Positions 1-64,000 of a stretch of DNA of 64,000 nt are shown here, piece by piece. Source of the DNA: an uncultured Candidatus Saccharibacteria bacterium (GTDB lineage Bacteria; Patescibacteriota; Dojkabacteria; SC72); NCBI GenBank assembly GCA_964655705.1, contig CAZZPP010000002.1:32231-96230 (forward strand), written 5' to 3'. The notes beneath the pieces are model-generated. The model had not been told where the DNA came from. It did not search any database and saw only the letters and a list, made by a program, of their open reading frames with translations. The position numbers were made by a program, and so were the translations under genes. Position 1 is the first letter of the stretch; each line of letters starts with the position of its first letter.

Positions 1-4
1 GTAT

Positions 5-1222
5 ATGAGTATGGAAAATAATGGGAACAAGATATTTGGAGTCTTAGTACTTACAGTAATCTCTTTCTGCATAGGTATAATCTTTGGAAGGAATATAGTG
101 CCAACTTCTCAGGGATTAATTCCTTCGGGTAGTTCTAAAAGTGCAGATTTAAGTCTTTTCTGGGAAGTATGGGATACATTAGAGTACTACTATGTAGAGG
201 AAGACAGGGTATCTTTAGAGGACAGGGTATATGGTGCTGTAAAGGGTTTAGTAGATTCATACCAAGATCCTGCTACCATATTTCTTACTCCTCAAGAGAC
301 CAAGGATTTCAATGATTTGAACAGTGGTAAATACTTTGAGGGAATAGGGGCGGAATTAGGATATAGGGATGGTGCAGTCATTGTTGTTACTCCACTAGAA
401 GGGTCTCCTGCTAAGGCTGCTGGTATTAGAGCAGGTGACTATATCTTGTCTGTTGATGACTATGAGGTTAAAAGTGGTGACAACATATATGACATAGTGT
501 CAAAAATTAGGGGGGAGGCTGGTAGTAAGGTTGTATTAGAGGTCTTACATAAAGGGGATTTGGAGCCCGTTAAGATAGAGATTACTAGGGGAGAGATAAC
601 TGTTCCTAGTATGACTCTTACATATATAGGGGAAGATAAAGATATTGCATATATTGATATTACTAGATTTACGGAGTCCTCATTAGCGATTTGGGAGGCT
701 AAATGGGATCAGGTTGCTGAAGACATCTCATCTAGTGGTGTAGATAAGGTGCTAATTGATTTAAGGGGTAATCCTGGGGGTTACTTTGATGCTGGAGTAT
801 ATGCTGCTGACGACTTTTTAGATGTTGGTAAAGTAATATCTCAACAGAAGGATGGTAAGGATGAAATTCAAACTTTTGATGCAACAAAGGGGGGGAGATT
901 GTTGGGTAAGAAGGTAGTAATATTGGTTGATGAGGGTAGCGCATCAGCTTCTGAAATATTCGCAGGAGCTTTACAACAAAACGATGCTGCAACTGTAATT
1001 GGTACTAAAACATATGGTAAAGGAACTGCTCAACAAGTAATTAATCTTACTAAAGAAGCTAGTATTCATGTTACTGTACTTAAGTGGTTACTTCCTGATG
1101 GTACTTGGTTAAACAATGACAACCCAATTGTTCCTGATATTGAAATAGAAAATACCGTTGAAGATTTTGTTAAAGGTATTGATAATCAGTATAACGAGGC
1201 TTTAAAATTGATTAATCAATAA
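5..1222 (+). CDS. ctpA: Carboxyl-terminal processing protease (peptidase S41, PDZ-containing)
   Basis: N-terminal TM/signal segment. PDZ region (GIGAELGYRDGAVIVVTPLEGSPAKAAGIRAGDYILSVDD). S41 catalytic region (LIDLRGNPGGY ... GSASASEIFAGAL). Confidence 0.8.
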   Translation: MSMENNGNKIFGVLVLTVISFCIGIIFGRNIVPTSQGLIPSGSSKSADLSLFWEVWDTLEYYYVEEDRVSLEDRVYGAVKGLVDSYQDPATIFLTPQETKDFNDLNSGKYFEGIGAELGYRDGAVIVVTPLEGSPAKAAGIRAGDYILSVDDYEVKSGDNIYDIVSKIRGEAGSKVVLEVLHKGDLEPVKIEITRGEITVPSMTLTYIGEDKDIAYIDITRFTESSLAIWEAKWDQVAEDISSSGVDKVLIDLRGNPGGYFDAGVYAADDFLDVGKVISQQKDGKDEIQTFDATKGGRLLGKKVVILVDEGSASASEIFAGALQQNDAATVIGTKTYGKGTAQQVINLTKEASIHVTVLKWLLPDGTWLNNDNPIVPDIEIENTVEDFVKGIDNQYNEALKLINQ

Positions 1223-1244
1223 ATAATTTTTAAATGTTTCAAAT

Positions 1245-2423
1245 ATGGAAGAAATTAAGAAGAAAAAGAAGGGAGAGGAAATAGAAGAGGTTAAGAAAGA
1301 GGAGAAGGTTTTAAAAAAGAGATTAAATATTAAGCATTTCCGTATATTTGGTTTAGGATTAGCCCTAATGGGTATTCTGGTGTGTATTCTATTAGTATCT
1401 CTATTTGTATCTAAGTATTTAACCCTCATAGAGAATGGGCAGGTCGAGGACGGACCAAATACTCCTACAATAACTGTAACCCAAGATGAAAATGTAGTTA
1501 TAAATGTAGTTAAGGATTCCTCTCCTTCTGTAGTTAGTATTGCTATTAGTCAAGTTACACTAAAGAGAGGGGAGGGACTGGTTGATGAGGTAAATAATAT
1601 TGGTACTGGTTTCATAGTTGATCCCAATGGAATAATTGTTACTAATCAACACGTAGTATCTGATACCCTAGCAACTTACAAAGTAATTACAAGTGAGGGT
1701 GATGAATATGAGATTGTGGAGATAGTAAGAGATGATAGTAATGATATAGCCGTAATCAAAATAGATGCAACACAACTACCAGTCTTGTCGTTAGGAGATT
1801 CGGATGCACTGGTTGTTGGACAAAGTGTCATAGCCATTGGTACTCCACTTGGAGAGTACGCAGGTAGTGTTACCACAGGGGTAATAAGTGGGTTAAATAG
1901 GTCTGTAACTACCTCTTCAGGTTGGTTTGGATCAACTACAAAAACATATGAAAACGTTATTCAGACAGATGCTGCTGTTAATTCTGGGAACTCGGGTGGC
2001 CCCCTTATTAATACCGAGGGTAAGGTAATTGGTATTAATTTTGCTACAACCTCAAATGCAGATAATATATCTTTTGCACTACCAATTAATACAGTAAAGC
2101 AGAGATTAGAAGAGTACCGAACCTATGGTAAATTTATTAAACCCTACATCGGAATCTCGTATCAAATGATTTCTGAGTATCAAGCTCTTTACTATACAGA
2201 TGTAGTACCCGGAGCTCTGGTTATGAATGTAGATCCTCAGGGTCCAGCATCAGAGATAGATATTCAAAGGGGAGATATAATTACAAAAGTAAATGACAAA
2301 GAGGTAGAGCAATCATTTGCATATATTGTTCAATCCTTCAAAGTAGGGGATGAGATTACATTGGAACTTTGGAGAGATGGAGAGATTAAGAGTGTAAAAG
2401 TTACTTTAACGGAAGCAGATTAA
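1245..2423 (+). CDS. htrA: HtrA/DegP-family trypsin-like serine protease with C-terminal PDZ
   Basis: GTGFIVDPNGIIVTNQHVV (His), DIAVIKID (Asp), GNSGGPLIN (Ser) catalytic motifs. N-terminal Lys/Glu-rich tract plus TM helix. PDZ at C-terminus. Confidence 0.8.
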   Translation: MEEIKKKKKGEEIEEVKKEEKVLKKRLNIKHFRIFGLGLALMGILVCILLVSLFVSKYLTLIENGQVEDGPNTPTITVTQDENVVINVVKDSSPSVVSIAISQVTLKRGEGLVDEVNNIGTGFIVDPNGIIVTNQHVVSDTLATYKVITSEGDEYEIVEIVRDDSNDIAVIKIDATQLPVLSLGDSDALVVGQSVIAIGTPLGEYAGSVTTGVISGLNRSVTTSSGWFGSTTKTYENVIQTDAAVNSGNSGGPLINTEGKVIGINFATTSNADNISFALPINTVKQRLEEYRTYGKFIKPYIGISYQMISEYQALYYTDVVPGALVMNVDPQGPASEIDIQRGDIITKVNDKEVEQSFAYIVQSFKVGDEITLELWRDGEIKSVKVTLTEAD

Positions 2424-3225
2424 TTTTTAAAAATCTCTTTCTTCCATAACAATCTCTAACGCCCTTAATTTTAGAGTTAGGGAAGAACTCTTTAACTAGT
2501 TTTTTACTCTGTTCGAAGATGCTTGTCTCTGTTTCAAAATACATAGTCTGAATACCAAGATTCTTACTAGATACATCTCGGAATAGTTCTCTGTAGAATT
2601 TAAGACCATCCTCTCCTCCGTCAAGGGCTATTCGTGGTTCATACCCAATCACACTCTGATCTAGTTTCTTGTACATATTTGTTGGGATATATGGTAGATT
2701 TGCAATTAGAATGCTACTGCCTTTTAAGTCAGGTAATTTCTCAATTAGATTAGTTTTAATCCAGTGTATGGACTTCTCCTTAAATATCTTCTTCTCATTC
2801 CATCTAGCCACCTCTAGTGCATCTTTAGATATTTCAGTTGCATAGTAAGAGTAAAGGCTAGGATGTTTTAACAAATATCTTAGAGAAAGAGTAATACAAC
2901 CGCTACCTGTTCCTACCTCAATGATATTAACGATATGTTCCTTCTCAATTATATTTTTACATTCATATACTAACTGCTCTGTCTCAATCCTTGGTATAAG
3001 GGTATCTTTTGTAACCTTGAAATTGATGTTACAAAAATTTACATACCCTTGTATATATTCCCAAGGCTCTTGTTTATGTAATCTTTGGAATATGTCATTC
3101 TCAGAGATTTTCTTCTGGGTACCTAGAAAGTTAGAGATTTCTCTAGCTATTCTGTATTGATCAGGATAATTAATATCACTAAGGAATCTTTGTATCCTGA
3201 ATATTTTAGTAAGATTATTTTTCAT
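2401..3225 (-). CDS. prmC: Release factor glutamine N5-methyltransferase (HemK/PrmC)
   Basis: SAM-binding motif EVGTGSGCI. Substrate-binding NPPY variant (IANLPYIP). Lies immediately downstream of prfA, as in most bacteria. Confidence 0.75.
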
Positions 3226-4306
3226 TATCTAACATGGCAAGTTGAATACCCTCTTTCACATCGTTTATGACCTCATCAAGATATCCCAACATTATTGACT
3301 CAATATTATGCCAAGAAATCTTAACCCTATGATCTGTAACCCTATTTTGGGGAAAATTGTATGTTCTAATTTTCTCCGCTCTCATTGCACTACCAATTTG
3401 AGAGTATCTCATATCAGACCTCTTTGCATCTTCCTCCTGTTTCTTCTTCTCATACAGCCTTGATCGAAGATTAGCCATTGCTTTCTCTTTGTTCTGTGCT
3501 TGGTGTTTAGTCTCTTGACAACTAACAACAATACCAGTAGGGAGATGGGTAATTCTTACTGCAGAATCAGTTCTGTTTACACATTGACCACCTGCACCAG
3601 ATGCTCTCATTACATCAATTCTCAAATCTTCAGATTTGATCTCAATATCAATATCTTGTGCTTCTGGCATTATTGCTACAGAAGCGGTAGAAGTGTGTAT
3701 TCTACCAGAGGCTTCAGTAATGGGTACTCTCTGAACTCTATGTACACCACTTTCATATTTAAGATTTTTGTATACATTCTTACCACTAATATGGACAATT
3801 ACCTCTTTGTATCCCCCAGACTCAGACAGATTACTATCAATTATTTGAACATCCCAGCCCTGCTTTACTGCATATGCCTTGTACATGTTAAAGAGGTTTG
3901 CTGCAAAAAGAGCTGCCTCATCTCCACCAGCCCCTGCCCTTATCTCTAGTATTACATTTCTACTATCATCGGTATCATGGAATTGCCTCTCTATCTGTAT
4001 TTTCCTTCCCTCTTTCTCGTCCTCTTCAATATGTTTCTGTACCTCATCTAGTTCTATTCTGGCAAGTTCTTTAAGTTCACTATCTTCTGACTCTTCTAAA
4101 ATCTGTTTAGCTTGTTCATACCTATTAATATTTTCATGGATATTTGAGATATGGGTATGTAGTTTAGTGTAGTAGGTTAATTCCGAACTTAATTCAGACA
4201 TATTCTCATTAGTTTGATGAGCACCCTCCATCCTTTTTTCTAACTCTTCTTTTTTAGATTTAATGGGTTCTAGTATATATTTTTTCTTTAAAATCTCTAT
4301 GTCCAT
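3215..4306 (-). CDS. prfA: Peptide chain release factor 1
   Basis: GGQ motif ([29 protein letters not shown]). PxT-type codon-recognition motif (RVPIT) typical of RF1. Coiled N-terminal domain. Confidence 0.9.
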
Positions 4307-4347
4307 ACACTATGGATGATATCATTTAAATATATTTAGGGGTACTG

Positions 4348-4680
4348 TTACTTAGATATATTTGCGTTAGCAAGCATATCTTTAAGGGTAAGGGTAGAGG
4401 AGGGTTTAGAATCTGTCTTTTTAGCCTTTCTCTCTGCCATCTTCTCTCTTTTACTTTTAAAAGACATTTGGGAACTCTTCTTAGCTCTTTCTTCAAATTT
4501 CTTAACAACATTTTCAGTATCAACAATCTTTTGCTCTCCAGTATAGAAGGGGTGACACTTAGAACACAACTCAACATTTAGAGTGTCAATGTCTAGTGTA
4601 GAGCCTGTTACAAATGTGTTACCACATGAACATATTACCTTGAGATTCTTGTTGTATTTTGGGTGTATATCTTTTTTCAT
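4348..4680 (-). CDS. rpmE: 50S ribosomal protein L31 (with C-terminal basic extension)
   Basis: Canonical MKKDIHPKY start and Cys pairs (CSCGN ... [10 protein letters not shown]). Confidence 0.8.
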
Positions 4681-4742
4681 AACAAGGAGGATTATAGCAG
4701 AAGGAAAGGAGTGTGTCTATGTCTTTGATATCCTTTGAGGAC

Positions 4743-4765
4743 AAAAAACCCGGGATTAACCCGGG
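4743..4765 (-). terminator. Rho-independent terminator downstream of hsp20
   Basis: Perfect hairpin cccggg-attaa-cccggg (4749-4765). On the minus strand it is followed by a TTTTTT run (4743-4748), directly after the hsp20 stop. Confidence 0.6.
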
Positions 4766-4781
4766 TTGAATCTTGAAGTAT

Positions 4782-5225
4782 CTATTTAATAGATATTTGT
4801 TTTGTCTCAGATTCTTTTGCTTTGGGCAATTTAACTGTTAGAACACCATCTTCAAATACTGCCTCCACACTATCTGGATTTACCAATGAAGGTAAGTTAA
4901 AGCTTTGAGAGTAGGAACAAGATTGAAAAGTTTTTAAGAAATACTTCTTTTCTTTCTCTTCATTTTGTTCTTTACTGTTTCCCTCAATACTTAAACTATC
5001 TCCTGTAACAGATATCTTGATATCTTCTTTCTTAATCCCTGGCATAGCCATTTTGACAAATATCTTGTTATCTTCTTCCCAGATATTTGCAGAGAGATTA
5101 TCAAATTCTCTTAGGAAAAGATCATCCCATCTGTTTAATGGATAATTAAAAAAATCATCCATTAGAGATCTCACAGGCGTGTAGAGTGTATCTTGGGGTT
5201 TTTGATTTATTTTTACAATCTTCAT
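4782..5225 (-). CDS. Hsp20/alpha-crystallin family small heat-shock protein
   Basis: Alpha-crystallin domain pattern (FVKMAMPGIKKEDIKISVTGDSLSIEGN ... VLTVKLPKA). Confidence 0.75.
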   Translation of the reverse strand: MKIVKINQKPQDTLYTPVRSLMDDFFNYPLNRWDDLFLREFDNLSANIWEEDNKIFVKMAMPGIKKEDIKISVTGDSLSIEGNSKEQNEEKEKKYFLKTFQSCSYSQSFNLPSLVNPDSVEAVFEDGVLTVKLPKAKESETKQISIK

Positions 5226-5259
5226 AGTATTTTTAAATATTAAAATTTAAATATATATG

Positions 5260-5286
5260 GTTAGCAAAGGATACCACCGAGTGCTA
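5260..5286. promoter_or_regulatory. CIRCE-like inverted repeat (candidate HrcA operator) in the hsp20 / csoR-like divergent intergenic region
   Basis: TTAGCAAAG-N9-GAGTGCTAA. Right arm is identical to the CIRCE consensus (TTAGCACTC-N9-GAGTGCTAA) and the left arm matches 6/9. Located 35 bp upstream of the hsp20 start, next to a TATATAT box. Confidence 0.5.
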
Positions 5287-5347
5287 ATTTGTGTCAAGGG
5301 GTTGGGTGTTGATTTTTAGGATTTAAATAAATATACTATTCATATAC

Positions 5348-5569
5348 ATGGAATATTCTAAAAGAATTCAAAACAGAGTAAGTAGGATTGAAGGGCAGGT
5401 AGGTGGTATCAAGAGAATGATTTCTACTAATACAGATGAGGACAAGGTCATGACCCAACTTCAAGCAGTAATATCTTCTTTGGAGAGTCTTAAGTTGGAA
5501 TTAGTAAAAAAGCAAATGAAGGAATCTCTTGTAGAGGATATTAGAAAATCTTTAGGTCTTTCAGAGTAA
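5348..5569 (+). CDS. CsoR/RcnR/FrmR-family (DUF156) small transcriptional repressor-like protein
   Basis: RIEGQVGGIKRMI and QLQAVISSLESL align to the RcnR/CsoR helices (KIQGQVVALKKML / QIAAIRGAVNGL). The usual Cys/His metal ligands are absent. Confidence 0.55.
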   Translation: MEYSKRIQNRVSRIEGQVGGIKRMISTNTDEDKVMTQLQAVISSLESLKLELVKKQMKESLVEDIRKSLGLSE

Positions 5570-5623
5570 AAATCTGATATACTTTTGTAGTGTACTGCCT
5601 TGTTAATATTAGTTACTGTATAT

Positions 5624-6271
5624 ATGAAGATTAAAAATCTTGGATGGTCATCCTTTTTACTTACTGCTGGTGATATTACAATATTAACAGACCCCCTATC
5701 TTTGAAAAAGAGTGGATTAAGTTTTCCTAAAACAAGGGCAGATGTTGTACTCTTTTCTGAGAAAGAGCTCTCTGGTAAAGAGAATATTATTCAGGAGAAT
5801 GAATTGTCTAAAAAGATTGAGCCTGAGCATAGGGATAGGATAATTGAAGTATCTTCTCCAGGGGAGTATGAGATTGGTGGAATGATGATTAGAAGGGGTG
5901 TTGATTGTCCTTTCTATACCATTGATGAAGCAGTTTTAAGAGTTGTATATATGGGGTTAATTGATAATACCTTAGATGTTGCTCAAACAAAGGATTTGGG
6001 AGATGTTGATGTATTAATACTACCCATTGGAAATGGTAATCTTTTCATCGATTATGAAAAGATTGAAAAGATTCTCAACTATATTGATCCCACAATATTA
6101 CTACCCTGTTCATACCAGAAAGATACTTTAAAGATTGGTAAAGAGTTAAAGGGTAAGGAGGATTTCATAAAGTACTTTGGTTTTACAAATGTTAGAGAGG
6201 AATCATACTTAAATGTATCTCCTTCGCCTGAACAGGAAAACAAAAATATTGAGGTAATTTTTCTTAATTAA
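5624..6271 (+). CDS. Metallo-beta-lactamase-fold hydrolase-like protein (degenerate metal motif)
   Basis: N-terminus MKIKNLGWSSFLLTAGDITILTDP resembles UPF0173/MBL-fold hydrolases (MKITWLGHSSFLI..ILIDP). The HxHxDH motif is not conserved. Start chosen at the internal Met. Confidence 0.35.
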   Translation: MKIKNLGWSSFLLTAGDITILTDPLSLKKSGLSFPKTRADVVLFSEKELSGKENIIQENELSKKIEPEHRDRIIEVSSPGEYEIGGMMIRRGVDCPFYTIDEAVLRVVYMGLIDNTLDVAQTKDLGDVDVLILPIGNGNLFIDYEKIEKILNYIDPTILLPCSYQKDTLKIGKELKGKEDFIKYFGFTNVREESYLNVSPSPEQENKNIEVIFLN

Positions 6272-6276
6272 TAAAT

Positions 6277-7593
6277 ATGGATAGAGTACCTCCACAAAAT
6301 TTAGAAGCTGAGAAATCAGTATTAGGGTCCATACTACTAGATAAGGATGCATTAATTGAGGTTTCTGGTTGGTTACTTCCAATTCATTTTTACGATGAGA
6401 GACATACCTTAATATATCAGATTGTATTAGAGCTTTTTGAAGGTGGTTTACCCATAGATTTGGTTACAGTATCAGACAGATTAAAGAAGAAAAAGATTTT
6501 AAGTAGGGTGGGTGGTAGAGCATATTTAACTGAATTAGCATCCTTTGTACCTACTGCGGCTCATGCTGTTGAATATGGGAATATTGTTAAAGAGACTGCA
6601 ACAAGAAGAGGCTTGATTTCTTCCTCTGCAGAGATTACAAAGTTAGCATTCGATGAGGGTGTTTCTCTTCCTGAGGTAGTAGATAGATCAGAGACTTTGC
6701 TTTTTAATGTAGCTCAGGAGGGTATAAAGAGTAATTTTGTTCATATTAAGGACTTACTTAAGGATGCATATGAAAGGGCTGCTCATGCAAAAGAGAGTGA
6801 TGACTATGCAGGTGTATCAACTGGTTTTAAAGAATTAGACATTCTACTAGGTGGTTTCCAGAAATCTGATTTAGTTGTACTTGCTGCTAGGCCTTCTGTT
6901 GGTAAGACATCCCTGGCTTTGGATATGATGAGACATGCAGCTTTGATTGAAAAGAAGAATGTTGCATTCTTTTCATTGGAAATGTCTAATATGCAAATTA
7001 TGGACAGACTTTTAGGTATGCAATCCGGGATTCCTTTCTGGGAGATTAGGACTAACAAGTTAACAGAAGAAAAGGTCATTAAACTTGCTAATACAATGGG
7101 TGAGTTAGCAGATGCGAATATTTTTGTAGATGATATGGCAGGTCAGCATATTAATCAGATTAGGACAAAAGCTAGGAGATTAGCCTTAGAGCATGGGGTA
7201 GACATTATCTTTGTAGACTATTTACAACTAATGCATGGTAACAGTAAGGAGAGTAGGACTTTAGAGGTTGGAGAGGTATCTCAGGGTTTAAAGAATTTAG
7301 CAAAGGAGTTAAGTGTTCCAGTTATTGCTCTTTCTCAATTATCTCGTGCAATTGAGCAAAGGCAGAGTAGAAGACCTCAGCTATCTGATCTAAGAGAGTC
7401 AGGTTCAATTGAACAGGATGCAGATGTTGTAATCTTTTTAGATAGGGAAGAGACATGGAATCCAGATACTGAGAAGAAGGGAAGTGCAGAGGTATTTGTT
7501 GCAAAACACAGGAATGGACCTACAGGTATCTTAGAGCTTGCCTTTATTAAAGAGATTGCTAGTTTCAGGAATTTGTATAAGGAGAAGAATTAG
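6277..7593 (+). CDS. dnaB: Replicative DNA helicase DnaB
   Basis: N-terminal DnaB domain (PQNLEAEKSVLGSILLD). Walker A (AARPSVGKTSLALDM). Walker B-like FVDYLQLM. RecA-like C-terminal domain. Confidence 0.9.
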   Translation: MDRVPPQNLEAEKSVLGSILLDKDALIEVSGWLLPIHFYDERHTLIYQIVLELFEGGLPIDLVTVSDRLKKKKILSRVGGRAYLTELASFVPTAAHAVEYGNIVKETATRRGLISSSAEITKLAFDEGVSLPEVVDRSETLLFNVAQEGIKSNFVHIKDLLKDAYERAAHAKESDDYAGVSTGFKELDILLGGFQKSDLVVLAARPSVGKTSLALDMMRHAALIEKKNVAFFSLEMSNMQIMDRLLGMQSGIPFWEIRTNKLTEEKVIKLANTMGELADANIFVDDMAGQHINQIRTKARRLALEHGVDIIFVDYLQLMHGNSKESRTLEVGEVSQGLKNLAKELSVPVIALSQLSRAIEQRQSRRPQLSDLRESGSIEQDADVVIFLDREETWNPDTEKKGSAEVFVAKHRNGPTGILELAFIKEIASFRNLYKEKN

Positions 7594-7636
7594 TATATAC
7601 AATATATCTTTCGTTGATATATAATACACAAGTTTA

Positions 7637-7720
7637 GGTCGAGTGGTGGAACTGGCAGACACGTGGGACTCAAAATCCCATGCTAGCAATAGTGTGAGGG
7701 TTCAACTCCCTCCTCGACCA
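7637..7720 (+). tRNA. tRNA-Leu (anticodon CAA), long variable arm, no encoded CCA
   Basis: Acceptor stem ggtcgag/ctcgacc. Anticodon stem tggga/tccca with loop ctCAAaa. T-stem gaggg/ccctc with ttcaact loop. 84 nt, consistent with a class II tRNA. Confidence 0.8.
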
Positions 7721-7744
7721 TATTTAGATATTAATATACACATT

Positions 7745-8548
7745 ATGGAACTAGAGAATTTTGTACTTGGTTTTTTTGATTTTGTTGGCAATGTCGACTT
7801 TAATATGTTTGGTTCATTACTAGCCGTAGTCCTAGTGATATTTTGGTTAGTCATAGTAGGATGGGTATGGGTAGACTCTGGTGAGAGGACATCTAAAACA
7901 AGTCTAAGAGTAGGCTATCTTTTACTTTCAATACTTTTAAACATCCCAGGCCTAATAATATATTTAATCATAAGGCCTAGCGATACAATAGAGGAGATAT
8001 ATTGGGCTGATCTAGAAAGAAGATATCTTAAATACGAGACCTCTGAGTTAGGAGATTGTCCTAAGTGTGGTGCTCAACTTTTTCCTGGATATGTTCATTG
8101 TACAAACTGTGGTTTCAGGCTTAAGGTTAGATGCCCTAAGTGTAATGTTCTAGTAGATAAGGACCATAAATATTGCGAATTTTGTGGCTTCCAAATTAGA
8201 GAAAGAGCAGTCACAGAGGAGAAGTATCCTGATGTGCAGGTTATGCAAAAACAGATTAGTGCAACTAGAGATGAGGCTACCCAAACAGTAGAATCAAAAA
8301 GGACTAGATACAAAACAGGTCATAGTTTTGTTGTTAAATTAGGTAATGCATTAATATCTTCTGGTGTAAAAATTAAAGAGAAGATACAGGCAAGCAAGCT
8401 ACTTCCTAGAAAAGTTGAAAAGGATGTTCATGATGAGAGTACAAAAGAACCAAGTATTCAGTTACAAAGTGACAAAAGAGTCGTAAGTACACAGACTAAA
8501 GGAAATAATCAGAAAAGAAAGAAGAAGAAAAAGAAGAAGAGAAAGTAG
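7745..8548 (+). CDS. Membrane-anchored double zinc-ribbon protein with poly-Lys C-terminal tail
   Basis: Start moved to the Met after the tRNA. Two TM helices, then CPKCG..CTNCG and CPKCN..CEFCG zinc-ribbon pairs. C-terminal KRKKKKKKKRK encoded by a homopurine tract. Confidence 0.5.
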   Translation: MELENFVLGFFDFVGNVDFNMFGSLLAVVLVIFWLVIVGWVWVDSGERTSKTSLRVGYLLLSILLNIPGLIIYLIIRPSDTIEEIYWADLERRYLKYETSELGDCPKCGAQLFPGYVHCTNCGFRLKVRCPKCNVLVDKDHKYCEFCGFQIRERAVTEEKYPDVQVMQKQISATRDEATQTVESKRTRYKTGHSFVVKLGNALISSGVKIKEKIQASKLLPRKVEKDVHDESTKEPSIQLQSDKRVVSTQTKGNNQKRKKKKKKKRK

Positions 8549-8570
8549 AATAAAGTATTAAGGCTATGAT

Positions 8571-9377
8571 GTGAAAGAGTTAATGTATACATTGAAAGAT
8601 TATATTGGAAAGGTTAATCCTTTACTGGTTTATGTAATTCTCTTTATGTTGGCCCTCTATGTATTCTGGAGGGGTTGTGCTGAATCAAGAAAGAACAGAT
8701 CTTCAATATTCGATATATTTCTCATCTCAAGTTTTTTAAGTTTCCTAGTAGGTAGAATTGTATACATTATTTTGGAATGGAGTAACTTCTCTTCATATAT
8801 TTGGTATTGGTTACCCTATGAGAAATATGGTGACAAAGTCTATCTTTTTAGATTACTACCTTGGAGATTTTTTAGTATTTGGGATGGGGGCTTAGTTATA
8901 GTTGCTGTATTTGTATCTTTGATTCTCTCTCTTACTTTCTTTTCCTTGGTTGTAAAAAAATGGAGATGGAAACATATGTTTTTCTCAATATATTTTTCAT
9001 CTACTACAATGTTGGGTTTTTCATTTTTGTATTTGGGTTTTACATCTGGATTTAAGGATTGGATATACAGGGGAGTAGGATTGATATTTATACTTGGTTT
9101 GTTTTTCCTCCTATTTAAGTTCATATACAAGATTGTTAAAAACCCCTTGTATGAGAAATATATTCTAGGATATATTGGTACCCTAATTGTGTTAATATCT
9201 TCCTTGTATATTGTGTATCTGTATATCTCTAGTGATCTTTCATTGTTAGAAGATATATTAGTGGGTATATTCCTCATATGGTCCTTTGTTATGTCCTTTT
9301 TCTTCATCTCTGATTTAAGGAAGGCAAAGGTTAGAATCCAGAGTGTTTCTACTGTACGTTCTGTAAAGATTGATTAA
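8571..9377 (+). CDS. lgt: Prolipoprotein diacylglyceryl transferase
   Basis: Polytopic membrane protein. FLVGRIVYIILEW matches the Lgt G-x-R-x-x-Y region. IWDGGL matches the Lgt signature VWDGGMSFHGG. Lies directly upstream of lspA. Confidence 0.65.
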   Translation: MKELMYTLKDYIGKVNPLLVYVILFMLALYVFWRGCAESRKNRSSIFDIFLISSFLSFLVGRIVYIILEWSNFSSYIWYWLPYEKYGDKVYLFRLLPWRFFSIWDGGLVIVAVFVSLILSLTFFSLVVKKWRWKHMFFSIYFSSTTMLGFSFLYLGFTSGFKDWIYRGVGLIFILGLFFLLFKFIYKIVKNPLYEKYILGYIGTLIVLISSLYIVYLYISSDLSLLEDILVGIFLIWSFVMSFFFISDLRKAKVRIQSVSTVRSVKID

Positions 9378-9379
9378 AT

Positions 9380-9766
9380 ATGTTAATTCTCTCTCTCTCT
9401 TTCCTCCTGTCTTTAATTAATGTATTTCTTTCCATATATCTTGCTAAGATAGATTTTTGTATCTTTAACAAAGGGATAGCGTTTGGTATGAGAATTGAGT
9501 ATGAAATTTTCTCCTCTTTAGTTATGCTCATGCTCTTGATTGTAATAGGGGTTCTTTTAAAGGGGAATTTCAGATATATTTTTCTTTCTCTTTTTCTACT
9601 AGGTTTAAGTAATCTTTTAGTAAGAATTCTTTTTGGAGCTGTTTGTGACTATATATCTCTTTTAGGAATATCTTTTAACTTGGCTGATTTCTTCATCCTC
9701 CTAATATCATTCTACTTAGGGTTTAGAATACTGCTTCCTGAGCTTAAAAGGGTAAGTACCTCTTAA
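9380..9766 (+). CDS. lspA: Lipoprotein signal peptidase II (short form)
   Basis: NKGIAFGM (LspA NxGAAF motif). C-terminal GAVCDYISLLGISFNLADFFI (LspA VDFI...FNxAD motif). Four TM segments. Confidence 0.65.
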   Translation: MLILSLSFLLSLINVFLSIYLAKIDFCIFNKGIAFGMRIEYEIFSSLVMLMLLIVIGVLLKGNFRYIFLSLFLLGLSNLLVRILFGAVCDYISLLGISFNLADFFILLISFYLGFRILLPELKRVSTS

Positions 9767-9801
9767 TATATCTTTGTTACTCTTAATGATAGAATATATG
9801 T

Positions 9802-10731
9802 ATGGAGATACATATTAAAGGTGAAAGTGTTGGCAAGAGATTAGATCAATTAATGCTCGAGATTTTGACCAACCAATCGTTTTCTCGAAGTATAGTACAG
9901 AGATATATTGATAAGGGTTGTATGGTGAATGGAAAAGAGTCCAAGAGGTCATACAGGCTAAAAGAGGGAGATTTATTATCTGTTGATACTCAGTATTGGG
10001 ATAAGTTAAAAAAGAAGTTAGATTTAAGTAATGATATACTTCCTCAAGAAGGGGAGTTGGATATTAGGTATGAAGATGAGGACTTAATGGTAATATATAA
10101 ACCTAAAGGTCTTGTAGTACATCCTGGTGTTGGCAATAGTGAGAATACACTTGCTAACTATGTACGGTACTATCTTGAGAGCAAAGGAGAGTATGACAAT
10201 CTAATGGATAGGAGTGGTATTGTCCATAGATTAGATAAGGGGGTTTCTGGTTTAATGGTTGTTGCTAAAAATAAAAGTACTCAGGAGTACTTAAAGGGGG
10301 AGTTTAAGAGGAAGAGAGTTGTTAAAATATATCATGCAACTCTCTTAGAGAGTACAAATATACAACAGAATTTTGAAATACGAAAATATGTCTCAAAAAT
10401 GAACATAAAATTACAACCTTGGTTGAATTGGCAAAAAGTTGAGGGATATATTGGTAGAGATAGGGTAAATAGATATAGAATGGAGTTTAAAACATACCAG
10501 TTTCGTGGTTCAAAATATGCTCTTAACTATATACTTTTTTCAAATAGCGAGGCCTTAATTAAGATTGAAACAGGTAGGATGCATCAGATAAGGGCTACTT
10601 TAAAATATTTGGGGTATCACATTAAAGGAGATAGTCTGTATGGTAATGATAAAGGGAATGAGATAATGTTAGAATCAGTATTACTTAGTTTTGTAAAGAA
10701 AAATGGTTTAAGATTACTTTTTACAGTATAG
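9802..10731 (+). CDS. RluA/RluD-family pseudouridine synthase with N-terminal S4-like domain
   Basis: Catalytic motif HRLDKGVSGLMVVAKN. C-terminal GRMHQIRATLKYLGYHIKGDSLYG. Confidence 0.75.
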   Translation: MEIHIKGESVGKRLDQLMLEILTNQSFSRSIVQRYIDKGCMVNGKESKRSYRLKEGDLLSVDTQYWDKLKKKLDLSNDILPQEGELDIRYEDEDLMVIYKPKGLVVHPGVGNSENTLANYVRYYLESKGEYDNLMDRSGIVHRLDKGVSGLMVVAKNKSTQEYLKGEFKRKRVVKIYHATLLESTNIQQNFEIRKYVSKMNIKLQPWLNWQKVEGYIGRDRVNRYRMEFKTYQFRGSKYALNYILFSNSEALIKIETGRMHQIRATLKYLGYHIKGDSLYGNDKGNEIMLESVLLSFVKKNGLRLLFTV

Positions 10732-10733
10732 AT

Positions 10734-11945
10734 ATGTCATCAAGAGTAAATAGGTATAGGCAAAAAAAAGAGAAGAAGAAAGCAAGAAAGATACATTTCA
10801 GTATTGAAAAGATTTTCTTTCTTTTCCTCATTGTTGGTGCTCTAACCTATGGTATATATGCATATATTGGTTTCAAGAATATCAAGAGTATTGATGTTTT
10901 AAGAGAGAGTAATTCTGATTTTTACCTTCTCTCAAAAAGAAAGGATCAGTTAGATAAGACATTGATAGTATTTGAGCAGGAATATAATGGTAAGGATAAG
11001 ATATCGATGGCATATCTGTATTCAGAAAATAAGGAGAAGGAGATTTCTGTTTTAACATATATTCCTGGTTGGGTTGAATATACTGAAGTAGAGGAGGATT
11101 TTGGGAGTAGTATCCCAATATCTTCTTTTAAATTTGCAGGGGAGTTTCTATCCCAGGGTAGAGGTTTTGAATATGCAATATGGCAATTTGAACAACTCTT
11201 AGGTGGTAATATTGATGAATACATATGGATTAGTTCTGATGCTTTTGAGGTTTTCTCTGACAAACTTGGGGAGGTATCTGGTGATAGTATATATGCTCAG
11301 TACTATACAAATGGTTTTGATTCTAACCAAGAGGCTTTCTTTCTAAATAGTTTCATTTCAAAATTAGGATGGATTAATCTTGCCCTTTCCTCATCCAAGT
11401 TTAAAGATTCAGAAGCAGTGATATATTCTTCCTTTCCCACATTGGGTAATACTGTTGCTAAATTAAAGCAGATTCATTCAAGTACGCTTTCTACCAGACC
11501 TTTCTTAATTGATTTAAGTAGTAGTAAGTATCTTTCTCAACAAGAAGCTTCCAGTGGGGTAGGGATTACTAGCTATATTAATACCTCGGAGTATGATCTA
11601 GTTTGGAGAGAGTTTGCAGATGATATGATAGATAGGGAGCTGGAGAGAGAAAGAGTTAGAGTGGAGATATATAATGGGAGTGGTATGTCTGGTTATGCTA
11701 GCCAGTATGCTAGAAGAATTCGAAATAGTGGGTGTGAGGTTGTCAGATATGATAATGCACCTGTACAACAAGAAAAGACTCAATTCTATGTACCAAAGCC
11801 TGATGAATTTAAATATTCATTAGAGGTTATCTTTGAACTTTTTCCTGGTTCCTATGAAATTGTTCAGGGTAGACCCTCTTTTATGACAACTGGAGATGTT
11901 GTCATCATACTTGGCAAGGATATCCCTACAGTATATTCCTTCTAA
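10734..11945 (+). CDS. LytR-CpsA-Psr (LCP) family cell-envelope protein with C-terminal LytR_C domain
   Basis: N-terminal basic tail plus TM. Central LCP-like region. C-terminal VRVEIYNGSGMSGYASQYARRIRNSGCEVV matches the LytR_C domain. Confidence 0.5.
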   Translation: MSSRVNRYRQKKEKKKARKIHFSIEKIFFLFLIVGALTYGIYAYIGFKNIKSIDVLRESNSDFYLLSKRKDQLDKTLIVFEQEYNGKDKISMAYLYSENKEKEISVLTYIPGWVEYTEVEEDFGSSIPISSFKFAGEFLSQGRGFEYAIWQFEQLLGGNIDEYIWISSDAFEVFSDKLGEVSGDSIYAQYYTNGFDSNQEAFFLNSFISKLGWINLALSSSKFKDSEAVIYSSFPTLGNTVAKLKQIHSSTLSTRPFLIDLSSSKYLSQQEASSGVGITSYINTSEYDLVWREFADDMIDRELERERVRVEIYNGSGMSGYASQYARRIRNSGCEVVRYDNAPVQQEKTQFYVPKPDEFKYSLEVIFELFPGSYEIVQGRPSFMTTGDVVIILGKDIPTVYSF

Positions 11946-11985
11946 CATCTTCTAAATATTTCATTCCTAATGTAGAATAGAGAAT

Positions 11986-14439
11986 ATGAATATCGTTATC
12001 ATAATTTTAGCCTTACTCCTGCTATCATTACTGTTTTTAGCATTTATTGCTTTGATTAGAAGAAGTAGAGGTACTGAGATTGAGGTATTTGATGAGGTGA
12101 GAAATCCACTAGTAATGCAGATTCTTGTACCCAGAGAGAATGACAAGACACCTTTGGCAGCTGAGCAGATGTTTGCCTCTATACATGGTATATTAGGGGA
12201 TAATGTAAGATCTTTGGATTTAGTTAGCTTCGAAATTGTATCTTCAGGAAATGATGGTATTAAGTTCTATGCTGTTGTACCCAAAAATATTGCGAAGTTT
12301 GTAGAAGGTCAGATTTATGCACAGTATCCTAATGCAGACATTAAATATGTACCTGACTATACGCCTCTTAAGGAGAAGAGTATGCAACTTTTTGTTACTA
12401 CGGGAGAGATTGAACTGGAGAAAGATTTCATATTCCCGATTAAAACCTTTAGGAATTTTGAAGTAGACCCTTTAGCAGCTATTACTGGGGCTATATCGGA
12501 TTTAAAGATTGGTCAGAGTGCATGGATCCAGATATTAGTTAGACCTGTTTCTAATTATTGGCAGAGTAATTCTAAAAAATATATTACAGACATTAAGGAG
12601 GGTAGGGATCCTTACGGTAAGGGTTTCTGGTTCAATATTGGAAACATTTTCAAAGGTGTTGGTGATAATATCTCAAATATGGGTAATGAGGATGTTTTAA
12701 GAAAAGAGGTTGTGAAATTAGAACCGGGCCAGGAGGAAGAGTTAAGCGAGATTGAGCTAAAGATGCTTAAATTAGGTTTTGAGTTTAAGGTAAGGGTTAT
12801 TACAAAGGCTTCTTCTCAGATTGAGTCTGAGCAGATTCTTCGCGATATTGTTGCTAGTTTTAAACAGTTTACTACTGCTCATCTAAATAGTTTTATACAT
12901 TCGAAACCTACCCAAAGTGGTAAAGAGATATACTCCGACTATATTAAAAGGTATCTACCTTCTGAGATTATTGATATTATCAATATTGAAGAACTTGCTT
13001 CTCTTTACCATATGCCTAATATATCTGTAGAGACTCCCAATATTGCTTGGAGTAGATCTAAAAAGATTGAGCCTCCAATGAATCTACCCAAAAATGGAGA
13101 GGATGGTGTTACTGTTTTTGCAGAGACTGATTACAGGGGTAGTAGATATGAGTTTGGAATTAAAAGAGAGGACAGAAGAAAACATTTCTACATACTTGGT
13201 AAAACTGGTGTAGGGAAGTCTACAGTTTTCAAGAATATGTTTGTATCTGATATCTTGCGAGGGGATGGTGCTTGTATGGTAGATCCCCATGGTGAGTTAA
13301 TCGAAGAACTTTTAGACTTTATTCCACCCGAAAGAGTAAATGATGTAATATATCTTAATCCTACTGATACTCAGTATCCTGTCGGTTTTAATCTATTAGA
13401 ATTAAAGGACAAGTCTCAGAGAGATTTAATCGCTGATGGGGTAGTGGAGGTATTTCATAAACAGTTTGGTACCTCTTGGGGTCCTAGATTACAATATATT
13501 CTTACTAATACAATTGCTACTGCACTAGAGGCACAGGGTACTACCCTTCTGTCTGTTACTAGATTGTTAATGGACAAAAACTACAGGAAATTTATTCTTA
13601 AGCAGGTTAATGACCCCATATTGATAAAGTTCTGGGATGAGGAGTATGCTCAGATGTCACAAAATCCTAGACTTTTGGCTGAGTCTGTTTCTCCAATACA
13701 AAACAAAGTAGGAAGATTCATTTCTTCAGCAGTAACAAGAAATATTATTGGTCAGGTAAAGTCCACGATTGATTTAAGAGAGATAATGGATAACAAGAAA
13801 ATATTACTTGTTAATTTAGCTCAAGGCAAATTAGGAGAGGAAACAGCTTCCCTTCTGGGTGGAATGATTATTACTAGACTACAATCTACTGCACTAGAGA
13901 GAGTAGATATGCCTTCAGATCAAAGAAATGATTTCTACCTTTTTGTTGATGAATTCCAAAACTTTGCTACAGATTCCTTTGCGAAGATTCTTTCTGAGGC
14001 GAGGAAATTTAAATTAGATTTGTGTATGACTAATCAATATATTGATCAATTACCTTTAACAGTTAGGCAGGCCATCTTCGGGAATGTTGGAACTTTAGGA
14101 TCATTTGTTGTTAGTCAGTCAGATGCAGCAATATTGGAAAAGGAGTTTGCACCTACTGTTTCTTCAGAAGATCTTGTATCTCTAGATGCACATTCAATGT
14201 ATATCAAGTTATGTATAGATGGTATGACTTCTACCACCTTTAGTGCAAGATCCCTTCCTCCAAGGTATGAGCCTTTCGGTCTTAAGGAGCAAGTAGTTGC
14301 CCAATCAAGGGAGAAGTATGGTACTCCAAAAGAGGTAATTGAAGACAAGATTTTAAGATGGAGTAATCAAACTTACAGTGAGAAGGGTAACAGGTCTGCT
14401 AAAAAAGATGAAGAAGCATCAGAGGGCAACAGCGTTTAA
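11986..14439 (+). CDS. TraD/TrwB/VirD4-like type IV coupling-protein-family ATPase (T4SS DNA-binding domain protein)
   Basis: N-terminal TM. Walker A region FYILGKTGVGKSTV..LRGDGACMVDPHGE parallels the TrwB P-loop/DPxGD segment. Walker B FYLFVDEFQNF. No VirB4, VirB6 or relaxase nearby. Confidence 0.5.
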   Translation: MNIVIIILALLLLSLLFLAFIALIRRSRGTEIEVFDEVRNPLVMQILVPRENDKTPLAAEQMFASIHGILGDNVRSLDLVSFEIVSSGNDGIKFYAVVPKNIAKFVEGQIYAQYPNADIKYVPDYTPLKEKSMQLFVTTGEIELEKDFIFPIKTFRNFEVDPLAAITGAISDLKIGQSAWIQILVRPVSNYWQSNSKKYITDIKEGRDPYGKGFWFNIGNIFKGVGDNISNMGNEDVLRKEVVKLEPGQEEELSEIELKMLKLGFEFKVRVITKASSQIESEQILRDIVASFKQFTTAHLNSFIHSKPTQSGKEIYSDYIKRYLPSEIIDIINIEELASLYHMPNISVETPNIAWSRSKKIEPPMNLPKNGEDGVTVFAETDYRGSRYEFGIKREDRRKHFYILGKTGVGKSTVFKNMFVSDILRGDGACMVDPHGELIEELLDFIPPERVNDVIYLNPTDTQYPVGFNLLELKDKSQRDLIADGVVEVFHKQFGTSWGPRLQYILTNTIATALEAQGTTLLSVTRLLMDKNYRKFILKQVNDPILIKFWDEEYAQMSQNPRLLAESVSPIQNKVGRFISSAVTRNIIGQVKSTIDLREIMDNKKILLVNLAQGKLGEETASLLGGMIITRLQSTALERVDMPSDQRNDFYLFVDEFQNFATDSFAKILSEARKFKLDLCMTNQYIDQLPLTVRQAIFGNVGTLGSFVVSQSDAAILEKEFAPTVSSEDLVSLDAHSMYIKLCIDGMTSTTFSARSLPPRYEPFGLKEQVVAQSREKYGTPKEVIEDKILRWSNQTYSEKGNRSAKKDEEASEGNSV

Positions 14440-14507
14440 ACTAGGGTCTTTTTCTCATAGTAGTTAAGTGGTAAAATATCAGATATATAATATGTTTCTG
14501 AGCATTT

Positions 14508-15278
14508 ATGTCAGGGCATTCTAAATGGTCAACAATTAAGCATAAGAAGGCATTAAATGATGCTAAGAAGGGTAAAGTTTTTTCTAAACTCTCTACTCAG
14601 ATTACACATGCTGCTAGAAAAGGGGGAGGGGATGTAAATATGAATCCCAATTTAAGATTGTATGTAGACAAGGCTAAAAGTGTAGGTTTCCCAATTGACA
14701 GAATTGAAAAGGCAATATCGAAAGGTACAGGCCAGGGCTCTGATGGTATTACATATGAAGAGATTACATATGAGGGATTTGGACCTAATGGAGTACAGAT
14801 TTTAGTTGACACCTTAACGGATAACAAGAATAGAACAGTAGCAGATTTGAGACAACTTTTTGATGAGATTGGGGGTAGTCTTGGGGAGAGTGGTTGTGTA
14901 TCATGGAATTTTAATGTCAGAGGTCTAATTGTTCTCAGAAGTGGTCATATGAAGAAATCAGAGAAATTTGGTGGTGTAGATGAGTATGTTAAAGAGAATA
15001 GGGAGGAAGTAATGATTAGATTAATGGATCTTGATGGAGTAGAGGATATTAAAGAAGTCGATCTTGATGGTATAGAAGTATATACTCAATTCGCAGATTT
15101 AGCTAAAGTTAGAGATTCCATTTTAGACTTAGGATATTTGATAGAGGAGGCAGATATTTTCAAAGAGCCTAAGGTTACAAAATCTCTTACAAAAAACGAA
15201 TTAGAAAAAATTCATAATGGTCTTGAAAAACTGGATGACCATGATGATGTACAGAATGTATGGAGTAACTTGGAGTAA
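14508..15278 (+). CDS. yebC: YebC/PmpR-family probable transcriptional regulatory protein
   Basis: MSGHSKWSTIKHKKALNDAKKGKVFSKL N-terminus is diagnostic. Conserved position upstream of ruvC. Confidence 0.9.
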   Translation: MSGHSKWSTIKHKKALNDAKKGKVFSKLSTQITHAARKGGGDVNMNPNLRLYVDKAKSVGFPIDRIEKAISKGTGQGSDGITYEEITYEGFGPNGVQILVDTLTDNKNRTVADLRQLFDEIGGSLGESGCVSWNFNVRGLIVLRSGHMKKSEKFGGVDEYVKENREEVMIRLMDLDGVEDIKEVDLDGIEVYTQFADLAKVRDSILDLGYLIEEADIFKEPKVTKSLTKNELEKIHNGLEKLDDHDDVQNVWSNLE

Positions 15279-15294
15279 ATTAAGATATATAGAT

Positions 15295-15762
15295 ATGAGA
15301 ATATTAGGTATAGACCCTGGACTGGCTACAACGGGTTGGGCTATTGTAGATTTTGATAGTAAGGGTAACCCTTATCCTGTTGATTATGGTGCTATTCTTA
15401 CCCCCAAAGGTCTTACAGTGTCAGCAAGATTAGAGGAGATATATGTTGATTTAAAGAGTCTAATCAAAAAATTCAAGCCTGAATTAGCTGGGGTTGAGAC
15501 ATTAATTTTCTGTAATAATCTTAAAACAGCAATTTCTGTAGGAGAAGCAAGAGGTGTGGTACTGTTGGCTTTACAGGAAGGTAATTTACCCATAAAAGAG
15601 TTTACTCCATTGCAAGTAAAAAGTGCTGTAACAGGATATGGTAAGGCTACTAAAAGACAGGTTCAAGAAAATATTAAGATGTTGTGTAATCTAGAGGAGA
15701 TACCTAAGCCAGATGATGCTGCCGATGCAATAGCAGTAGCAATTGCATCTAACAGTCAATAG
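15295..15762 (+). CDS. ruvC: Holliday junction resolvase RuvC
   Basis: MRILGIDPGLATTGWAIVD start with catalytic Asp. C-terminal DDAADAIAVAIA. Start trimmed to the conserved Met. Confidence 0.85.
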   Translation: MRILGIDPGLATTGWAIVDFDSKGNPYPVDYGAILTPKGLTVSARLEEIYVDLKSLIKKFKPELAGVETLIFCNNLKTAISVGEARGVVLLALQEGNLPIKEFTPLQVKSAVTGYGKATKRQVQENIKMLCNLEEIPKPDDAADAIAVAIASNSQ

Positions 15763-15822
15763 TAGTCCATTATGGGGTGTAGTATAATCATTTTAACTAT
15801 ATAATATCTATTTTTACATATT

Positions 15823-16464
15823 ATGGTAGATAAAGAAACAGTTATTCATGGCATAGGGTATGAGCATATGGAGAGTAATGTTGATAGAAGGATCTCTGAT
15901 ATTCAGGATTTTGTTAGTGGGACAATTGCAAACGATATAGAAATAGGTAAGAAATTGAGTAAAATGACGGTTGAAAATCTTAATAGTATAACTGCCTTAC
16001 CAATAGAAGAAATCGGAACTGTTAAATATAATTATGGAGGCGTGAATGGAGAGCCAGCTCCCCGTCTGGGTGTTTTTAAAACCAGACTTACACTTGTTCC
16101 AGAGCAATTAACTGAAATTATTGGCTCGGGTTATTTACATGAGAGCTCTTGGGTTAATTGTCTTAAATGGATGATGCAAGAAAAACTACTTCTCGTTAGG
16201 GACCCTAATGAGGATTTAGTACAAAAGGAGTGGGGAAAAATAACTAAGGGTGCTTTTTATCAAGCAGAACCATATCATAGGTTATTTCTATTAAACAGGA
16301 GGGGTATTCTTGCTATCGATTCAGGGATTTTCTCTATGCGAACATTTAAGATAAAGAATTTGGAATTCTGGAATTATCTTAGGAGATTGGAATATCAAAT
16401 TGCTAGGGAAGAAAGAAGGAAGTCATATATCATATCTCATCCTAAAGTTAAAGATACTGATTAA
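15823..16464 (+). CDS. Hypothetical protein inserted between ruvC and ruvA
   Basis: 213-aa ORF with no recognisable motif. Coding-like codon usage. Confidence 0.4.
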   Translation: MVDKETVIHGIGYEHMESNVDRRISDIQDFVSGTIANDIEIGKKLSKMTVENLNSITALPIEEIGTVKYNYGGVNGEPAPRLGVFKTRLTLVPEQLTEIIGSGYLHESSWVNCLKWMMQEKLLLVRDPNEDLVQKEWGKITKGAFYQAEPYHRLFLLNRRGILAIDSGIFSMRTFKIKNLEFWNYLRRLEYQIAREERRKSYIISHPKVKDTD

Positions 16465-16526
16465 CTTAGAGGTTAAGGATTGGTATTATTTAATCACTCC
16501 TTTAAGTTATCCTGTATAATGTAAGA

Positions 16527-17120
16527 ATGATTTCATATATATCAGGTAAAATACACAAAACAAGTATAGGGAAAACACCATATCTTGATATACTTATTTC
16601 TTGTGGGGTAGGGTATAGGGTATTTGTAACATCTCAATTTCATTTTTCTGAAAAGGGGGAAGACGTTGCAGTATATACTAGTTTCCAGGTTAGGGAGGAT
16701 AGTCAAATGCTTTATGGTTTTAATACTCAAGAGGAGAGAGACTTCTTTGAGGAGTTACTCTCTGTTTCAGGGATAGGGCCAAGAACTGCTCTTTCGATTC
16801 TTTCTACATATACTTTGGATAGGGTCAAAGATATCATTTTAGAGGGTGATTCTAAACTTCTGAGCAAGACTCCTAACTTAGGTCTTAAGGGTGCACAAAA
16901 AGTAATACTTGAATTAAGGGGTAAGATTGATTTCCATAGGGAAGATCAACAGGTTGAGGAGAATCAGAAATTAACGGAATTAAAAGATGCTCTTAGGGTT
17001 TTGGGATTCAAGGGGAAAGATTTAGAGGATGGAGTTAAGAGGGGAGAGAAGGAATTAAGGAAGGGAGATGTTGATATTGAAATACTAATTAAGAGAGTTT
17101 TACAGAATACAAATGATTAA
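16527..17120 (+). CDS. ruvA: Holliday junction branch-migration protein RuvA
   Basis: MISYISGKI..GVGYRVFV OB domain. HhH region LLSVSGIGPRTALSILS. Confidence 0.85.
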   Translation: MISYISGKIHKTSIGKTPYLDILISCGVGYRVFVTSQFHFSEKGEDVAVYTSFQVREDSQMLYGFNTQEERDFFEELLSVSGIGPRTALSILSTYTLDRVKDIILEGDSKLLSKTPNLGLKGAQKVILELRGKIDFHREDQQVEENQKLTELKDALRVLGFKGKDLEDGVKRGEKELRKGDVDIEILIKRVLQNTND

Positions 17121-18144
17121 ATCAAGTAAAAAAACAGGAGAAAAGAATCCCGGAACAAAGAGTAGGGTAGTAGTTAGTAGTATAGAGGTAGAGGAGGCTG
17201 AGCAGAAAATTCGTCCATCTAAGCTTGATGAGATGATTGGTAGGAAGCAGGAAAAGAAAACTATTAGGATGATGGTAGATTCTGCGAAGAAGAGGGGAGA
17301 GGTAGTAGATCATATTCTTTTTTATGGTCCTCCTGGACTTGGTAAGACTACTTTTGCTCTAGCTATTGCTAATGAGGTAGGTTCTTCAATTAGAATTACA
17401 TCTGGACCTGCAATTGAAAGGCAAGGGGATTTGGCTGCTATATTAACTAATCTTAAGGCTAATGATATTCTCTTTGTGGATGAGATCCATCGTCTATCTA
17501 GAGTAGTTGAAGAGATTTTGTATCCTGCAATGGAGGATAGGGCTCTGGATATTGTAATGGGTAAGGGACCTTCTGCTAAAACAATTAGATTAAGTCTTGA
17601 ACCTTTTACCCTGATTGGTGCTACTACACAGATAGGGAAGATTAGTGCTCCCATGAGGGATAGGTTTGGATTAATTCAGAGGTTAGATTTTTTCGAGGAT
17701 GAGGATATGATTGAAATATTAAAGAGAGCATGTAAACTCTGGGAGATACAAATAGAGGAGGAAGCACTTAAACTCCTTTCCATTGCTTCTAGAGGTACTG
17801 CAAGAGTAGGCTTAAGGCTTTTGAGGAGGACGAGAGACTTTGCTCAGAGTAATAATGTTAAGATAGTATCTCCAGAGGTTGTTAACTCTACAATGAAACT
17901 TTTGGGAATTGATGATATTGGGTTAGAAAATCTTGATAGGGAAATACTTAGGGTAATATATTTCAATTTTGATGGTGGTCCTGTAGGTGTTTCAACATTA
18001 GCTGCAAGTATCTCCGAGGAGGTCTCTACACTTTTAGATGTACATGAGCCCTACCTTATGAAGTGCGGATTGATTAAGAGGACATCTAGGGGTAGAGTAC
18101 TTACTCCAAAGGGTATAAAATATGTAGAGAGTATATGGCAATAG
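17113..18144 (+). CDS. ruvB: Holliday junction ATP-dependent DNA helicase RuvB
   Basis: Walker A LFYGPPGLGKTTFA. Walker B LFVDEIHRL. Sensor region and winged-helix C-terminus. Confidence 0.9.
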   Translation: MIKSSKKTGEKNPGTKSRVVVSSIEVEEAEQKIRPSKLDEMIGRKQEKKTIRMMVDSAKKRGEVVDHILFYGPPGLGKTTFALAIANEVGSSIRITSGPAIERQGDLAAILTNLKANDILFVDEIHRLSRVVEEILYPAMEDRALDIVMGKGPSAKTIRLSLEPFTLIGATTQIGKISAPMRDRFGLIQRLDFFEDEDMIEILKRACKLWEIQIEEEALKLLSIASRGTARVGLRLLRRTRDFAQSNNVKIVSPEVVNSTMKLLGIDDIGLENLDREILRVIYFNFDGGPVGVSTLAASISEEVSTLLDVHEPYLMKCGLIKRTSRGRVLTPKGIKYVESIWQ

Positions 18145-18962
18145 AGGGAGATGTTATCAAAACAGAAGATTCTGTAAAAAGGGGGAAGTTAATAGCCCTA
18201 GCTTTGTTAATAGGGCTATCTATGTTTGTACAAACATTAATCAAAACCCAGGATGTAACAATTGCTAGGACATTAATTACATCAATAATATATCTTCTTC
18301 TTTCCTTTGCTGGATTAGTATGGGCATTTGATTTTCAAGTTAAGATCAAATCATTGCCTTTTCTTTTGCATAGTTCTCTGTTTGTAATGTCTGAATATCT
18401 CTTTATACAGTTATTCTTTGTTGAGAAATTTAGTCGTATATATGAAGGTATTCTGTTATTAATATTAGTTGCATTGGTATCAATAGGTTCATACATTTCA
18501 TTTTTAATGGCTAATGTCTTTAATGTTAATCTGTACAAGAGTATTCCTCTTGCCAATGTTGGTAGAACGACCTCATATATAATTTCAACACTATCAATCT
18601 TCTTTTTAACTTTTAGCTTACTCTCAATTCAACTCCCAATATATATTCTTCTTCCTATACAATTAGGTATAAGTATATTCTTTGTATATATTCATTTGAG
18701 TAATTTAGGATACGAGGGTTTTGTACTTACTCGTAAAACAGTATTGGTTTCCTTAATTGTGTTTATTATGTTTTTAAGTTCCTTTCTATCTGGAATTATT
18801 CATGAGGTTTGTGCACTTGCCCCAACGGTAGGGTACTTTGTAGGTATTGGGATAGCCAATATTAAGAGGGATAGTTCTAAGAATAGTTTAGAGTATATAT
18901 TATATATTCTTGCATTAATTGGTGTAATTATTCTTAATTTTGTATTAAATATTTTCTCATAG
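18135..18962 (+). CDS. Polytopic membrane protein, unknown function
   Basis: At least 7 hydrophobic helices and no soluble domain. Confidence 0.4.
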   Translation: MAIEGDVIKTEDSVKRGKLIALALLIGLSMFVQTLIKTQDVTIARTLITSIIYLLLSFAGLVWAFDFQVKIKSLPFLLHSSLFVMSEYLFIQLFFVEKFSRIYEGILLLILVALVSIGSYISFLMANVFNVNLYKSIPLANVGRTTSYIISTLSIFFLTFSLLSIQLPIYILLPIQLGISIFFVYIHLSNLGYEGFVLTRKTVLVSLIVFIMFLSSFLSGIIHEVCALAPTVGYFVGIGIANIKRDSSKNSLEYILYILALIGVIILNFVLNIFS

Positions 18963-19413
18963 ATAGCAAGAAGTAGGGGAGTAGGGCTAATAGCAAAAAA
19001 GAGCCCATAGTTTCACATGTCCCATAGTAATTATCAATGTGGATAACTTTGTGTTAATAGGTTGAATTAAATATATTGATATCTATATATGAGGGTAGTT
19101 AGTAGTAAGTGAGGGACTAGTGTGTTCATGGGTGGTGGATATACCATCCCCTATACTTGATATATGTTATGATTTTTAGTAATATGTAACCGAGTATAAT
19201 CATCCTTATATGCGGTCCTAAGCCAGGAGAGTCCTAGGAGGAGTATGTGACTATATATTTTTAATATTATTTATTAATGATTAACTTACTGAAATATATT
19301 TTTAATTTATTAATTTCATTTATTAAATTTCTCTTAACTACGTTTACTCTTCCTCATTTCATAATTTAGGTCCCCTACTTTGATTTTAAATTTTAAAAAG
19401 ATAATATATACAT

Positions 19414-20832
19414 ATGAAGAAAACATATTTACTAAGTAGTATACCTAAGCTTCCTGATCAAGATACATATTTTCTAAGTCTTCAAAATGATGCTTACAGT
19501 TACCAAACCATAATTAGTTATGCAAGGGATTTGTCTATCTTTAGTGTATATTTACACTTTAATAATATCCAATTTAAAAATCTTTCTAAACAAGACGTTT
19601 TAAATTACAAAGGATACCTAAGTAGTGGGAATCATTTAAGAGATTTGGATAGAATAAGGGAGAAATGTGTAGAAAGTGGCTTTAAATCAATACAAACAGG
19701 AAGCGAGGCTCTTAGCGCCTCAACAAGGGCATCAAAAAAAACTAGTGGTATGATTGGACCTGTGGAGAATGGGGGAAAGGAAGAAAATAGCTTAAGTCGT
19801 TCTCCACAGGTATATGAGGAGGACTTCTTGTGTAAAGTCTATGGTAAGGTCTATGGTTCACTTGGTATATTGGAGAGGCCTCTTAATTCTAGAGCTAGAA
19901 GTAAAAATGGTTTGGATGCTAGAAGTATTAACCGGATGTTGTCTGCTTTAAGATCGTATCTTAAATTTAGAATTGAATTTGATTTGGATATTCCAATTCC
20001 TCCGGATAGTATAAAGATGGTAAGAACTGATAAAAAGGTTAAGAAAGTTGCATCTTTAGAGGAACTAGTTAGTCTAATTGAATCACCAATGGAGTTCGAA
20101 AAAGATGAGCGTGTAGCACTTCGTAATAGATGTATGCTAGAGATGTTGTTTGCTACTGGTATGAGAATATCGGAGTTGATTGGATTAAATATGGAGCAGT
20201 TAAATGTAGAGGGTAAGATATATGTAACTGGTAAGGGCAAAAAAGAAAGGGCAGTATATATGACTCAGAGATCTTTAGGATGGTTAAACAAATATTTAAA
20301 GTTGAGATTAGAGTACGCCTTTTCGGATAGAGAAAAAGAGGAGCAGCCAGGAAGTATTGAAAAGGTGTTCTCAGATTTAGGAGTTGAATCTCAAGCCATG
20401 AAACCTCGTGAAACATCTTCTGATGAGACAATCTCCAAGGGTTTGAATTTAGAAGTTTTTGATACAGAGAACAGGAAATATATTAAATTAATAGAAGAGT
20501 ATAGGAAGAGTAAGTTCCTAGAGAAATTCAACTCCCCTGCCCTATTCATACCTTTCGTTGGTATTAGGAGTAAAAAACCGAATTCTAGGATATCTACTAA
20601 CTATTTCCAAGAAAAAATTGCTGATTACAGAAAAAGATTAGGTATTCAAATTCCTACATCAGCGCATAGTTTAAGGCATGGTTTTGCAACATATATGGCA
20701 GAGGATGGTGCTAGTGCAGTAGCATTACAGATTCTTTTAGGTCATGAGAGTTTAAATACAACTACTAAGTATGTTCATGCTAGTGAGAAATTTGCAGAAG
20801 ATACGGTTAGAAAGAATCATCCCTTAAAATAG
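19414..20832 (+). CDS. Tyrosine recombinase/integrase (XerC/XerD-like) with large internal insertions
   Basis: N-terminal SAM-like core-binding domain. Catalytic R..HxxR..Y set (AHSLRHGFAT, LLGHESLNTTTKYVH). At 472 aa it is about 170 aa longer than canonical Xer. Confidence 0.65.
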   Translation: MKKTYLLSSIPKLPDQDTYFLSLQNDAYSYQTIISYARDLSIFSVYLHFNNIQFKNLSKQDVLNYKGYLSSGNHLRDLDRIREKCVESGFKSIQTGSEALSASTRASKKTSGMIGPVENGGKEENSLSRSPQVYEEDFLCKVYGKVYGSLGILERPLNSRARSKNGLDARSINRMLSALRSYLKFRIEFDLDIPIPPDSIKMVRTDKKVKKVASLEELVSLIESPMEFEKDERVALRNRCMLEMLFATGMRISELIGLNMEQLNVEGKIYVTGKGKKERAVYMTQRSLGWLNKYLKLRLEYAFSDREKEEQPGSIEKVFSDLGVESQAMKPRETSSDETISKGLNLEVFDTENRKYIKLIEEYRKSKFLEKFNSPALFIPFVGIRSKKPNSRISTNYFQEKIADYRKRLGIQIPTSAHSLRHGFATYMAEDGASAVALQILLGHESLNTTTKYVHASEKFAEDTVRKNHPLK

Positions 20833-20836
20833 GAGT

Positions 20837-21250
20837 CTATTCCTCAGATTGAGGAGTCATACTTTTGTAAATATCAGTTTCTTTTGCTCTTTCTAAAAGC
20901 TGTTGAGCATCAGGATCTCCTGCATTAGCTCTTTCTAATAGGGCTTTTGTATCTTGTACATTCTTTTCAAATGTATCTACTAAGTCTAGATACATATTAT
21001 TAATTTCAGTTGGTGCTTCATCTCCATATGTAGTAAATGCAATCTCTTTTATAATGGTTTCAAAATGTTCAGGAGATTTCGCCTCTTTTATTCTATTCTC
21101 AATTACTATCAATTCCTCATTACTTAGTTTTTCTGCTAAATCTTGGAACAGAAGGTCCAGAATCTGCTCAGAGAGAAGATTGTAAAAGTCTTCAGCTTCT
21201 TGTTGGGGTAGACCCACTTCGATTATTCTTTTGATTATCTCTTCTTTCAT
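20837..21250 (-). CDS. Hypothetical acidic cytoplasmic protein
   Basis: 137-aa ORF, helical and acidic, no motifs. Confidence 0.35.
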   Translation of the reverse strand: MKEEIIKRIIEVGLPQQEAEDFYNLLSEQILDLLFQDLAEKLSNEELIVIENRIKEAKSPEHFETIIKEIAFTTYGDEAPTEINNMYLDLVDTFEKNVQDTKALLERANAGDPDAQQLLERAKETDIYKSMTPQSEE

Positions 21251-21272
21251 TTACTCTAAATATTAATATTAA

Positions 21273-23423
21273 CTATTTTTGTAGCATCTCTGCTGCTTTC
21301 TGTGCAGCCTGTGCTGGATTCATATTCCCATACGCTGCTCTTAGAAATTCATTTACAATATTCCCACTACTTTGTCCCATCAGTTTTTCCTTTGGAACTA
21401 ATTTTGCAAGTTCTCTAAAGAAGTCACCTTGTAACTCTCCACTTCCTCCTCCCGCATTAGTTAAATATACTTTGTCTCCAAGCCATCCCATATCATTGAA
21501 ATTCCATCCGAAATCAGATGCATTAAATGTTTCTTCAGGAATCCAATTCTCGATTGAAGGTTGATTTAATGTTGCTTCTAGACCTTGATTAAGGTTAACT
21601 TCTGGATTTGGGGTTACATCAGAAATGGGTTGTGTTGTTTCTGCACTTGCTTGAGAAAGAGTAGCTTCAGGACCAATTGGGACATTAGGAACTGGTTTGT
21701 TCATCCCAATATATATATCCTTTCCAATTATCCCTTCAAACAGAGTCCCTATACCATATCCTGTTGATCCTCCTATAAAAATGGCTCCTACTTCACCAAA
21801 CCTGTTTGCCCACCATTGAGTTCGTTTCTGTTTTTGGTCCATTTCAAATAGTTCGGCAGCTGTTTTCCCAGTTCTAGGTTCATATTTCATTGAGTTAGAT
21901 TTTGCTCTCATTTTGTCTCCTAGGGATTGGAATACATGTTTGCCTACGATTCTACCACCCAATGTAATAGCTACCGCTGCTGCTGCTGTTACTGCTGGTG
22001 TAGCCACTGCAACTCCAATGCCTGCTAATACTGCAACTCCTGTGATGTATTTCTCCTTCGTTTTCCTTTTTCTTTCACTTTCCTGAGTAGCAGTCTGTAT
22101 CTGTTTATCTATCGTTTCTTTTTGTTTTAATATATCAAAATATCTGATCTTTTGAGCATCGGTAAGGCCTCCAGAAGTAAGTTTCGATTCGAGAGCAACT
22201 AATTCGTTATTCAATGCAAGGGATCTTTGCTCAGGAGTATTTTCTCCAGAGAGTTCCCTTACCCTTTCTTGAAGATCTCGAATTGCTTCTGCATCACTTG
22301 ATACAGGATTTGGCATTGGAGTAGATTCAGGGGTAGAAGTTGTAGTACTTGTTGATTGTCCACTATTATTTTCAGGAATAGATACTGACTCTACATCAAT
22401 GATTACTGGTTCTTGTGGTTGAACAGGTTCGTGGGTCTGTTCTGGTTGTGGAGTTAATATTTCATCAGGTTGAATGGGTTGTTCAGGTTGTTGTGTTGTA
22501 GACTCATTGGTTGTGAAATCAGAAGGTATGGGTTGGTCTACAGTAAAGTTAGTGGGTTCGGTGTCATGTTCCTCTTGAGTCGCTTCTGTTTCAGGTTCAG
22601 GAGGTTGTTCTACTGTAGAATCAGTAATATCTTGAGATTGTTCAGGTTGTGGTTGTGTTACTGACTCAGAGGAAGTTTTTTGGTTCTCCTGATCCTTATT
22701 TACTAGTTGTTGGAAAAAACCGATTTCTATCTTATTTCGCTCATTCATGAGGGTACTTAACTCAATCAATTGTTCTTCAGGGGATTTATTAGGATCTCTC
22801 TCTTCTAAATATTTTTGTATCCGAATATTTAAATTGACAAGTTCCGCCTTCTCCATTTCTTTTCTTGCACTCTCTATTTGATTTTGGGTAAAGTGTAAAC
22901 GAGCACCAGGTTGTTGACTACCAGTAAATTTCATATTTTCATCTCTAAAAGTAGCTCTGTCAGAGCCATGAGTGGCGTCATATATGACTTGTGCTCTAGT
23001 TTCTTCCATCTTTTGTTGTTCTGGAGTAAGAGATTCAATCTTTTCATCCTTATGTGTAGCTACGACAATACTTTCAGTTCTCTGTTCATTTGCTAATTTC
23101 TCGTAAATGGATCCCTCTAAAGGATTAAGTGTCTCATCATATTCACTTAAATCAATATCATTAGTAGTTGGCTCTTGGGGGGTTACCTTACCAGTAAGAG
23201 TATCCTTAACATCACCTTGAGAATTGATAATTAGGTCGTTATTTGAATTTGGTATTTCCCCACTAGAGACATCCTTAACATGACCTTGGGAGTTGATAAT
23301 TAGGTCGTTATTTGAATTTTGTATTTCGCCATTAGAAACATCCTTAACATCACCTTGAGAATTAATAGTAATGTTGTTATTGTTGTCATCTTGAACAATT
23401 TCACCGAATTCGTTAAAAGACAT
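21273..23423 (-). CDS. Repeat-containing membrane-anchored protein (N-terminal 23-aa tandem repeats, Pro/Gln/Thr-rich linker, central TM, C-terminal domain)
   Basis: Three copies of INSQGDVKDVS.GEI.NSNNDLI at the N-terminus. PEQ-rich low-complexity linker. TM helix YITGVAVLAGIGVAVATPAVTAAAAVAITLGG. No N-terminal signal peptide. Confidence 0.5.
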   Translation of the reverse strand: MSFNEFGEIVQDDNNNNITINSQGDVKDVSNGEIQNSNNDLIINSQGHVKDVSSGEIPNSNNDLIINSQGDVKDTLTGKVTPQEPTTNDIDLSEYDETLNPLEGSIYEKLANEQRTESIVVATHKDEKIESLTPEQQKMEETRAQVIYDATHGSDRATFRDENMKFTGSQQPGARLHFTQNQIESARKEMEKAELVNLNIRIQKYLEERDPNKSPEEQLIELSTLMNERNKIEIGFFQQLVNKDQENQKTSSESVTQPQPEQSQDITDSTVEQPPEPETEATQEEHDTEPTNFTVDQPIPSDFTTNESTTQQPEQPIQPDEILTPQPEQTHEPVQPQEPVIIDVESVSIPENNSGQSTSTTTSTPESTPMPNPVSSDAEAIRDLQERVRELSGENTPEQRSLALNNELVALESKLTSGGLTDAQKIRYFDILKQKETIDKQIQTATQESERKRKTKEKYITGVAVLAGIGVAVATPAVTAAAAVAITLGGRIVGKHVFQSLGDKMRAKSNSMKYEPRTGKTAAELFEMDQKQKRTQWWANRFGEVGAIFIGGSTGYGIGTLFEGIIGKDIYIGMNKPVPNVPIGPEATLSQASAETTQPISDVTPNPEVNLNQGLEATLNQPSIENWIPEETFNASDFGWNFNDMGWLGDKVYLTNAGGGSGELQGDFFRELAKLVPKEKLMGQSSGNIVNEFLRAAYGNMNPAQAAQKAAEMLQK
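23203..23400. repeat. 69-bp tandem repeat (about 2.8 copies) inside the 716-aa gene
   Basis: atccttaacatcaccttgagaattgataattaggtcgttatttgaatttggtatttccccactagagac is repeated with about 90% identity. It encodes the 23-aa protein repeats. Confidence 0.8.
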
Positions 23424-23576
23424 TGTTTTAGGTACTAATATTATATCTTCCTAATGCCTATTCTTGGGAAATTATGATAGGCAGATTACTATTAAAAGGA
23501 TAATATTTTATACAATTAAAGTCAAGGAAAATTTTGGGATAGAAATATATATTTTTTTGATATACTATGTATTAAT

Positions 23577-26500
23577 ATGAAATTAAGAAAGAGTAAGAGA
23601 GTAAAGTTTGAACAAATATCAAAGTTCCTTGAAAGAAGATTCCCTGAAATACTCTTAATATTACTCTTACTATTAATATGTATACTCTCTATTCAACCAG
23701 GTAAATATCTATTATCTAATGATAACTACTCTCCTGAACTTAACCCTACCCTATCAGTATCAAGATACTTAGAATCTCCAGCATGGAGAGGGTACAGGGT
23801 ACTGGGTTTTGCATCTGAGAGTGAACAGGCAGATGTGTTTAGATCTTTGTTCTATGTAGTTTTCAACTTATTTCTTCCTTCTTGGTTAATTAGCCAACTC
23901 TTTTATTTTGTTTCATTAGTCGTTGGCTCAATATGTATAGCGACATTACTTAGAGCCTTAGTTAAGAAGAGTAAATTAAAGAGATATTCAAACTGGGGTT
24001 ATCTATTAGGTGGTATTACATATTTTACTACACTTTGGAGTATGTGGCTCTTTTACCAGAACATGGCTCCATATATTGTTAATTTCGGATTTCTCCCACT
24101 ACTCTTGCTTTTTGTATATCGGTACTCTCGACAGGATAATGCAAAATATTTAATACTAATTTTGCTTTCCTGCATACTCTTAACTCCGACTTTTGTCATT
24201 GCGACCCTTTTCATTATTGATTTCATATTTATTTTCTCTTTTACAATATTTGTTAATTTTACATCTCGATATGGGAGAAGAAGAGAGATGAAAAACATAT
24301 TAATTACAATTGTGATTTTCTTGTTAACCCAATTATTCTGGATACTTCCTTTTATTCATTATACTTTTACAAATAGCTCGGACATTATCAATTCATATAC
24401 CAACAGGAGTATTACTTCTAATGTAATTGATTTGGAGAGTGATTCTCAGACCTTAATTAATTCAGCTAGGTTTTACAACAGGTCTCTTTTTGAGAAAGAC
24501 GGAGAGAGAGATCTCTTTGTTATGTCTGATTTGTATCTTACATATGATTTTTACAAGGTATTAGGTCTTTTTCCTGCTATATTTTCAATTATTGCTTTGA
24601 TATTTGGGTTAACTAAAAAGAACTTTAAATTACTCTTTTGGGGTGTAATTGGTCTTGTATCCCTTTTTTTAATTAAAGTACACAATCCCCCCTTTGGAGA
24701 AGTATTTAGATGGTTACAAGAGAGTGTTCCTCTCTTTAAGCAGGTTTTTAGATGGCCATTTTCTAAATTAGGACAAATATATCTAATCTGTATTACAGTT
24801 CTTTCTACTTTTGGGTATATATATTTAACAAGATTCTTTGCTTCATTCATAGAGAAGAAATTCTTGAAGAGAACCTTTATACTGGTTAGTTTTGTATCAA
24901 TGTGTATTATGCAATTAATATATTCTGAGTATATGTTTAGAGGAGATACCTTTGCAGACAGGGCAATGGTTGATGTCCCGAAGAGATATTTTGAATTGAA
25001 TGAATATCTCAAAGAAAATGACCCTACAGGTAGGATATATTACGCTCCTCCATCGAATAATAATTACTTTAGAGAGTATGAATGGGGATTTTGGGGTTCC
25101 CAATTCATCTCATATATTCTTCCAAACCCTGTAATGGATATTTCTTCTGCAGTAGGATCAGATGTCGGCGAGGATGCTATGCTTAGGATATCTAATGTAG
25201 TTCGTTCAGAAAAGAAGGACGAGTTCCTTTCATTAATGAATAGATATGATGTTAGGTACGTTCTTTTTGATGGGAGTATTGATATGGAGGGATATGCTTT
25301 TGAATTAGAGGAAGAGAAGGTAAAGGAATTGTTTGCAGATTTGGAGGTTGTTTGGTCAAAAGAGGATTTAGTGCTTTACAAAATTCCACTTACTCAAGAG
25401 GCTAAATATTCTGAATCATTATCAGAAATGGATTCTAAAGAGGTTTTTGTTAAAGATATCCCAAGATACCCTACCCTCTCTCCTTTGGATATGCAGTTAG
25501 ACAATGTAAGAATTTCGGATGGTGAAATAGTGGGAGATTTCGAGTATAGAGGGTTTAGTACATATATGTATTCAAACTTACTACCTGAATCATTAAATAG
25601 TTTACCCTCAAGGGTAATCTATTCTAATGGTAATATATTTGTCTATCCATCCTACCCGTATGTTAAGGGTGATATTTCAGTAAAACCATTTAAGCAGTAC
25701 GATGGTAGTTATGAGTATTTCTCTTTAGGCCAAAGAGTAGTAAGAAAGGATGAACTAAAAGGGGGCATTACGGTTCAAGAGGAGTTTAATGCCAAGAATT
25801 CAGTATATGGTTTTTCTGAGAGGGACTTTGTATCTGTAGATATGAATCCCCTTCTGTTTCTTACTAAAGGGAGTGATTGCTCGGGAGGAAATGTAATTGA
25901 AAACACTTTTGTTGAACCACAGGAAGTGTCCTCAGGATTCAATTTAAGAGGTAGTTCTGATTCTCCTTGTGTATATACTGGAATCCCCATAGATACGTCT
26001 AGAGGAGGAATTTTGGAAATTAGGATAAATTGGGAAGCAGATATGGGTAACTTCCCCGGGTTCTGTATATTTTCAAATACGCAGAACAAATGTCTCAACA
26101 AGGAGAAATTTCTCTCTTCTCAAAGTCCGTATGGAGATGTAGAGTACCTTTTAGATACACTTTTACAACCAGATGAGAGAGTGTCTCTCATATTGTATGC
26201 TTCAAACAAATCAAATGACAGTATATCAGAGGTATTGTTTAGGAGTGTAAATATTAAATTTGCCCCTCTTAAGACACCATTACAGTTAGTGTCCTCTTCA
26301 GATATATGGGAACCAAAGGATATTTTTCTAGATGATGGGAATATATATACAGTACATATCCCAATTGTCCTTGGTAATGCGGGATATCTCTACCAAGGAT
26401 TGGATTCACAATATTTAATATGGCAGCCAAACAGATCGGATTCTCAAAGTGAGATTTTTGATGTTTATGCTAATGATGGTCAATATCAAATAGTTCAAGA

Positions 26501-27194
26501 TGATTACATTAATCAAACAGCCAATCTTTTCATTACTAACCCTAATTCTAAGTATCTAGTGTATTGGAAAGGAGTGAATATATCCAATATTCCTTCCTCC
26601 ATATGCCTAATCTATGACAAAGAAGAGAAATGTTGGTTTAGTGATATGTTACTTAGTGATACTACCTCCTCGTACCTTAATGTCATAAATGTCAAAAATA
26701 CAGAGAGACTCTTAAATGTAATATATTCTAGTAATAGCCATAAACTAATAAGCCAGAATGTATTGAAAGAATTTCTACTAATGCAATTCCCATCCTCCTG
26801 GAAAAATCTAGAGTATATCCAAGAAACAGATAGTGAGTTTGAACAAAAAGAGATGAAGTCAGTTTTTAACTCCTTTAATTCAACATATTACAAAATACAA
26901 AGGGAGGATTTAGCAGATACAGACAATGTCATAATCTCAATACCCCAAGCTTCTAGTACAGGATGGGTAGCAATTGCTAGAAATGGTTTCTGGTTGTCTA
27001 CTTTAGGAAATGATACTCGTGTAAGTATAAAGGGGTGGAAGCAAGGCTGGGATATATCAAATGTTGAGTTTGATTCAATTTCTGTCCTCTATTGGCCTAA
27101 TCTACTCTCATACCTTGGATATATTTTAATATTATTAACAGGTACATACTTATCAATTAAGTTCATACAGGAAAGAAAAAATGGAAAAAAGTAA
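23577..27194 (+). CDS. Large polytopic membrane protein with about 800-aa extracytoplasmic C-terminal domain; candidate glycosyltransferase, function unknown
   Basis: About 12-14 TM helices in the first 450 aa, then a long soluble domain and a C-terminal TM. Overlaps the start of a GT2 gene. No diagnostic motif recognised. Confidence 0.35.
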   Translation: MKLRKSKRVKFEQISKFLERRFPEILLILLLLLICILSIQPGKYLLSNDNYSPELNPTLSVSRYLESPAWRGYRVLGFASESEQADVFRSLFYVVFNLFLPSWLISQLFYFVSLVVGSICIATLLRALVKKSKLKRYSNWGYLLGGITYFTTLWSMWLFYQNMAPYIVNFGFLPLLLLFVYRYSRQDNAKYLILILLSCILLTPTFVIATLFIIDFIFIFSFTIFVNFTSRYGRRREMKNILITIVIFLLTQLFWILPFIHYTFTNSSDIINSYTNRSITSNVIDLESDSQTLINSARFYNRSLFEKDGERDLFVMSDLYLTYDFYKVLGLFPAIFSIIALIFGLTKKNFKLLFWGVIGLVSLFLIKVHNPPFGEVFRWLQESVPLFKQVFRWPFSKLGQIYLICITVLSTFGYIYLTRFFASFIEKKFLKRTFILVSFVSMCIMQLIYSEYMFRGDTFADRAMVDVPKRYFELNEYLKENDPTGRIYYAPPSNNNYFREYEWGFWGSQFISYILPNPVMDISSAVGSDVGEDAMLRISNVVRSEKKDEFLSLMNRYDVRYVLFDGSIDMEGYAFELEEEKVKELFADLEVVWSKEDLVLYKIPLTQEAKYSESLSEMDSKEVFVKDIPRYPTLSPLDMQLDNVRISDGEIVGDFEYRGFSTYMYSNLLPESLNSLPSRVIYSNGNIFVYPSYPYVKGDISVKPFKQYDGSYEYFSLGQRVVRKDELKGGITVQEEFNAKNSVYGFSERDFVSVDMNPLLFLTKGSDCSGGNVIENTFVEPQEVSSGFNLRGSSDSPCVYTGIPIDTSRGGILEIRINWEADMGNFPGFCIFSNTQNKCLNKEKFLSSQSPYGDVEYLLDTLLQPDERVSLILYASNKSNDSISEVLFRSVNIKFAPLKTPLQLVSSSDIWEPKDIFLDDGNIYTVHIPIVLGNAGYLYQGLDSQYLIWQPNRSDSQSEIFDVYANDGQYQIVQDDYINQTANLFITNPNSKYLVYWKGVNISNIPSSICLIYDKEEKCWFSDMLLSDTTSSYLNVINVKNTERLLNVIYSSNSHKLISQNVLKEFLLMQFPSSWKNLEYIQETDSEFEQKEMKSVFNSFNSTYYKIQREDLADTDNVIISIPQASSTGWVAIARNGFWLSTLGNDTRVSIKGWKQGWDISNVEFDSISVLYWPNLLSYLGYILILLTGTYLSIKFIQERKNGKK

Positions 27195-28008
27195 TCCTTT
27201 GGTATCAATAGTTATACCTGTACATAATGGAGAAAAATATATTAATGAAAGTATAGATAGTTGTTTAGATCAGACATACAAGAATATTGAGATTATTGTT
27301 GTAGATGATAAGTCAGAGGACAGGACTTTAGAGATATTAAAGGGGTACAAGGATAGAATTAAGGTAATACCTGTTGAAAAACAGAATGGTTTAGGTAATG
27401 TAATAAATATTGGGATAAGAAACTCTAAGGGCAAATACATAGCTAGAATGGATGCAGATGATGTTATGTATCCTACTCGTATAGAGAAACAGATAGAGTA
27501 TTTAGAGTCTAATCCTAATTGTGTAGCTATTGGTGGTCAGATAGATATTATTGATGAGATTAGTAAAGTAACTGGTCATAGAGAGTACGCTATTGAGGAT
27601 AGAGATATTAAAAAGAATAGATTTCTTTTTCAACCTTTTGCACATCCAGCAGTAACTTTAAGAAAAAGTACTGTAGAAGATATTGGTTTGTATCCTGAGA
27701 ATATGTGGAAGGTTGAGGATGTTAAATTTTTCTTAATTCTAAGTACTAAGGGGGAGTATCATAATCTTGAGGATACTGTACTTAAGTATAGGATGACTTT
27801 TAAAACAGAGAGTCAATCTAAGATGTTAGATCATTTTAAAAAAACTAATGAGATACGCAAATGGGCTATTAAGGAGTTAAATATTAAACCTACTGTTAGA
27901 GAGTATGTAATATGGAATATGCAAAAGATAGGTGTTAGGGTTTTAAGTATTCTTCCTTCTACTCTTTTTATGAAGTCATTTGAATTGTTTAGAAAACTGT
28001 TTAAGTAA
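27181..28008 (+). CDS. Family 2 glycosyltransferase
   Basis: VSIVIPVHNGEKYINESIDSCLDQTYKNIEIIVVDDKSEDRT (GT-A DxD region, DAD later). Confidence 0.8.
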   Translation: MEKSNPLVSIVIPVHNGEKYINESIDSCLDQTYKNIEIIVVDDKSEDRTLEILKGYKDRIKVIPVEKQNGLGNVINIGIRNSKGKYIARMDADDVMYPTRIEKQIEYLESNPNCVAIGGQIDIIDEISKVTGHREYAIEDRDIKKNRFLFQPFAHPAVTLRKSTVEDIGLYPENMWKVEDVKFFLILSTKGEYHNLEDTVLKYRMTFKTESQSKMLDHFKKTNEIRKWAIKELNIKPTVREYVIWNMQKIGVRVLSILPSTLFMKSFELFRKLFK

Positions 28009-28035
28009 AAAAAGAGGACATCCTAAGATGTCCTC

Positions 28036-28222
28036 AATGTAATATTTTTTGTCTTTTCGTCTTTAATATTTTTCAATATTTTTAGACTCATCAGTAGGAT
28101 ATATATTTTTAATAAATATTTAATCCTAGAAGACTCTAGCGTGTGATGATTGTTTTTTGGGGTTTTTTAATGATCGAAGTCAGAAAAAAGGATTATCCCA
28201 GAAAACGGCTAGAGTTTATTTT
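28036..28222. repeat. Noncoding repeat X (copy 1 of 2)
   Basis: About 187 bp, about 90% identical to 28490-28676. Contains the ctagaagactctag palindrome and a tttttggggtttttt tract. Confidence 0.8.
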
Positions 28223-28265
28223 GTTTTAGGAAGTAATTATTCCTAATTTCTTTTATTTTCATTTC

Positions 28266-28477
28266 TTCCTCCTTTTAAAAGGAACATAATTTTTATTTTC
28301 AGCAATACCACTTGGTATGCATTCTATCTCCAATAAATATATTAGAAACATAATGCATACTATTTGGATGCTTAAAAGAAGAAAAATACTTTAGTATTTC
28401 ATCACACACTATTTTGTTTTAAATATATAAGACATAAGTCTATATAATATACTTAAAAACTTTTAAAAGAACTTGCT
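28266..28477. repeat. Noncoding repeat Y (copy 1 of 2), with RBS and a collapsed 17-codon ORF remnant on the minus strand
   Basis: About 210 bp, about 90% identical to 29141-29349. Contains the GTATGCAT-N29-ATGCATAC inverted repeat. The minus strand reads aaaaggaggaagaaATGAAAATAAAAGAAATT...TAG. Confidence 0.8.
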
Positions 28478-28489
28478 AGAATAAAAATT

Positions 28490-28676
28490 CAATGTAATAT
28501 TTTTGTCTTTTCGTCCTTAATATTTTTCAATATCTTTAGACTCATCAGTAGGATATATATTTATTAGATATTAATCCTAGAAGACTCTAGCGTGTGATGA
28601 TTGGTTTTTGGGGTTTTTTAACAACAATTAAGTGTTAAAAAGATAATCCCAGCAACCGGCTAGAGTCGATTTGAAA
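28490..28676. repeat. Noncoding repeat X' (copy 2), immediately 3' of the Cys-rich lipoprotein gene
   Basis: Direct repeat of 28036-28222. Ends exactly at the stop codon of the minus-strand gene. Confidence 0.8.
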
Positions 28677-29138
28677 TTACTTGTAAACAGGCTTGTAGCC
28701 GGGGTCCGTGGTGAAAGGCTGTGCAGCAATGCATTCAAGAAATCGAGCTTCTTGATATTGGTACACATATGCACCTGCTGTATACTCCATAGGAGTCCCT
28801 TTTACAACATAGACATCGCCGGGATTTAATCCTTTTGGATCATAGACATAGTTGATTGTACAAAAAGTACAACTACCATCTTCCTTTACAGGAATCCCTA
28901 CGATTTCAGCCTGACACCAGCCAGTATTAACTTCTCCTGGAGCTGGTTCAACTGTGGTTACAGTTTGTTCACATGTAGGACACTCTTGGCATGGAGCAAT
29001 TTGGCATCCATCTGAAGCCATCAATCCTCCAATGTCGTAGCAAGCTGCGACATAGTCCTCTGAGAAATCCTTCTTCGCCAAGCAACATGCGCTTAAGCAA
29101 AGGGCCAATACGACAAACAAAACGACAATCTTATTCAT
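28677..29138 (-). CDS. Small cysteine-rich secreted lipoprotein
   Basis: Start at MNKIVVLFVVLALCLSAC (lipobox LSAC), preceded by AAAGGAGG. The mature part has about 12 Cys (CYDIGG, DGCQIAPCQECPTCEQ, WCQAEI, SCTFCT, ECIA). Confidence 0.6.
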   Translation of the reverse strand: MNKIVVLFVVLALCLSACCLAKKDFSEDYVAACYDIGGLMASDGCQIAPCQECPTCEQTVTTVEPAPGEVNTGWCQAEIVGIPVKEDGSCTFCTINYVYDPKGLNPGDVYVVKGTPMEYTAGAYVYQYQEARFLECIAAQPFTTDPGYKPVYK

Positions 29139-29140
29139 TT

Positions 29141-29349
29141 TTCCTCCTTTAAGGAAATAAAAATCATTTATTTTCAGCAATACCATTTGGTATGCATTCT
29201 ATCTCCAATAAATATATTAGAAATATAATGCATACCACTTGGATGCTAAAGGAAGAAATAGACTCTACTTATTCATCACACGCTATTTTGTTTTAAATAT
29301 ATAAGACATAAGTCTATATAATATACTTAAAACTTTTTAAAGAACTTAG
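29141..29349. repeat. Noncoding repeat Y' (copy 2), immediately 5' of the lipoprotein gene (promoter/RBS region)
   Basis: Direct repeat of 28266-28477. Includes the RBS and the GTATGCAT ... ATGCATAC inverted repeat at 29190-29235. Confidence 0.8.
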
Positions 29350-29636
29350 AGTTCATAAGAACTCATAAAAGATATTTAAAGAGAATATCTCTCTATGAAT
29401 ACTTATGTGTATTTGAATGAAAATTTATTATTAAAGAGCAGACTTTATTAACAATTAACTACTTATATTATACTATAGGTTGGAATAAATATCAATACTT
29501 GAAATAGGTTAGGTCAGGTTTATTTCTTAATGAGCAATTAATTATTAAGATACATATATTATACTATAAGTTTAGCAATTTTTCAATATTTCCTACTCTT
29601 CATAAATATTTAATACTCTTTTGTTAGCATTGAGAT

Positions 29637-30218
29637 ATGGTATCTAAATCATGCTATGTATTCATTGATTCATCTAATCTCTTCTATGGAGGGAAGAGAA
29701 GATTGGGATGGAGAGTAGACTATCTTAAGTTATTTAAATATCTAAAAAGAAGATATAGGATGAGAGAGATCTTCTATTATTCAGGAGTAGAAGCTCATGG
29801 TTTTGAACCTCTACTTTTATCGTTAGAGAGATATCCAGTAGAGAGTTTATACAAATATCTCCAAGAGGAGTTTAAGAAAGCAGATAGAGAAGAAAAAGAA
29901 TCCCTCCAGAAAGATATCTCTAGGGCGAAGTTTTTAAGAAAGATAGAAGAGTTTGGCTATACTCTTAGATTAAAACCAATTAAACATTTAAGAGATTTCA
30001 AAGGTAGGATAAAGAGTAAGTCTAATTGTGATGTTGATTTAACTCTTGATGCTATTAGATTGGAGAAAGAGTATGACACTTTTATACTGCTTTCAGATGA
30101 TGGTGATTTTGAAATACTTCTTGGATATCTAAGAGAAAAAGGGAAGACTATTGTAGTAATAGCAAACAGTGACAATACAGCAAGAATTATAAGGATAGAT
30201 ACCAAGGGAACTTTATAG
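29637..30218 (+). CDS. NYN-domain (LabA-like) putative ribonuclease
   Basis: YVFIDSSNLFYGGK..VDYLKLFKYL..IFYYSG and CDVDLTLDAIRLEKEYDTFILLSDDGDFEILLGYLREKGKTIVVIA match NYN/LabA catalytic acidic residues. Confidence 0.7.
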   Translation: MVSKSCYVFIDSSNLFYGGKRRLGWRVDYLKLFKYLKRRYRMREIFYYSGVEAHGFEPLLLSLERYPVESLYKYLQEEFKKADREEKESLQKDISRAKFLRKIEEFGYTLRLKPIKHLRDFKGRIKSKSNCDVDLTLDAIRLEKEYDTFILLSDDGDFEILLGYLREKGKTIVVIANSDNTARIIRIDTKGTL

Positions 30219-30255
30219 ATTTCTCTAGAATTAAAGAAGTAATTAAAGAATAAAA

Positions 30256-30290
30256 ATGGGAGGATCGCCCATATAGGAAGGTCCTCCCGA
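30256..30290 (-). terminator. Hairpin terminator (likely for the abiEii operon; possibly bidirectional)
   Basis: gggagga-N17-tcctccc stem. On the minus strand it is followed by ATTTTTATTCTTT. Confidence 0.4.
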
Positions 30291-30474
30291 GGTCTAGTGT
30301 TTAAGTATAATCTAAAGATTACTAATATTCAAGAAGATATTTATGAACAATGTAGGAGTGTAGAATAAGAAAAAGTGGCATTTACGGTCGGTCGAAACCT
30401 TAGATTAGTCCAGTTATGGTAATTCGCATATTGTATTTCTTTCTAAACGGTATCTCAGGACAACATTTTACATA

Positions 30475-31086
30475 TTACTTAACGGAAATATCTATAAGAA
30501 AGTTTTCTATCTCTTTATCTGAAGGAGGGTTATCAATTCTCCATATTACCTCTTCTGAATAATCAATATCTTCAAAATAGCACAACTGTTGTAAAAACAT
30601 TCTTTCTGAAAATATAGTACCATATATATCCTTGGCCTCTTTAATAATATCTTTTATGGAGTACTCCTTTAGCAATATATACATATCTACATAGTCTTTC
30701 CATTTTCCTCTTCTACCTAGTGTATATGCCTTCATTGCTCCTATTGTAAGTGGAGATGCAATAGAAATCTTCTCTTTTTTCTCTATGCCTTTTACTTTGA
30801 AAGGATATCTTAGAAATGTAATCTTAACAGAATTTATGAATATTGTATATTCATCTAATTTATCAATTACACTCTCTATATCCCTATATCCTAAATCAAT
30901 TAACTCTTTCAAAATATCTTCATTTTTAAATCCTTTGTAAGAAAACAAATCAAAATCTAGAGATTCTCTATGACCAAGTTGAAGAGCAAGTGCAGTTCCT
31001 CCAGCTAAGTAAAACCCTTTTTGCGAGAAATGTTCTACGATATTAAATACTTCAATCTGTTTTGGATTTAGTATGTATTTATGCAT
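30475..31086 (-). CDS. AbiEii/AbiGii-family nucleotidyltransferase (DUF1814) toxin-like protein
   Basis: FYLAGGTALALQLGHRESLDFDLF matches the AbiEii GGTAL..G.R.S.DLD nucleotidyltransferase motif. Confidence 0.75.
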   Translation of the reverse strand: MHKYILNPKQIEVFNIVEHFSQKGFYLAGGTALALQLGHRESLDFDLFSYKGFKNEDILKELIDLGYRDIESVIDKLDEYTIFINSVKITFLRYPFKVKGIEKKEKISIASPLTIGAMKAYTLGRRGKWKDYVDMYILLKEYSIKDIIKEAKDIYGTIFSERMFLQQLCYFEDIDYSEEVIWRIDNPPSDKEIENFLIDISVK

Positions 31087-31348
31087 TTCTCTTTAAATAT
31101 AGATCGATATAATTAATAACTAAAGGAGACAAGTTTGACCTTTTTTTGTTTCTCAGTTTAAAATATTCTTTTTGAAAATCTTCTTTTTCTTTTAACACCT
31201 CCCTTAGCTGGTTCATGTCACCATAGTTAAGAATTCTTTCAAGAATGGCTAGTTCGCTTAGTTTAGCAATCTTTTCTTTAGGGATATCCCAAAATATCTT
31301 GCTATTTCTTATAGATTCTCTCTTTAACAAAATTGAAAATGTATTCAT
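31079..31348 (-). CDS. Small partner protein of the AbiEii-like gene (candidate antitoxin/cognate regulator)
   Basis: 89-aa ORF overlapping the toxin-like gene by 8 bp in an operon-like arrangement. FWDIPKEKIAKLSELAILERILNYGDMNQL motif. Confidence 0.45.
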   Translation of the reverse strand: MNTFSILLKRESIRNSKIFWDIPKEKIAKLSELAILERILNYGDMNQLREVLKEKEDFQKEYFKLRNKKRSNLSPLVINYIDLYLKRNA

Positions 31349-31394
31349 ACCATTATTATATCAAAAAAAAGAGGAGGCTTCCCTCCTCTATTAG

Positions 31395-32147
31395 TTATCT
31401 ATATTCCTTTAAGATATTTGTACTAAACACCCTACTCTCTTTCATAGATATCATAAAGATATCTTTAAGCATTCTACTAATATCTTTAATATTTGCAGAT
31501 GTAGAATCAGATCTATTCTTGTTTAAATAGAAAGGTACTACAGATACGTCATATCCTACCTTACCTATCTCATTTAATATCTCTGAGTCAATAGCAAATC
31601 TATTTACCTTTAAATTAGGTAATATTCTTTTTATCAAATCTCTTTTAAAGAGTTTTAGTCCACAACCTACATCTGTAATATTTTTAGGAAGTCTTAATAG
31701 TAATTTGTTTACAGCAATTAAACCGTAAGAGAAGATTTTTCTTCCAAATGTCATTTCAATATTAGAATCTTTATGTAGTTTAGAAGGTATAACAGCCATA
31801 ACATAGTCTTTTTTAATCTCGCGAATAGCAGAAGCTATAGATCTTATTTGGATATCTGTATCTGCATCAATGAATCCTATTACATCTCCTGAAGCTTTTC
31901 TCATTCCGTATCTTACAGCGTAACCCTTACCTTTGTTCTCTTTGTATCCATATACAAATGCCTTTTTAAGTCTGTTTTCTTTAATATACTGCTCTAATAT
32001 ATCCTTAGTATTATCAACATACCCATCAATTACGAAGATGAGTTCAAAGTCAGGATTTACTCTAGAAAGATATCCGTAGAGTCTTTCTAATTGATCCAAT
32101 ACTTCTCTTTGTTTTTTGTATGTTGGTAAAACCAAAGATATTTTCAT
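31395..32147 (-). CDS. Family 2 glycosyltransferase (polyprenol-phosphate sugar transferase-like)
   Basis: MKISLVLPTYKKQREV..ELIFVIDGYVDNT..GFIDADTD (DxD) GT-A signature. About 250 aa with no TM, like DPM1/GtrB-type enzymes. Confidence 0.7.
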   Translation of the reverse strand: MKISLVLPTYKKQREVLDQLERLYGYLSRVNPDFELIFVIDGYVDNTKDILEQYIKENRLKKAFVYGYKENKGKGYAVRYGMRKASGDVIGFIDADTDIQIRSIASAIREIKKDYVMAVIPSKLHKDSNIEMTFGRKIFSYGLIAVNKLLLRLPKNITDVGCGLKLFKRDLIKRILPNLKVNRFAIDSEILNEIGKVGYDVSVVPFYLNKNRSDSTSANIKDISRMLKDIFMISMKESRVFSTNILKEYR

Positions 32148-32184
32148 TTAAATATGTATAAAGATATGAAATAAATATGTGCAT

Positions 32185-32210
32185 TTAAAAAAAATGCCCC
32201 AAAGGGGCAA
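32185..32210 (-). terminator. Rho-independent terminator downstream of the 78-aa gene
   Basis: tgcccc-aaa-ggggca hairpin. On the minus strand it is followed by ATTTTTTTTAAA. Confidence 0.6.
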
Positions 32211-32220
32211 TCTCTTACTA

Positions 32221-32457
32221 TTAGGCAAGAGATTGCTCTTCCTTAAGGCGTTTAACTGTAGACAATATAATCATTCCTGTAATAAATGTTACTCCAGCTG
32301 CAATGTAGAATATTGAGGTATCTTCAAAACCTGTTGGAATAGGTTCATGTCCGTAAGGGTTATAAGGCCCGTATGGATTACCATCTGCAAATACAGTTGA
32401 AACATTTATTAAGAAAGTAGTTGCTACAGCTAAAACTATTGCGAATAACTTCCTCAT
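32221..32457 (-). CDS. Tiny secreted protein with sortase-type C-terminal sorting signal (PIPTG + hydrophobic + KRLK)
   Basis: Signal peptide MRKLFAIVLAVATTFLINVSTVFA. Mature DGNPYGPYNPYGHEP. Then IPTG motif, a 20-aa hydrophobic stretch and a positively charged tail. Confidence 0.5.
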   Translation of the reverse strand: MRKLFAIVLAVATTFLINVSTVFADGNPYGPYNPYGHEPIPTGFEDTSIFYIAAGVTFITGMIILSTVKRLKEEQSLA

Positions 32458-32521
32458 ATTTAAAGGGCTAGTTAAATTAAATGCAGTATCATTATACTAC
32501 AACTAGCCCTAGAAGTCTATA

Positions 32522-33343
32522 CTATGGGTTGTATCCTCTCAAATACAATTCTAATATTTTGTTACTGTTAACCATCTCTTGTGCGTACTCGACCCCTAAG
32601 TATCTGTAATGCCAACTCTCAAATTTGTAGCCTGTAATATCTTCATATCCTTTGGGAAATGAAATTACAAATCCATATTTATATGCATTATTAATTAACC
32701 ATTTACTTGCCTTGGTATTTGCAAACTCATCCCCTAGCCTATCTCCTATTTCATTACTACTAAAATCTATTGCTGTACCAAGTTGATGTTGACTATGTCC
32801 TGGTCTTGCAGAGAATGTATCTACTAGTGCTACATTATTATTGTTTTTACTTAACCAGTAGTTATATGTACTTACCTGCGTTTGATATGATCTGTATGCT
32901 GATACAATGCTTAAATCCACTCCTGCAGCCTTAGAATCAGTGACTAGTCTTCTTAAATCAGGGATTAAAATATTTCGTAGGTAGTATCCGTCCCCTCTTC
33001 TAATACCAGAATTACTTGCTTTAACTAAATCCGATGGAGCGTATGTACTTGGTAAGTTATACTGTTTGTTTACTAATACAAGTAAATCATTCCCACTTCT
33101 TTTTGTAGTAAGTATTTCAGTTGGGTATTCCCACCAGTTACTATTTTCTGTAGTGGTATTCATCTTTTCTGTTACTTCTTTAACTTTCTCAATCTTAAAT
33201 GTATCAGTTGAGGGATTCTCAATCCACTCTACCTCTTGTATATTGTTGTTCTCAGTATCTTTCTTTAGGATTAGATCTACTGTTTTAGCGGGAAGGAAGA
33301 AGGTTAAAATTAAAAGAATTGAGTAGATTAAAGCCTTTTTCAT
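32522..33343 (-). CDS. D-Ala-D-Ala carboxypeptidase / peptidase M15B (VanY-like)
   Basis: LLVLVNKQYNLP..YAPSDL, SAYRSYQTQ, RPGHSQHQLGTAIDF, SWHYRYLG: all VanY/M15B zinc-site motifs. N-terminal signal/TM. Confidence 0.75.
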   Translation of the reverse strand: MKKALIYSILLILTFFLPAKTVDLILKKDTENNNIQEVEWIENPSTDTFKIEKVKEVTEKMNTTTENSNWWEYPTEILTTKRSGNDLLVLVNKQYNLPSTYAPSDLVKASNSGIRRGDGYYLRNILIPDLRRLVTDSKAAGVDLSIVSAYRSYQTQVSTYNYWLSKNNNNVALVDTFSARPGHSQHQLGTAIDFSSNEIGDRLGDEFANTKASKWLINNAYKYGFVISFPKGYEDITGYKFESWHYRYLGVEYAQEMVNSNKILELYLRGYNP

Positions 33344-33381
33344 AGTGCATATTTTACAATATTTGGTATAAGGAAGAAAGG

Positions 33382-34074
33382 TTACTCTTTAACCCTATTT
33401 GCATATCTAAATATCCTTTCAGGGGTACTGTAGTATTTACAGGTATACAGGATTAGGTCTGCACTGTAGTCGGTAATGTATGTACCAATATCTCCATCAT
33501 ATATTTCATATATATATTCTCTTTGATTCCAGTATATACTGACTCTTGTTCCTGATTTAGTATCTGGGAGTTTGTAAAAGGAGATTAAATTTCTTTTCGA
33601 AGTACTCCAACTTGAGTATCCGAATCTGTGTGCCGCTAGTATTATTGGCAAGCTATCATTTTCTGGTGTCCCAAAATCATCTACTATCCAAGTACCTTTA
33701 GTGAGAGCTTTCCTGTAATCTTTAGTAGGCGTAATTGGAGAGTTTATACCTACACTTGGGATTAATACAAAATAGCCTTCTGGTAAATTGGGATCAAATG
33801 GAGGGACCTTATTTTCTTCAATGGGTTCCTTCTCCTCGATTTCTTCCTTGTCATCAACAATATCTTTGGAGATCTTTTCTTCATCTATTTCTACTGCGTC
33901 TGGGTTAAGTCTATACCAGATATATGGGGCTGTTGGTATAGCTATTAATACTAGAGTAATCAAGATGAAGAGAAAACCTATTGTTTGATATATTTTTAAC
34001 AATTTCTCATATTGTTTACCTTTTTTCATACATTTATACATTATCATATATATATGATAATGAAAAAGGTCCAT
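33382..34074 (-). CDS. Sortase-family transpeptidase
   Basis: N-terminal TM. LIPSVGINSPI, ILAAHRFGYS (catalytic His), SIYWNQREYIYEIY, LILYTCKYY (TLxTC-type catalytic Cys). True start is probably an internal Met (MKKGKQ, near 34029). Confidence 0.7.
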   Translation of the reverse strand: MDLFHYHIYMIMYKCMKKGKQYEKLLKIYQTIGFLFILITLVLIAIPTAPYIWYRLNPDAVEIDEEKISKDIVDDKEEIEEKEPIEENKVPPFDPNLPEGYFVLIPSVGINSPITPTKDYRKALTKGTWIVDDFGTPENDSLPIILAAHRFGYSSWSTSKRNLISFYKLPDTKSGTRVSIYWNQREYIYEIYDGDIGTYITDYSADLILYTCKYYSTPERIFRYANRVKE

Positions 34075-34198
34075 GAGTAGTAAAATAACCCAAAAAGGTA
34101 TAGTGAGAAAAATAGAAGTGATTGATATTGGATATTAGGTCAGGAAATATATATGGGGGTGTGTAAGAATAGATTAATAAAATATTAAATATATTAAT

Positions 34199-34393
34199 AT
34201 GATTAAAAGAGATATGGAGTTAGAACAATTAAGGATTTCAATAGAAGAGAATTTTAGAATACTGGGTAACAAAATATCTCAAAATGATCAGAGGATAAAG
34301 AGGGTATTAGAAAAGATTGAGCAAGATAGTATCAAATACAATCATACCTATGACATGAATGATATTAAGATAGTTTCCTATTTAGATAACTAG
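34199..34393 (+). CDS. Small hypothetical protein (doubtful)
   Basis: 64-aa ORF in the intergenic space before gyrA. Coiled-coil-like sequence, no support beyond the ORF. Confidence 0.2.
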   Translation: MIKRDMELEQLRISIEENFRILGNKISQNDQRIKRVLEKIEQDSIKYNHTYDMNDIKIVSYLDN

Positions 34394-34394
34394 A

Positions 34395-37202
34395 TTACAT
34401 AAGTGCCATTGTAGCTACTTTGTCACCTTCTCCGATATTCATTACCTTTACTCCACTTGTTTGTCTTCCTAATGTAGGTATCGCGTCTATTGAAGATCTT
34501 ATAACTTTCGATTTTTCTGATATTACAACTATCTCGGCCTCAGGGTGATCAAGTATTCTTGCTACTGCAACTTTTCCTGTCTTAGGTGTTACTCTAAAAG
34601 TAAATATACCTGTACCACCTCTTTTCTGTTTAGTATATTCAGATAGTTTTGTCATTTTACCGTATCCGTTTTCAGAGAGAGTAAATATTCTATTTTCATT
34701 TGCTCTAATTACTCCCATACCTACTATGAAGTCAGTTTCTGTTTTAAATTTCATAGCCGTTACTCCTCTGGTACTTCTACCTAAGGGTCTTACATCTTTT
34801 TCAGTAAACCTAATAGATTTCCCTTCGGCAGTTACCAATATTATCTCATCGTCTCCAGTAGTTGGTTTTACCCACGTAAGCTCATCATTGGTTTCTAATT
34901 TAATTGCTGTTAATCCGTTTGCTCTAATCTTCTCAAACTGAGAAAGATCTGTCTTTTTAACTATTCCACCTTTGGTTACCATTAAGAAGTATTTAAAATC
35001 CCTTTTCTCAACTACTCCATTTAAATCTTGGTTCTCTTGTATTTCCTCTGAGCCCATTACACCACCTTTAGGATCTCTAGTTAATATGGAAGTAATTATT
35101 TCATTCTGATCAAGTTGTACAAGATTTATTAAAGGAATACCCTTAGCGGTTCTCCCATACTCTGGGATTTCAAATATTCTAGTACTAAATACACGGCCTT
35201 TATTAGTAAATAGAAGTAATTCATCGTGGGTATTACAAAGTAGTACATGCTCTATGAAATCACCCTCTTTGGTATCACCACCGGATATACCCTTTCCTCC
35301 TCTGTGCTGTGTTTGATAGGTTGAAGGAGGTACTCTTTTTACATATCCTGAGTGAGTTATGGTTATTAATGTTTCTTCCTGTGCAATCATATCTTCCTCT
35401 GATATTTCATTTATCTTCCCTTTTACTACCTTTGTTCTTCTTTTATCTCCGTAAGCCTCTTTTATTGCCTTCAAATCATTATCAACTATCTCAAGTATCC
35501 TATCCTGACTATCTAAAATATTGTTGTATTCAATGATATTTTGCTTTGTTTCTTTGTAATCATTTTCTAACTTCATCCTCTCTAGTGCTGCTAGTCTTCG
35601 AAGTTGCATATCTAAAATTGCTTGAGCTTGAACTTCTGTGAATTTGAATTTGTCCATTAAGTTTGTTTTGGCAGTTTCTTGAGTTTTAGAACCCCTGATA
35701 GTTGCGATTACTTCATCAAGGAAATCTAAGGCCTTTAGAAGTCCCTCTAAGATATGTGCATGATATCTTGCCTCTGCTAGATCATACTCATATCTCCTAA
35801 TTGTTACTGTAATTCTAAAGGAGAGGAATAGTTCTAACATTCTCTTTATGGAAAGGGTAATTGGTTCTTGCTCTACTAATGCAATCATATTTGCATTAAA
35901 GGTTTTTTGCATCTCAGTATATTTATACAGTTTGTTCAGAACTGTTTTAGGTTGTGCATCCTTTTTTAGAACGATTACCACCCTTATACCATCCTTGTTT
36001 GATTCATCTCTAATATCTGCTATTCCTGTAATCTTTTTGTCACGCACAAGGTCAGCAACCTTCTCTATCATATATGCCTTGTTTACTTGATATGGGATCT
36101 CTGTTACTACAATTTGGTATCTTCCATTTTTACCCTCAACTATTGAGGCTTGAGCTCTTTGTAAAATCTTTCCTCTTCCTGTTGCATATGCATTTAATAT
36201 CTCATCCCTATCATATATTGTTCCTCCTGTTGGGAAATCTGGGCCAGGAATAATTTCAATTAACTCTTCTGGGGTTATATCTGATTTGAAGTCAGGATAT
36301 ATTACCTCACCACTTTTCTCAATCCTGTCTACTATCTCTTGAATCTGAATAGCATATTCTAGGGATTTTGTATCTACATAGTTTTCTAAGTATTGCTCAG
36401 GTCTTGCGTTTAAGGTCTGAGGTATTATCTCGTCTTTCTCTTTACTCTTTCTTAACTCATTGTATATTGCAACTCCTTCCCATCTGTTCTTTCTCTTAAT
36501 CATTTCAGACAGTGCGTCTACTAGTTCCCCAATATTATGTGGAGGTATTTGTGTTGCCATACCTACTGCAATACCTTGGCTACCATTTGCCAAAAGATTA
36601 GGGAAAAGTGCAGGTAATACAGTTGGCTCTAACCTAGTACCATCATAGTTAGGAACAAAAGTAACTGTTCCTTTGTTTAAATCTTTAAGAAGTTCAGGAG
36701 CAATCTTACCTAGTCTGGCTTCGGTGTATCTCATTGCTGCTGCAGGGTCTCCATCTATGGATCCGAAGTTACCCTGTCCTTGTACAAGGATATATCTTGT
36801 AGAGAACTCTTGAGCGAGTTTCACTAATGTCGGGTATACTACACTCTCTCCATGGGGGTGGTAGTTACCAGAGGTGTCACCTGCAATCTTTGCACATTTC
36901 CTAAAATGAGAGGTAGGACTTAGCGAAAGGTCGTTCATTGCAACCAGTACTCTTCTTTGCGAAGGCTTAAGTCCATCTTTTACCTCTGGTAGTGCACGAG
37001 CAACAATTACAGACATGGAGTAATCAATATAGTTGGATTTCATCTCATCTACTATTGATCTTTGAGTTACCTCTCCTGGTTTAAAAGTTAAATCAAAATC
37101 AAGATCAGAATCTTCTACAGAAGGAGCAGATTCTACTGGTTCTTGATTTTCAATTTCAATTGTCTCTTCTGCTTTCTTAATTATATCTTCTTTGTCTGGC
37201 AT
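34395..37202 (-). CDS. gyrA: DNA gyrase subunit A
   Basis: Active-site region ARALPEVKDGLKPSQRRVL. Tyr-containing AAMRYTEARL. C-terminal beta-pinwheel repeats. N-terminal acidic extension of about 50 aa. Confidence 0.9.
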   Translation of the reverse strand: MPDKEDIIKKAEETIEIENQEPVESAPSVEDSDLDFDLTFKPGEVTQRSIVDEMKSNYIDYSMSVIVARALPEVKDGLKPSQRRVLVAMNDLSLSPTSHFRKCAKIAGDTSGNYHPHGESVVYPTLVKLAQEFSTRYILVQGQGNFGSIDGDPAAAMRYTEARLGKIAPELLKDLNKGTVTFVPNYDGTRLEPTVLPALFPNLLANGSQGIAVGMATQIPPHNIGELVDALSEMIKRKNRWEGVAIYNELRKSKEKDEIIPQTLNARPEQYLENYVDTKSLEYAIQIQEIVDRIEKSGEVIYPDFKSDITPEELIEIIPGPDFPTGGTIYDRDEILNAYATGRGKILQRAQASIVEGKNGRYQIVVTEIPYQVNKAYMIEKVADLVRDKKITGIADIRDESNKDGIRVVIVLKKDAQPKTVLNKLYKYTEMQKTFNANMIALVEQEPITLSIKRMLELFLSFRITVTIRRYEYDLAEARYHAHILEGLLKALDFLDEVIATIRGSKTQETAKTNLMDKFKFTEVQAQAILDMQLRRLAALERMKLENDYKETKQNIIEYNNILDSQDRILEIVDNDLKAIKEAYGDKRRTKVVKGKINEISEEDMIAQEETLITITHSGYVKRVPPSTYQTQHRGGKGISGGDTKEGDFIEHVLLCNTHDELLLFTNKGRVFSTRIFEIPEYGRTAKGIPLINLVQLDQNEIITSILTRDPKGGVMGSEEIQENQDLNGVVEKRDFKYFLMVTKGGIVKKTDLSQFEKIRANGLTAIKLETNDELTWVKPTTGDDEIILVTAEGKSIRFTEKDVRPLGRSTRGVTAMKFKTETDFIVGMGVIRANENRIFTLSENGYGKMTKLSEYTKQKRGGTGIFTFRVTPKTGKVAVARILDHPEAEIVVISEKSKVIRSSIDAIPTLGRQTSGVKVMNIGEGDKVATMALM

Positions 37203-37206
37203 TACT

Positions 37207-40200
37207 TTAAACGTCTAAATTAGCTTTCTTAGCATATCTTTGAATGAATCTTCTTCTAGGAGGTACTTCACTTCCCATTAACATCTCAAAAGTTTTTTCA
37301 GCTTCCTCTGCATCTTCAATATGTACTCTCTTTAGGGCCCTGTTTTCTGGATTCATAGTGGTTTCCCATAACTGATCCGGGTTCATTTCTCCTAATCCCT
37401 TAAATCTGTTTGCTACAGGTGTTTTACCAGCGTTTTTAGCTTTCTTAACAAAAGCATCCTTCTCGTTATCATTTAGGAAGTAGTATTTCTTCTTACCAAT
37501 TTCTACTTTGTGAAGAGGTGGTTGTGCAACGTAAATATATCCTTGCTCTATTAAAGGCTTAAAGAATCTAAAAAGGAGTGTAAGTACCAATGTAGTTATA
37601 TGTAATCCATCTACATCTGCGTCACTCATTATTATTACTTTATGATACCTTAGCTTGCTTATATCAAGTGTTGTACCAATTCCCACCCCTAATGCTGTGG
37701 TAATATCTTTAAACTCATTGTTTCCCAGGACCCTATCTACCCTATATTTGTTTGTATTGATTATCTTACCTCTTAGAGGAAGTACAGCTTGAGTATGCCT
37801 ATCTCTACCTTGTTTAGCACTATTATGGACAAAGACCCCACTTGCAAGGGCAAAGTTATGTGTTTTTGGTACTTCCAAATCAAATACATCTATTTTTTCT
37901 TTCAAATATTCTATTGATACAATTTTATGATTAAAGTGTTTAACAGCATCTTCTAATCTCGCCATATCATTATCAAAAAATCTACTACATAGTGTGGGGA
38001 CTTTGAGTAGAGTTTTGTTGTTTAAATCTCTTCTTACCTTGTTATATGCTTCAACAGAAACCTCACCGAAAGTATCGTAGACAGATCTAAGGACTTTTAG
38101 ACTCCTGTCAAGATATGTCCTGTTGTACGCTTTTTTTCTTTTAAGTATAAATTCTTCAGTCCACTGCTCTTTAGTTTTTTCAGAGCGCCATTTAAGAAGT
38201 TCCACATTACTCCACTGCTTCTTGGCAGAAATGGATAATTTCTCTAAAGCCTCTGGGTTGTTTTTTAGATATTGAGAGACTTTTTTAGATTGTTTAAAAC
38301 GATTCTCTTTTTTACTCCAATACTCTTTTTGGAGAAGATTTAGTCTTCGATTGTTTTCTTTTTGATATTCTTCATTGGTGAAATAGAAGGCAAGGAATTT
38401 ATTCTTCATATATTCCTTGTACTCCTCGTTCTCCCACTGTTTCTTAGCATTCTTACTAAGAAGAGACCTTGTTGATGGTTTAAGCATTGAGTTTCTCATC
38501 TTCTCCTTAAACTCAGGGCTGCTTCTTAATACTCTAAGTTTCTCATATACTTGCTTAGTATGGAGGGTCTTTGCTATATGTTTCTGATGTATTACGAGAT
38601 GGTCTTCCTTGCTTAATCTAACAATATTGTTTGGATTATTATTTAACTTATTAAAATCTTTATGATGTTTGTAGGTACCCTCGAAGTTTTTGTATACATT
38701 ATGTCCCAAGTTATATTCATCTGACAATACATGTGTAAACACCCATTTTGAACTGGAGGGATTTAATACCATCTCATAGCCTTCTATTGTGATTCTTCCT
38801 TTTTTCTCTGACAATTTCTTGTACAAAGGCATAAGGGAGTCATGCTTGGAGAGATCTTTAGCTTTCTTGTATGACCCATCTCTAAGCATGAATTTGTGGT
38901 CAGGTGTACATACAATTTCCTCTCTGTTATCTAAAGTAACTTTAATAACTGGAGTATTTCTTTTTGTTCTTCTTACGTTTTGGATTTCTGAAATTGATAC
39001 CTTTCTACTATCTGTAATTGTATAGCAGTAGTTCTGTTTACCTTTCTTCTGCTCTTCAATTAATTCTAAGAAAGTCAAAGACCTCCCATCTGCAAGAGAC
39101 ACTCTTGTATCTCCAGAAAAACATCCACCGGCACTATCGCCTTCCACAATATACAGTTCAGAATCTTTAGGATCATTGCTAATACAATCTGCTAATTTAC
39201 CTGGTAAAGTAGTACTCTCTAATGCACTCTTTCTAATGACTGCATCTCTTGCTGCTTTAGCAGCAGCTTTTGCTTTGTAAGAAAGTATTGCTTTGTCTAA
39301 AATGGATTTTGCCTCCTTAGGATGTTCATCTAAGTATACTAGTAGTTCATCTCTAATTACTTTAGCTACAGCATTTTTAACCTCTGGATTATTTAACTTT
39401 ATTTTTGTTTGACCCTCAAATTGAGGATTTGCTACTTTAACAGATACTACTGCAGTTAAACCCTCTCTAACATCATCTCCATTTAAAGAGGTTGTTAAAC
39501 CTTTAAGGAGATCGGATTTCTGAGCATACGAATTAATTGCACTTGTAAGAGCAGTTCTAAAACCTGAAAGATGGGTACCACCCTCTGGATTTATGATGTT
39601 GTTAGTATAGCAGCGGACATTTTCATCCATTCCATTAGTGTATTGAATCGCAGATTCTACAATAATTCCATCTTGGTCTTTTTTAACATAGAAGGGGATA
39701 TCATTTACGAGTTTCTCGTCTATGTTCATAAACAGGACATATGACTTAATACCATCCTCAAAATACACATCAAAGATCTTAGGATCCTTACCCTCCTCTA
39801 CTCTTTCATCAAGAAGGGATATTCGTAGTCCTGCTGTTAGATATGCATGTTGTCTACATTTTTTAACTAACTCTTTGAAATCAAAATCTGTTTGCGTAAA
39901 TATCTGACTATCTGGCATAAATCTATGTTCTGTACCAGTTTCATTCTCAACACTCCCAACCTTTTTAACAGGTGCTTTCGGGATACCTCTTTGGTACTCT
40001 TGTTGATACACTCCACCATCTCTTCGTACAGTGGTAATCATCCATTCTGAGAGAGCATTAGTACATTTCATACCGACACCATGAAGACCTCCAGAAACTT
40101 TGTATGCACCCTCTTCAAACTTCCCACCTGCATGTAGATTAGTCATTACAGTTTCTAGTGTAGAAACCTTTGTCTGAGAGTGAATTTCTACTGGTATTCC

Positions 40201-40431
40201 CCTACCATTATCTTTAACAGAAAGAGAGCCATCTTTATGTAGTGTTACCCATATCCTGTCACAGTATCCTGCTATGGCTTCATCAACAGAGTTGTCTAAA
40301 ATCTCAGTAAATATATGGTGTAAACCATTCCTATCAGTAGATCCAATGTACATTGCAGGTCTTTTTCTTACTGCCTCAAGTCCTTGTAAGACCTGAATAT
40401 TGGATGCTTTGTAATCACTCTTCTTTGGCAT
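37207..40431 (-). CDS. gyrB: DNA gyrase subunit B, intein-containing precursor
   Basis: GHKL ATPase N-terminus (ILDNSVDEA, GLHGVG). The conserved EGDSAGG|SAKQGRD is split by a 434-aa insertion. TOPRIM/C-terminal domain is intact. Confidence 0.9.
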   Translation of the reverse strand: MPKKSDYKASNIQVLQGLEAVRKRPAMYIGSTDRNGLHHIFTEILDNSVDEAIAGYCDRIWVTLHKDGSLSVKDNGRGIPVEIHSQTKVSTLETVMTNLHAGGKFEEGAYKVSGGLHGVGMKCTNALSEWMITTVRRDGGVYQQEYQRGIPKAPVKKVGSVENETGTEHRFMPDSQIFTQTDFDFKELVKKCRQHAYLTAGLRISLLDERVEEGKDPKIFDVYFEDGIKSYVLFMNIDEKLVNDIPFYVKKDQDGIIVESAIQYTNGMDENVRCYTNNIINPEGGTHLSGFRTALTSAINSYAQKSDLLKGLTTSLNGDDVREGLTAVVSVKVANPQFEGQTKIKLNNPEVKNAVAKVIRDELLVYLDEHPKEAKSILDKAILSYKAKAAAKAARDAVIRKSALESTTLPGKLADCISNDPKDSELYIVEGDSAGGCFSGDTRVSLADGRSLTFLELIEEQKKGKQNYCYTITDSRKVSISEIQNVRRTKRNTPVIKVTLDNREEIVCTPDHKFMLRDGSYKKAKDLSKHDSLMPLYKKLSEKKGRITIEGYEMVLNPSSSKWVFTHVLSDEYNLGHNVYKNFEGTYKHHKDFNKLNNNPNNIVRLSKEDHLVIHQKHIAKTLHTKQVYEKLRVLRSSPEFKEKMRNSMLKPSTRSLLSKNAKKQWENEEYKEYMKNKFLAFYFTNEEYQKENNRRLNLLQKEYWSKKENRFKQSKKVSQYLKNNPEALEKLSISAKKQWSNVELLKWRSEKTKEQWTEEFILKRKKAYNRTYLDRSLKVLRSVYDTFGEVSVEAYNKVRRDLNNKTLLKVPTLCSRFFDNDMARLEDAVKHFNHKIVSIEYLKEKIDVFDLEVPKTHNFALASGVFVHNSAKQGRDRHTQAVLPLRGKIINTNKYRVDRVLGNNEFKDITTALGVGIGTTLDISKLRYHKVIIMSDADVDGLHITTLVLTLLFRFFKPLIEQGYIYVAQPPLHKVEIGKKKYYFLNDNEKDAFVKKAKNAGKTPVANRFKGLGEMNPDQLWETTMNPENRALKRVHIEDAEEAEKTFEMLMGSEVPPRRRFIQRYAKKANLDV
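37822..39123 (-). mobile_element. GyrB intein (434 aa) with HNH-type homing endonuclease domain
   Basis: Starts with Cys after GDSAGG (CFSGDTRVSLADG, Hint block A). Ends with VFVHN followed by +1 Ser. Internal HHKDFNKLNNNPNNIVRLSKEDHLVIHQ is an HNH motif. Long Lys/Glu-rich linker. Confidence 0.8.
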
Positions 40432-40523
40432 TATCTATATTTTTTAAATTAGTAATTCTCAATTCAATTCCCAAAGCCAACCTCTATTCTAATATATTAT
40501 GGGGCTAAATGTTAAGAGGCTAA

Positions 40524-41192
40524 TTAGCTTGTTAATACAAGGAAAAGGTTTTCTAGGAGTAATCTCCTGTTACCATTCGCTTCTATTCTCTTTCTAGTTT
40601 TTGAAATCTGTAGAATATTATCATATATCTGTTTTGATTGCTCATCACTTTCTAAAAGTTCTTGATAGTAGGACTCAATCTGATTAAGTAGTTGTTTTGT
40701 ACTATCCATTTCCTTAGAGATTTTTTCAATATCATTGAATGCCTCTACCAAGTCTTTACCTAAAATACTTGGAATCCCTTTATCCTCATTCTCCTGTCTA
40801 ACTTGTTTGGTATATATCTTCATTGACCTAGAGAGAATTGTCGGAAGTAAATTCCTCTCATTTGATGTTACTAATATGTATGCAGTTGTGTTACTACTGT
40901 CCTCCAATGTCTTAAGAAAGGAGTTTTGGGCTTGAGTGGTTAGTTTTTCTGCATTATATATTAGGGCTACTTGAACAGATTCACTGTAAGGGGTATATAC
41001 CATCTCTTTTTGAAGTTTTTTAACATCATCAATTCCAATACTATTAATATTGCTACTCTCAATCATATGTAGGTCAGGAGATATTAAACAGGAGATATCT
41101 TGGGTGACTTCTCTTTCCCATAACTGGGAGAGTAATGAGGTGATTTGCTCATTAATATTTCTTGTATTATTTCCTACAATGAGATATGTCAT
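40524..41192 (-). CDS. holB: DNA polymerase III delta-prime-like subunit (degenerate P-loop)
   Basis: NSFLKTLEDSSNTTAYILVTSNERNLLPTILSRS matches the clamp-loader sensor / SRC-like motif. N-terminal LIVGNNTRN is a degenerate Walker A. 222 aa, short. Confidence 0.55.
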   Translation of the reverse strand: MTYLIVGNNTRNINEQITSLLSQLWEREVTQDISCLISPDLHMIESSNINSIGIDDVKKLQKEMVYTPYSESVQVALIYNAEKLTTQAQNSFLKTLEDSSNTTAYILVTSNERNLLPTILSRSMKIYTKQVRQENEDKGIPSILGKDLVEAFNDIEKISKEMDSTKQLLNQIESYYQELLESDEQSKQIYDNILQISKTRKRIEANGNRRLLLENLFLVLTS

Positions 41193-41363
41193 AACTATAT
41201 ATATTTTACCATATTTAGGGAAAGATTACCCGTAAAGAAGGTGCCTAAAATGTTGATATTTAAAGATTCCAACCAGTAATATCTCAATTCTAGTTATAGG
41301 TCGTGCAATGAACCTATTCTCCTGTTATCATTATCTAATACTAAATTTGACTGCCTAATTTTT

Positions 41364-43166
41364 GTGGCCCAAGAGACACTTCTTACATATTTACAAAGAC
41401 AGGGTGTAATCAATTCTGCTGACGCTGTTAAAGTACAGGTTGAGAGAAGTCGCTCTCCTAAAAGTGAAGAGTCCATTATTAGGGAGATGGGTCTTGCAGA
41501 TGAGTTGTCAATTGCTAAAGCTAAGTCATATCTTTTCAATATCCCCTATGTTGATTTAATCGAGAATGATGTACCTGAGAGTGTAATTGCTGAGGTACCA
41601 ATAGATAATTTGAAAAAGTATAGGGCTGTTCCTTTTGAAAGAGGAGAGAATTTTGTTAAATTGGCAATGTTAGATCCTTTTGATGTTCAGGCAACACAGG
41701 CACTGCAAAGAAGATATCCTCCCAATACGAAGATAATTGTATATATTACTACAGAAGATGGCTTAAACTTTGTACTAGACAGGAGAATTGGTGATGTAAT
41801 GAGTTCTGAGGTTACACAGGCACTTGAGGATGTGGATGTACCTGTTCAAGAGATTGATGAAGATCCTAACCTAATTGATAGTATTGATTTAAAGAATGCT
41901 CCTGTTGCTAGAATAGTGAATTCGATTATGCAATATGCTGTTACATCTAAGACTTCAGATATCCATGTTGAACCTATGGAAACAAGACTAAGGATTAGAT
42001 TTAGAATCCATGGAGTAATGACCGAAAGACTTTCCCTTCCTAAGACTTTAGCTCCTGCAATAGTGTCTCGTATAAAGATTATGTCCAATCTTAAAATTGA
42101 TGAGAAAAGGGTCCCTCAGGATGGTAGATTCCAGATTAAAGTTAAAAATATTAAGGTTGATATTCGTGTTTCTGTTATGCCTATGATTCATGGTGAGAAA
42201 GTAGTTATGCGTTTACTTGAGTCTGATACCTCAGGTATTACTTTAGAGTCTACTGGTATGAGGGGGAATGCTTACAAGATATTTTTAGATGCTCTAACTG
42301 TTACCAATGGTATTGTATTGGTTACCGGTCCTACTGGTTCTGGTAAGACTAGGACTTTGGCATGTTCCTTAATTAAGGTCAATGATCCAGGAGTAAATAT
42401 CATCTCTTTAGAAAATCCTGTTGAAATTAGAGTCCCAGGTGTTACTCAAGTTCAAATTAATCCTGATGTTGGACTTACATTTGCTAATGGTTTGAGGTCT
42501 GTATTAAGACAAGACCCTGATATTGTTATGGTTGGAGAGATTAGAGACCAGGAGACAGCGGAGCTAGCTATACAGGCATCTCTAACAGGTCACTTAGTTC
42601 TTTCTACATTACACACTAACAGTGCTGCTGCAGCAATACCAAGGCTTTTAGATATGGGTATGGAGCCATATCTTTTGGCTTCTACAATTCGTGTTCTTGT
42701 TGCTCAACGTTTACCAAGAAAAATATGTACTAGATGTATTAAAGCAGTACCTGCTACTCCTGGGGAGGTACGTGAGATTACGGATTCTTTGTCTGGAATT
42801 AAAAATTTTGATTTAATTAAATATCTTACACAGGTAATTAGTGCTAAGAAGGCAAAGGGAGAGGAAGGTTCTGCAGTCTTGAAAGCTCCTGAGATTGGTG
42901 CTGATGGGCAACCGATAATATATGTGTATGAGGGTTCTGGTTGTGACAGGTGTGGTGGTTCTGGGTATTCTAGTCGTATTGGTATTTTTGAGGTATTGGA
43001 TGTTACTGAAAAAATTAGTAGAATGGTAATGGAGAATGTTACAGCTCAAGATATTGAGAACGAGGCAAAGAGTAATGGTATGATTACGATGACTCAAGAT
43101 GGCTTTTTAAAGGTACTCGAAGGAATTACTAGTATTGAGGAAGTCCTAAGAGTGTCAAAAGAATAA
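41364..43166 (+). CDS. pilB: Type IV pilus assembly ATPase PilB (GspE family)
   Basis: N-terminal GSPII_E_N domain. Walker A VTGPTGSGKT. Asp/His boxes. C-terminal tetracysteine (C..C..CDRCGGSGY). Confidence 0.85.
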   Translation: MAQETLLTYLQRQGVINSADAVKVQVERSRSPKSEESIIREMGLADELSIAKAKSYLFNIPYVDLIENDVPESVIAEVPIDNLKKYRAVPFERGENFVKLAMLDPFDVQATQALQRRYPPNTKIIVYITTEDGLNFVLDRRIGDVMSSEVTQALEDVDVPVQEIDEDPNLIDSIDLKNAPVARIVNSIMQYAVTSKTSDIHVEPMETRLRIRFRIHGVMTERLSLPKTLAPAIVSRIKIMSNLKIDEKRVPQDGRFQIKVKNIKVDIRVSVMPMIHGEKVVMRLLESDTSGITLESTGMRGNAYKIFLDALTVTNGIVLVTGPTGSGKTRTLACSLIKVNDPGVNIISLENPVEIRVPGVTQVQINPDVGLTFANGLRSVLRQDPDIVMVGEIRDQETAELAIQASLTGHLVLSTLHTNSAAAAIPRLLDMGMEPYLLASTIRVLVAQRLPRKICTRCIKAVPATPGEVREITDSLSGIKNFDLIKYLTQVISAKKAKGEEGSAVLKAPEIGADGQPIIYVYEGSGCDRCGGSGYSSRIGIFEVLDVTEKISRMVMENVTAQDIENEAKSNGMITMTQDGFLKVLEGITSIEEVLRVSKE

Positions 43167-43188
43167 ATTTAGGATATAATGAAAAACA

Positions 43189-44664
43189 ATGGAAGACAAT
43201 ACTGCCCAGAATAGTACGGTACAATACCCTGACTTATCTCAGGCTACTACACCAATTCAGACTCAACCTCCAGTTGGAGATTTTACCTCGCAGACACCTG
43301 GGGTGTCAGATATACCTATTCCTGTAATTCCTACTACACCACCTCCTACGACACAAGTATCTCCTCCAGCCCCTACTTTGCAACCAGCTGAAGAAGAGTT
43401 AATCAATATTAACGAGGCTTTGCCAATTAATGATTTAAACAAGGAGGTTCCACTTAAGGGAGTTGTTGAGAATGAGTTACAAGATATTATCCCAGATGAG
43501 AAGGTGCCTAAGGCTTTAAAAAGAGATCCTAAAAGGGATAATCTTTCGAAGCCTTTGGATGCAGATGAACTTCGTTCTGATGTCCTTCCTAAACTGTCTG
43601 ATACTTCCAAAATTGATGAACTTTTAAGGTATGCAATACAACATAATGCTTCTGATTTACACATTACTGCTGGGTATCCCCCAATTGTTAGGATTGATGG
43701 GGAATTAATGGAAATTAGTGAAGCAGTAATTACACCTGAGGAAGCAGAGAGTTTAATATTACCAGTATTAAGTGAAGAGAAAAGGGAGCTTCTAGAAGTA
43801 AACAGAGAAGTGGATTTAGCCTACTTCCATCAGGGTGAGAGTCAAGCAAGGTTCAGGATAAATGCCTACTATACAATGAAAAATATGGCAGCTGCATTCA
43901 GGTTAATTCCTTCTAGGGTAAGAAAGATTGATGAGTTGTTTCTTCCAAATATATATCATCAGTTTGCTCAACTTAAACAGGGATTCATATTAGTAACGGG
44001 TCCTACAGGACATGGTAAGAGTACTACTTTAGCAGCAATACTAGAAGAGATTAATATGACTAGATTTGCACATATTGTTACCATTGAAGACCCAATAGAG
44101 TATGTTTTTGAGGGTAAGAAATCATTGATTGATCAAAGAGAGATGAACGATGATACCCACTCTTGGCCAATTGCACTTAGAAGTGCACTAAGGCAGGATC
44201 CAGATGTAATACTTGTAGGAGAGATGAGAGACTATGAAACAATTGCTTCAGCTATTACACTTGCAGAAACAGGGCACTTAGTATTTGCTACACTACATAC
44301 TAATAGTGCAGCACAAACAGTAGATAGGATGATTGATGTATTTCCACATAATCAACAACCACAGATAAGGTTACAGCTATCAAATATCTTAGAAGCTATT
44401 GTAGCTCAGAGATTAATACCATTAGACAAGGGTGGTAGAAGAGCTGTATGTGAGATTATGATTGCTAATCCTGCAGTTAGGAATATGATTAGAGAGGCTA
44501 AGACACATCAGATTGATAACGTTATTCGAACGAGTGCAGATATTGGAATGGTTTCCTTAGAGAGATCTTTAGTTTCTCTTGTAAGGGAGGGTGTAATATC
44601 TGTCCAAAAAGCTCAGGAGTATGCTGTATTTCCTGAGGAAGTTTTAAGATTACTTAAAAGTTAA
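43189..44664 (+). CDS. pilT: Type IV pilus retraction ATPase PilT with about 140-aa Pro/Thr-rich N-terminal extension
   Basis: Core from IDELLRYAIQHNASDLHITAGYPPIVRIDG. Walker A LVTGPTGHGKST. HLVFATLHTNSAAQTVDRMIDVFP. AIRNLIRE-like motif (AVRNMIRE). Confidence 0.8.
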   Translation: MEDNTAQNSTVQYPDLSQATTPIQTQPPVGDFTSQTPGVSDIPIPVIPTTPPPTTQVSPPAPTLQPAEEELININEALPINDLNKEVPLKGVVENELQDIIPDEKVPKALKRDPKRDNLSKPLDADELRSDVLPKLSDTSKIDELLRYAIQHNASDLHITAGYPPIVRIDGELMEISEAVITPEEAESLILPVLSEEKRELLEVNREVDLAYFHQGESQARFRINAYYTMKNMAAAFRLIPSRVRKIDELFLPNIYHQFAQLKQGFILVTGPTGHGKSTTLAAILEEINMTRFAHIVTIEDPIEYVFEGKKSLIDQREMNDDTHSWPIALRSALRQDPDVILVGEMRDYETIASAITLAETGHLVFATLHTNSAAQTVDRMIDVFPHNQQPQIRLQLSNILEAIVAQRLIPLDKGGRRAVCEIMIANPAVRNMIREAKTHQIDNVIRTSADIGMVSLERSLVSLVREGVISVQKAQEYAVFPEEVLRLLKS

Positions 44665-44669
44665 ATAAT

Positions 44670-45911
44670 ATGCCAAATTTTACATACTCAGCTAGAGATA
44701 GCAAAGGAAAAGAGTTAAAGGGAAAGTTAGAGGCCAGAGATGCACAGGCAGTTGTTGAGATACTTCAGGATAAGGGGCTGGTTGTTGTTAATGTTAAAGA
44801 GAGGGCATCAATAGATTTAGAAGAGTTGGGTAGCATAAATATTGGTGGAGTTCCAATGAAGGACAAGGTTGTCTTTATGAGACAGCTTGCAACTATGGTA
44901 GGTGCTGGTTTACCTCTTACAAGGGGTTTACAAGTATTAGAGCAACAGATTGCTAACCCAATGTTTAAAAAAGTAATTACTCAGGTAAAGGCTTCGGTAG
45001 AGGCTGGTAAGAGTTTAGCTGATTCTTTTAGGCAGTCAGATGAGGTATTTGATGATATTACTATTAACCTCATTGAGGCTGGTGAGTCTAGTGGTAATTT
45101 AGATGAGATATTGAATAAGTTAGCCATTGAGTTAGAAGAGGGTAAAAAATTACAAGGTAAACTTAAGGGAGCACTTACCTATCCAGTTATTCTTTTAGTC
45201 ATAATTGTTGGAGTTATGGTATTAATGATGTTAGTGTTAGTTCCTGCAATGAGTGATATATATGGTGAGTTTGGAGGAGAGTTACCAACAATAACAAGGA
45301 TAATGGTTGCTATGAGTGATTTCTTCATAAATTACTGGTGGGCATTGCTTGTAGCTCTTTTAGGATTAATAATTGGATTTAAAGTTTGGGTAGATACTCC
45401 TAATGGTAAGAGGAGTTGGAACAAGATTATCCTTAAGATTCCAATTATGGGTGTAATTGTTAGTAAGATGCAAATTGCACAGTTTACTAGAATATTGGGT
45501 CTTTTACTAAGTAGTGGTCTGTCCATTATTAGGGCATTAGAACTTACAGCTATGTCACTTAGTAATGTAATGTTTAAAGAGGTAGTACTAGAAGCAAGAG
45601 ATGAGGTAGAAAAGGGTGGCTCTTTAGCTCTTCCAATTGCTAGGAGTGATTACTACCCTCTCATTGTTAGTAGTATGATTGCAGTTGGTGAAGAGACTGG
45701 TGAGTTAGATACAGTATTGTCTAAAGTATCTCAGTATTACAAAGAGGAGGTTGATCAGGCTACAGAGAATATGTCTTCTTTACTAGAGCCTATTTTCCTT
45801 GTAATTATGGGTATTGCTGTAGCTTTCATAGCACTGGGAGTATATACACCTATGTTCCAACTTTCAGAGGTTATGGGTATGGTAGTTGACTTTGTTAGTT
45901 TAATTGTATAA
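44670..45911 (+). CDS. pilC: Type IV pilus inner-membrane platform protein PilC (GspF family)
   Basis: MPNFTYSARDSKGKELKGKLEA N-terminus and two GspF repeats, each with TM helices. Confidence 0.85.
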   Translation: MPNFTYSARDSKGKELKGKLEARDAQAVVEILQDKGLVVVNVKERASIDLEELGSINIGGVPMKDKVVFMRQLATMVGAGLPLTRGLQVLEQQIANPMFKKVITQVKASVEAGKSLADSFRQSDEVFDDITINLIEAGESSGNLDEILNKLAIELEEGKKLQGKLKGALTYPVILLVIIVGVMVLMMLVLVPAMSDIYGEFGGELPTITRIMVAMSDFFINYWWALLVALLGLIIGFKVWVDTPNGKRSWNKIILKIPIMGVIVSKMQIAQFTRILGLLLSSGLSIIRALELTAMSLSNVMFKEVVLEARDEVEKGGSLALPIARSDYYPLIVSSMIAVGEETGELDTVLSKVSQYYKEEVDQATENMSSLLEPIFLVIMGIAVAFIALGVYTPMFQLSEVMGMVVDFVSLIV

Positions 45912-45954
45912 GTTATATATATTAATTAAATAATTTTTTATTTTATATAAACTA

Positions 45955-46572
45955 ATGAATAGAAAATATTCAGGTTTTACACTAGTAGAGATGCTTATCG
46001 TAATGGGTATTATCATTATCCTTATGGTAGTTGGTATCACTGCTGGTAGATTTGCTATCAATAGAGCAAATGATGTAGCACATCAAAATGCTGTTGACCA
46101 ACTTTATACTTCCCTTCAAGCATTCTATACAGATGAAAGGCAGTATCCAGATGAGTCTATTTGTGGTGCGGGTGGATGTACTATCCAAAATTTAGTTTCT
46201 GGTACAACATGTGCTGACCCCTTAGGGACTAAAACAGATTGCTTCTTAGTACCATATATTGACCAAGATGCTTTTGATGGAGGTAGTGAAGCCACATATT
46301 ACTATGGTATTGGTGGAGATAGTGGCAATCAAGCAGTATTAGCATGTGTTTCAATGAGAGGAAACTATGAGGGAAATTTCGACACCACCAGAAATGATGG
46401 TATTGTATATTGTTCTGGAAACGGCTTCGGAATAGCTATGGATTTCACTGGAGTGGGTACTGGGACGGGTTTTACAGTAGCAACAAAGGAAACAAGAGAT
46501 GACGATCCTGCCTGGGCAGGTTTTGATGCTTTAGATGACGAGTCAGATTGGGATGGTGATACCTGGGAATAA
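45955..46572 (+). CDS. pilA: Type IV pilin (candidate major pilin)
   Basis: Class III signal KYSG|FTLVEMLIVMGIIIIL (Gly-1, Glu+5). Gly/Thr/Asp-rich C-terminal tail with Cys pairs. Confidence 0.75.
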   Translation: MNRKYSGFTLVEMLIVMGIIIILMVVGITAGRFAINRANDVAHQNAVDQLYTSLQAFYTDERQYPDESICGAGGCTIQNLVSGTTCADPLGTKTDCFLVPYIDQDAFDGGSEATYYYGIGGDSGNQAVLACVSMRGNYEGNFDTTRNDGIVYCSGNGFGIAMDFTGVGTGTGFTVATKETRDDDPAWAGFDALDDESDWDGDTWE

Positions 46573-46665
46573 AAATAATAATCCCTAAATCATTAAAAAC
46601 TGATAACCCCCTCCTTTTGAGGGGGTTTTCCTTTCATATTTCATAAAAATATATATAATGGGTAT

Positions 46666-47430
46666 ATGCATATATATTTTACATTCATAATATTTCTCTT
46701 TGGATTAGTAATAGCAAGTTTTTTAAATGCACTGCTGTATAGAATAGATAACGGATATAAATATCCAGATATCTTTATTAAAGGATCTCACTGTGAGAAA
46801 TGTGGTAAGTTACTTAAAACATACGAATTAATACCAGTAATATCATATTTCATATTTAAAGGTAAATGCCCTGTATGTAAATACAAAATACCACTATATT
46901 ACCCTATCTCTGAATTAATGTTAGGTATTGGTATGGCAAGTATATATTACTACTCTCTATCCCCTATCCTATACATTGTATTACTCTTCTTCTTCTCTTT
47001 CTCATATTACGACAGGATATACAAAGGGGTACCCCAATCCCTAGTAAACATCTATCTCATATTCTCTGTCATATATCTTTTTTTTAATATCCTCTCTACA
47101 CACTCAATACCCCCAAACGCCATATTAGTAGGTATGGGGTTTTCTGTATTTATTCTAATTGTTGGAAAGATTATGAAGAAACCCTTCGGTATGGGTGATA
47201 TACTAGTTCTTTTGGGATTAAGTATTGTATTAAGTCTTAAACTTTACATTGGGTATATATATATCTTCTTAATACTATCTAGTGTATATTCCTTAGTTAC
47301 AATTATATCTAAGAAAAGAACTACTAAATCATCCATTGCCCTACTTCCCTTTATGTATATCTCTCTGTCCTTACTATTTCTTCTTAACAAAGTAGTTATA
47401 GATATTTTCTTAAAGGTATTTTACTTTTAA
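46666..47430 (+). CDS. pilD: Prepilin peptidase PilD (peptidase A24)
   Basis: GLVIASFLNALLYR. Tetracysteine CEKCGK ... GKCPVCKYKI. Multiple TM helices. Confidence 0.85.
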   Translation: MHIYFTFIIFLFGLVIASFLNALLYRIDNGYKYPDIFIKGSHCEKCGKLLKTYELIPVISYFIFKGKCPVCKYKIPLYYPISELMLGIGMASIYYYSLSPILYIVLLFFFSFSYYDRIYKGVPQSLVNIYLIFSVIYLFFNILSTHSIPPNAILVGMGFSVFILIVGKIMKKPFGMGDILVLLGLSIVLSLKLYIGYIYIFLILSSVYSLVTIISKKRTTKSSIALLPFMYISLSLLFLLNKVVIDIFLKVFYF

Positions 47431-47502
47431 GTATTCTTCTCTATTGAGTAGTTAGTAAAATTTTGTTAAATTATATATAGTTATACTTTAGAAGAACTGT
47501 CC

Positions 47503-48474
47503 ATGAAAAAAGTAAAGAAAGTATTCCATGCATTTACCCTAGTAGAAGTTCTTGTTGTCCTATCCATATTCATCATACTCTCTGCTATTGGATTTAATGG
47601 GTTTTTAGCAATTAGAGAAACATTCATAGCTAAAGAAAATGTTGAATTAATCATTCAAGATATTAGATCTGCTAGATTAAAAGCAATGAATATGGAAAGA
47701 GGTGATGAATCTAATTGGATATATGGCTTTGGAATAGATTTTAGGAATGCAGATTGGAATTATGCGCGAAAGAATGGTTTGACTTCTGTTGGAGATTACA
47801 GAATGTTTAAATGGTGTGCTCCAGTATCAGAATACAAGCAGAGTATGGATCTAGCAGGGACAGACTATAACCTAACAGGAGGAGTATTACCTAATTATTA
47901 TACTGGTATCAATTTAGGCGTTGAAATTAATGGCGTATCACAATGCTATGAAGCTATCGACCCTTATATGAATGGAAGAATACCCTTTGACTGTGGTAAT
48001 GATGGCTATATAGATAGTTGTCAGGCAGGAAGTACTAGTCTTGTATCAATAGTTGGAGAGGGACTTACTCTCTTAGACAGAGAAGAAGAACAATTGCAGA
48101 TATATACTACTAGAGATGATAAGGGGGATTTTGACTTTATACCATCTTTCCTCTTTTTTGAATCTCTTACGGGTAGGACAATAATATATGATGATAATGG
48201 GATACCTCTTAACTATGATTTTGCACTTAATTTTACTTCAGACAGTTTTACTCCAGTTGATATCATTCTTCCAAGAATTAGGAGTGAGAAGTTTGATATG
48301 ATTACCATATATCCACTTTCTGGAGAAATTATCCATCATGTATACAGTAGTAGTGACTTGAATACTGATAACAGTTGCCCACCCGGTCGAGGTGGACTTG
48401 ACTGTATCCGCTTTGAAGGCAATACTTACAACAGATATGGTATTGAAGAAGAGATTAAATCATACAGGGATTAA
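47503..48474 (+). CDS. Pilin-like protein (minor pilin / pseudopilin), 323 aa
   Basis: N-terminus FHA|FTLVEVLVVLSIFIIL (Ala at -1, Glu+5) followed by a large globular domain with Cys pairs. Confidence 0.55.
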   Translation: MKKVKKVFHAFTLVEVLVVLSIFIILSAIGFNGFLAIRETFIAKENVELIIQDIRSARLKAMNMERGDESNWIYGFGIDFRNADWNYARKNGLTSVGDYRMFKWCAPVSEYKQSMDLAGTDYNLTGGVLPNYYTGINLGVEINGVSQCYEAIDPYMNGRIPFDCGNDGYIDSCQAGSTSLVSIVGEGLTLLDREEEQLQIYTTRDDKGDFDFIPSFLFFESLTGRTIIYDDNGIPLNYDFALNFTSDSFTPVDIILPRIRSEKFDMITIYPLSGEIIHHVYSSSDLNTDNSCPPGRGGLDCIRFEGNTYNRYGIEEEIKSYRD

Positions 48475-48476
48475 AT

Positions 48477-49058
48477 ATGGAAAAGAATGTAACAAAATAT
48501 TTGGGTATGGGTTTCGCAGAAAGTCTCATAGCCTTAATGATTGCTGGAATGGTTGGGATAGTATTAATGCAAATATCTGCTTCAACATTAAGAGAATTAG
48601 CACAGTTAGATATTGAGGATACAATTGCTAAGTATGCGGTTTCTACATCTGTAGATTTACAAAAAATTGCAATTCAAGATATGACTTTGGAAAAAGATGA
48701 AAGGCAGTTTGACATTACGACATTGGTTGAAAATTTCTGTTACAATATCGAACAGAATTCAGATACCACGCCAAGTCCAGGAGATTACTCTGTTCGTTTA
48801 AATACTGATTCTTCAGTTACATGTCCCGGAGAGGAAGGTGCTAGCAGAGAAAATTTTACAAAAATTCTTTCAGACAAAGATATTGATGGTGATGATAACT
48901 ATGACGAAACTGACTACTTTAGGGTACTTCGTGTTGTACGAATTGAAGAGAAGAGAGCTGTAGTTGAAGTTATTGTTGGTGTAACCAATATGGCTGGTGA
49001 ATTTACTACAAACAAGGATATTAGAGATTTTAGATATTTAGTAATTATTGCGTTATGA
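48477..49058 (+). CDS. Pilin-like protein with atypical prepilin motif
   Basis: LGMG|FAESLIALMIAGMVGIVLM: hydrophobic N-terminal helix, Glu at +3 rather than +5. Confidence 0.4.
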   Translation: MEKNVTKYLGMGFAESLIALMIAGMVGIVLMQISASTLRELAQLDIEDTIAKYAVSTSVDLQKIAIQDMTLEKDERQFDITTLVENFCYNIEQNSDTTPSPGDYSVRLNTDSSVTCPGEEGASRENFTKILSDKDIDGDDNYDETDYFRVLRVVRIEEKRAVVEVIVGVTNMAGEFTTNKDIRDFRYLVIIAL

Positions 49059-49762
49059 GAAAGAAAAGAAAAAAATATGAAGGCTTTAGTTTAGTTGAAA
49101 CACTATTTACCATAGTAATACTATCCATAGTGATGTTACTTGTTTCCACTACCCTAAATACTGTAATTAGAACATCACATACAGCAAATAGTAAGAATTT
49201 AGCACGGAGTAATATTAACTATGTCATGGAGACATATGACAGACTACTAAGCAATGCAAGATTAGATGATATACATATGTATGATTCTAGTACTTTTAGG
49301 ACATTTGGTTTTGCAAGGAGTCATCTTCCAGTTATACAAACTGATTCATTGGTAGATCCGGCTCCAAGATATGACCCTCTTGCAGAGTTGCTTGATGGAC
49401 AGGCGGGGAATGAAGTTCATGTTAAACTTTACGGTGTTCCTACGTGGACATGTATTGGGTATTTTGAGGATGATAAAGGGTATGGATATATTGTAAAAAC
49501 ATCGACTACTGCTGATTTAGATAATTACCCCTCAACCTGTTTTGATGAGTATGCCATTATTACTCTACTCCATTCATATGCTATTGATGTAGAGGATTTC
49601 TCTCTTAGTTACATTGATATTGGCGATGAGGAGAACAAGATGTTTATTATTAATGCACAATTTACTCCTTTATACTGGCCCATGAGAAGTACCTTTGATT
49701 TAGTAACCAGAGGTGTTTCTAGACAGTTAGTTGTATCTACTAGAGCATTGACAAGATATTAG
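49055..49762 (+). CDS. Minor pilin-like protein
   Basis: KKYEG|FSLVETLFTIVILSIVMLLV: canonical Gly-1/Glu+5 prepilin signal. Confidence 0.6.
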   Translation: MRKKRKKYEGFSLVETLFTIVILSIVMLLVSTTLNTVIRTSHTANSKNLARSNINYVMETYDRLLSNARLDDIHMYDSSTFRTFGFARSHLPVIQTDSLVDPAPRYDPLAELLDGQAGNEVHVKLYGVPTWTCIGYFEDDKGYGYIVKTSTTADLDNYPSTCFDEYAIITLLHSYAIDVEDFSLSYIDIGDEENKMFIINAQFTPLYWPMRSTFDLVTRGVSRQLVVSTRALTRY

Positions 49763-49803
49763 GGAAATGTTAGTTATATAATATATTTTATTATTGAAAT
49801 AAT

Positions 49804-50712
49804 ATGAAAAAATACTCAGGTCAAGCAATTGCCATTATTATGGTTGTATTAGTAGTAGCAGCAGTAATAGGAGCATCCTTGTATTCTAGGATGATTAGAA
49901 ACAAAGGGGAGGTTGTAGATACTAGAGAATCACAGATGGCACTTGAGTTATCTGGAAATGTCCTAGATGCGTTCATTACTTCAGATATACCACTACTCCA
50001 AGGGCATCTAGCGGGAGAGTTGAAGGGTGCTGACCTTAATAGAATTGATTTGATTAATTATGGTGAAATTGAATCCTTCCTTACTCCTGTTAACGCTGTT
50101 AGCTTAGATGAGGTAACCCAAAACTATACTTCATGTTCTGAGCCTACTGTTTCAATTACCTATGCAGGGGAACAAGACGGTATTGTATATGGGGTTGGAC
50201 AGGTAATGGCTATACACATTGAACCTGACAATCCACCTCCTGGTGGATGTGTTGCAGCCCTTAATTTCTCAGGGGCTTCTGGGGGTTCACAACTATTTAC
50301 TGTGAAGAAAGTATATATGGATCGCACGAGTAAAGCTGTAGAGCCATATGAATTAGATGACATGCTACTGTATTGTATTAACCAACCTTGTACAGATATT
50401 GTTTCTCCAGAGGTCTCAATAGAAGCTAATTTCGGTAATACTGGTACTCTCTCATATAATTTTGATTCTTTAACTAATATCTATGAAATTAGAGTACTTC
50501 CTTTAAAAGGAGATATTAAGATAGCAGTGGATGGAAATGAATATTGTGGTGACTATCTTAACAACTATCTTGTTACCGCATCAGCTACATGTACAAATCA
50601 GGAAAGAACAATGGAAGTAGTTATTCCAAATGCTGTAAATATTGGATACCCTGCTCTCTTTGATTACACAATATACAATGCTAATGGAACATTAACTCCA
50701 TTTAATCAGTAA
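49804..50712 (+). CDS. Pilus-associated exported protein with N-terminal hydrophobic anchor (possible PilX-like minor pilin)
   Basis: MKKYSG|QAIAIIMVVLVVAAVIGA N-terminus, no Glu+5. Cys-containing globular domain. Confidence 0.35.
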   Translation: MKKYSGQAIAIIMVVLVVAAVIGASLYSRMIRNKGEVVDTRESQMALELSGNVLDAFITSDIPLLQGHLAGELKGADLNRIDLINYGEIESFLTPVNAVSLDEVTQNYTSCSEPTVSITYAGEQDGIVYGVGQVMAIHIEPDNPPPGGCVAALNFSGASGGSQLFTVKKVYMDRTSKAVEPYELDDMLLYCINQPCTDIVSPEVSIEANFGNTGTLSYNFDSLTNIYEIRVLPLKGDIKIAVDGNEYCGDYLNNYLVTASATCTNQERTMEVVIPNAVNIGYPALFDYTIYNANGTLTPFNQ

Positions 50713-50747
50713 ATTTAATTATTCTAATTTTTAAATATATACATAAC

Positions 50748-51131
50748 ATGGCAGATAGTAAAAAAATATTGATAGTAGAGGATGAAGTAGCTCTCTTAGA
50801 CTCATATGCTGAATTAGTAGAAACAGCAGGATATGTCCCTATGAAAGCCTCTGATGGATATCAGGCTTTAGATTTGCTAACAAACAACTTAGATCAGATT
50901 GATTTAGTGCTTCTTGATTTAATGATGCCTGGTGTAGATGGATTGGAAGTATTAAAAACAATTAAGAACAATGAAGAGAAATATGGGAAGATGCCAATAG
51001 TTGTATTAACAAATATGACTAGTGAATCAGTTGTTAAAGAGGCCTTCAATATTGGTGCAACCTCTTACTTAGTAAAAACAGATTTAGATTATGAGGGGTT
51101 AGTTAAAGAATTGAGTAAATTCTTTGGTTAA
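50748..51131 (+). CDS. Stand-alone CheY-like response-regulator receiver domain
   Basis: KILIVEDE..DLVLLDLMMPGVDG (phospho-acceptor Asp)..IVVLTN..T..KxxxVVK(K). Confidence 0.85.
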   Translation: MADSKKILIVEDEVALLDSYAELVETAGYVPMKASDGYQALDLLTNNLDQIDLVLLDLMMPGVDGLEVLKTIKNNEEKYGKMPIVVLTNMTSESVVKEAFNIGATSYLVKTDLDYEGLVKELSKFFG

Positions 51132-51155
51132 TATTAAATTTTAAATAGTAATCTT

Positions 51156-51713
51156 GTGGGAAAAAAGATGATTCTTTCTAAGAAAATGATCGTAAGAATA
51201 CTTTCAGTATTCTTTGGATTACTATTCCTTTTAGTAGCCGTATGGTTAGCAAGATCTTTCTTTTCAATGAAGAGTAATACTCCCCATCTTAAGACAGAGA
51301 TTGATTTAGAAGAGGACATATTTGCGAAAAAGGTACTACCAGAATCTACTACGAAGGAGGGTAAATATATATTATACAAATATCCTGTTTCTTTCTTTGA
51401 TATCTCCTTTGAGAAAGATGAGTATGTATTAAGTACTTTAGCAGTAAATTTTGAAGAGTATTTTGAAGATGTAGAGAATGCTAAGTTTAGATACTCTCTA
51501 GAGAAAGAGAAAGGAGAGTTTGATTTTACTCAATTAGAGTGGATGCAGCCAGTATATTTAACTCGTATGTATAGGGTAGAGAATAATTTCAAATATTTTG
51601 TTGAGTACTCTTTATGTACATTAAGAGAATTTTTTGGAAAAGAGGGGAAGTATGGTAAGGGTATATGTGTAATAGAGAGAGATTTAAGTAAATGGGAGAT
51701 TGAGATTATATAA
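51156..51713 (+). CDS. Hypothetical membrane-anchored protein
   Basis: N-terminal TM (ILSVFFGLLFLLVAVWLA), no motifs. Confidence 0.4.
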   Translation: MGKKMILSKKMIVRILSVFFGLLFLLVAVWLARSFFSMKSNTPHLKTEIDLEEDIFAKKVLPESTTKEGKYILYKYPVSFFDISFEKDEYVLSTLAVNFEEYFEDVENAKFRYSLEKEKGEFDFTQLEWMQPVYLTRMYRVENNFKYFVEYSLCTLREFFGKEGKYGKGICVIERDLSKWEIEII

Positions 51714-51732
51714 TAAATAAATATATACAAAT

Positions 51733-54243
51733 ATGAAAATAACAAAAAGAGTGCTATATAGTATCCCAATTCTAATCCTTTTTCTTTCATTAATACCTTT
51801 GTCATTAATATTTAGAAATCGAGTTTATGCGTGTAATCAGGTTTGTTGTAATGATGGGGATGCTAGTTATCCAGAATGGGTAGCATCTTGTGGAAGTCCA
51901 AACGTGAGTTATAGGGATACCGGATGTGAATGTGGGTCTCATGATGCTGGGTGTGATTGCTTAGAAATCCCCGTCCCTGAAGTAGGAGTTTGCAGAAATG
52001 GCACACAACAATGCTGTAGCCCGACATGGTGTAAACCTGATACCCCACCCTGTGTATTATGTACTCCCACCTGTCCTTCCCCATTTCGTGGTACCCCACC
52101 AGTTAATCCTCCTGATAGCCCAGATTTGTATAAGTATGAAAAAATAGGTTCTTGTAATAATACTAATTGTGCTGAGGCAAAATCTTACAAAACATGTTAT
52201 GAACCCATGAGTCCTCAACCCGATCCTTCCCTTAATATCCATCCTGAAAAAATTAAAACTTCATTAGGTTTCACCTCTGACTACTATACAGGAGGAGGAA
52301 GATATACTGAAGATAAGGATGATACAGTCAATGATTTCTATGCATATTCAACTGTAAGATATTCTGCAAAAGAGGATCTCTTCTATATTACAGCCATATA
52401 TACAGATTTAGATAACCCAATAGAAGCAGCATATATATGGTTTAACCAATCAGCTACCAAACCTGCTACTCCACAGCTATTTGATTTCTTAAATGATACA
52501 ACACCTTCAAGTTATGGCTACGGTACTGATAATCAATTCGGTTTCATGATCCATCGTAATCTTGCAAATAATGGAGAAGTAAAACCATATGTATTCGCCC
52601 AAGGAACTTGGGATAAGCCTCTAAATTCAACTACTAGAGATGGGATAACAATCTTTTCTTTACCATATGACAATACCAGTTCAATGGCCAATATCCTACT
52701 CTACTCTGTTGTACCAAGTAATGATGGAAAGACTCTAACAATGGAATTTAGTGTTAGTTTTAAAAATGATACAACAGGAGATCTACTAAGTAATAGACCT
52801 GCAGAGGGTCAGTACAATATATGGTTAATGGCAAATGATACATTTGGTTTTACTCCATACAATTACTATAAATCTCCACCCGCTGCAGCCATTGTAGTAC
52901 AGAAGGTGAATGTTAGGTGGATAAATGATGAGAAAATAAGATATTATAATCAATGGATCACTAATGGTGATAAATGGAATCTAAACTTTCTTTCACCTGG
53001 TATAAACTTTGGAACCTCTCCTGAGGGAACTACAAAAGTTAAACTTACATGGGATTATCTAGATAATGATTTTAGCGATATGGTTTTAAATATGTATAAA
53101 AGCCCAGATTTAAATATAGGGGATATTAGAAGTGATGATTTAGGTGCTTTTTCTACAAATGGTGGTACAACGTATTTGAATAGTAATTTTGAATTAAAAG
53201 GGGATCAATCTGCTGACACTATTGGGCATCTTAATGCTACTGAAAGCAACTATCTCTTTAAAATAAGTGGAGGTACTGGAGATGGTTCAGTTAATCTAGA
53301 TTTGGGAAATGATGTAGGACAGGGTTCATTGTATTTCTATGTAACTGCTTTTGACAAGGGGGGTAATATTAACGCTCAAAGCCAAGTTGAGTTAGATTTA
53401 AGAGACTGGATGATTACTCAAGGGGGATTACTTAAGGCAAATGATATTAAAGTAGATACAGACAAAGAAATCGTTGGCACATGGAGTGGTATCAACTATC
53501 TGAATAGAATATCTAAAGAGAGTGTAGATATAAGTACAGAGTTAGCAGGTATTGGAAGTAACTCTTCTGTATACTCTTTAAAGAGTTCGAGTATTGGATC
53601 CTACCTTATAAAACCTTTTGAAGTAGTAAATCCTGATGATGGCTACTATACTACATACAAAATACTCTTTGACAGGAGAAAGGATTCACTAGATATTCAG
53701 GATTTAGGAAATATCGCTTCACTCGAGAATTCTTTAAACACAGATGAAGGGAAGATTGCTGTGGGAGAATCTCAAGGGGATTTAACTGTAGACAAGAATT
53801 TTGAATGTAATGGACAAGGTATATTCTTTGTTGCTGGGAATCTAATTGTTGATGATAAAATTTCAAATGGTAAAGAGAACAAAGATGCATGTATTTTCAT
53901 TGTAAAAGGTGATGTTACTATTAAAGATGAACCTGGAGATAGTACTTTTGGTTATGATGTTATTAATATGTATTTACTAACTGATGGGAAGATAACTATT
54001 CAGAAGGCAACAGGGGGTACAGTCTATGATGGTCTATACATTAGTGGAGGTGTACATACTCTTATGCAAGAAGCAGATGGTACTATGGCTTTGGAAATGA
54101 AAAGAACACTTCAGGTTGCAAACAGATTAAGATATCCTGCTTTAGTAGTTAATCATCATTCTAAATATGGATTACTAGGTGGTAGGGTATTTGGTTCTGA
54201 GTCACAGATGCAAGAGGTAGAGGTAGGTGTTACTGGGTATTAA
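51733..54243 (+). CDS. Large secreted Cys-rich protein (paralog A), candidate pilus-associated adhesin
   Basis: Signal peptide. About 20 Cys in the first 120 mature residues. Middle and C-terminal blocks are homologous to the 1019-aa paralog (GFMIHR/GFMLRR, FGFTPYNYY/FSFTPYDNY, CIFIVKGDVTI/CIFLVEGDVSI, HSKYGLLGG/HPKYGVLGG). Confidence 0.55.
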   Translation: MKITKRVLYSIPILILFLSLIPLSLIFRNRVYACNQVCCNDGDASYPEWVASCGSPNVSYRDTGCECGSHDAGCDCLEIPVPEVGVCRNGTQQCCSPTWCKPDTPPCVLCTPTCPSPFRGTPPVNPPDSPDLYKYEKIGSCNNTNCAEAKSYKTCYEPMSPQPDPSLNIHPEKIKTSLGFTSDYYTGGGRYTEDKDDTVNDFYAYSTVRYSAKEDLFYITAIYTDLDNPIEAAYIWFNQSATKPATPQLFDFLNDTTPSSYGYGTDNQFGFMIHRNLANNGEVKPYVFAQGTWDKPLNSTTRDGITIFSLPYDNTSSMANILLYSVVPSNDGKTLTMEFSVSFKNDTTGDLLSNRPAEGQYNIWLMANDTFGFTPYNYYKSPPAAAIVVQKVNVRWINDEKIRYYNQWITNGDKWNLNFLSPGINFGTSPEGTTKVKLTWDYLDNDFSDMVLNMYKSPDLNIGDIRSDDLGAFSTNGGTTYLNSNFELKGDQSADTIGHLNATESNYLFKISGGTGDGSVNLDLGNDVGQGSLYFYVTAFDKGGNINAQSQVELDLRDWMITQGGLLKANDIKVDTDKEIVGTWSGINYLNRISKESVDISTELAGIGSNSSVYSLKSSSIGSYLIKPFEVVNPDDGYYTTYKILFDRRKDSLDIQDLGNIASLENSLNTDEGKIAVGESQGDLTVDKNFECNGQGIFFVAGNLIVDDKISNGKENKDACIFIVKGDVTIKDEPGDSTFGYDVINMYLLTDGKITIQKATGGTVYDGLYISGGVHTLMQEADGTMALEMKRTLQVANRLRYPALVVNHHSKYGLLGGRVFGSESQMQEVEVGVTGY

Positions 54244-54268
54244 GAATATATATTAATTTAGAAGAATT

Positions 54269-55285
54269 ATGAAAAGTCCTTTTAAAATCTCTAAAAAATT
54301 AATGTTTATATTGGTCTTGATTCTTTTAGTTTCTTTGGTGTTGGTATCCAGTCTACTTATTGATATTACAAAAAGAAAGAAAGAACAGGTCGAGGGGTAT
54401 GCCCTTTTTGGAGATTTTGTACTCTATGACGAAGTCTCAAAGTACCCTCCTCTAGTGGGTTGCCTAATCAATGTCGAAGGGTTTAGTAATATGTGTTTTA
54501 AAGTTAAGAATCAAGGATTTTACAAAGCAGATTTCTTAGGCGCATACCCTGATGTTCAACTCCTTCCTAGTGGTTTTTATATATTTGAATTTAGTGAGAA
54601 ATCATTAAGAGAATATTCTGTAGATAGAGATGAATTATTTGAAAAGTGGTATACAGAATTAGTTAATGCTCAAGATGAATTTAGTAAAGAGGTCGGTGGT
54701 GTAAGGCATGTAGATGCATATAATTTGGGCCAGTTAAGAAATATTCAGATGTCTAAAGGGGATCTCTCCTCTGATGATTATAAGGCCGAAATGGATGGAT
54801 ATGTAGGAAAGGAATACAACATTCTCTTTCCGATGAAATACTCGGATTTTGATTATACTTGTAGCATCTCGAAGGATATGTGCTCATTTTGGGAAAGGAA
54901 ACAATCAATCCCCTATTCAATTATAGAGGATTTTAATGACAATCCTGAGTTTGATTTTGAGAATAAGAAGTTAATTTACTCAAGTGTTGGGATATTAATT
55001 AGAGGTCTTAACTCTTTGAATACAAGTACATTTGAGAATGATTATATGCTTCTTGAGTATGAAGAATTCATGGCAAATTTGCTTGAAAAATCCGAATTCG
55101 AATCAAGAGATAAGGTCCTATTTATGGGAGAGTACATTCCTTTCTTCCTTCTTGATTTATTAGACACCTTCTATGAAAATTGGGAAGGGGAATCTCGAGA
55201 CTACTACCTTCTTCTTCTTGATTCTTCCTGTGGAAGCGAAGAATGCTTAGAAATTAAACTTAATATTCTCTATGATGCATACTAG
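54269..55285 (+). CDS. Hypothetical membrane-anchored protein between the two paralogs
   Basis: N-terminal TM, Cys-containing. 338 aa, no motifs. Confidence 0.4.
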   Translation: MKSPFKISKKLMFILVLILLVSLVLVSSLLIDITKRKKEQVEGYALFGDFVLYDEVSKYPPLVGCLINVEGFSNMCFKVKNQGFYKADFLGAYPDVQLLPSGFYIFEFSEKSLREYSVDRDELFEKWYTELVNAQDEFSKEVGGVRHVDAYNLGQLRNIQMSKGDLSSDDYKAEMDGYVGKEYNILFPMKYSDFDYTCSISKDMCSFWERKQSIPYSIIEDFNDNPEFDFENKKLIYSSVGILIRGLNSLNTSTFENDYMLLEYEEFMANLLEKSEFESRDKVLFMGEYIPFFLLDLLDTFYENWEGESRDYYLLLLDSSCGSEECLEIKLNILYDAY

Positions 55286-58200
55286 GATTAGGTATCCGCT
55301 TTTACTATTTTTTTTGTCTGTACTTCTTTTTTCGGTATCAGCTACAACTAGTGTATATGCATATCCATATTGTTCAAAAGGCATGTGTGTGGAAGGGTTT
55401 ACTCCTGGGACGTGCTTTCCCGAGGCTTGCATGTCCTCCTGTGTACAAGATTGTTATCCAGATAATTGTGACACAAGTGATTTCTGTGGGGGTAAAAAAT
55501 ATTATCAAAGTGCCGAGTGTTGTACCGCCGGTTCAGTTGACTGGGGTGGGACCTGTACTCAGGACTGCGATTGTACTGAGAGTTGTTGTGACCCATCTAC
55601 AACCTGTTCATGCTCATCCCCATATACAAACAGTTCTACAGGTTATGGGTCCTTTGGTATAAGTTGTGGTGATGGGTGTGGAGGAACAGCATATGACAAC
55701 TGTTACTGTCAAAGTAATTGTACTCCTCCCTCATGTCCAGATGGGACTTCAGGAACTGCATCAACACCTGTTTCTCCAATGTATTCTGTACCATCTGGTA
55801 GTTCTGACTATTATTCTTCTCCGAGTTGTACTAACTATTGTAATAAATCCAATGATAGGGATTGTTACTGTGATATATGTTTGCCTCCTACCTGTGAGGA
55901 AGTTAATTATTTTTCTGCAAAGCAGTATGACGATCTAAACGATTACCAAGGAGAAGTCCCATATGGTAAAACAGCAAGCTGTAGAAACGGAGAGGGCTTA
56001 CCCGTTGCAAATCAAACTGCTAATTGTTCCAAAACATATAGGACTTGTTACTGTACATCCTGTCTAAAGAATTGCCCTTTAGGTCTGTATAATACATCCC
56101 AGTCTCTTTCACCTCTCCCTAACCTCATATTAGAAAGTTTTAGGGAATGTACTAATGATTGTGATGTTAAACCTGACGAATCAATTGATGACTGTTATGA
56201 AGCACCATCTCCTCAACCTGAAGGAATCTTCAGTATAGTGACAGATGGCCCTGCTCCTAATCCAAATGGGTACAACTTCTTAAGCCTAACTCACACAGGA
56301 GATCGCCTGAGTTTAGGTAGTAAAGTTGGGAATCTAAATGACCCCCTACTCCCAATTAAAATGGAAGCTAAATTTACAGATAGTAATGGAGCAAGTGATA
56401 TAGAAGGGATGTTTGTATGGTTTAGGGAAAAAGAATATGATGGTACAACATTAAACTCCCCCATATATATTAATACAGGTAAAACACCACAAGCACCAAC
56501 AAATAATAGTTGGGGTTTTATGCTCAGAAGAGTTGGTGCCGATTGGGTACCATATGTCCCCTCCTTTAGACCTTCTAATCCAAACCTAGAACCACATTGG
56601 ACACCAGCAGCCTTAGAAGACCCAGCCACCTATTTCAAGAAATTTTACATTGCTGGTTCTGATGGGAATAGGATGGTTCAAGTTACAATTCTGGACGATC
56701 CAGTCATTGGTCTTAATGATGTAACAATGACATTCAGTTTAGCATTTTCTAATTCTGAGGGTTCGTTATTTACGGATGCTGTAGGAGAAGGAGATTACAA
56801 CATACTACTACTAGGATTAGACAAATTCAGTTTTACTCCATATGATAACTATCCCCCATCAGGTGCAGGATGGAACTTTGCAGACTACTGGTCAACAGGC
56901 TATCTGTATGATTCATACACTGATTTTAGTCCTTTCTGGAAGTCTGACCAATTAAGATACAGAGCAACCCCAACCCCAGCCCAAACATACGCTAGAGCAT
57001 GGAAAGATACAGGAGAGAATTGGGTAATAGATAGGACGCCACCTGTAATAGACAATTTCGTAGTAGAAAAAGCTGATGTTGAGGGTAATAAATTGAAGAT
57101 AAAATGGCAAGTCCATGATAATATTCAGAGTAATAACCCAGGAAACCTCTATACTGTTGTTGGGAATATCTTCTCATCTTCAGGATCACTTGCAAGGCAG
57201 ATAACTCTGTCACCGAAAGACTTGGGTATATCAGTAAAGGAAACCTTTGTCCCTGTAGGAGTATCCGATGATGTGATTGGTCTCATCAATGGCTACTGGT
57301 CTTTTAGAGTTAACCCAAATATTAACTCTTCAATAAACAGTGGTATTGTAGAGGTTGATATTGGTGAGAACACATCAGGAATATTCTCTTTCTACCTAAC
57401 AGTATTTGATGATGCCGGGAATACTACTCATTTTTCTCAAGTAGATTTTAATCTTGCAGATTGGTTTGCTACAGCAGGAGGTTTGGCTTACTCTGAGGAC
57501 GGCTCTTTGTTTTCAACAAAAGAAGGTGTAGCTTTCGGTGGGCTCTTTCCACCCTACACTACCCCAGTTAACCCTGGTCTGACCCAAGACACTGCAGATT
57601 CCTCAAGTGAACTTTGGGGAACTTTAATAGATACTTTGTCAGCACCAGTTAAGAGTCTTTCTTCTAGTTACAATATCACTAATTACAGAGGTAATGGATT
57701 AAACCTAGGATACTACTTTACATTAATGAAAGCATATGAACAGAACAAGAGTAAGATAGAGGACCAGTTATATGAACAAACTTTTGATCCTCCGTCCTCT
57801 CTTTCCTCTCTTGCTTCTGAAGTTACTACATACTGTGCTCTCCATTATACTGGAGACCTAACAGTCAATTCTAATTTTGTATGTAACAAACCAACCTTAA
57901 TTACAGTAAAAGGAAATCTAAAACTAAATCCCCCCATATTAAGTGCATCCCCAGATGCTATCCACTCCTCAAATGGCTGTATATTCTTGGTAGAAGGAGA
58001 TGTATCAATTAATCCTGGAGGACAGGTTTCTGACAATACTAATCTTGGATATGACAAGGTACATGCATATATACTTGCAGATGGTCAGATTACTATTGAA
58101 GGGGAAGATACAAATGCAACAATAATGGATGGACTATATATTAATGGAGGACTGAACTCTTCGTATATTGGGGATTTAAGTATTAAAGTGGATAGATATC

Positions 58201-58331
58201 TATGGTTAAAACAGAGATTAGACTTTCCAGTACTAGCTATAGACTATCATCCAAAGTATGGAGTATTGGGAGGTATATTTTTTGGCTATGATTATGTAAT
58301 GCAGCCTGTTGAGGTAGGTCCAAAGCCATAG
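55272..58331 (+). CDS. Large secreted Cys-rich protein (paralog B), candidate pilus-associated adhesin
   Basis: Signal peptide MMHTRIRYPLLLFFLSVLLFSVSATTSVYA. More than 60 Cys in the first 300 residues. Shared C-terminal domain with paralog A. Confidence 0.55.
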   Translation: MMHTRIRYPLLLFFLSVLLFSVSATTSVYAYPYCSKGMCVEGFTPGTCFPEACMSSCVQDCYPDNCDTSDFCGGKKYYQSAECCTAGSVDWGGTCTQDCDCTESCCDPSTTCSCSSPYTNSSTGYGSFGISCGDGCGGTAYDNCYCQSNCTPPSCPDGTSGTASTPVSPMYSVPSGSSDYYSSPSCTNYCNKSNDRDCYCDICLPPTCEEVNYFSAKQYDDLNDYQGEVPYGKTASCRNGEGLPVANQTANCSKTYRTCYCTSCLKNCPLGLYNTSQSLSPLPNLILESFRECTNDCDVKPDESIDDCYEAPSPQPEGIFSIVTDGPAPNPNGYNFLSLTHTGDRLSLGSKVGNLNDPLLPIKMEAKFTDSNGASDIEGMFVWFREKEYDGTTLNSPIYINTGKTPQAPTNNSWGFMLRRVGADWVPYVPSFRPSNPNLEPHWTPAALEDPATYFKKFYIAGSDGNRMVQVTILDDPVIGLNDVTMTFSLAFSNSEGSLFTDAVGEGDYNILLLGLDKFSFTPYDNYPPSGAGWNFADYWSTGYLYDSYTDFSPFWKSDQLRYRATPTPAQTYARAWKDTGENWVIDRTPPVIDNFVVEKADVEGNKLKIKWQVHDNIQSNNPGNLYTVVGNIFSSSGSLARQITLSPKDLGISVKETFVPVGVSDDVIGLINGYWSFRVNPNINSSINSGIVEVDIGENTSGIFSFYLTVFDDAGNTTHFSQVDFNLADWFATAGGLAYSEDGSLFSTKEGVAFGGLFPPYTTPVNPGLTQDTADSSSELWGTLIDTLSAPVKSLSSSYNITNYRGNGLNLGYYFTLMKAYEQNKSKIEDQLYEQTFDPPSSLSSLASEVTTYCALHYTGDLTVNSNFVCNKPTLITVKGNLKLNPPILSASPDAIHSSNGCIFLVEGDVSINPGGQVSDNTNLGYDKVHAYILADGQITIEGEDTNATIMDGLYINGGLNSSYIGDLSIKVDRYLWLKQRLDFPVLAIDYHPKYGVLGGIFFGYDYVMQPVEVGPKP

Positions 58332-58403
58332 TATGTAATTGATTTTAAAGATTGTTAAATATCTGCTATTATATTAGTAGTCATAATTTAACTGTCCATT
58401 AAT

Positions 58404-59432
58404 ATGGCTAAATTGCCAGATCATGTAGGCATAGACTTTGGAACACATACTGTAAAAGCCGTTGAATTAAAGAATATTCTTTCAACTCCCCAATTAGTTA
58501 ATTTGGGTGTACAACTTACCCCAAAAGGAGTCATAAATAGTGAAGAGAGACAAGACCAAAAGAAATTAGCAGAAGCCCTTAAACTTCTCTATGCTAATTC
58601 TAGGTTTAAAAACGTTAATGTAGTAATGGCATTACCTGAGTTTTCGGTATTTACTCGATTTTTGGAATTCCCTGGAGTTAAACAAGATGAATTAAAACAA
58701 GCTGTATACTATGAAGCTAAGCAGTATATACCAGTACCAATTGAGGATGTACAAATGAGTTATGTAGTTATTGGTTTTAATCAAGAGAAAAATGCTGCCA
58801 GAGTATTGTTAGTTGCAGCTCCTAAAAAGATAATTGAGATATATATGAATGTAGCTAATTTTGCTAATCTAGACCTCATTGCAATAGAGACAGAATCTGT
58901 GGCTATGGGTAGAGCCATGTTTAGATCTATGAGAAAAAAGGATTGTGTAATGCTTGATTTTGGTGCTAACAGTACAGATATGAGTATTATGACAAACGGT
59001 GCCCTAGTATTCTCCCAAAGTATTCCCATTGGGTCTGATTCTTTAACACAGGCAATAATTAACAAGTTCAATTTTGATTACAACAGAGCTGAACAATTCA
59101 AGAGAAACTATGGGTTGCTACCAACTGTATTGGAAGGGAAGATATATGGAGCACTTTTACCAATAGTTGAATCCATAATGATTGAGGTAAGAAGAGGAGT
59201 AGAATTCTACAAAAACAAAACAATGAGTTCCCCTCCAATGGAGTATTTGCTGAATGGTGATGGTGCCCTACTCCCAGGATTAATGGAGTATGTTTCTAAA
59301 TCACTAGGGGTCAGTGCACAAATTGCAAATCCATGGAATAATATAGCTATGGATAATAGATTTAAAAATACATTAGCCAAGACAGGGTCATCATACTCTG
59401 TAGCAATAGGATTAGCATTAAAAGATGAGTAA
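58404..59432 (+). CDS. pilM: Type IV pilus assembly protein PilM (actin-like ATPase fold)
   Basis: VGIDFGTHTVKAVEL N-terminus. Two actin-like subdomains (DFGANSTDMSI). Confidence 0.75.
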   Translation: MAKLPDHVGIDFGTHTVKAVELKNILSTPQLVNLGVQLTPKGVINSEERQDQKKLAEALKLLYANSRFKNVNVVMALPEFSVFTRFLEFPGVKQDELKQAVYYEAKQYIPVPIEDVQMSYVVIGFNQEKNAARVLLVAAPKKIIEIYMNVANFANLDLIAIETESVAMGRAMFRSMRKKDCVMLDFGANSTDMSIMTNGALVFSQSIPIGSDSLTQAIINKFNFDYNRAEQFKRNYGLLPTVLEGKIYGALLPIVESIMIEVRRGVEFYKNKTMSSPPMEYLLNGDGALLPGLMEYVSKSLGVSAQIANPWNNIAMDNRFKNTLAKTGSSYSVAIGLALKDE

Positions 59433-60114
59433 CCAAGATACCCAACAACAGAATAGCACTCAGATGAAACAGCCTCCTGTTAACCCACAACAGCCTGTGC
59501 AACCCACCCCTCCTCCTCCTCCAAATGCTCCTACACTAGCTGAGCCTCAAAGTAACCAAGTTGCGGAGGGTGTTAACTTGATACCTTCTTTAACCAAAGA
59601 ACAGAAGACTCAAGTTAAGAAGAAGAATACCTTAAATATTGGATCAATACTTAGTATTATTGTATTTGTAACAATATCCATAGGGATTGTAGGCTTCAAT
59701 ATTGTAACTAAGTCTCAGTTAAGTTCTAAGCAGAATTCTTTAAAGAGGATTGAGAATACTGTTAAATCTAAGGTAGACAAGATTACATCTAACAATGTCA
59801 TATTAAAAAGGATTAAACTATATCAGGAAGTAGATGAGAATAGTTTTTCTCACAAAGAGATTATTGAATTCTTCCTTGAGATATCTAAAAGGGTTGCAGG
59901 AATCACATATGATAGTATAGAGATATCAGAGAACCTCTCTTTCAATGTTTCAGGTAAAGGACCTGATTTAGAGCAGTTAGCTAGATTGTGGTATATACTA
60001 GGAGTAAATGAGAATATTGAGAGTGTAATGTTAGAAGGTTTTTCAAAGACTGAACAAGGAGCCAACTTTTCATTTGAGGGAGTGTTAATTTTAGACAATT
60101 TTAAAAACGAATAG
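59425..60114 (+). CDS. pilN: PilN-like bitopic pilus alignment protein
   Basis: Pro/Gln-rich N-terminus. VNLIP motif (PilN INLLP). Single TM. Periplasmic-type domain. Confidence 0.5.
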   Translation: MSNQDTQQQNSTQMKQPPVNPQQPVQPTPPPPPNAPTLAEPQSNQVAEGVNLIPSLTKEQKTQVKKKNTLNIGSILSIIVFVTISIGIVGFNIVTKSQLSSKQNSLKRIENTVKSKVDKITSNNVILKRIKLYQEVDENSFSHKEIIEFFLEISKRVAGITYDSIEISENLSFNVSGKGPDLEQLARLWYILGVNENIESVMLEGFSKTEQGANFSFEGVLILDNFKNE

Positions 60115-60116
60115 AT

Positions 60117-60809
60117 ATGGGATTAACTAATACTAAAACAGAGAAAAAAAGAAGGGAGGAGTTTAATGTAATAGCCGAGAAGAAAAGGAAGAGTAAACTT
60201 ACCTTGGGAGATTTAATTATTCCTTTAGCTTCAGGTGCTGTATTAATCATTCTTTCTTTTGCAGTGTTTGTACCTATGGTTAAATCAGCATTTGAGTTTC
60301 TTGGAGAGATTAAGGTTGTTCAGGGAAAGATCGAGCAAATGGACAAATTAAACAAGCAGTTAGACAGATTAGAAGAGAATCAATTAAATGAAGATGTACT
60401 TACCTCTAGAGAGGTTATACCAACTATTCTGCTTGTATCTGATTTGGTATATTACTTGGATAATTTAGCAAAATCTCTTAACTTAGAGATCTCTAAACTC
60501 TCTTCTTCGGATTCCTTAAATTCTGTATCTGGACCAGTTGGGTATGAAGGGGAGTATAACAATGTACTATCTTTTCTTGATGAGGCTCAGAATGTATCTC
60601 CATATATGCTTAGGTTAGAAAATGTTGAGGTTAGTCGTAGGGCTAATGAGGAAGAAGTAGATACATGGAATATTGAATTAAGGGTAAGTGGTTACTATAT
60701 GGCAGATGAAAAAGAAGAGCCAAATATATATGCTAACTTCCAGTTATATACTGAGTACGATGATATTGTTGAAATATTTAAAGTAAAGGCAGCGAACAAA
60801 TTAAAATAG
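60117..60809 (+). CDS. pilO: PilO-like bitopic pilus alignment protein
   Basis: N-terminal TM, coiled-coil (MDKLNKQLDRLEENQ) and C-terminal domain. Position after pilM-pilN. Confidence 0.45.
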   Translation: MGLTNTKTEKKRREEFNVIAEKKRKSKLTLGDLIIPLASGAVLIILSFAVFVPMVKSAFEFLGEIKVVQGKIEQMDKLNKQLDRLEENQLNEDVLTSREVIPTILLVSDLVYYLDNLAKSLNLEISKLSSSDSLNSVSGPVGYEGEYNNVLSFLDEAQNVSPYMLRLENVEVSRRANEEEVDTWNIELRVSGYYMADEKEEPNIYANFQLYTEYDDIVEIFKVKAANKLK

Positions 60810-60813
60810 TTAA

Positions 60814-61113
60814 TTAGATTTCGTCTGCTAACATATCTTCATCCTGTTCACTCTCACTGTCATGTGCTACCCTATCATCCTTAAGTATTACCCTTACTCT
60901 CTTGTTACTCCTTACGGCGCTAATGGTAATAATATCTCTAATAGAATTAATTGTTCTTCCCTTTCTACCAATTATTACCCCTTTGTCATTCTCATTTACA
61001 TTAATAGTGAGAATAGTTAGTCCAGGAAAATCAACACTCTCTCTTTCTTCAATTGAAACATCATCAGGATAGTTAACAATTGATTTTACAATATGCTCTA
61101 GTAATTCTCTCAT
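60814..61113 (-). CDS. khpA: KH-domain RNA-binding protein KhpA
   Basis: LLEHIVKSIVNYPDDVSIEE ... KGVIIGRKGRTINSIRDI (GxxG KH motif). Downstream of rpsP as usual. Start set at the internal Met. Confidence 0.75.
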   Translation of the reverse strand: MRELLEHIVKSIVNYPDDVSIEERESVDFPGLTILTINVNENDKGVIIGRKGRTINSIRDIITISAVRSNKRVRVILKDDRVAHDSESEQDEDMLADEI

Positions 61114-61197
61114 CTTAAAGAAATATAAATTAAGATTATTCAAATAATTATACCCCTCTTAAAGGGAATTTACTAGGAGTGTGAATTCTTTGGGAAA

Positions 61198-61497
61198 TTA
61201 CTCTTTCTTCTTCTCTTTTTTTGTAGTATTAGGTTTAGTAGAACCTCTCTTAAGAGATTTGATTAGACCTAATTTAACAAAATACTGGGCAATGGTATCT
61301 GAAGGCTGTGCACCTACTGAAAGCCATTTAGAAGCTAATTCTTTATCTACTTCGAATGTAGTTGGTTTAGTTCTAGGATTGTAATACCCTATCTCTTCTA
61401 CACTCTTTCCATCTCTTGGAGAACTAGACTCCATAACTACTATTCTGTAATGTGGTTGCCCTGCTCTACCCGTTCTTTTTAATCTTATTTTTAACAT
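61198..61497 (-). CDS. rpsP: 30S ribosomal protein S16
   Basis: MLKIRLKRTGRAGQPHYRIVVMESSSPRDGKSVEEIGYYNP. Confidence 0.9.
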   Translation of the reverse strand: MLKIRLKRTGRAGQPHYRIVVMESSSPRDGKSVEEIGYYNPRTKPTTFEVDKELASKWLSVGAQPSDTIAQYFVKLGLIKSLKRGSTKPNTTKKEKKKE

Positions 61498-61536
61498 AGC
61501 AAAGGTATTTTAACAGATGATATATTAATATTCAAG

Positions 61537-62247
61537 TTATTCTTTATCTTTTTGTATATACTCAATCCCCTTAGAAGCAGCATCCTCTTCTGCTCTCTGT
61601 TTACTACTACCTGTCCCCTCCCCTATTATTTTGTTATTAATTTTTACTACTACTGTAAACTGCTTGTCATGATCAGGACCCTGTTCATCCTTAACGTCGT
61701 ATATGGGGGTTACCTTATACTTAGCTTGAGCTATTTCTTGTATTTTAGTCTTGCTATCAATATCTAATCTATTCTTAACTATGGAGTTTAACTTCTCGAT
61801 GAGATGCATATGTACAAACTCTTTACTCTTTTCGTATCCCTGATCTAGATATATACCCCCAATCACTGCTTCAAAGGTATTTGCTAGTAAAAAGTTCTTA
61901 GTCCTCCCTCCAGTATCTTCCTCTCCTTTAGAAAGTAAGAGATACTCTCCTAGGCCTAACTGCTTACTTGTTTCTGCTAAACTATCTGTTTTAACAAGTG
62001 CAGATCTAAAACTAGTTAATTCTCCCTCAGGTCTATTAGGATATTTTTGATAGAGGTAAAAAGAAACAATTAATTCCAATACGGCATCTCCTAAAAACTC
62101 TAACCTCTCATTATGTGTTTTACACTCCTTATGTTCATTCAAAAAGGACCTATGGGTAAGAGCATCTATGAGGTACTGTTTATTTACAAAAGTAATACCT
62201 ATCTTCTGTTCAATTTCTTCAATTTTATTCTGTTTTATGCTTTTCAT
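61537..62247 (-). CDS. rnc: Ribonuclease III
   Basis: RNase III signature ERLEFLGDAVLELIVSFYLY. C-terminal dsRBD (GEGTGSSKQRAEEDAASKG). Confidence 0.9.
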   Translation of the reverse strand: MKSIKQNKIEEIEQKIGITFVNKQYLIDALTHRSFLNEHKECKTHNERLEFLGDAVLELIVSFYLYQKYPNRPEGELTSFRSALVKTDSLAETSKQLGLGEYLLLSKGEEDTGGRTKNFLLANTFEAVIGGIYLDQGYEKSKEFVHMHLIEKLNSIVKNRLDIDSKTKIQEIAQAKYKVTPIYDVKDEQGPDHDKQFTVVVKINNKIIGEGTGSSKQRAEEDAASKGIEYIQKDKE

Positions 62248-62656
62248 AGATTGCTCCTAATACTCCATTTACAAATTTACTATTACTCTCTCCCCCAAAC
62301 TCTTTAGCTAATTCAATAGCTTCATCTATGGCTACTTTAGGAGGAGTAATTTTAGAAATGAAACCCTCATATATGGACATTCTAAGAATCTGTAAATCAA
62401 CTAACTTCATCTGAGATATTGGCCATTGAGGTGCATACTGACTTATCAATTTATCAATCTCCAGCTTATTCTCTTTTACACCATCAATTAGGGTATTATA
62501 CAACTCTTCATTGTATGTATCTATTTCATCTAGCAGGGAAAGTTCAGAAATTTCAAAATCTAAAATACTATCATTATTGATATTGAAGTCTGTAGAGAAA
62601 AGATTTTGTAACGCTAACTCTCTTGAAAGATGTCTAGGGTCAGTTGATTTCTTCAT
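62225..62656 (-). CDS. nusB: Transcription antitermination factor NusB
   Basis: RHLSRELALQNLF N-terminus and NusB helical fold pattern. Confidence 0.7.
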   Translation of the reverse strand: MKKSTDPRHLSRELALQNLFSTDFNINNDSILDFEISELSLLDEIDTYNEELYNTLIDGVKENKLEIDKLISQYAPQWPISQMKLVDLQILRMSIYEGFISKITPPKVAIDEAIELAKEFGGESNSKFVNGVLGAIYEKHKTE

Positions 62657-62670
62657 TTAATACTCTATTA

Positions 62671-62853
62671 CTATTTATTACTCTTAAGATCTTTTCCATC
62701 TCCGTAGTAACCACAGAATTCACATACAAAGTGAGGTCTTTTACTCTTACCGCACTTAGGACATTTGGACATCTGAGGTTTAATTAGAAAGTCCTGAGAC
62801 CTTCTTCTGTTCTTTCTACCCTTTGATATTTTTCTTTTTGGTAATGCTCCCAT
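62671..62853 (-). CDS. rpmF: 50S ribosomal protein L32
   Basis: MGALPKRKISKGRKNRRRSQ ... CPKCG..HFVCEFCGYY zinc-ribbon L32. Confidence 0.85.
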   Translation of the reverse strand: MGALPKRKISKGRKNRRRSQDFLIKPQMSKCPKCGKSKRPHFVCEFCGYYGDGKDLKSNK

Positions 62854-62914
62854 AACTATTTATACAAGATTAAACCTTGTATTATATTTTAATATCTTAA
62901 TTCTTGCAACAACA

Positions 62915-64000
62915 TTATACTATCCATCCCTCTTTGATATCGATTTCTTGTCCAGATGTAATCTTTCCTTCAACCATTTCTTTTGCAATATTACCCTCAA
63001 TATTGTCTTGTATATATCTTTTAATTGGTCTAGCTCCTAAGCCTGGTTCATTCGCTTTACTTGCAATTATTTGAGGTATAATACTTCCCCATTTGAGAGT
63101 AATACTTTTTTCAGAGAGTCTTTGAGCTAACTCTCTTAGTAGTAGTTCTGATATTTCTGAGAGATTTTGTATATCATGGGGATGGAATACTAAGACCTTG
63201 TCAAATCTGTTTAGGAGTTCTGGTTTAATGGCTTGTCTAAGTTCGATTAATGCCCTGTCTTTAACCTCCTCCCATGTTAAATTATGATTTGACAAAGAGT
63301 CGAGTAACATACTACTACCAATATTGCTTGTACATATGATTATGCTGTGTGTAAAATCAACTGTCTCACCAAGTGTACTTGTTAATCTCCCTTCATCAAA
63401 TATCTGTAAGAAAAGATCTAGTATTTGTGGATGGGCCTTCTCCATCTCATCAAAGAGGACAACTGTATATGGATTACTCTTAATTTTGTCAATTAAGGAG
63501 ATGGATGATTTACTTAGTAAACTACTATCTGTACTACCTCCTAAAAATTTTTCAACACTATCAATTTCTTTGTACTCTGACATATCTACTCTTACCATGT
63601 TGGATGCACTACCAAAATACTCTTCTGCAAGTACCTTAGAGATATGTGTCTTACCTACTCCAGTAGGTCCCATGAAGAGAAAAGTTCCAATTGGTTTGTC
63701 TGGATTCCTAATATCTACATGTGCCCTTCGCAATGCCTCTACAAGGGCCTGTATGGGTTCTTGCTGGCCTACTATCTTCCTTTTCATATTCTCTTCTAGC
63801 TTCATTAGGTGTGTACTCTTTTCAGCATCTACACTACCAATGGGAATACCCTTTTGATTAGAGAGAACTTTAGATACATGCTCTCCTGTTAAAATTGTTA
63901 CTCCACTAGTTTGACCCCAAGAACAGGCTTCCTCAATTAACTGTACTGCACTACTTGGTAGCTTCCTCTCCCTACTATATCTTTGTGCAAGTTCAACAGC
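62915..64000 (-). CDS. Clp/Hsp100 AAA+ chaperone ATPase (ClpC/ClpB type), C-terminal part; gene continues beyond window end
   Basis: D2 module: GQQEPIQALVEALRRAHVDIRNPDKPIGTFLFMGPTGVGKT, sensor-2 GARPIKRYIQ. The same frame stays open upstream of the annotated Met to the window edge (…AVELAQRYSRERKLPSSAVQLIEEA…). Confidence 0.8.
   Translation of the reverse strand, partial: AVELAQRYSRERKLPSSAVQLIEEACSWGQTSGVTILTGEHVSKVLSNQKGIPIGSVDAEKSTHLMKLEENMKRKIVGQQEPIQALVEALRRAHVDIRNPDKPIGTFLFMGPTGVGKTHISKVLAEEYFGSASNMVRVDMSEYKEIDSVEKFLGGSTDSSLLSKSSISLIDKIKSNPYTVVLFDEMEKAHPQILDLFLQIFDEGRLTSTLGETVDFTHSIIICTSNIGSSMLLDSLSNHNLTWEEVKDRALIELRQAIKPELLNRFDKVLVFHPHDIQNLSEISELLLRELAQRLSEKSITLKWGSIIPQIIASKANEPGLGARPIKRYIQDNIEGNIAKEMVEGKITSGQEIDIKEGWIV

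What the first reader, a model, noticed from the sequence alone, without database searches (positions are those of the whole stretch)
41364..60809. Extended type IV pilus locus with two paralogous giant Cys-rich secreted proteins embedded between minor pilins and pilMNO
All core T4P components are present: PilB, PilT, PilC, a major pilin, PilD, four pilin-like genes, a REC domain and PilM/N/O. No secretin is encoded, as expected for a monoderm. Between the minor-pilin block and pilMNO lie two large paralogs (836 and 1019 aa). Each has a signal peptide, extremely Cys-rich N-terminal modules (EGF/knottin-like density) and a shared C-terminal domain with conserved blocks. Their position suggests pilus-tip or pilus-associated adhesins, which could be host-cell attachment factors if the organism is an episymbiont. 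The family looks undescribed.
Basis: partly seen in the sequence, partly recalled or inferred. Interest (0 to 1): 0.7.

Follow-up and report, generated by a model that had tools for sequence, protein, structure and literature searches.

The report
Pilus-tip adhesin candidates in Dojkabacteria
A complete type IV pilus gene cluster of an uncultivated ultra-small bacterium (Dojkabacteria/WS6) carries two large secreted cysteine-rich proteins that are probably swappable sticky heads mounted on the pilus tip.

Summary
Positions 41364-60809 are one co-directional type IV pilus (T4P) cluster: PilB, PilT, PilC, major pilin, PilD, four pilin-like genes, a receiver domain, PilM and PilN/O-like genes. 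It contains two true paralogs, BIG-A (836 aa) and BIG-B (1019 aa), 29% identical over about 830 columns (E 3e-56). Each has a Sec-type signal peptide, a variable Cys-rich N-terminus and a conserved core of about 680 aa.

The family has at least 724 cluster representatives. Distant members keep only the C-terminal ~450 aa and carry lectin, VWA, Flg_new or glycosidase-like heads. In Dojkabacteria loci the genes always sit between the receiver gene and pilM.

They are gained, lost and relocated together with the one Glu5-less, PilX-like pilin (20 loci with both, 11 with neither, none discordant).

Best reading: a PilY1/ComZ-like tip adhesin split from its cap pilin. This is a new variant of a known kind, supported by computation only.

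The parts
41364..43166 (+). PilB extension ATPase (600 aa)
   Evidence: Pfam T2SSE 6.7e-123 plus MshEN 3.3e-11.
43189..44664 (+). PilT-like retraction ATPase (491 aa) with a ~130-aa Pro/Thr/Gln-rich N-terminal extension
   Evidence: Pfam T2SSE 1.1e-47 over residues 142-418; sequence.
44670..45911 (+). PilC platform protein
   Evidence: Pfam T2SSF 7.4e-60, two repeats.
45955..46572 (+). Major pilin (205 aa), prepilin motif G|FTLVE with Glu5
   Evidence: N_methyl 6e-7; ComGC/PilA-type weak NCBIfam hits.
46605..46627 (+). Terminator-like GC hairpin plus T-tract directly after the major pilin gene; a possible attenuator
   Evidence: 9-bp stem with 6 GC pairs. This is a consensus match only.
46666..47430 (+). 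PilD prepilin peptidase
   Evidence: A24_N_bact 4.3e-24; Peptidase_A24 9.8e-4, below Pfam's gathering score.
47503..48474 (+). Minor pilin mp1 (323 aa), A|FTLVE with Glu5
   Evidence: N_methyl 3.9e-5; weak ComGD hit 5e-5, below cut-off.
48477..49058 (+). Minor pilin mp2 (193 aa), non-canonical G|MGFAE with Glu5 if cleaved after Gly
   Evidence: Motif read from the sequence. No Pfam hit. Orthologs are syntenic in all related loci.
49055..49762 (+). Minor pilin mp3 (235 aa), G|FSLVE with Glu5
   Evidence: N_methyl 3.2e-6.
49804..50712 (+). mp4: a Glu5-less, PilX/GspK-like 'cap' pilin (302 aa), N-terminus YSG|QAIAIIMVV; the proposed docking partner of BIG-A and BIG-B
   Evidence: No Glu at +5. 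6 of 20 family members give weak PilX_N hits, best E 0.0036. It co-occurs perfectly with the BIG genes and sits beside them in cassettes elsewhere.
50748..51131 (+). Stand-alone receiver-domain protein (127 aa); among the most conserved genes of the locus
   Evidence: Response_reg 4e-23; 70-93% identity across related loci.
51156..51713 (+). Partner protein s185: N-terminally anchored membrane protein encoded directly upstream of BIG-A
   Evidence: N-terminal hydrophobic segment. Orthologs stand before BIG-A in related loci at 27-58% identity. Its family includes 530-605-aa forms (hhalign probability 93.6%, E 2e-7).
51733..54243 (+). BIG-A (836 aa), whole gene
   Evidence: Paralog of BIG-B; 23 homologs at 36-47% identity; AF2 model pLDDT 76.7, pTM 0.69.
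51733..51831 (+). BIG-A signal peptide (residues 1-33; V-Y-A|C)
   Evidence: n/h/c regions and the -3/-1 rule read from the sequence. Orthologs all have an AXA-like site directly before the first Cys.
51832..52197 (+). BIG-A Cys-rich variable head (residues 34-155, 18 Cys)
   Evidence: Low AF2 confidence for residues 28-101. Length ranges from 140 to 399 aa across the family.
52198..53421 (+). BIG-A beta-sandwich / Ig-like domains D1 (residues 156-380) and D2 (residues 400-563)
53641..54198 (+). BIG-A C-terminal helix plus triangular beta-solenoid (residues 637-822), ice-binding-protein-like fold
54199..54240 (+). BIG-A conserved, predicted-disordered C-terminal tail (...Q-x-x-E-V-G-x-x-x-COOH)
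   Evidence: pLDDT below 50 for residues 823-836. The motif E-[VI]-G-[FVI]-K-P-Y at the extreme C-terminus is conserved even in the most distant members.
54269..55285 (+). Partner protein s338: N-terminally anchored membrane protein whose stop overlaps the BIG-B start by 14 nt
   Evidence: Orthologs are detectable in 6-7 loci only because the gene evolves fast. No detectable homology to s185.
55272..58331 (+). BIG-B (1019 aa), whole gene
   Evidence: 56 homologs at 32-95% identity; AF2 model pLDDT 71.0, pTM 0.58.
55362..56195 (+). BIG-B Cys-rich head (residues 31-308, 38 Cys) with a repeated module C-x3-C-x7-C-Y-C-x2/3-C-x3/4-C
   Evidence: Module copies at residues 132-155, 186-208 and 252-268, with a terminal C-x3-C-x10-CYE at 293-308. 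AF2 confidence is moderate for residues 110-310.
57708..58286 (+). BIG-B C-terminal helix plus beta-solenoid (residues 813-1005)
58404..59432 (+). PilM
   Evidence: PilM_2 8.3e-53.
59425..60114 (+). PilN-like protein (229 aa, single TM segment)
   Evidence: Position and topology only; no Pfam or NCBIfam hit. Syntenic orthologs at 37-71% identity.
60117..60809 (+). PilO-like protein (230 aa, single TM segment)
   Evidence: Position and topology only; syntenic orthologs.

Best explanation
BIG-A and BIG-B are Sec-exported, modular adhesins that ride on the type IV pilus, most likely at its tip.

Proposed mechanism:
1. The signal peptide is cleaved (inferred).
2. The conserved C-terminal module consists of an Ig-like domain, a linker, an ice-binding-protein-like triangular beta-solenoid and an invariant ...E-V-G-F-K-P-Y tail. 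It docks onto the minor-pilin priming complex, specifically onto the one Glu5-less cap pilin, mp4 (inferred).
3. There it plays the 'tip plug' role that the PilY1 C-terminal domain plays in proteobacterial T4aP. In ComZ (Thermus) and PilX (cyanobacteria) the equivalent solenoid is inserted into the tip pilin itself. In Dojkabacteria the solenoid is a separate polypeptide encoded next to its cap pilin.
4. The N-terminal part points outward and provides binding specificity (inferred). It is disulfide-rich repeated Cys modules here, and lectin, VWA, Flg_new or glycosidase-like propeller modules in relatives. The two paralogs would give two alternative or simultaneous specificities.
5. The membrane-anchored protein encoded directly upstream of each BIG gene probably holds or hands over the exported protein before pilus assembly (speculative).
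6. PilB/PilT-driven extension and retraction then bring the cell to whatever the head has bound, for example a host cell if the organism is an episymbiont.
For: Shown by tools:
- A complete T4P gene set surrounds the genes, which appear to form one operon.
- A and B are paralogs, and the duplication predates the divergence of the genomes compared.
- In 27 of 28 genome loci with usable flanks, the family sits between REC and pilM.
- In an unbiased PilM-seeded metagenome scan, all 20 loci with PilM at 80% identity or more and at least 1.5 kb of upstream sequence have a BIG gene ending 51-87 bp before pilM.
- Among 31 non-identical loci spanning mp3 to pilM, 20 have both mp4 and BIG, 11 have neither, and none is discordant.
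- Outside T4P core loci, BIG genes occur four times in three loci as a cassette of membrane partner, BIG and mp4-like pilin (L040, L043 twice, L044).
- mp4 is the only pilin without Glu5 and gives weak PilX_N hits.
- Published work identifies the ComZ solenoid as ice-binding-protein-like and tip-located (PMC6561018). It also proposes the same solenoid in cyanobacterial PilX as a PilY1-like plug (bioRxiv 10.64898/2026.02.12.705559).
- The solenoid is the most conserved part between the A and B families (36% identity). The N-terminus varies from 140 to 399 aa in length.
- Distant members (724 representatives at E <= 1e-3) keep only the C-terminal ~450 aa. They carry Laminin_G/pentraxin, VWA, Flg_new, DUF2341, polysaccharide-lyase-like or GH130-like heads.
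- BIG genes are among the fastest-evolving in the locus: 35-45% identity where PilM is 75-90%.
- The middle domains resemble stalk domains of Gram-positive adhesins.
- Precedent in CPR: the large non-PilD-signal proteins PilX1 and PilX2 of Saccharibacteria, with PilX2 needed for host binding (PMC11623550).
Against: - There is no direct evidence that the proteins are on pili.
- No complex prediction could be run, so docking to mp4 and the role of the tail are inferences.
- The 11 loci lacking both mp4 and BIG probably represent one clade, hence perhaps a single loss event. The 2x2 table therefore overstates independence.
- One lineage (L038, L045) has the partner+BIG pair with no pilin gene within 10 kb, lying next to VirB4/PrgI/TraC-like T4SS genes.
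- L041 also shows no pilin gene, though the contig is short.
- mp4's PilX/GspK identity rests on the missing Glu5, its gene order and sub-threshold Pfam hits; its structure was not predicted.
- The Cys-rich head is poorly modelled (pLDDT around 30) and has no recognisable binding fold.
- Differences between two 95%-identical strains of BIG-B are not concentrated in the head.
Confidence: 0.55

Rival explanations
1. BIG-A and BIG-B are surface or secreted glycan-binding or glycan-degrading proteins. They are co-regulated with the pilus but not physically part of it. They might be held at the membrane by the upstream anchored partner, or released to act on host cell walls.
For: - Every BIG gene is preceded by a gene for an N-anchored membrane protein, even where no pilin gene is nearby (L038, L045).
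- Beta-solenoids are common in polysaccharide lyases and tailspikes.
- Some distant members carry polysaccharide-lyase-like or GH130/GH43-like modules.
- In a monoderm, Sec export alone suffices for release.
Against: - Perfect co-presence and co-absence with the cap pilin mp4, and relocation together with it as a cassette, are hard to explain without a physical link to the pilus.
- The closest structural relatives of the solenoid are non-enzymatic ice-binding proteins and ComZ, not lyases.
- No catalytic family is detected in BIG-A or BIG-B.
Confidence: 0.2
2. BIG proteins are structural parts of the pilus machine in this envelope type. They might form a collar or conduit through the cell wall or S-layer, a functional substitute for the missing secretin, encoded directly before pilMNO.
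For: - Constant position directly upstream of pilM in close relatives.
- No secretin in the locus.
- Multi-domain beta-rich architecture.
Against: - A sister clade has otherwise complete T4P loci with REC directly followed by pilM and no BIG gene (14 loci).
- Copy number varies from 1 to 3.
- The genes are among the fastest-evolving in the locus and swap N-terminal modules for lectin or VWA domains. This is typical of adhesins, not core machine parts.
- No TM segment, amphipathic ring or oligomerisation feature was predicted.
Confidence: 0.12
3. The C-terminal domain is a genuine ice-binding or antifreeze domain, and the proteins protect against freezing.
Against: - No sequence membership: only 1 of 51 members gives a sub-threshold Ice_binding hit, E 0.048.
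- Relatives come from anaerobic digesters, activated sludge, fermentation and rumen metagenomes (record names).
- The ComZ authors likewise found the fold similarity uninformative about function.
- Linkage to pilus genes would be unexplained.
Confidence: 0.01

Closest known systems
PilY1 / PilC tip-associated adhesins of proteobacterial and Myxococcus T4aP
   Same: - A large (~1000 aa) non-pilin protein with a Sec signal peptide.
- Encoded with the four core minor pilins.
- A conserved C-terminal domain thought to sit on the PilX-type cap pilin, and a variable N-terminal adhesive part that is sometimes VWA.
- Several paralogs can occur per genome.
   Different: - No PilY1 Pfam domain hit.
- The C-terminal domain is predicted as a triangular beta-solenoid, not a beta-propeller.
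- The head is a Cys-rich repeat.
- A dedicated membrane-anchored partner gene precedes each copy.
ComZ of Thermus thermophilus (PDB 6qvi) and the beta-solenoid PilX pilins of cyanobacteria
   Same: - A proposed role as tip plug or receptor.
   Different: - In ComZ and PilX the solenoid is inserted inside the pilin fold of one polypeptide that has an N-terminal pilin helix.
- Here the solenoid is the C-terminus of a separate Sec-secreted protein, and the cap pilin (mp4, ~300 aa) is a neighbouring gene.
- There is no detectable sequence similarity.
- BIG adds Ig-like domains and a swappable head.
PilX1 / PilX2 of Saccharibacteria (Nanosynbacter lyticus TM7x)
   Same: - Large accessory-domain proteins in T4P loci of CPR bacteria that lack a PilD-type signal.
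- Proposed tip adhesins; PilX2 is required for efficient host binding (PMC11623550).
   Different: - Their accessory domains are an L-type lectin and a 7-bladed propeller, not a Cys-rich head plus Ig-like domains plus solenoid.
DUF3494 / type-1 ice-binding proteins (Pfam PF11999)
   Different: - No sequence-level membership.
- Different context and habitat.
- Additional domains and the conserved C-terminal tail.
Modular type IV pilins of Streptococcus sanguinis (PilB with VWA, PilC with lectin)
   Same: The principle of grafting adhesive modules (VWA, lectin) onto a pilus subunit in a monoderm T4P. Distant BIG relatives carry VWA or ConA-like lectin modules.
   Different: Those proteins are true pilins, with a class III signal peptide and a pilin fold. 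BIG proteins have a Sec signal peptide and no pilin module.

Membership tests
Type IV pilus system (monoderm/CPR-type T4aP-like) | PilB and PilT ATPases, PilC platform, PilD peptidase, PilM, and pilins with a class III signal | tested here: met
   Pfam hits above the curated cut-offs for T2SSE (twice), T2SSF, A24_N_bact, PilM_2 and N_methyl (three times).
Type IV pilus system (monoderm/CPR-type T4aP-like) | PilN and PilO alignment proteins | tested here: inconclusive
   No Pfam or NCBIfam hit. Assigned from position after pilM, a single N-terminal TM segment and conserved synteny.
PilY1 / PilC tip adhesin family | C-terminal PilY1 beta-propeller domain (Pfam PilY1 family) | tested here: not met
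   No Pfam hit at E <= 0.1 for A or B, or at E <= 1 for 51 family members. The AF2 models show a beta-solenoid.
PilY1 / PilC tip adhesin family | Non-pilin protein with a Sec signal peptide, encoded with the core minor pilins | tested here: met
   Signal-peptide features read from the sequences. Gene order is mp1-mp4, REC, partner, BIG.
ComZ / beta-solenoid PilX tip pilins | Triangular ice-binding-protein-like beta-solenoid domain | tested here: met
   [not shown]
ComZ / beta-solenoid PilX tip pilins | Solenoid inserted into a GspK-like pilin fold with an N-terminal pilin helix in the same polypeptide | tested here: not met
   BIG has a cleavable-type Sec signal followed by Cys-rich modules. 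The solenoid is C-terminal, and the models contain no pilin fold.
DUF3494 / Ice_binding (PF11999) | Sequence match to the Pfam model at the gathering score | tested here: not met
   None for A or B. 1 of 51 members gives E 0.048.
EGF-like / knottin Cys-rich domains | Match to EGF or knottin family models, or their Cys spacing | tested here: not met
   No Pfam hit for A or B. Isolated sub-threshold hits in 1 of 51 members each (EGF_integrin 0.018, EGF_2 0.43). The observed spacing is C-x3-C-x7-C-Y-C-x2/3-C-x3/4-C.
PilX / GspK-type cap pilin (for mp4, 49804-50712) | Pilin-like N-terminal hydrophobic helix lacking Glu5; last of the four core minor pilins | tested here: met
   The N-terminus YSG|QAIAIIMVV is conserved in 20 orthologs. 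The other four pilins have Glu5.
PilX / GspK-type cap pilin (for mp4, 49804-50712) | Sequence or structural match to PilX, GspK or ComZ pilin domains | tested here: inconclusive
   PilX_N sub-threshold hits in 6 of 20 members, best E 0.0036. No PDB sequence hit with the single sequence or the profile.
Modular type IV pilins (S. sanguinis PilB/PilC type) | Class III signal peptide and pilin module fused to the adhesive module | tested here: not met
   No prepilin motif and no N_methyl hit in BIG-A or BIG-B.
Saccharibacteria PilX1/PilX2 | Sequence homology to TM7x PilX1 or PilX2 | not tested

The most novel reading that the evidence does not exclude
Dojkabacteria and related CPR bacteria use a portable three-gene 'tip cassette': a membrane-anchored loader, a secreted solenoid adhesin and a Glu5-less cap pilin.
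- The ComZ/PilX-type solenoid tip subunit has been split into two polypeptides.
- The adhesin docks through its solenoid and an invariant C-terminal E-V-G-F-K-P-Y peptide.
- Its outward-facing head is exchanged by domain shuffling among Cys-rich, lectin, VWA and glycosidase-like modules.
- Cassette number and head type would then set the host or surface range of these episymbiont-like bacteria, and could be read directly from genomes.
Probability: 0.35. Interest if true: 0.75.

Novelty: new variant of a known kind. Interest (0 to 1): 0.6.

Why it matters
CPR/Patescibacteria depend on attaching to other cells. T4P are their most conserved surface machine, yet the molecules that give pili their target specificity are known only for one cultivated Saccharibacterium.

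This family would give the uncultivated Dojkabacteria lineage a concrete candidate specificity determinant, and possibly related lineages too; the taxa of the distant members were not determined.
- It has a recognisable constant docking module: Ig-like domain, ice-binding-like solenoid and EVGFKPY tail.
- It has a hypervariable head.
- That makes host-range hypotheses testable from metagenomes and with recombinant heads.

It also bears on T4P evolution. It links three solutions to capping a pilus tip: the PilY1 propeller, the solenoid inserted in ComZ/PilX, and a free-standing solenoid protein plus cap pilin.

The family (at least 724 clusters at 50% identity) currently has no Pfam, NCBIfam or PDB coverage.

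Tried and rejected
- **Sequence family searches.** Pfam, NCBIfam and PDB searches for BIG-A, BIG-B, both partners, mp2 and mp4 returned nothing significant.
- **AFDB50 fold search.** Not available.
- **s185 versus s338.** No similarity by BLASTP or hhalign. Partner proteins fall into at least five BLAST clusters. Only the s185 type and the ~600-aa type are linked (probability 93.6%). A clean duplication of a two-gene unit could therefore not be shown.
- **Third homolog search.** It was swamped by the widespread GH130/GH43-like propeller module and gave little on the phyletic range of the BIG core.
- **Strain-level variation.** Differences between BIG-B and its 95%-identical relative P0024 are spread over D1, D2 and the first solenoid turns rather than the head. 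There is no evidence for head-focused diversification at that scale.
- **Promoter scan.** Uninformative: 70 sites found against 83 expected.
- **Other copies in the window.** Only one mp4 gene and the two BIG genes are present.
- **Even Cys counts.** Tested as a disulfide argument: 30 of 51 members are even, which is not decisive.
- **Readings rejected.** The ice-binding function and the secretin-substitute reading were rejected for the reasons given under the rival explanations.
- **MAG labels.** 'Uncultured Candidatus Saccharibacteria' titles on several MAGs are treated as placeholder labels. Their loci are syntenic, with PilM 73-90% identical to the window's, like those labelled Dojkabacteria/WS6.

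Full report
**1. Observation**

Window positions 41364-60809 contain 17 co-directional ORFs, closely spaced or overlapping, on the + strand.

Pfam identifies most of the core machinery:
- PilB: T2SSE 6.7e-123 plus MshEN.
- A PilT-like ATPase: T2SSE 1.1e-47.
- PilC: T2SSF 7.4e-60.
- A major pilin: N_methyl.
- PilD: A24_N_bact 4.3e-24.
- Two N_methyl-positive minor pilins (mp1, mp3).
- A stand-alone receiver domain: 4e-23.
- PilM: PilM_2 8.3e-53.

Two further pilin-like genes (mp2, mp4) and the PilN/PilO-like genes have no family hit. They are assigned from N-terminal motifs, topology and conserved synteny.

The flanks are housekeeping genes: an intein-containing gyrB and holB upstream, RNase III downstream. 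G+C is 31-39% in 2-kb windows across the window (35-39% in the locus itself).

The named homologs come from Candidatus Dojkabacteria (candidate division WS6), a CPR/Patescibacteria lineage. T4P loci without a secretin are a known, widespread trait of CPR bacteria (PMC6744442). The pilus locus itself is therefore ordinary for this group.

**2. The two large proteins**

BIG-A (51733-54243, 836 aa) and BIG-B (55272-58331, 1019 aa) align at 29% identity over 831 columns, E 3e-56. The homology spans everything after the Cys-rich part, not just a C-terminal domain.

*Signal peptide.* Both begin with a classical signal peptide that ends V-Y-A directly before the first Cys. Orthologs all show an AXA-like site in the same place. 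Neither protein has a prepilin motif, a C-terminal TM segment or an LPXTG motif.

*Cys-rich head.* A has 18 of its 20 Cys in the first 200 residues. B has 38 of 41 in the first 350.
- The Cys-rich part of B is built from a repeated module, C-x3-C-x7-C-Y-C-x2/3-C-x3/4-C.
- The last copy ends in a conserved C-Y-E...S-P-Q-P junction.
- No EGF or knottin model matches.

*Partner genes.* Each BIG gene is directly preceded by a gene for an N-terminally anchored membrane protein.
- s185 is at 51156-51713.
- s338 is at 54269-55285, and its stop overlaps the BIG-B start by 14 nt.
- These two partners show no detectable similarity to each other.

**3. Predicted structure**

I built AlphaFold2 models with alignments of 51 and 53 sequences. 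A has pLDDT 76.7 and pTM 0.69; B has pLDDT 71.0 and pTM 0.58. Both give the same layout:
- a signal helix;
- a poorly modelled Cys-rich head;
- two confident beta-sandwich/Ig-like regions;
- a low-confidence linker;
- a confident C-terminal domain made of one helix followed by a regular three-strands-per-turn beta-solenoid;
- a disordered tail of about 14 residues.

- Lower matches are Ig-like stalk domains of Gram-positive adhesins and pilins, such as PrgB, AgI/II, SpaP, SiiE and Cna-B types.

The literature supplies the link to pili:
- The ComZ solenoid was itself found to be ice-binding-protein-like. It is inserted into a GspK-like tip pilin (PMC6561018).
- Cyanobacterial PilX pilins carry the same triangular solenoid. 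It was proposed to replace the PilY1 'tip plug' (bioRxiv 10.64898/2026.02.12.705559).

**4. Family size and modularity**

Word-indexed searches found 23 A-type and 56 B-type homologs, all unnamed or 'hypothetical'.

A full HMM search of 1.84 billion cluster representatives found 724 proteins at E <= 1e-3, 428 at <= 1e-10 and 229 at <= 1e-30.

Many of these match only profile positions ~484-932, that is the second Ig-like domain, the linker and the solenoid. Their N-termini differ:
- Flg_new repeats
- Laminin_G_3/pentraxin lectin
- VWA
- DUF2341
- a polysaccharide-lyase-like module
- a GH130/GH43-like propeller

Some B orthologs also insert Flg_new or Gly_rich_2 modules.

Conservation follows the same pattern:
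- Between the A and B families the solenoid is the most conserved region (36% identity).
- The head varies in length from 140 to 399 aa.

The extreme C-terminus...K-Y-G-[VIL]-L...F-G...E-[VI]-G-[FVI]-K-P-Y-COOH, is conserved even in the most distant members. It is predicted to be disordered, as expected of a docking peptide.

**5. Genomic context**

In 27 of 28 GTDB-representative genome loci with usable flanks, the family lies between REC (plus partner) and pilM-N-O. Upstream are pilB-T-C, the pilin gene, pilD and mp1-4. Copy number is 1 to 3.

An unbiased test used PilM, not BIG, to seed a metagenome scan:
- All 20 loci with PilM at 80% identity or more and at least 1.5 kb of upstream sequence have a BIG gene ending 51-87 bp before pilM.
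- A sister clade (PilM 69-73%) splits. Two loci have mp4 and one BIG gene. Fourteen loci have REC directly followed by pilM.
- In the loci of that second group with enough upstream sequence, mp3 is directly followed by REC. mp4 is therefore missing together with BIG.

Across 31 non-identical loci spanning mp3 to pilM, 20 have both mp4 and BIG, 11 have neither, and none is discordant. The 11 are probably one clade, so this may be a single evolutionary event.

There is an independent second line of evidence. Distant BIG members away from any T4P core gene occur four times in three loci (L040, L043 twice, L044). Each time they form the cassette membrane partner, BIG, mp4-like pilin. The L044 pilin scores E 8e-84 against an mp4 HMM that did not include it.

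mp4 (49804-50712) is the only pilin of the locus without Glu5: its N-terminus reads YSG|QAIAI. Six of 20 family members give sub-threshold PilX_N hits. These are the hallmarks of the PilX/GspK-type cap subunit.

Exceptions:
- L038 and L045 have the partner+BIG pair with no pilin gene within 10 kb, next to VirB4/PrgI/TraC-like genes.
- L041 is a short contig with two BIG genes and no pilin gene.

**6. Most likely mechanism**

*Shown:*
- the gene content;
- the paralogy;
- the architecture;
- the fold similarity;
- the conserved position;
- the co-inheritance with mp4;
- the modular heads.

*Inferred:*
- After Sec export and signal-peptide cleavage, the conserved C-terminal module docks on the minor-pilin priming complex, specifically on cap pilin mp4.
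- BIG therefore ends up at the pilus tip, with the variable head pointing outward.
- The two paralogs give two binding specificities.
- Extension and retraction by PilB and PilT then mediate attachment.

*Speculative:*
- The upstream membrane-anchored protein retains or loads BIG.
- The EVGFKPY tail acts as the docking strand.

**7. Rivals**

- *Surface or secreted glycan-binding or -degrading protein, co-regulated but not pilus-borne (0.2).* This explains the constant membrane partner and the pilin-less L038/L045 context. It does not explain the coupling with mp4.
- *Structural envelope component of the machine (0.12).* This is contradicted by T4P loci that lack BIG, by variable copy number, by fast evolution and by head swapping.
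- *Ice-binding function (0.01).* This has no support beyond the fold, and the habitats are mesophilic.

**8. Comparison and novelty**

The system works like PilY1 and like ComZ or solenoid-PilX, but it is a member of neither.
- The PilY1 propeller is absent (tested, not met).
- The ComZ/PilX defining feature, a solenoid inserted into a pilin fold, is not met.

It shares the fold but not the sequence signature of DUF3494.

In CPR bacteria the closest functional precedents are PilX1 and PilX2 of Saccharibacteria (PMC11623550). They have different accessory domains.

Large Cys-rich extracellular proteins have been noted in CPR genomes before, without a link to pili (PMC4736985).

I rate this a new variant of a known kind: a free-standing solenoid tip adhesin paired with its cap pilin, with exchangeable heads and a dedicated membrane partner.

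**9. Limits**

- All evidence is computational.
- No complex prediction and no mp4 structure could be run.
- The taxonomic range of the distant members was not established.
- The head has no assignable binding fold.
- Some MAG titles ('uncultured Candidatus Saccharibacteria') are probably placeholder labels.

Noticed in passing
window 37207-40431 (-): GyrB is 1074 aa because it carries an intein (Intein_splicing 1.1e-23 spanning residues 444-870, with a weak HNH_3 hit inside). The intein sits between the GyrB domain and the Toprim domain.
   Followed up: no
window 46605-46627 (+): A strong GC hairpin plus T-tract lies directly after the major pilin gene and before pilD. This is the classic place for an attenuator that would give excess pilin transcript. 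It is a consensus match only.
   Followed up: no
window 43189-43580 (+): The PilT-like ATPase has a ~130-aa Pro/Thr/Gln-rich, low-complexity N-terminal extension before the ATPase core. Orthologs range from 481 to 547 aa.
   Followed up: no
window 50748-51131 (+): The stand-alone receiver-domain protein is one of the most conserved genes of the whole locus (70-93% identity across loci where the BIG genes are 25-45%). It always sits between the minor pilins and the BIG/pilM block. No cognate kinase is nearby.
   Followed up: partly
L069, L070, L072-L083 (metagenome loci): A sister clade (PilM 69-73% identical) has T4P loci in which mp3 is followed directly by REC and REC directly by pilM. Both mp4 and the BIG/partner genes are missing from the locus. 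Whether these genomes carry partner-BIG-mp4 cassettes elsewhere is unknown.
   Followed up: partly
L038 5842-11152 and L045 8179-13462: In a rumen/other lineage, a ~600-aa partner (homologous to the s185 family, hhalign probability 93.6%) plus a ~1160-aa BIG relative lie convergent to VirB4-, PrgI- and TraC-like T4SS genes. No pilin gene lies within 10 kb. The family might also serve a T4SS, by analogy with the PrgB adhesin.
   Followed up: partly
window 11986-14439 (+): An 817-aa protein with a TrwB_AAD_bind (T4SS coupling protein) domain, 1.9e-11. T4SS components therefore exist in this genome as well.
   Followed up: no
window 23577-27194 (+) and 21273-23423 (-): Two further large ORFs have no Pfam hit. 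The first is 1205 aa with an N-terminal TM segment and 11 Cys. The second is 716 aa with no Cys and an N-terminal repeat 'NSQGxVKDVSxGEI'. Neither matches the BIG or mp4 HMMs.
   Followed up: partly
window 19414-20832 (+): An XerC/D-type tyrosine recombinase of 472 aa. Its catalytic domain match is stretched over residues 226-458 for a 172-position model, which suggests a sizeable insertion.
   Followed up: no
window 7637-7720 (+): The only tRNA in 64 kb (tRNA-Leu CAA) overlaps the 5' end of the mechanically listed GTG ORF 7643-8548, so that ORF's start is probably mis-called.
   Followed up: no
window 54199-54240 and 58287-58328 (+); all family members: The extreme C-terminus of the family ends in a near-invariant E-[VI]-G-[FVI]-K-P-Y-COOH, preceded by K-Y-G-[VIL]-L...F-G. 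It is predicted to be disordered. The motif resembles no sorting signal known to me.
   Followed up: partly
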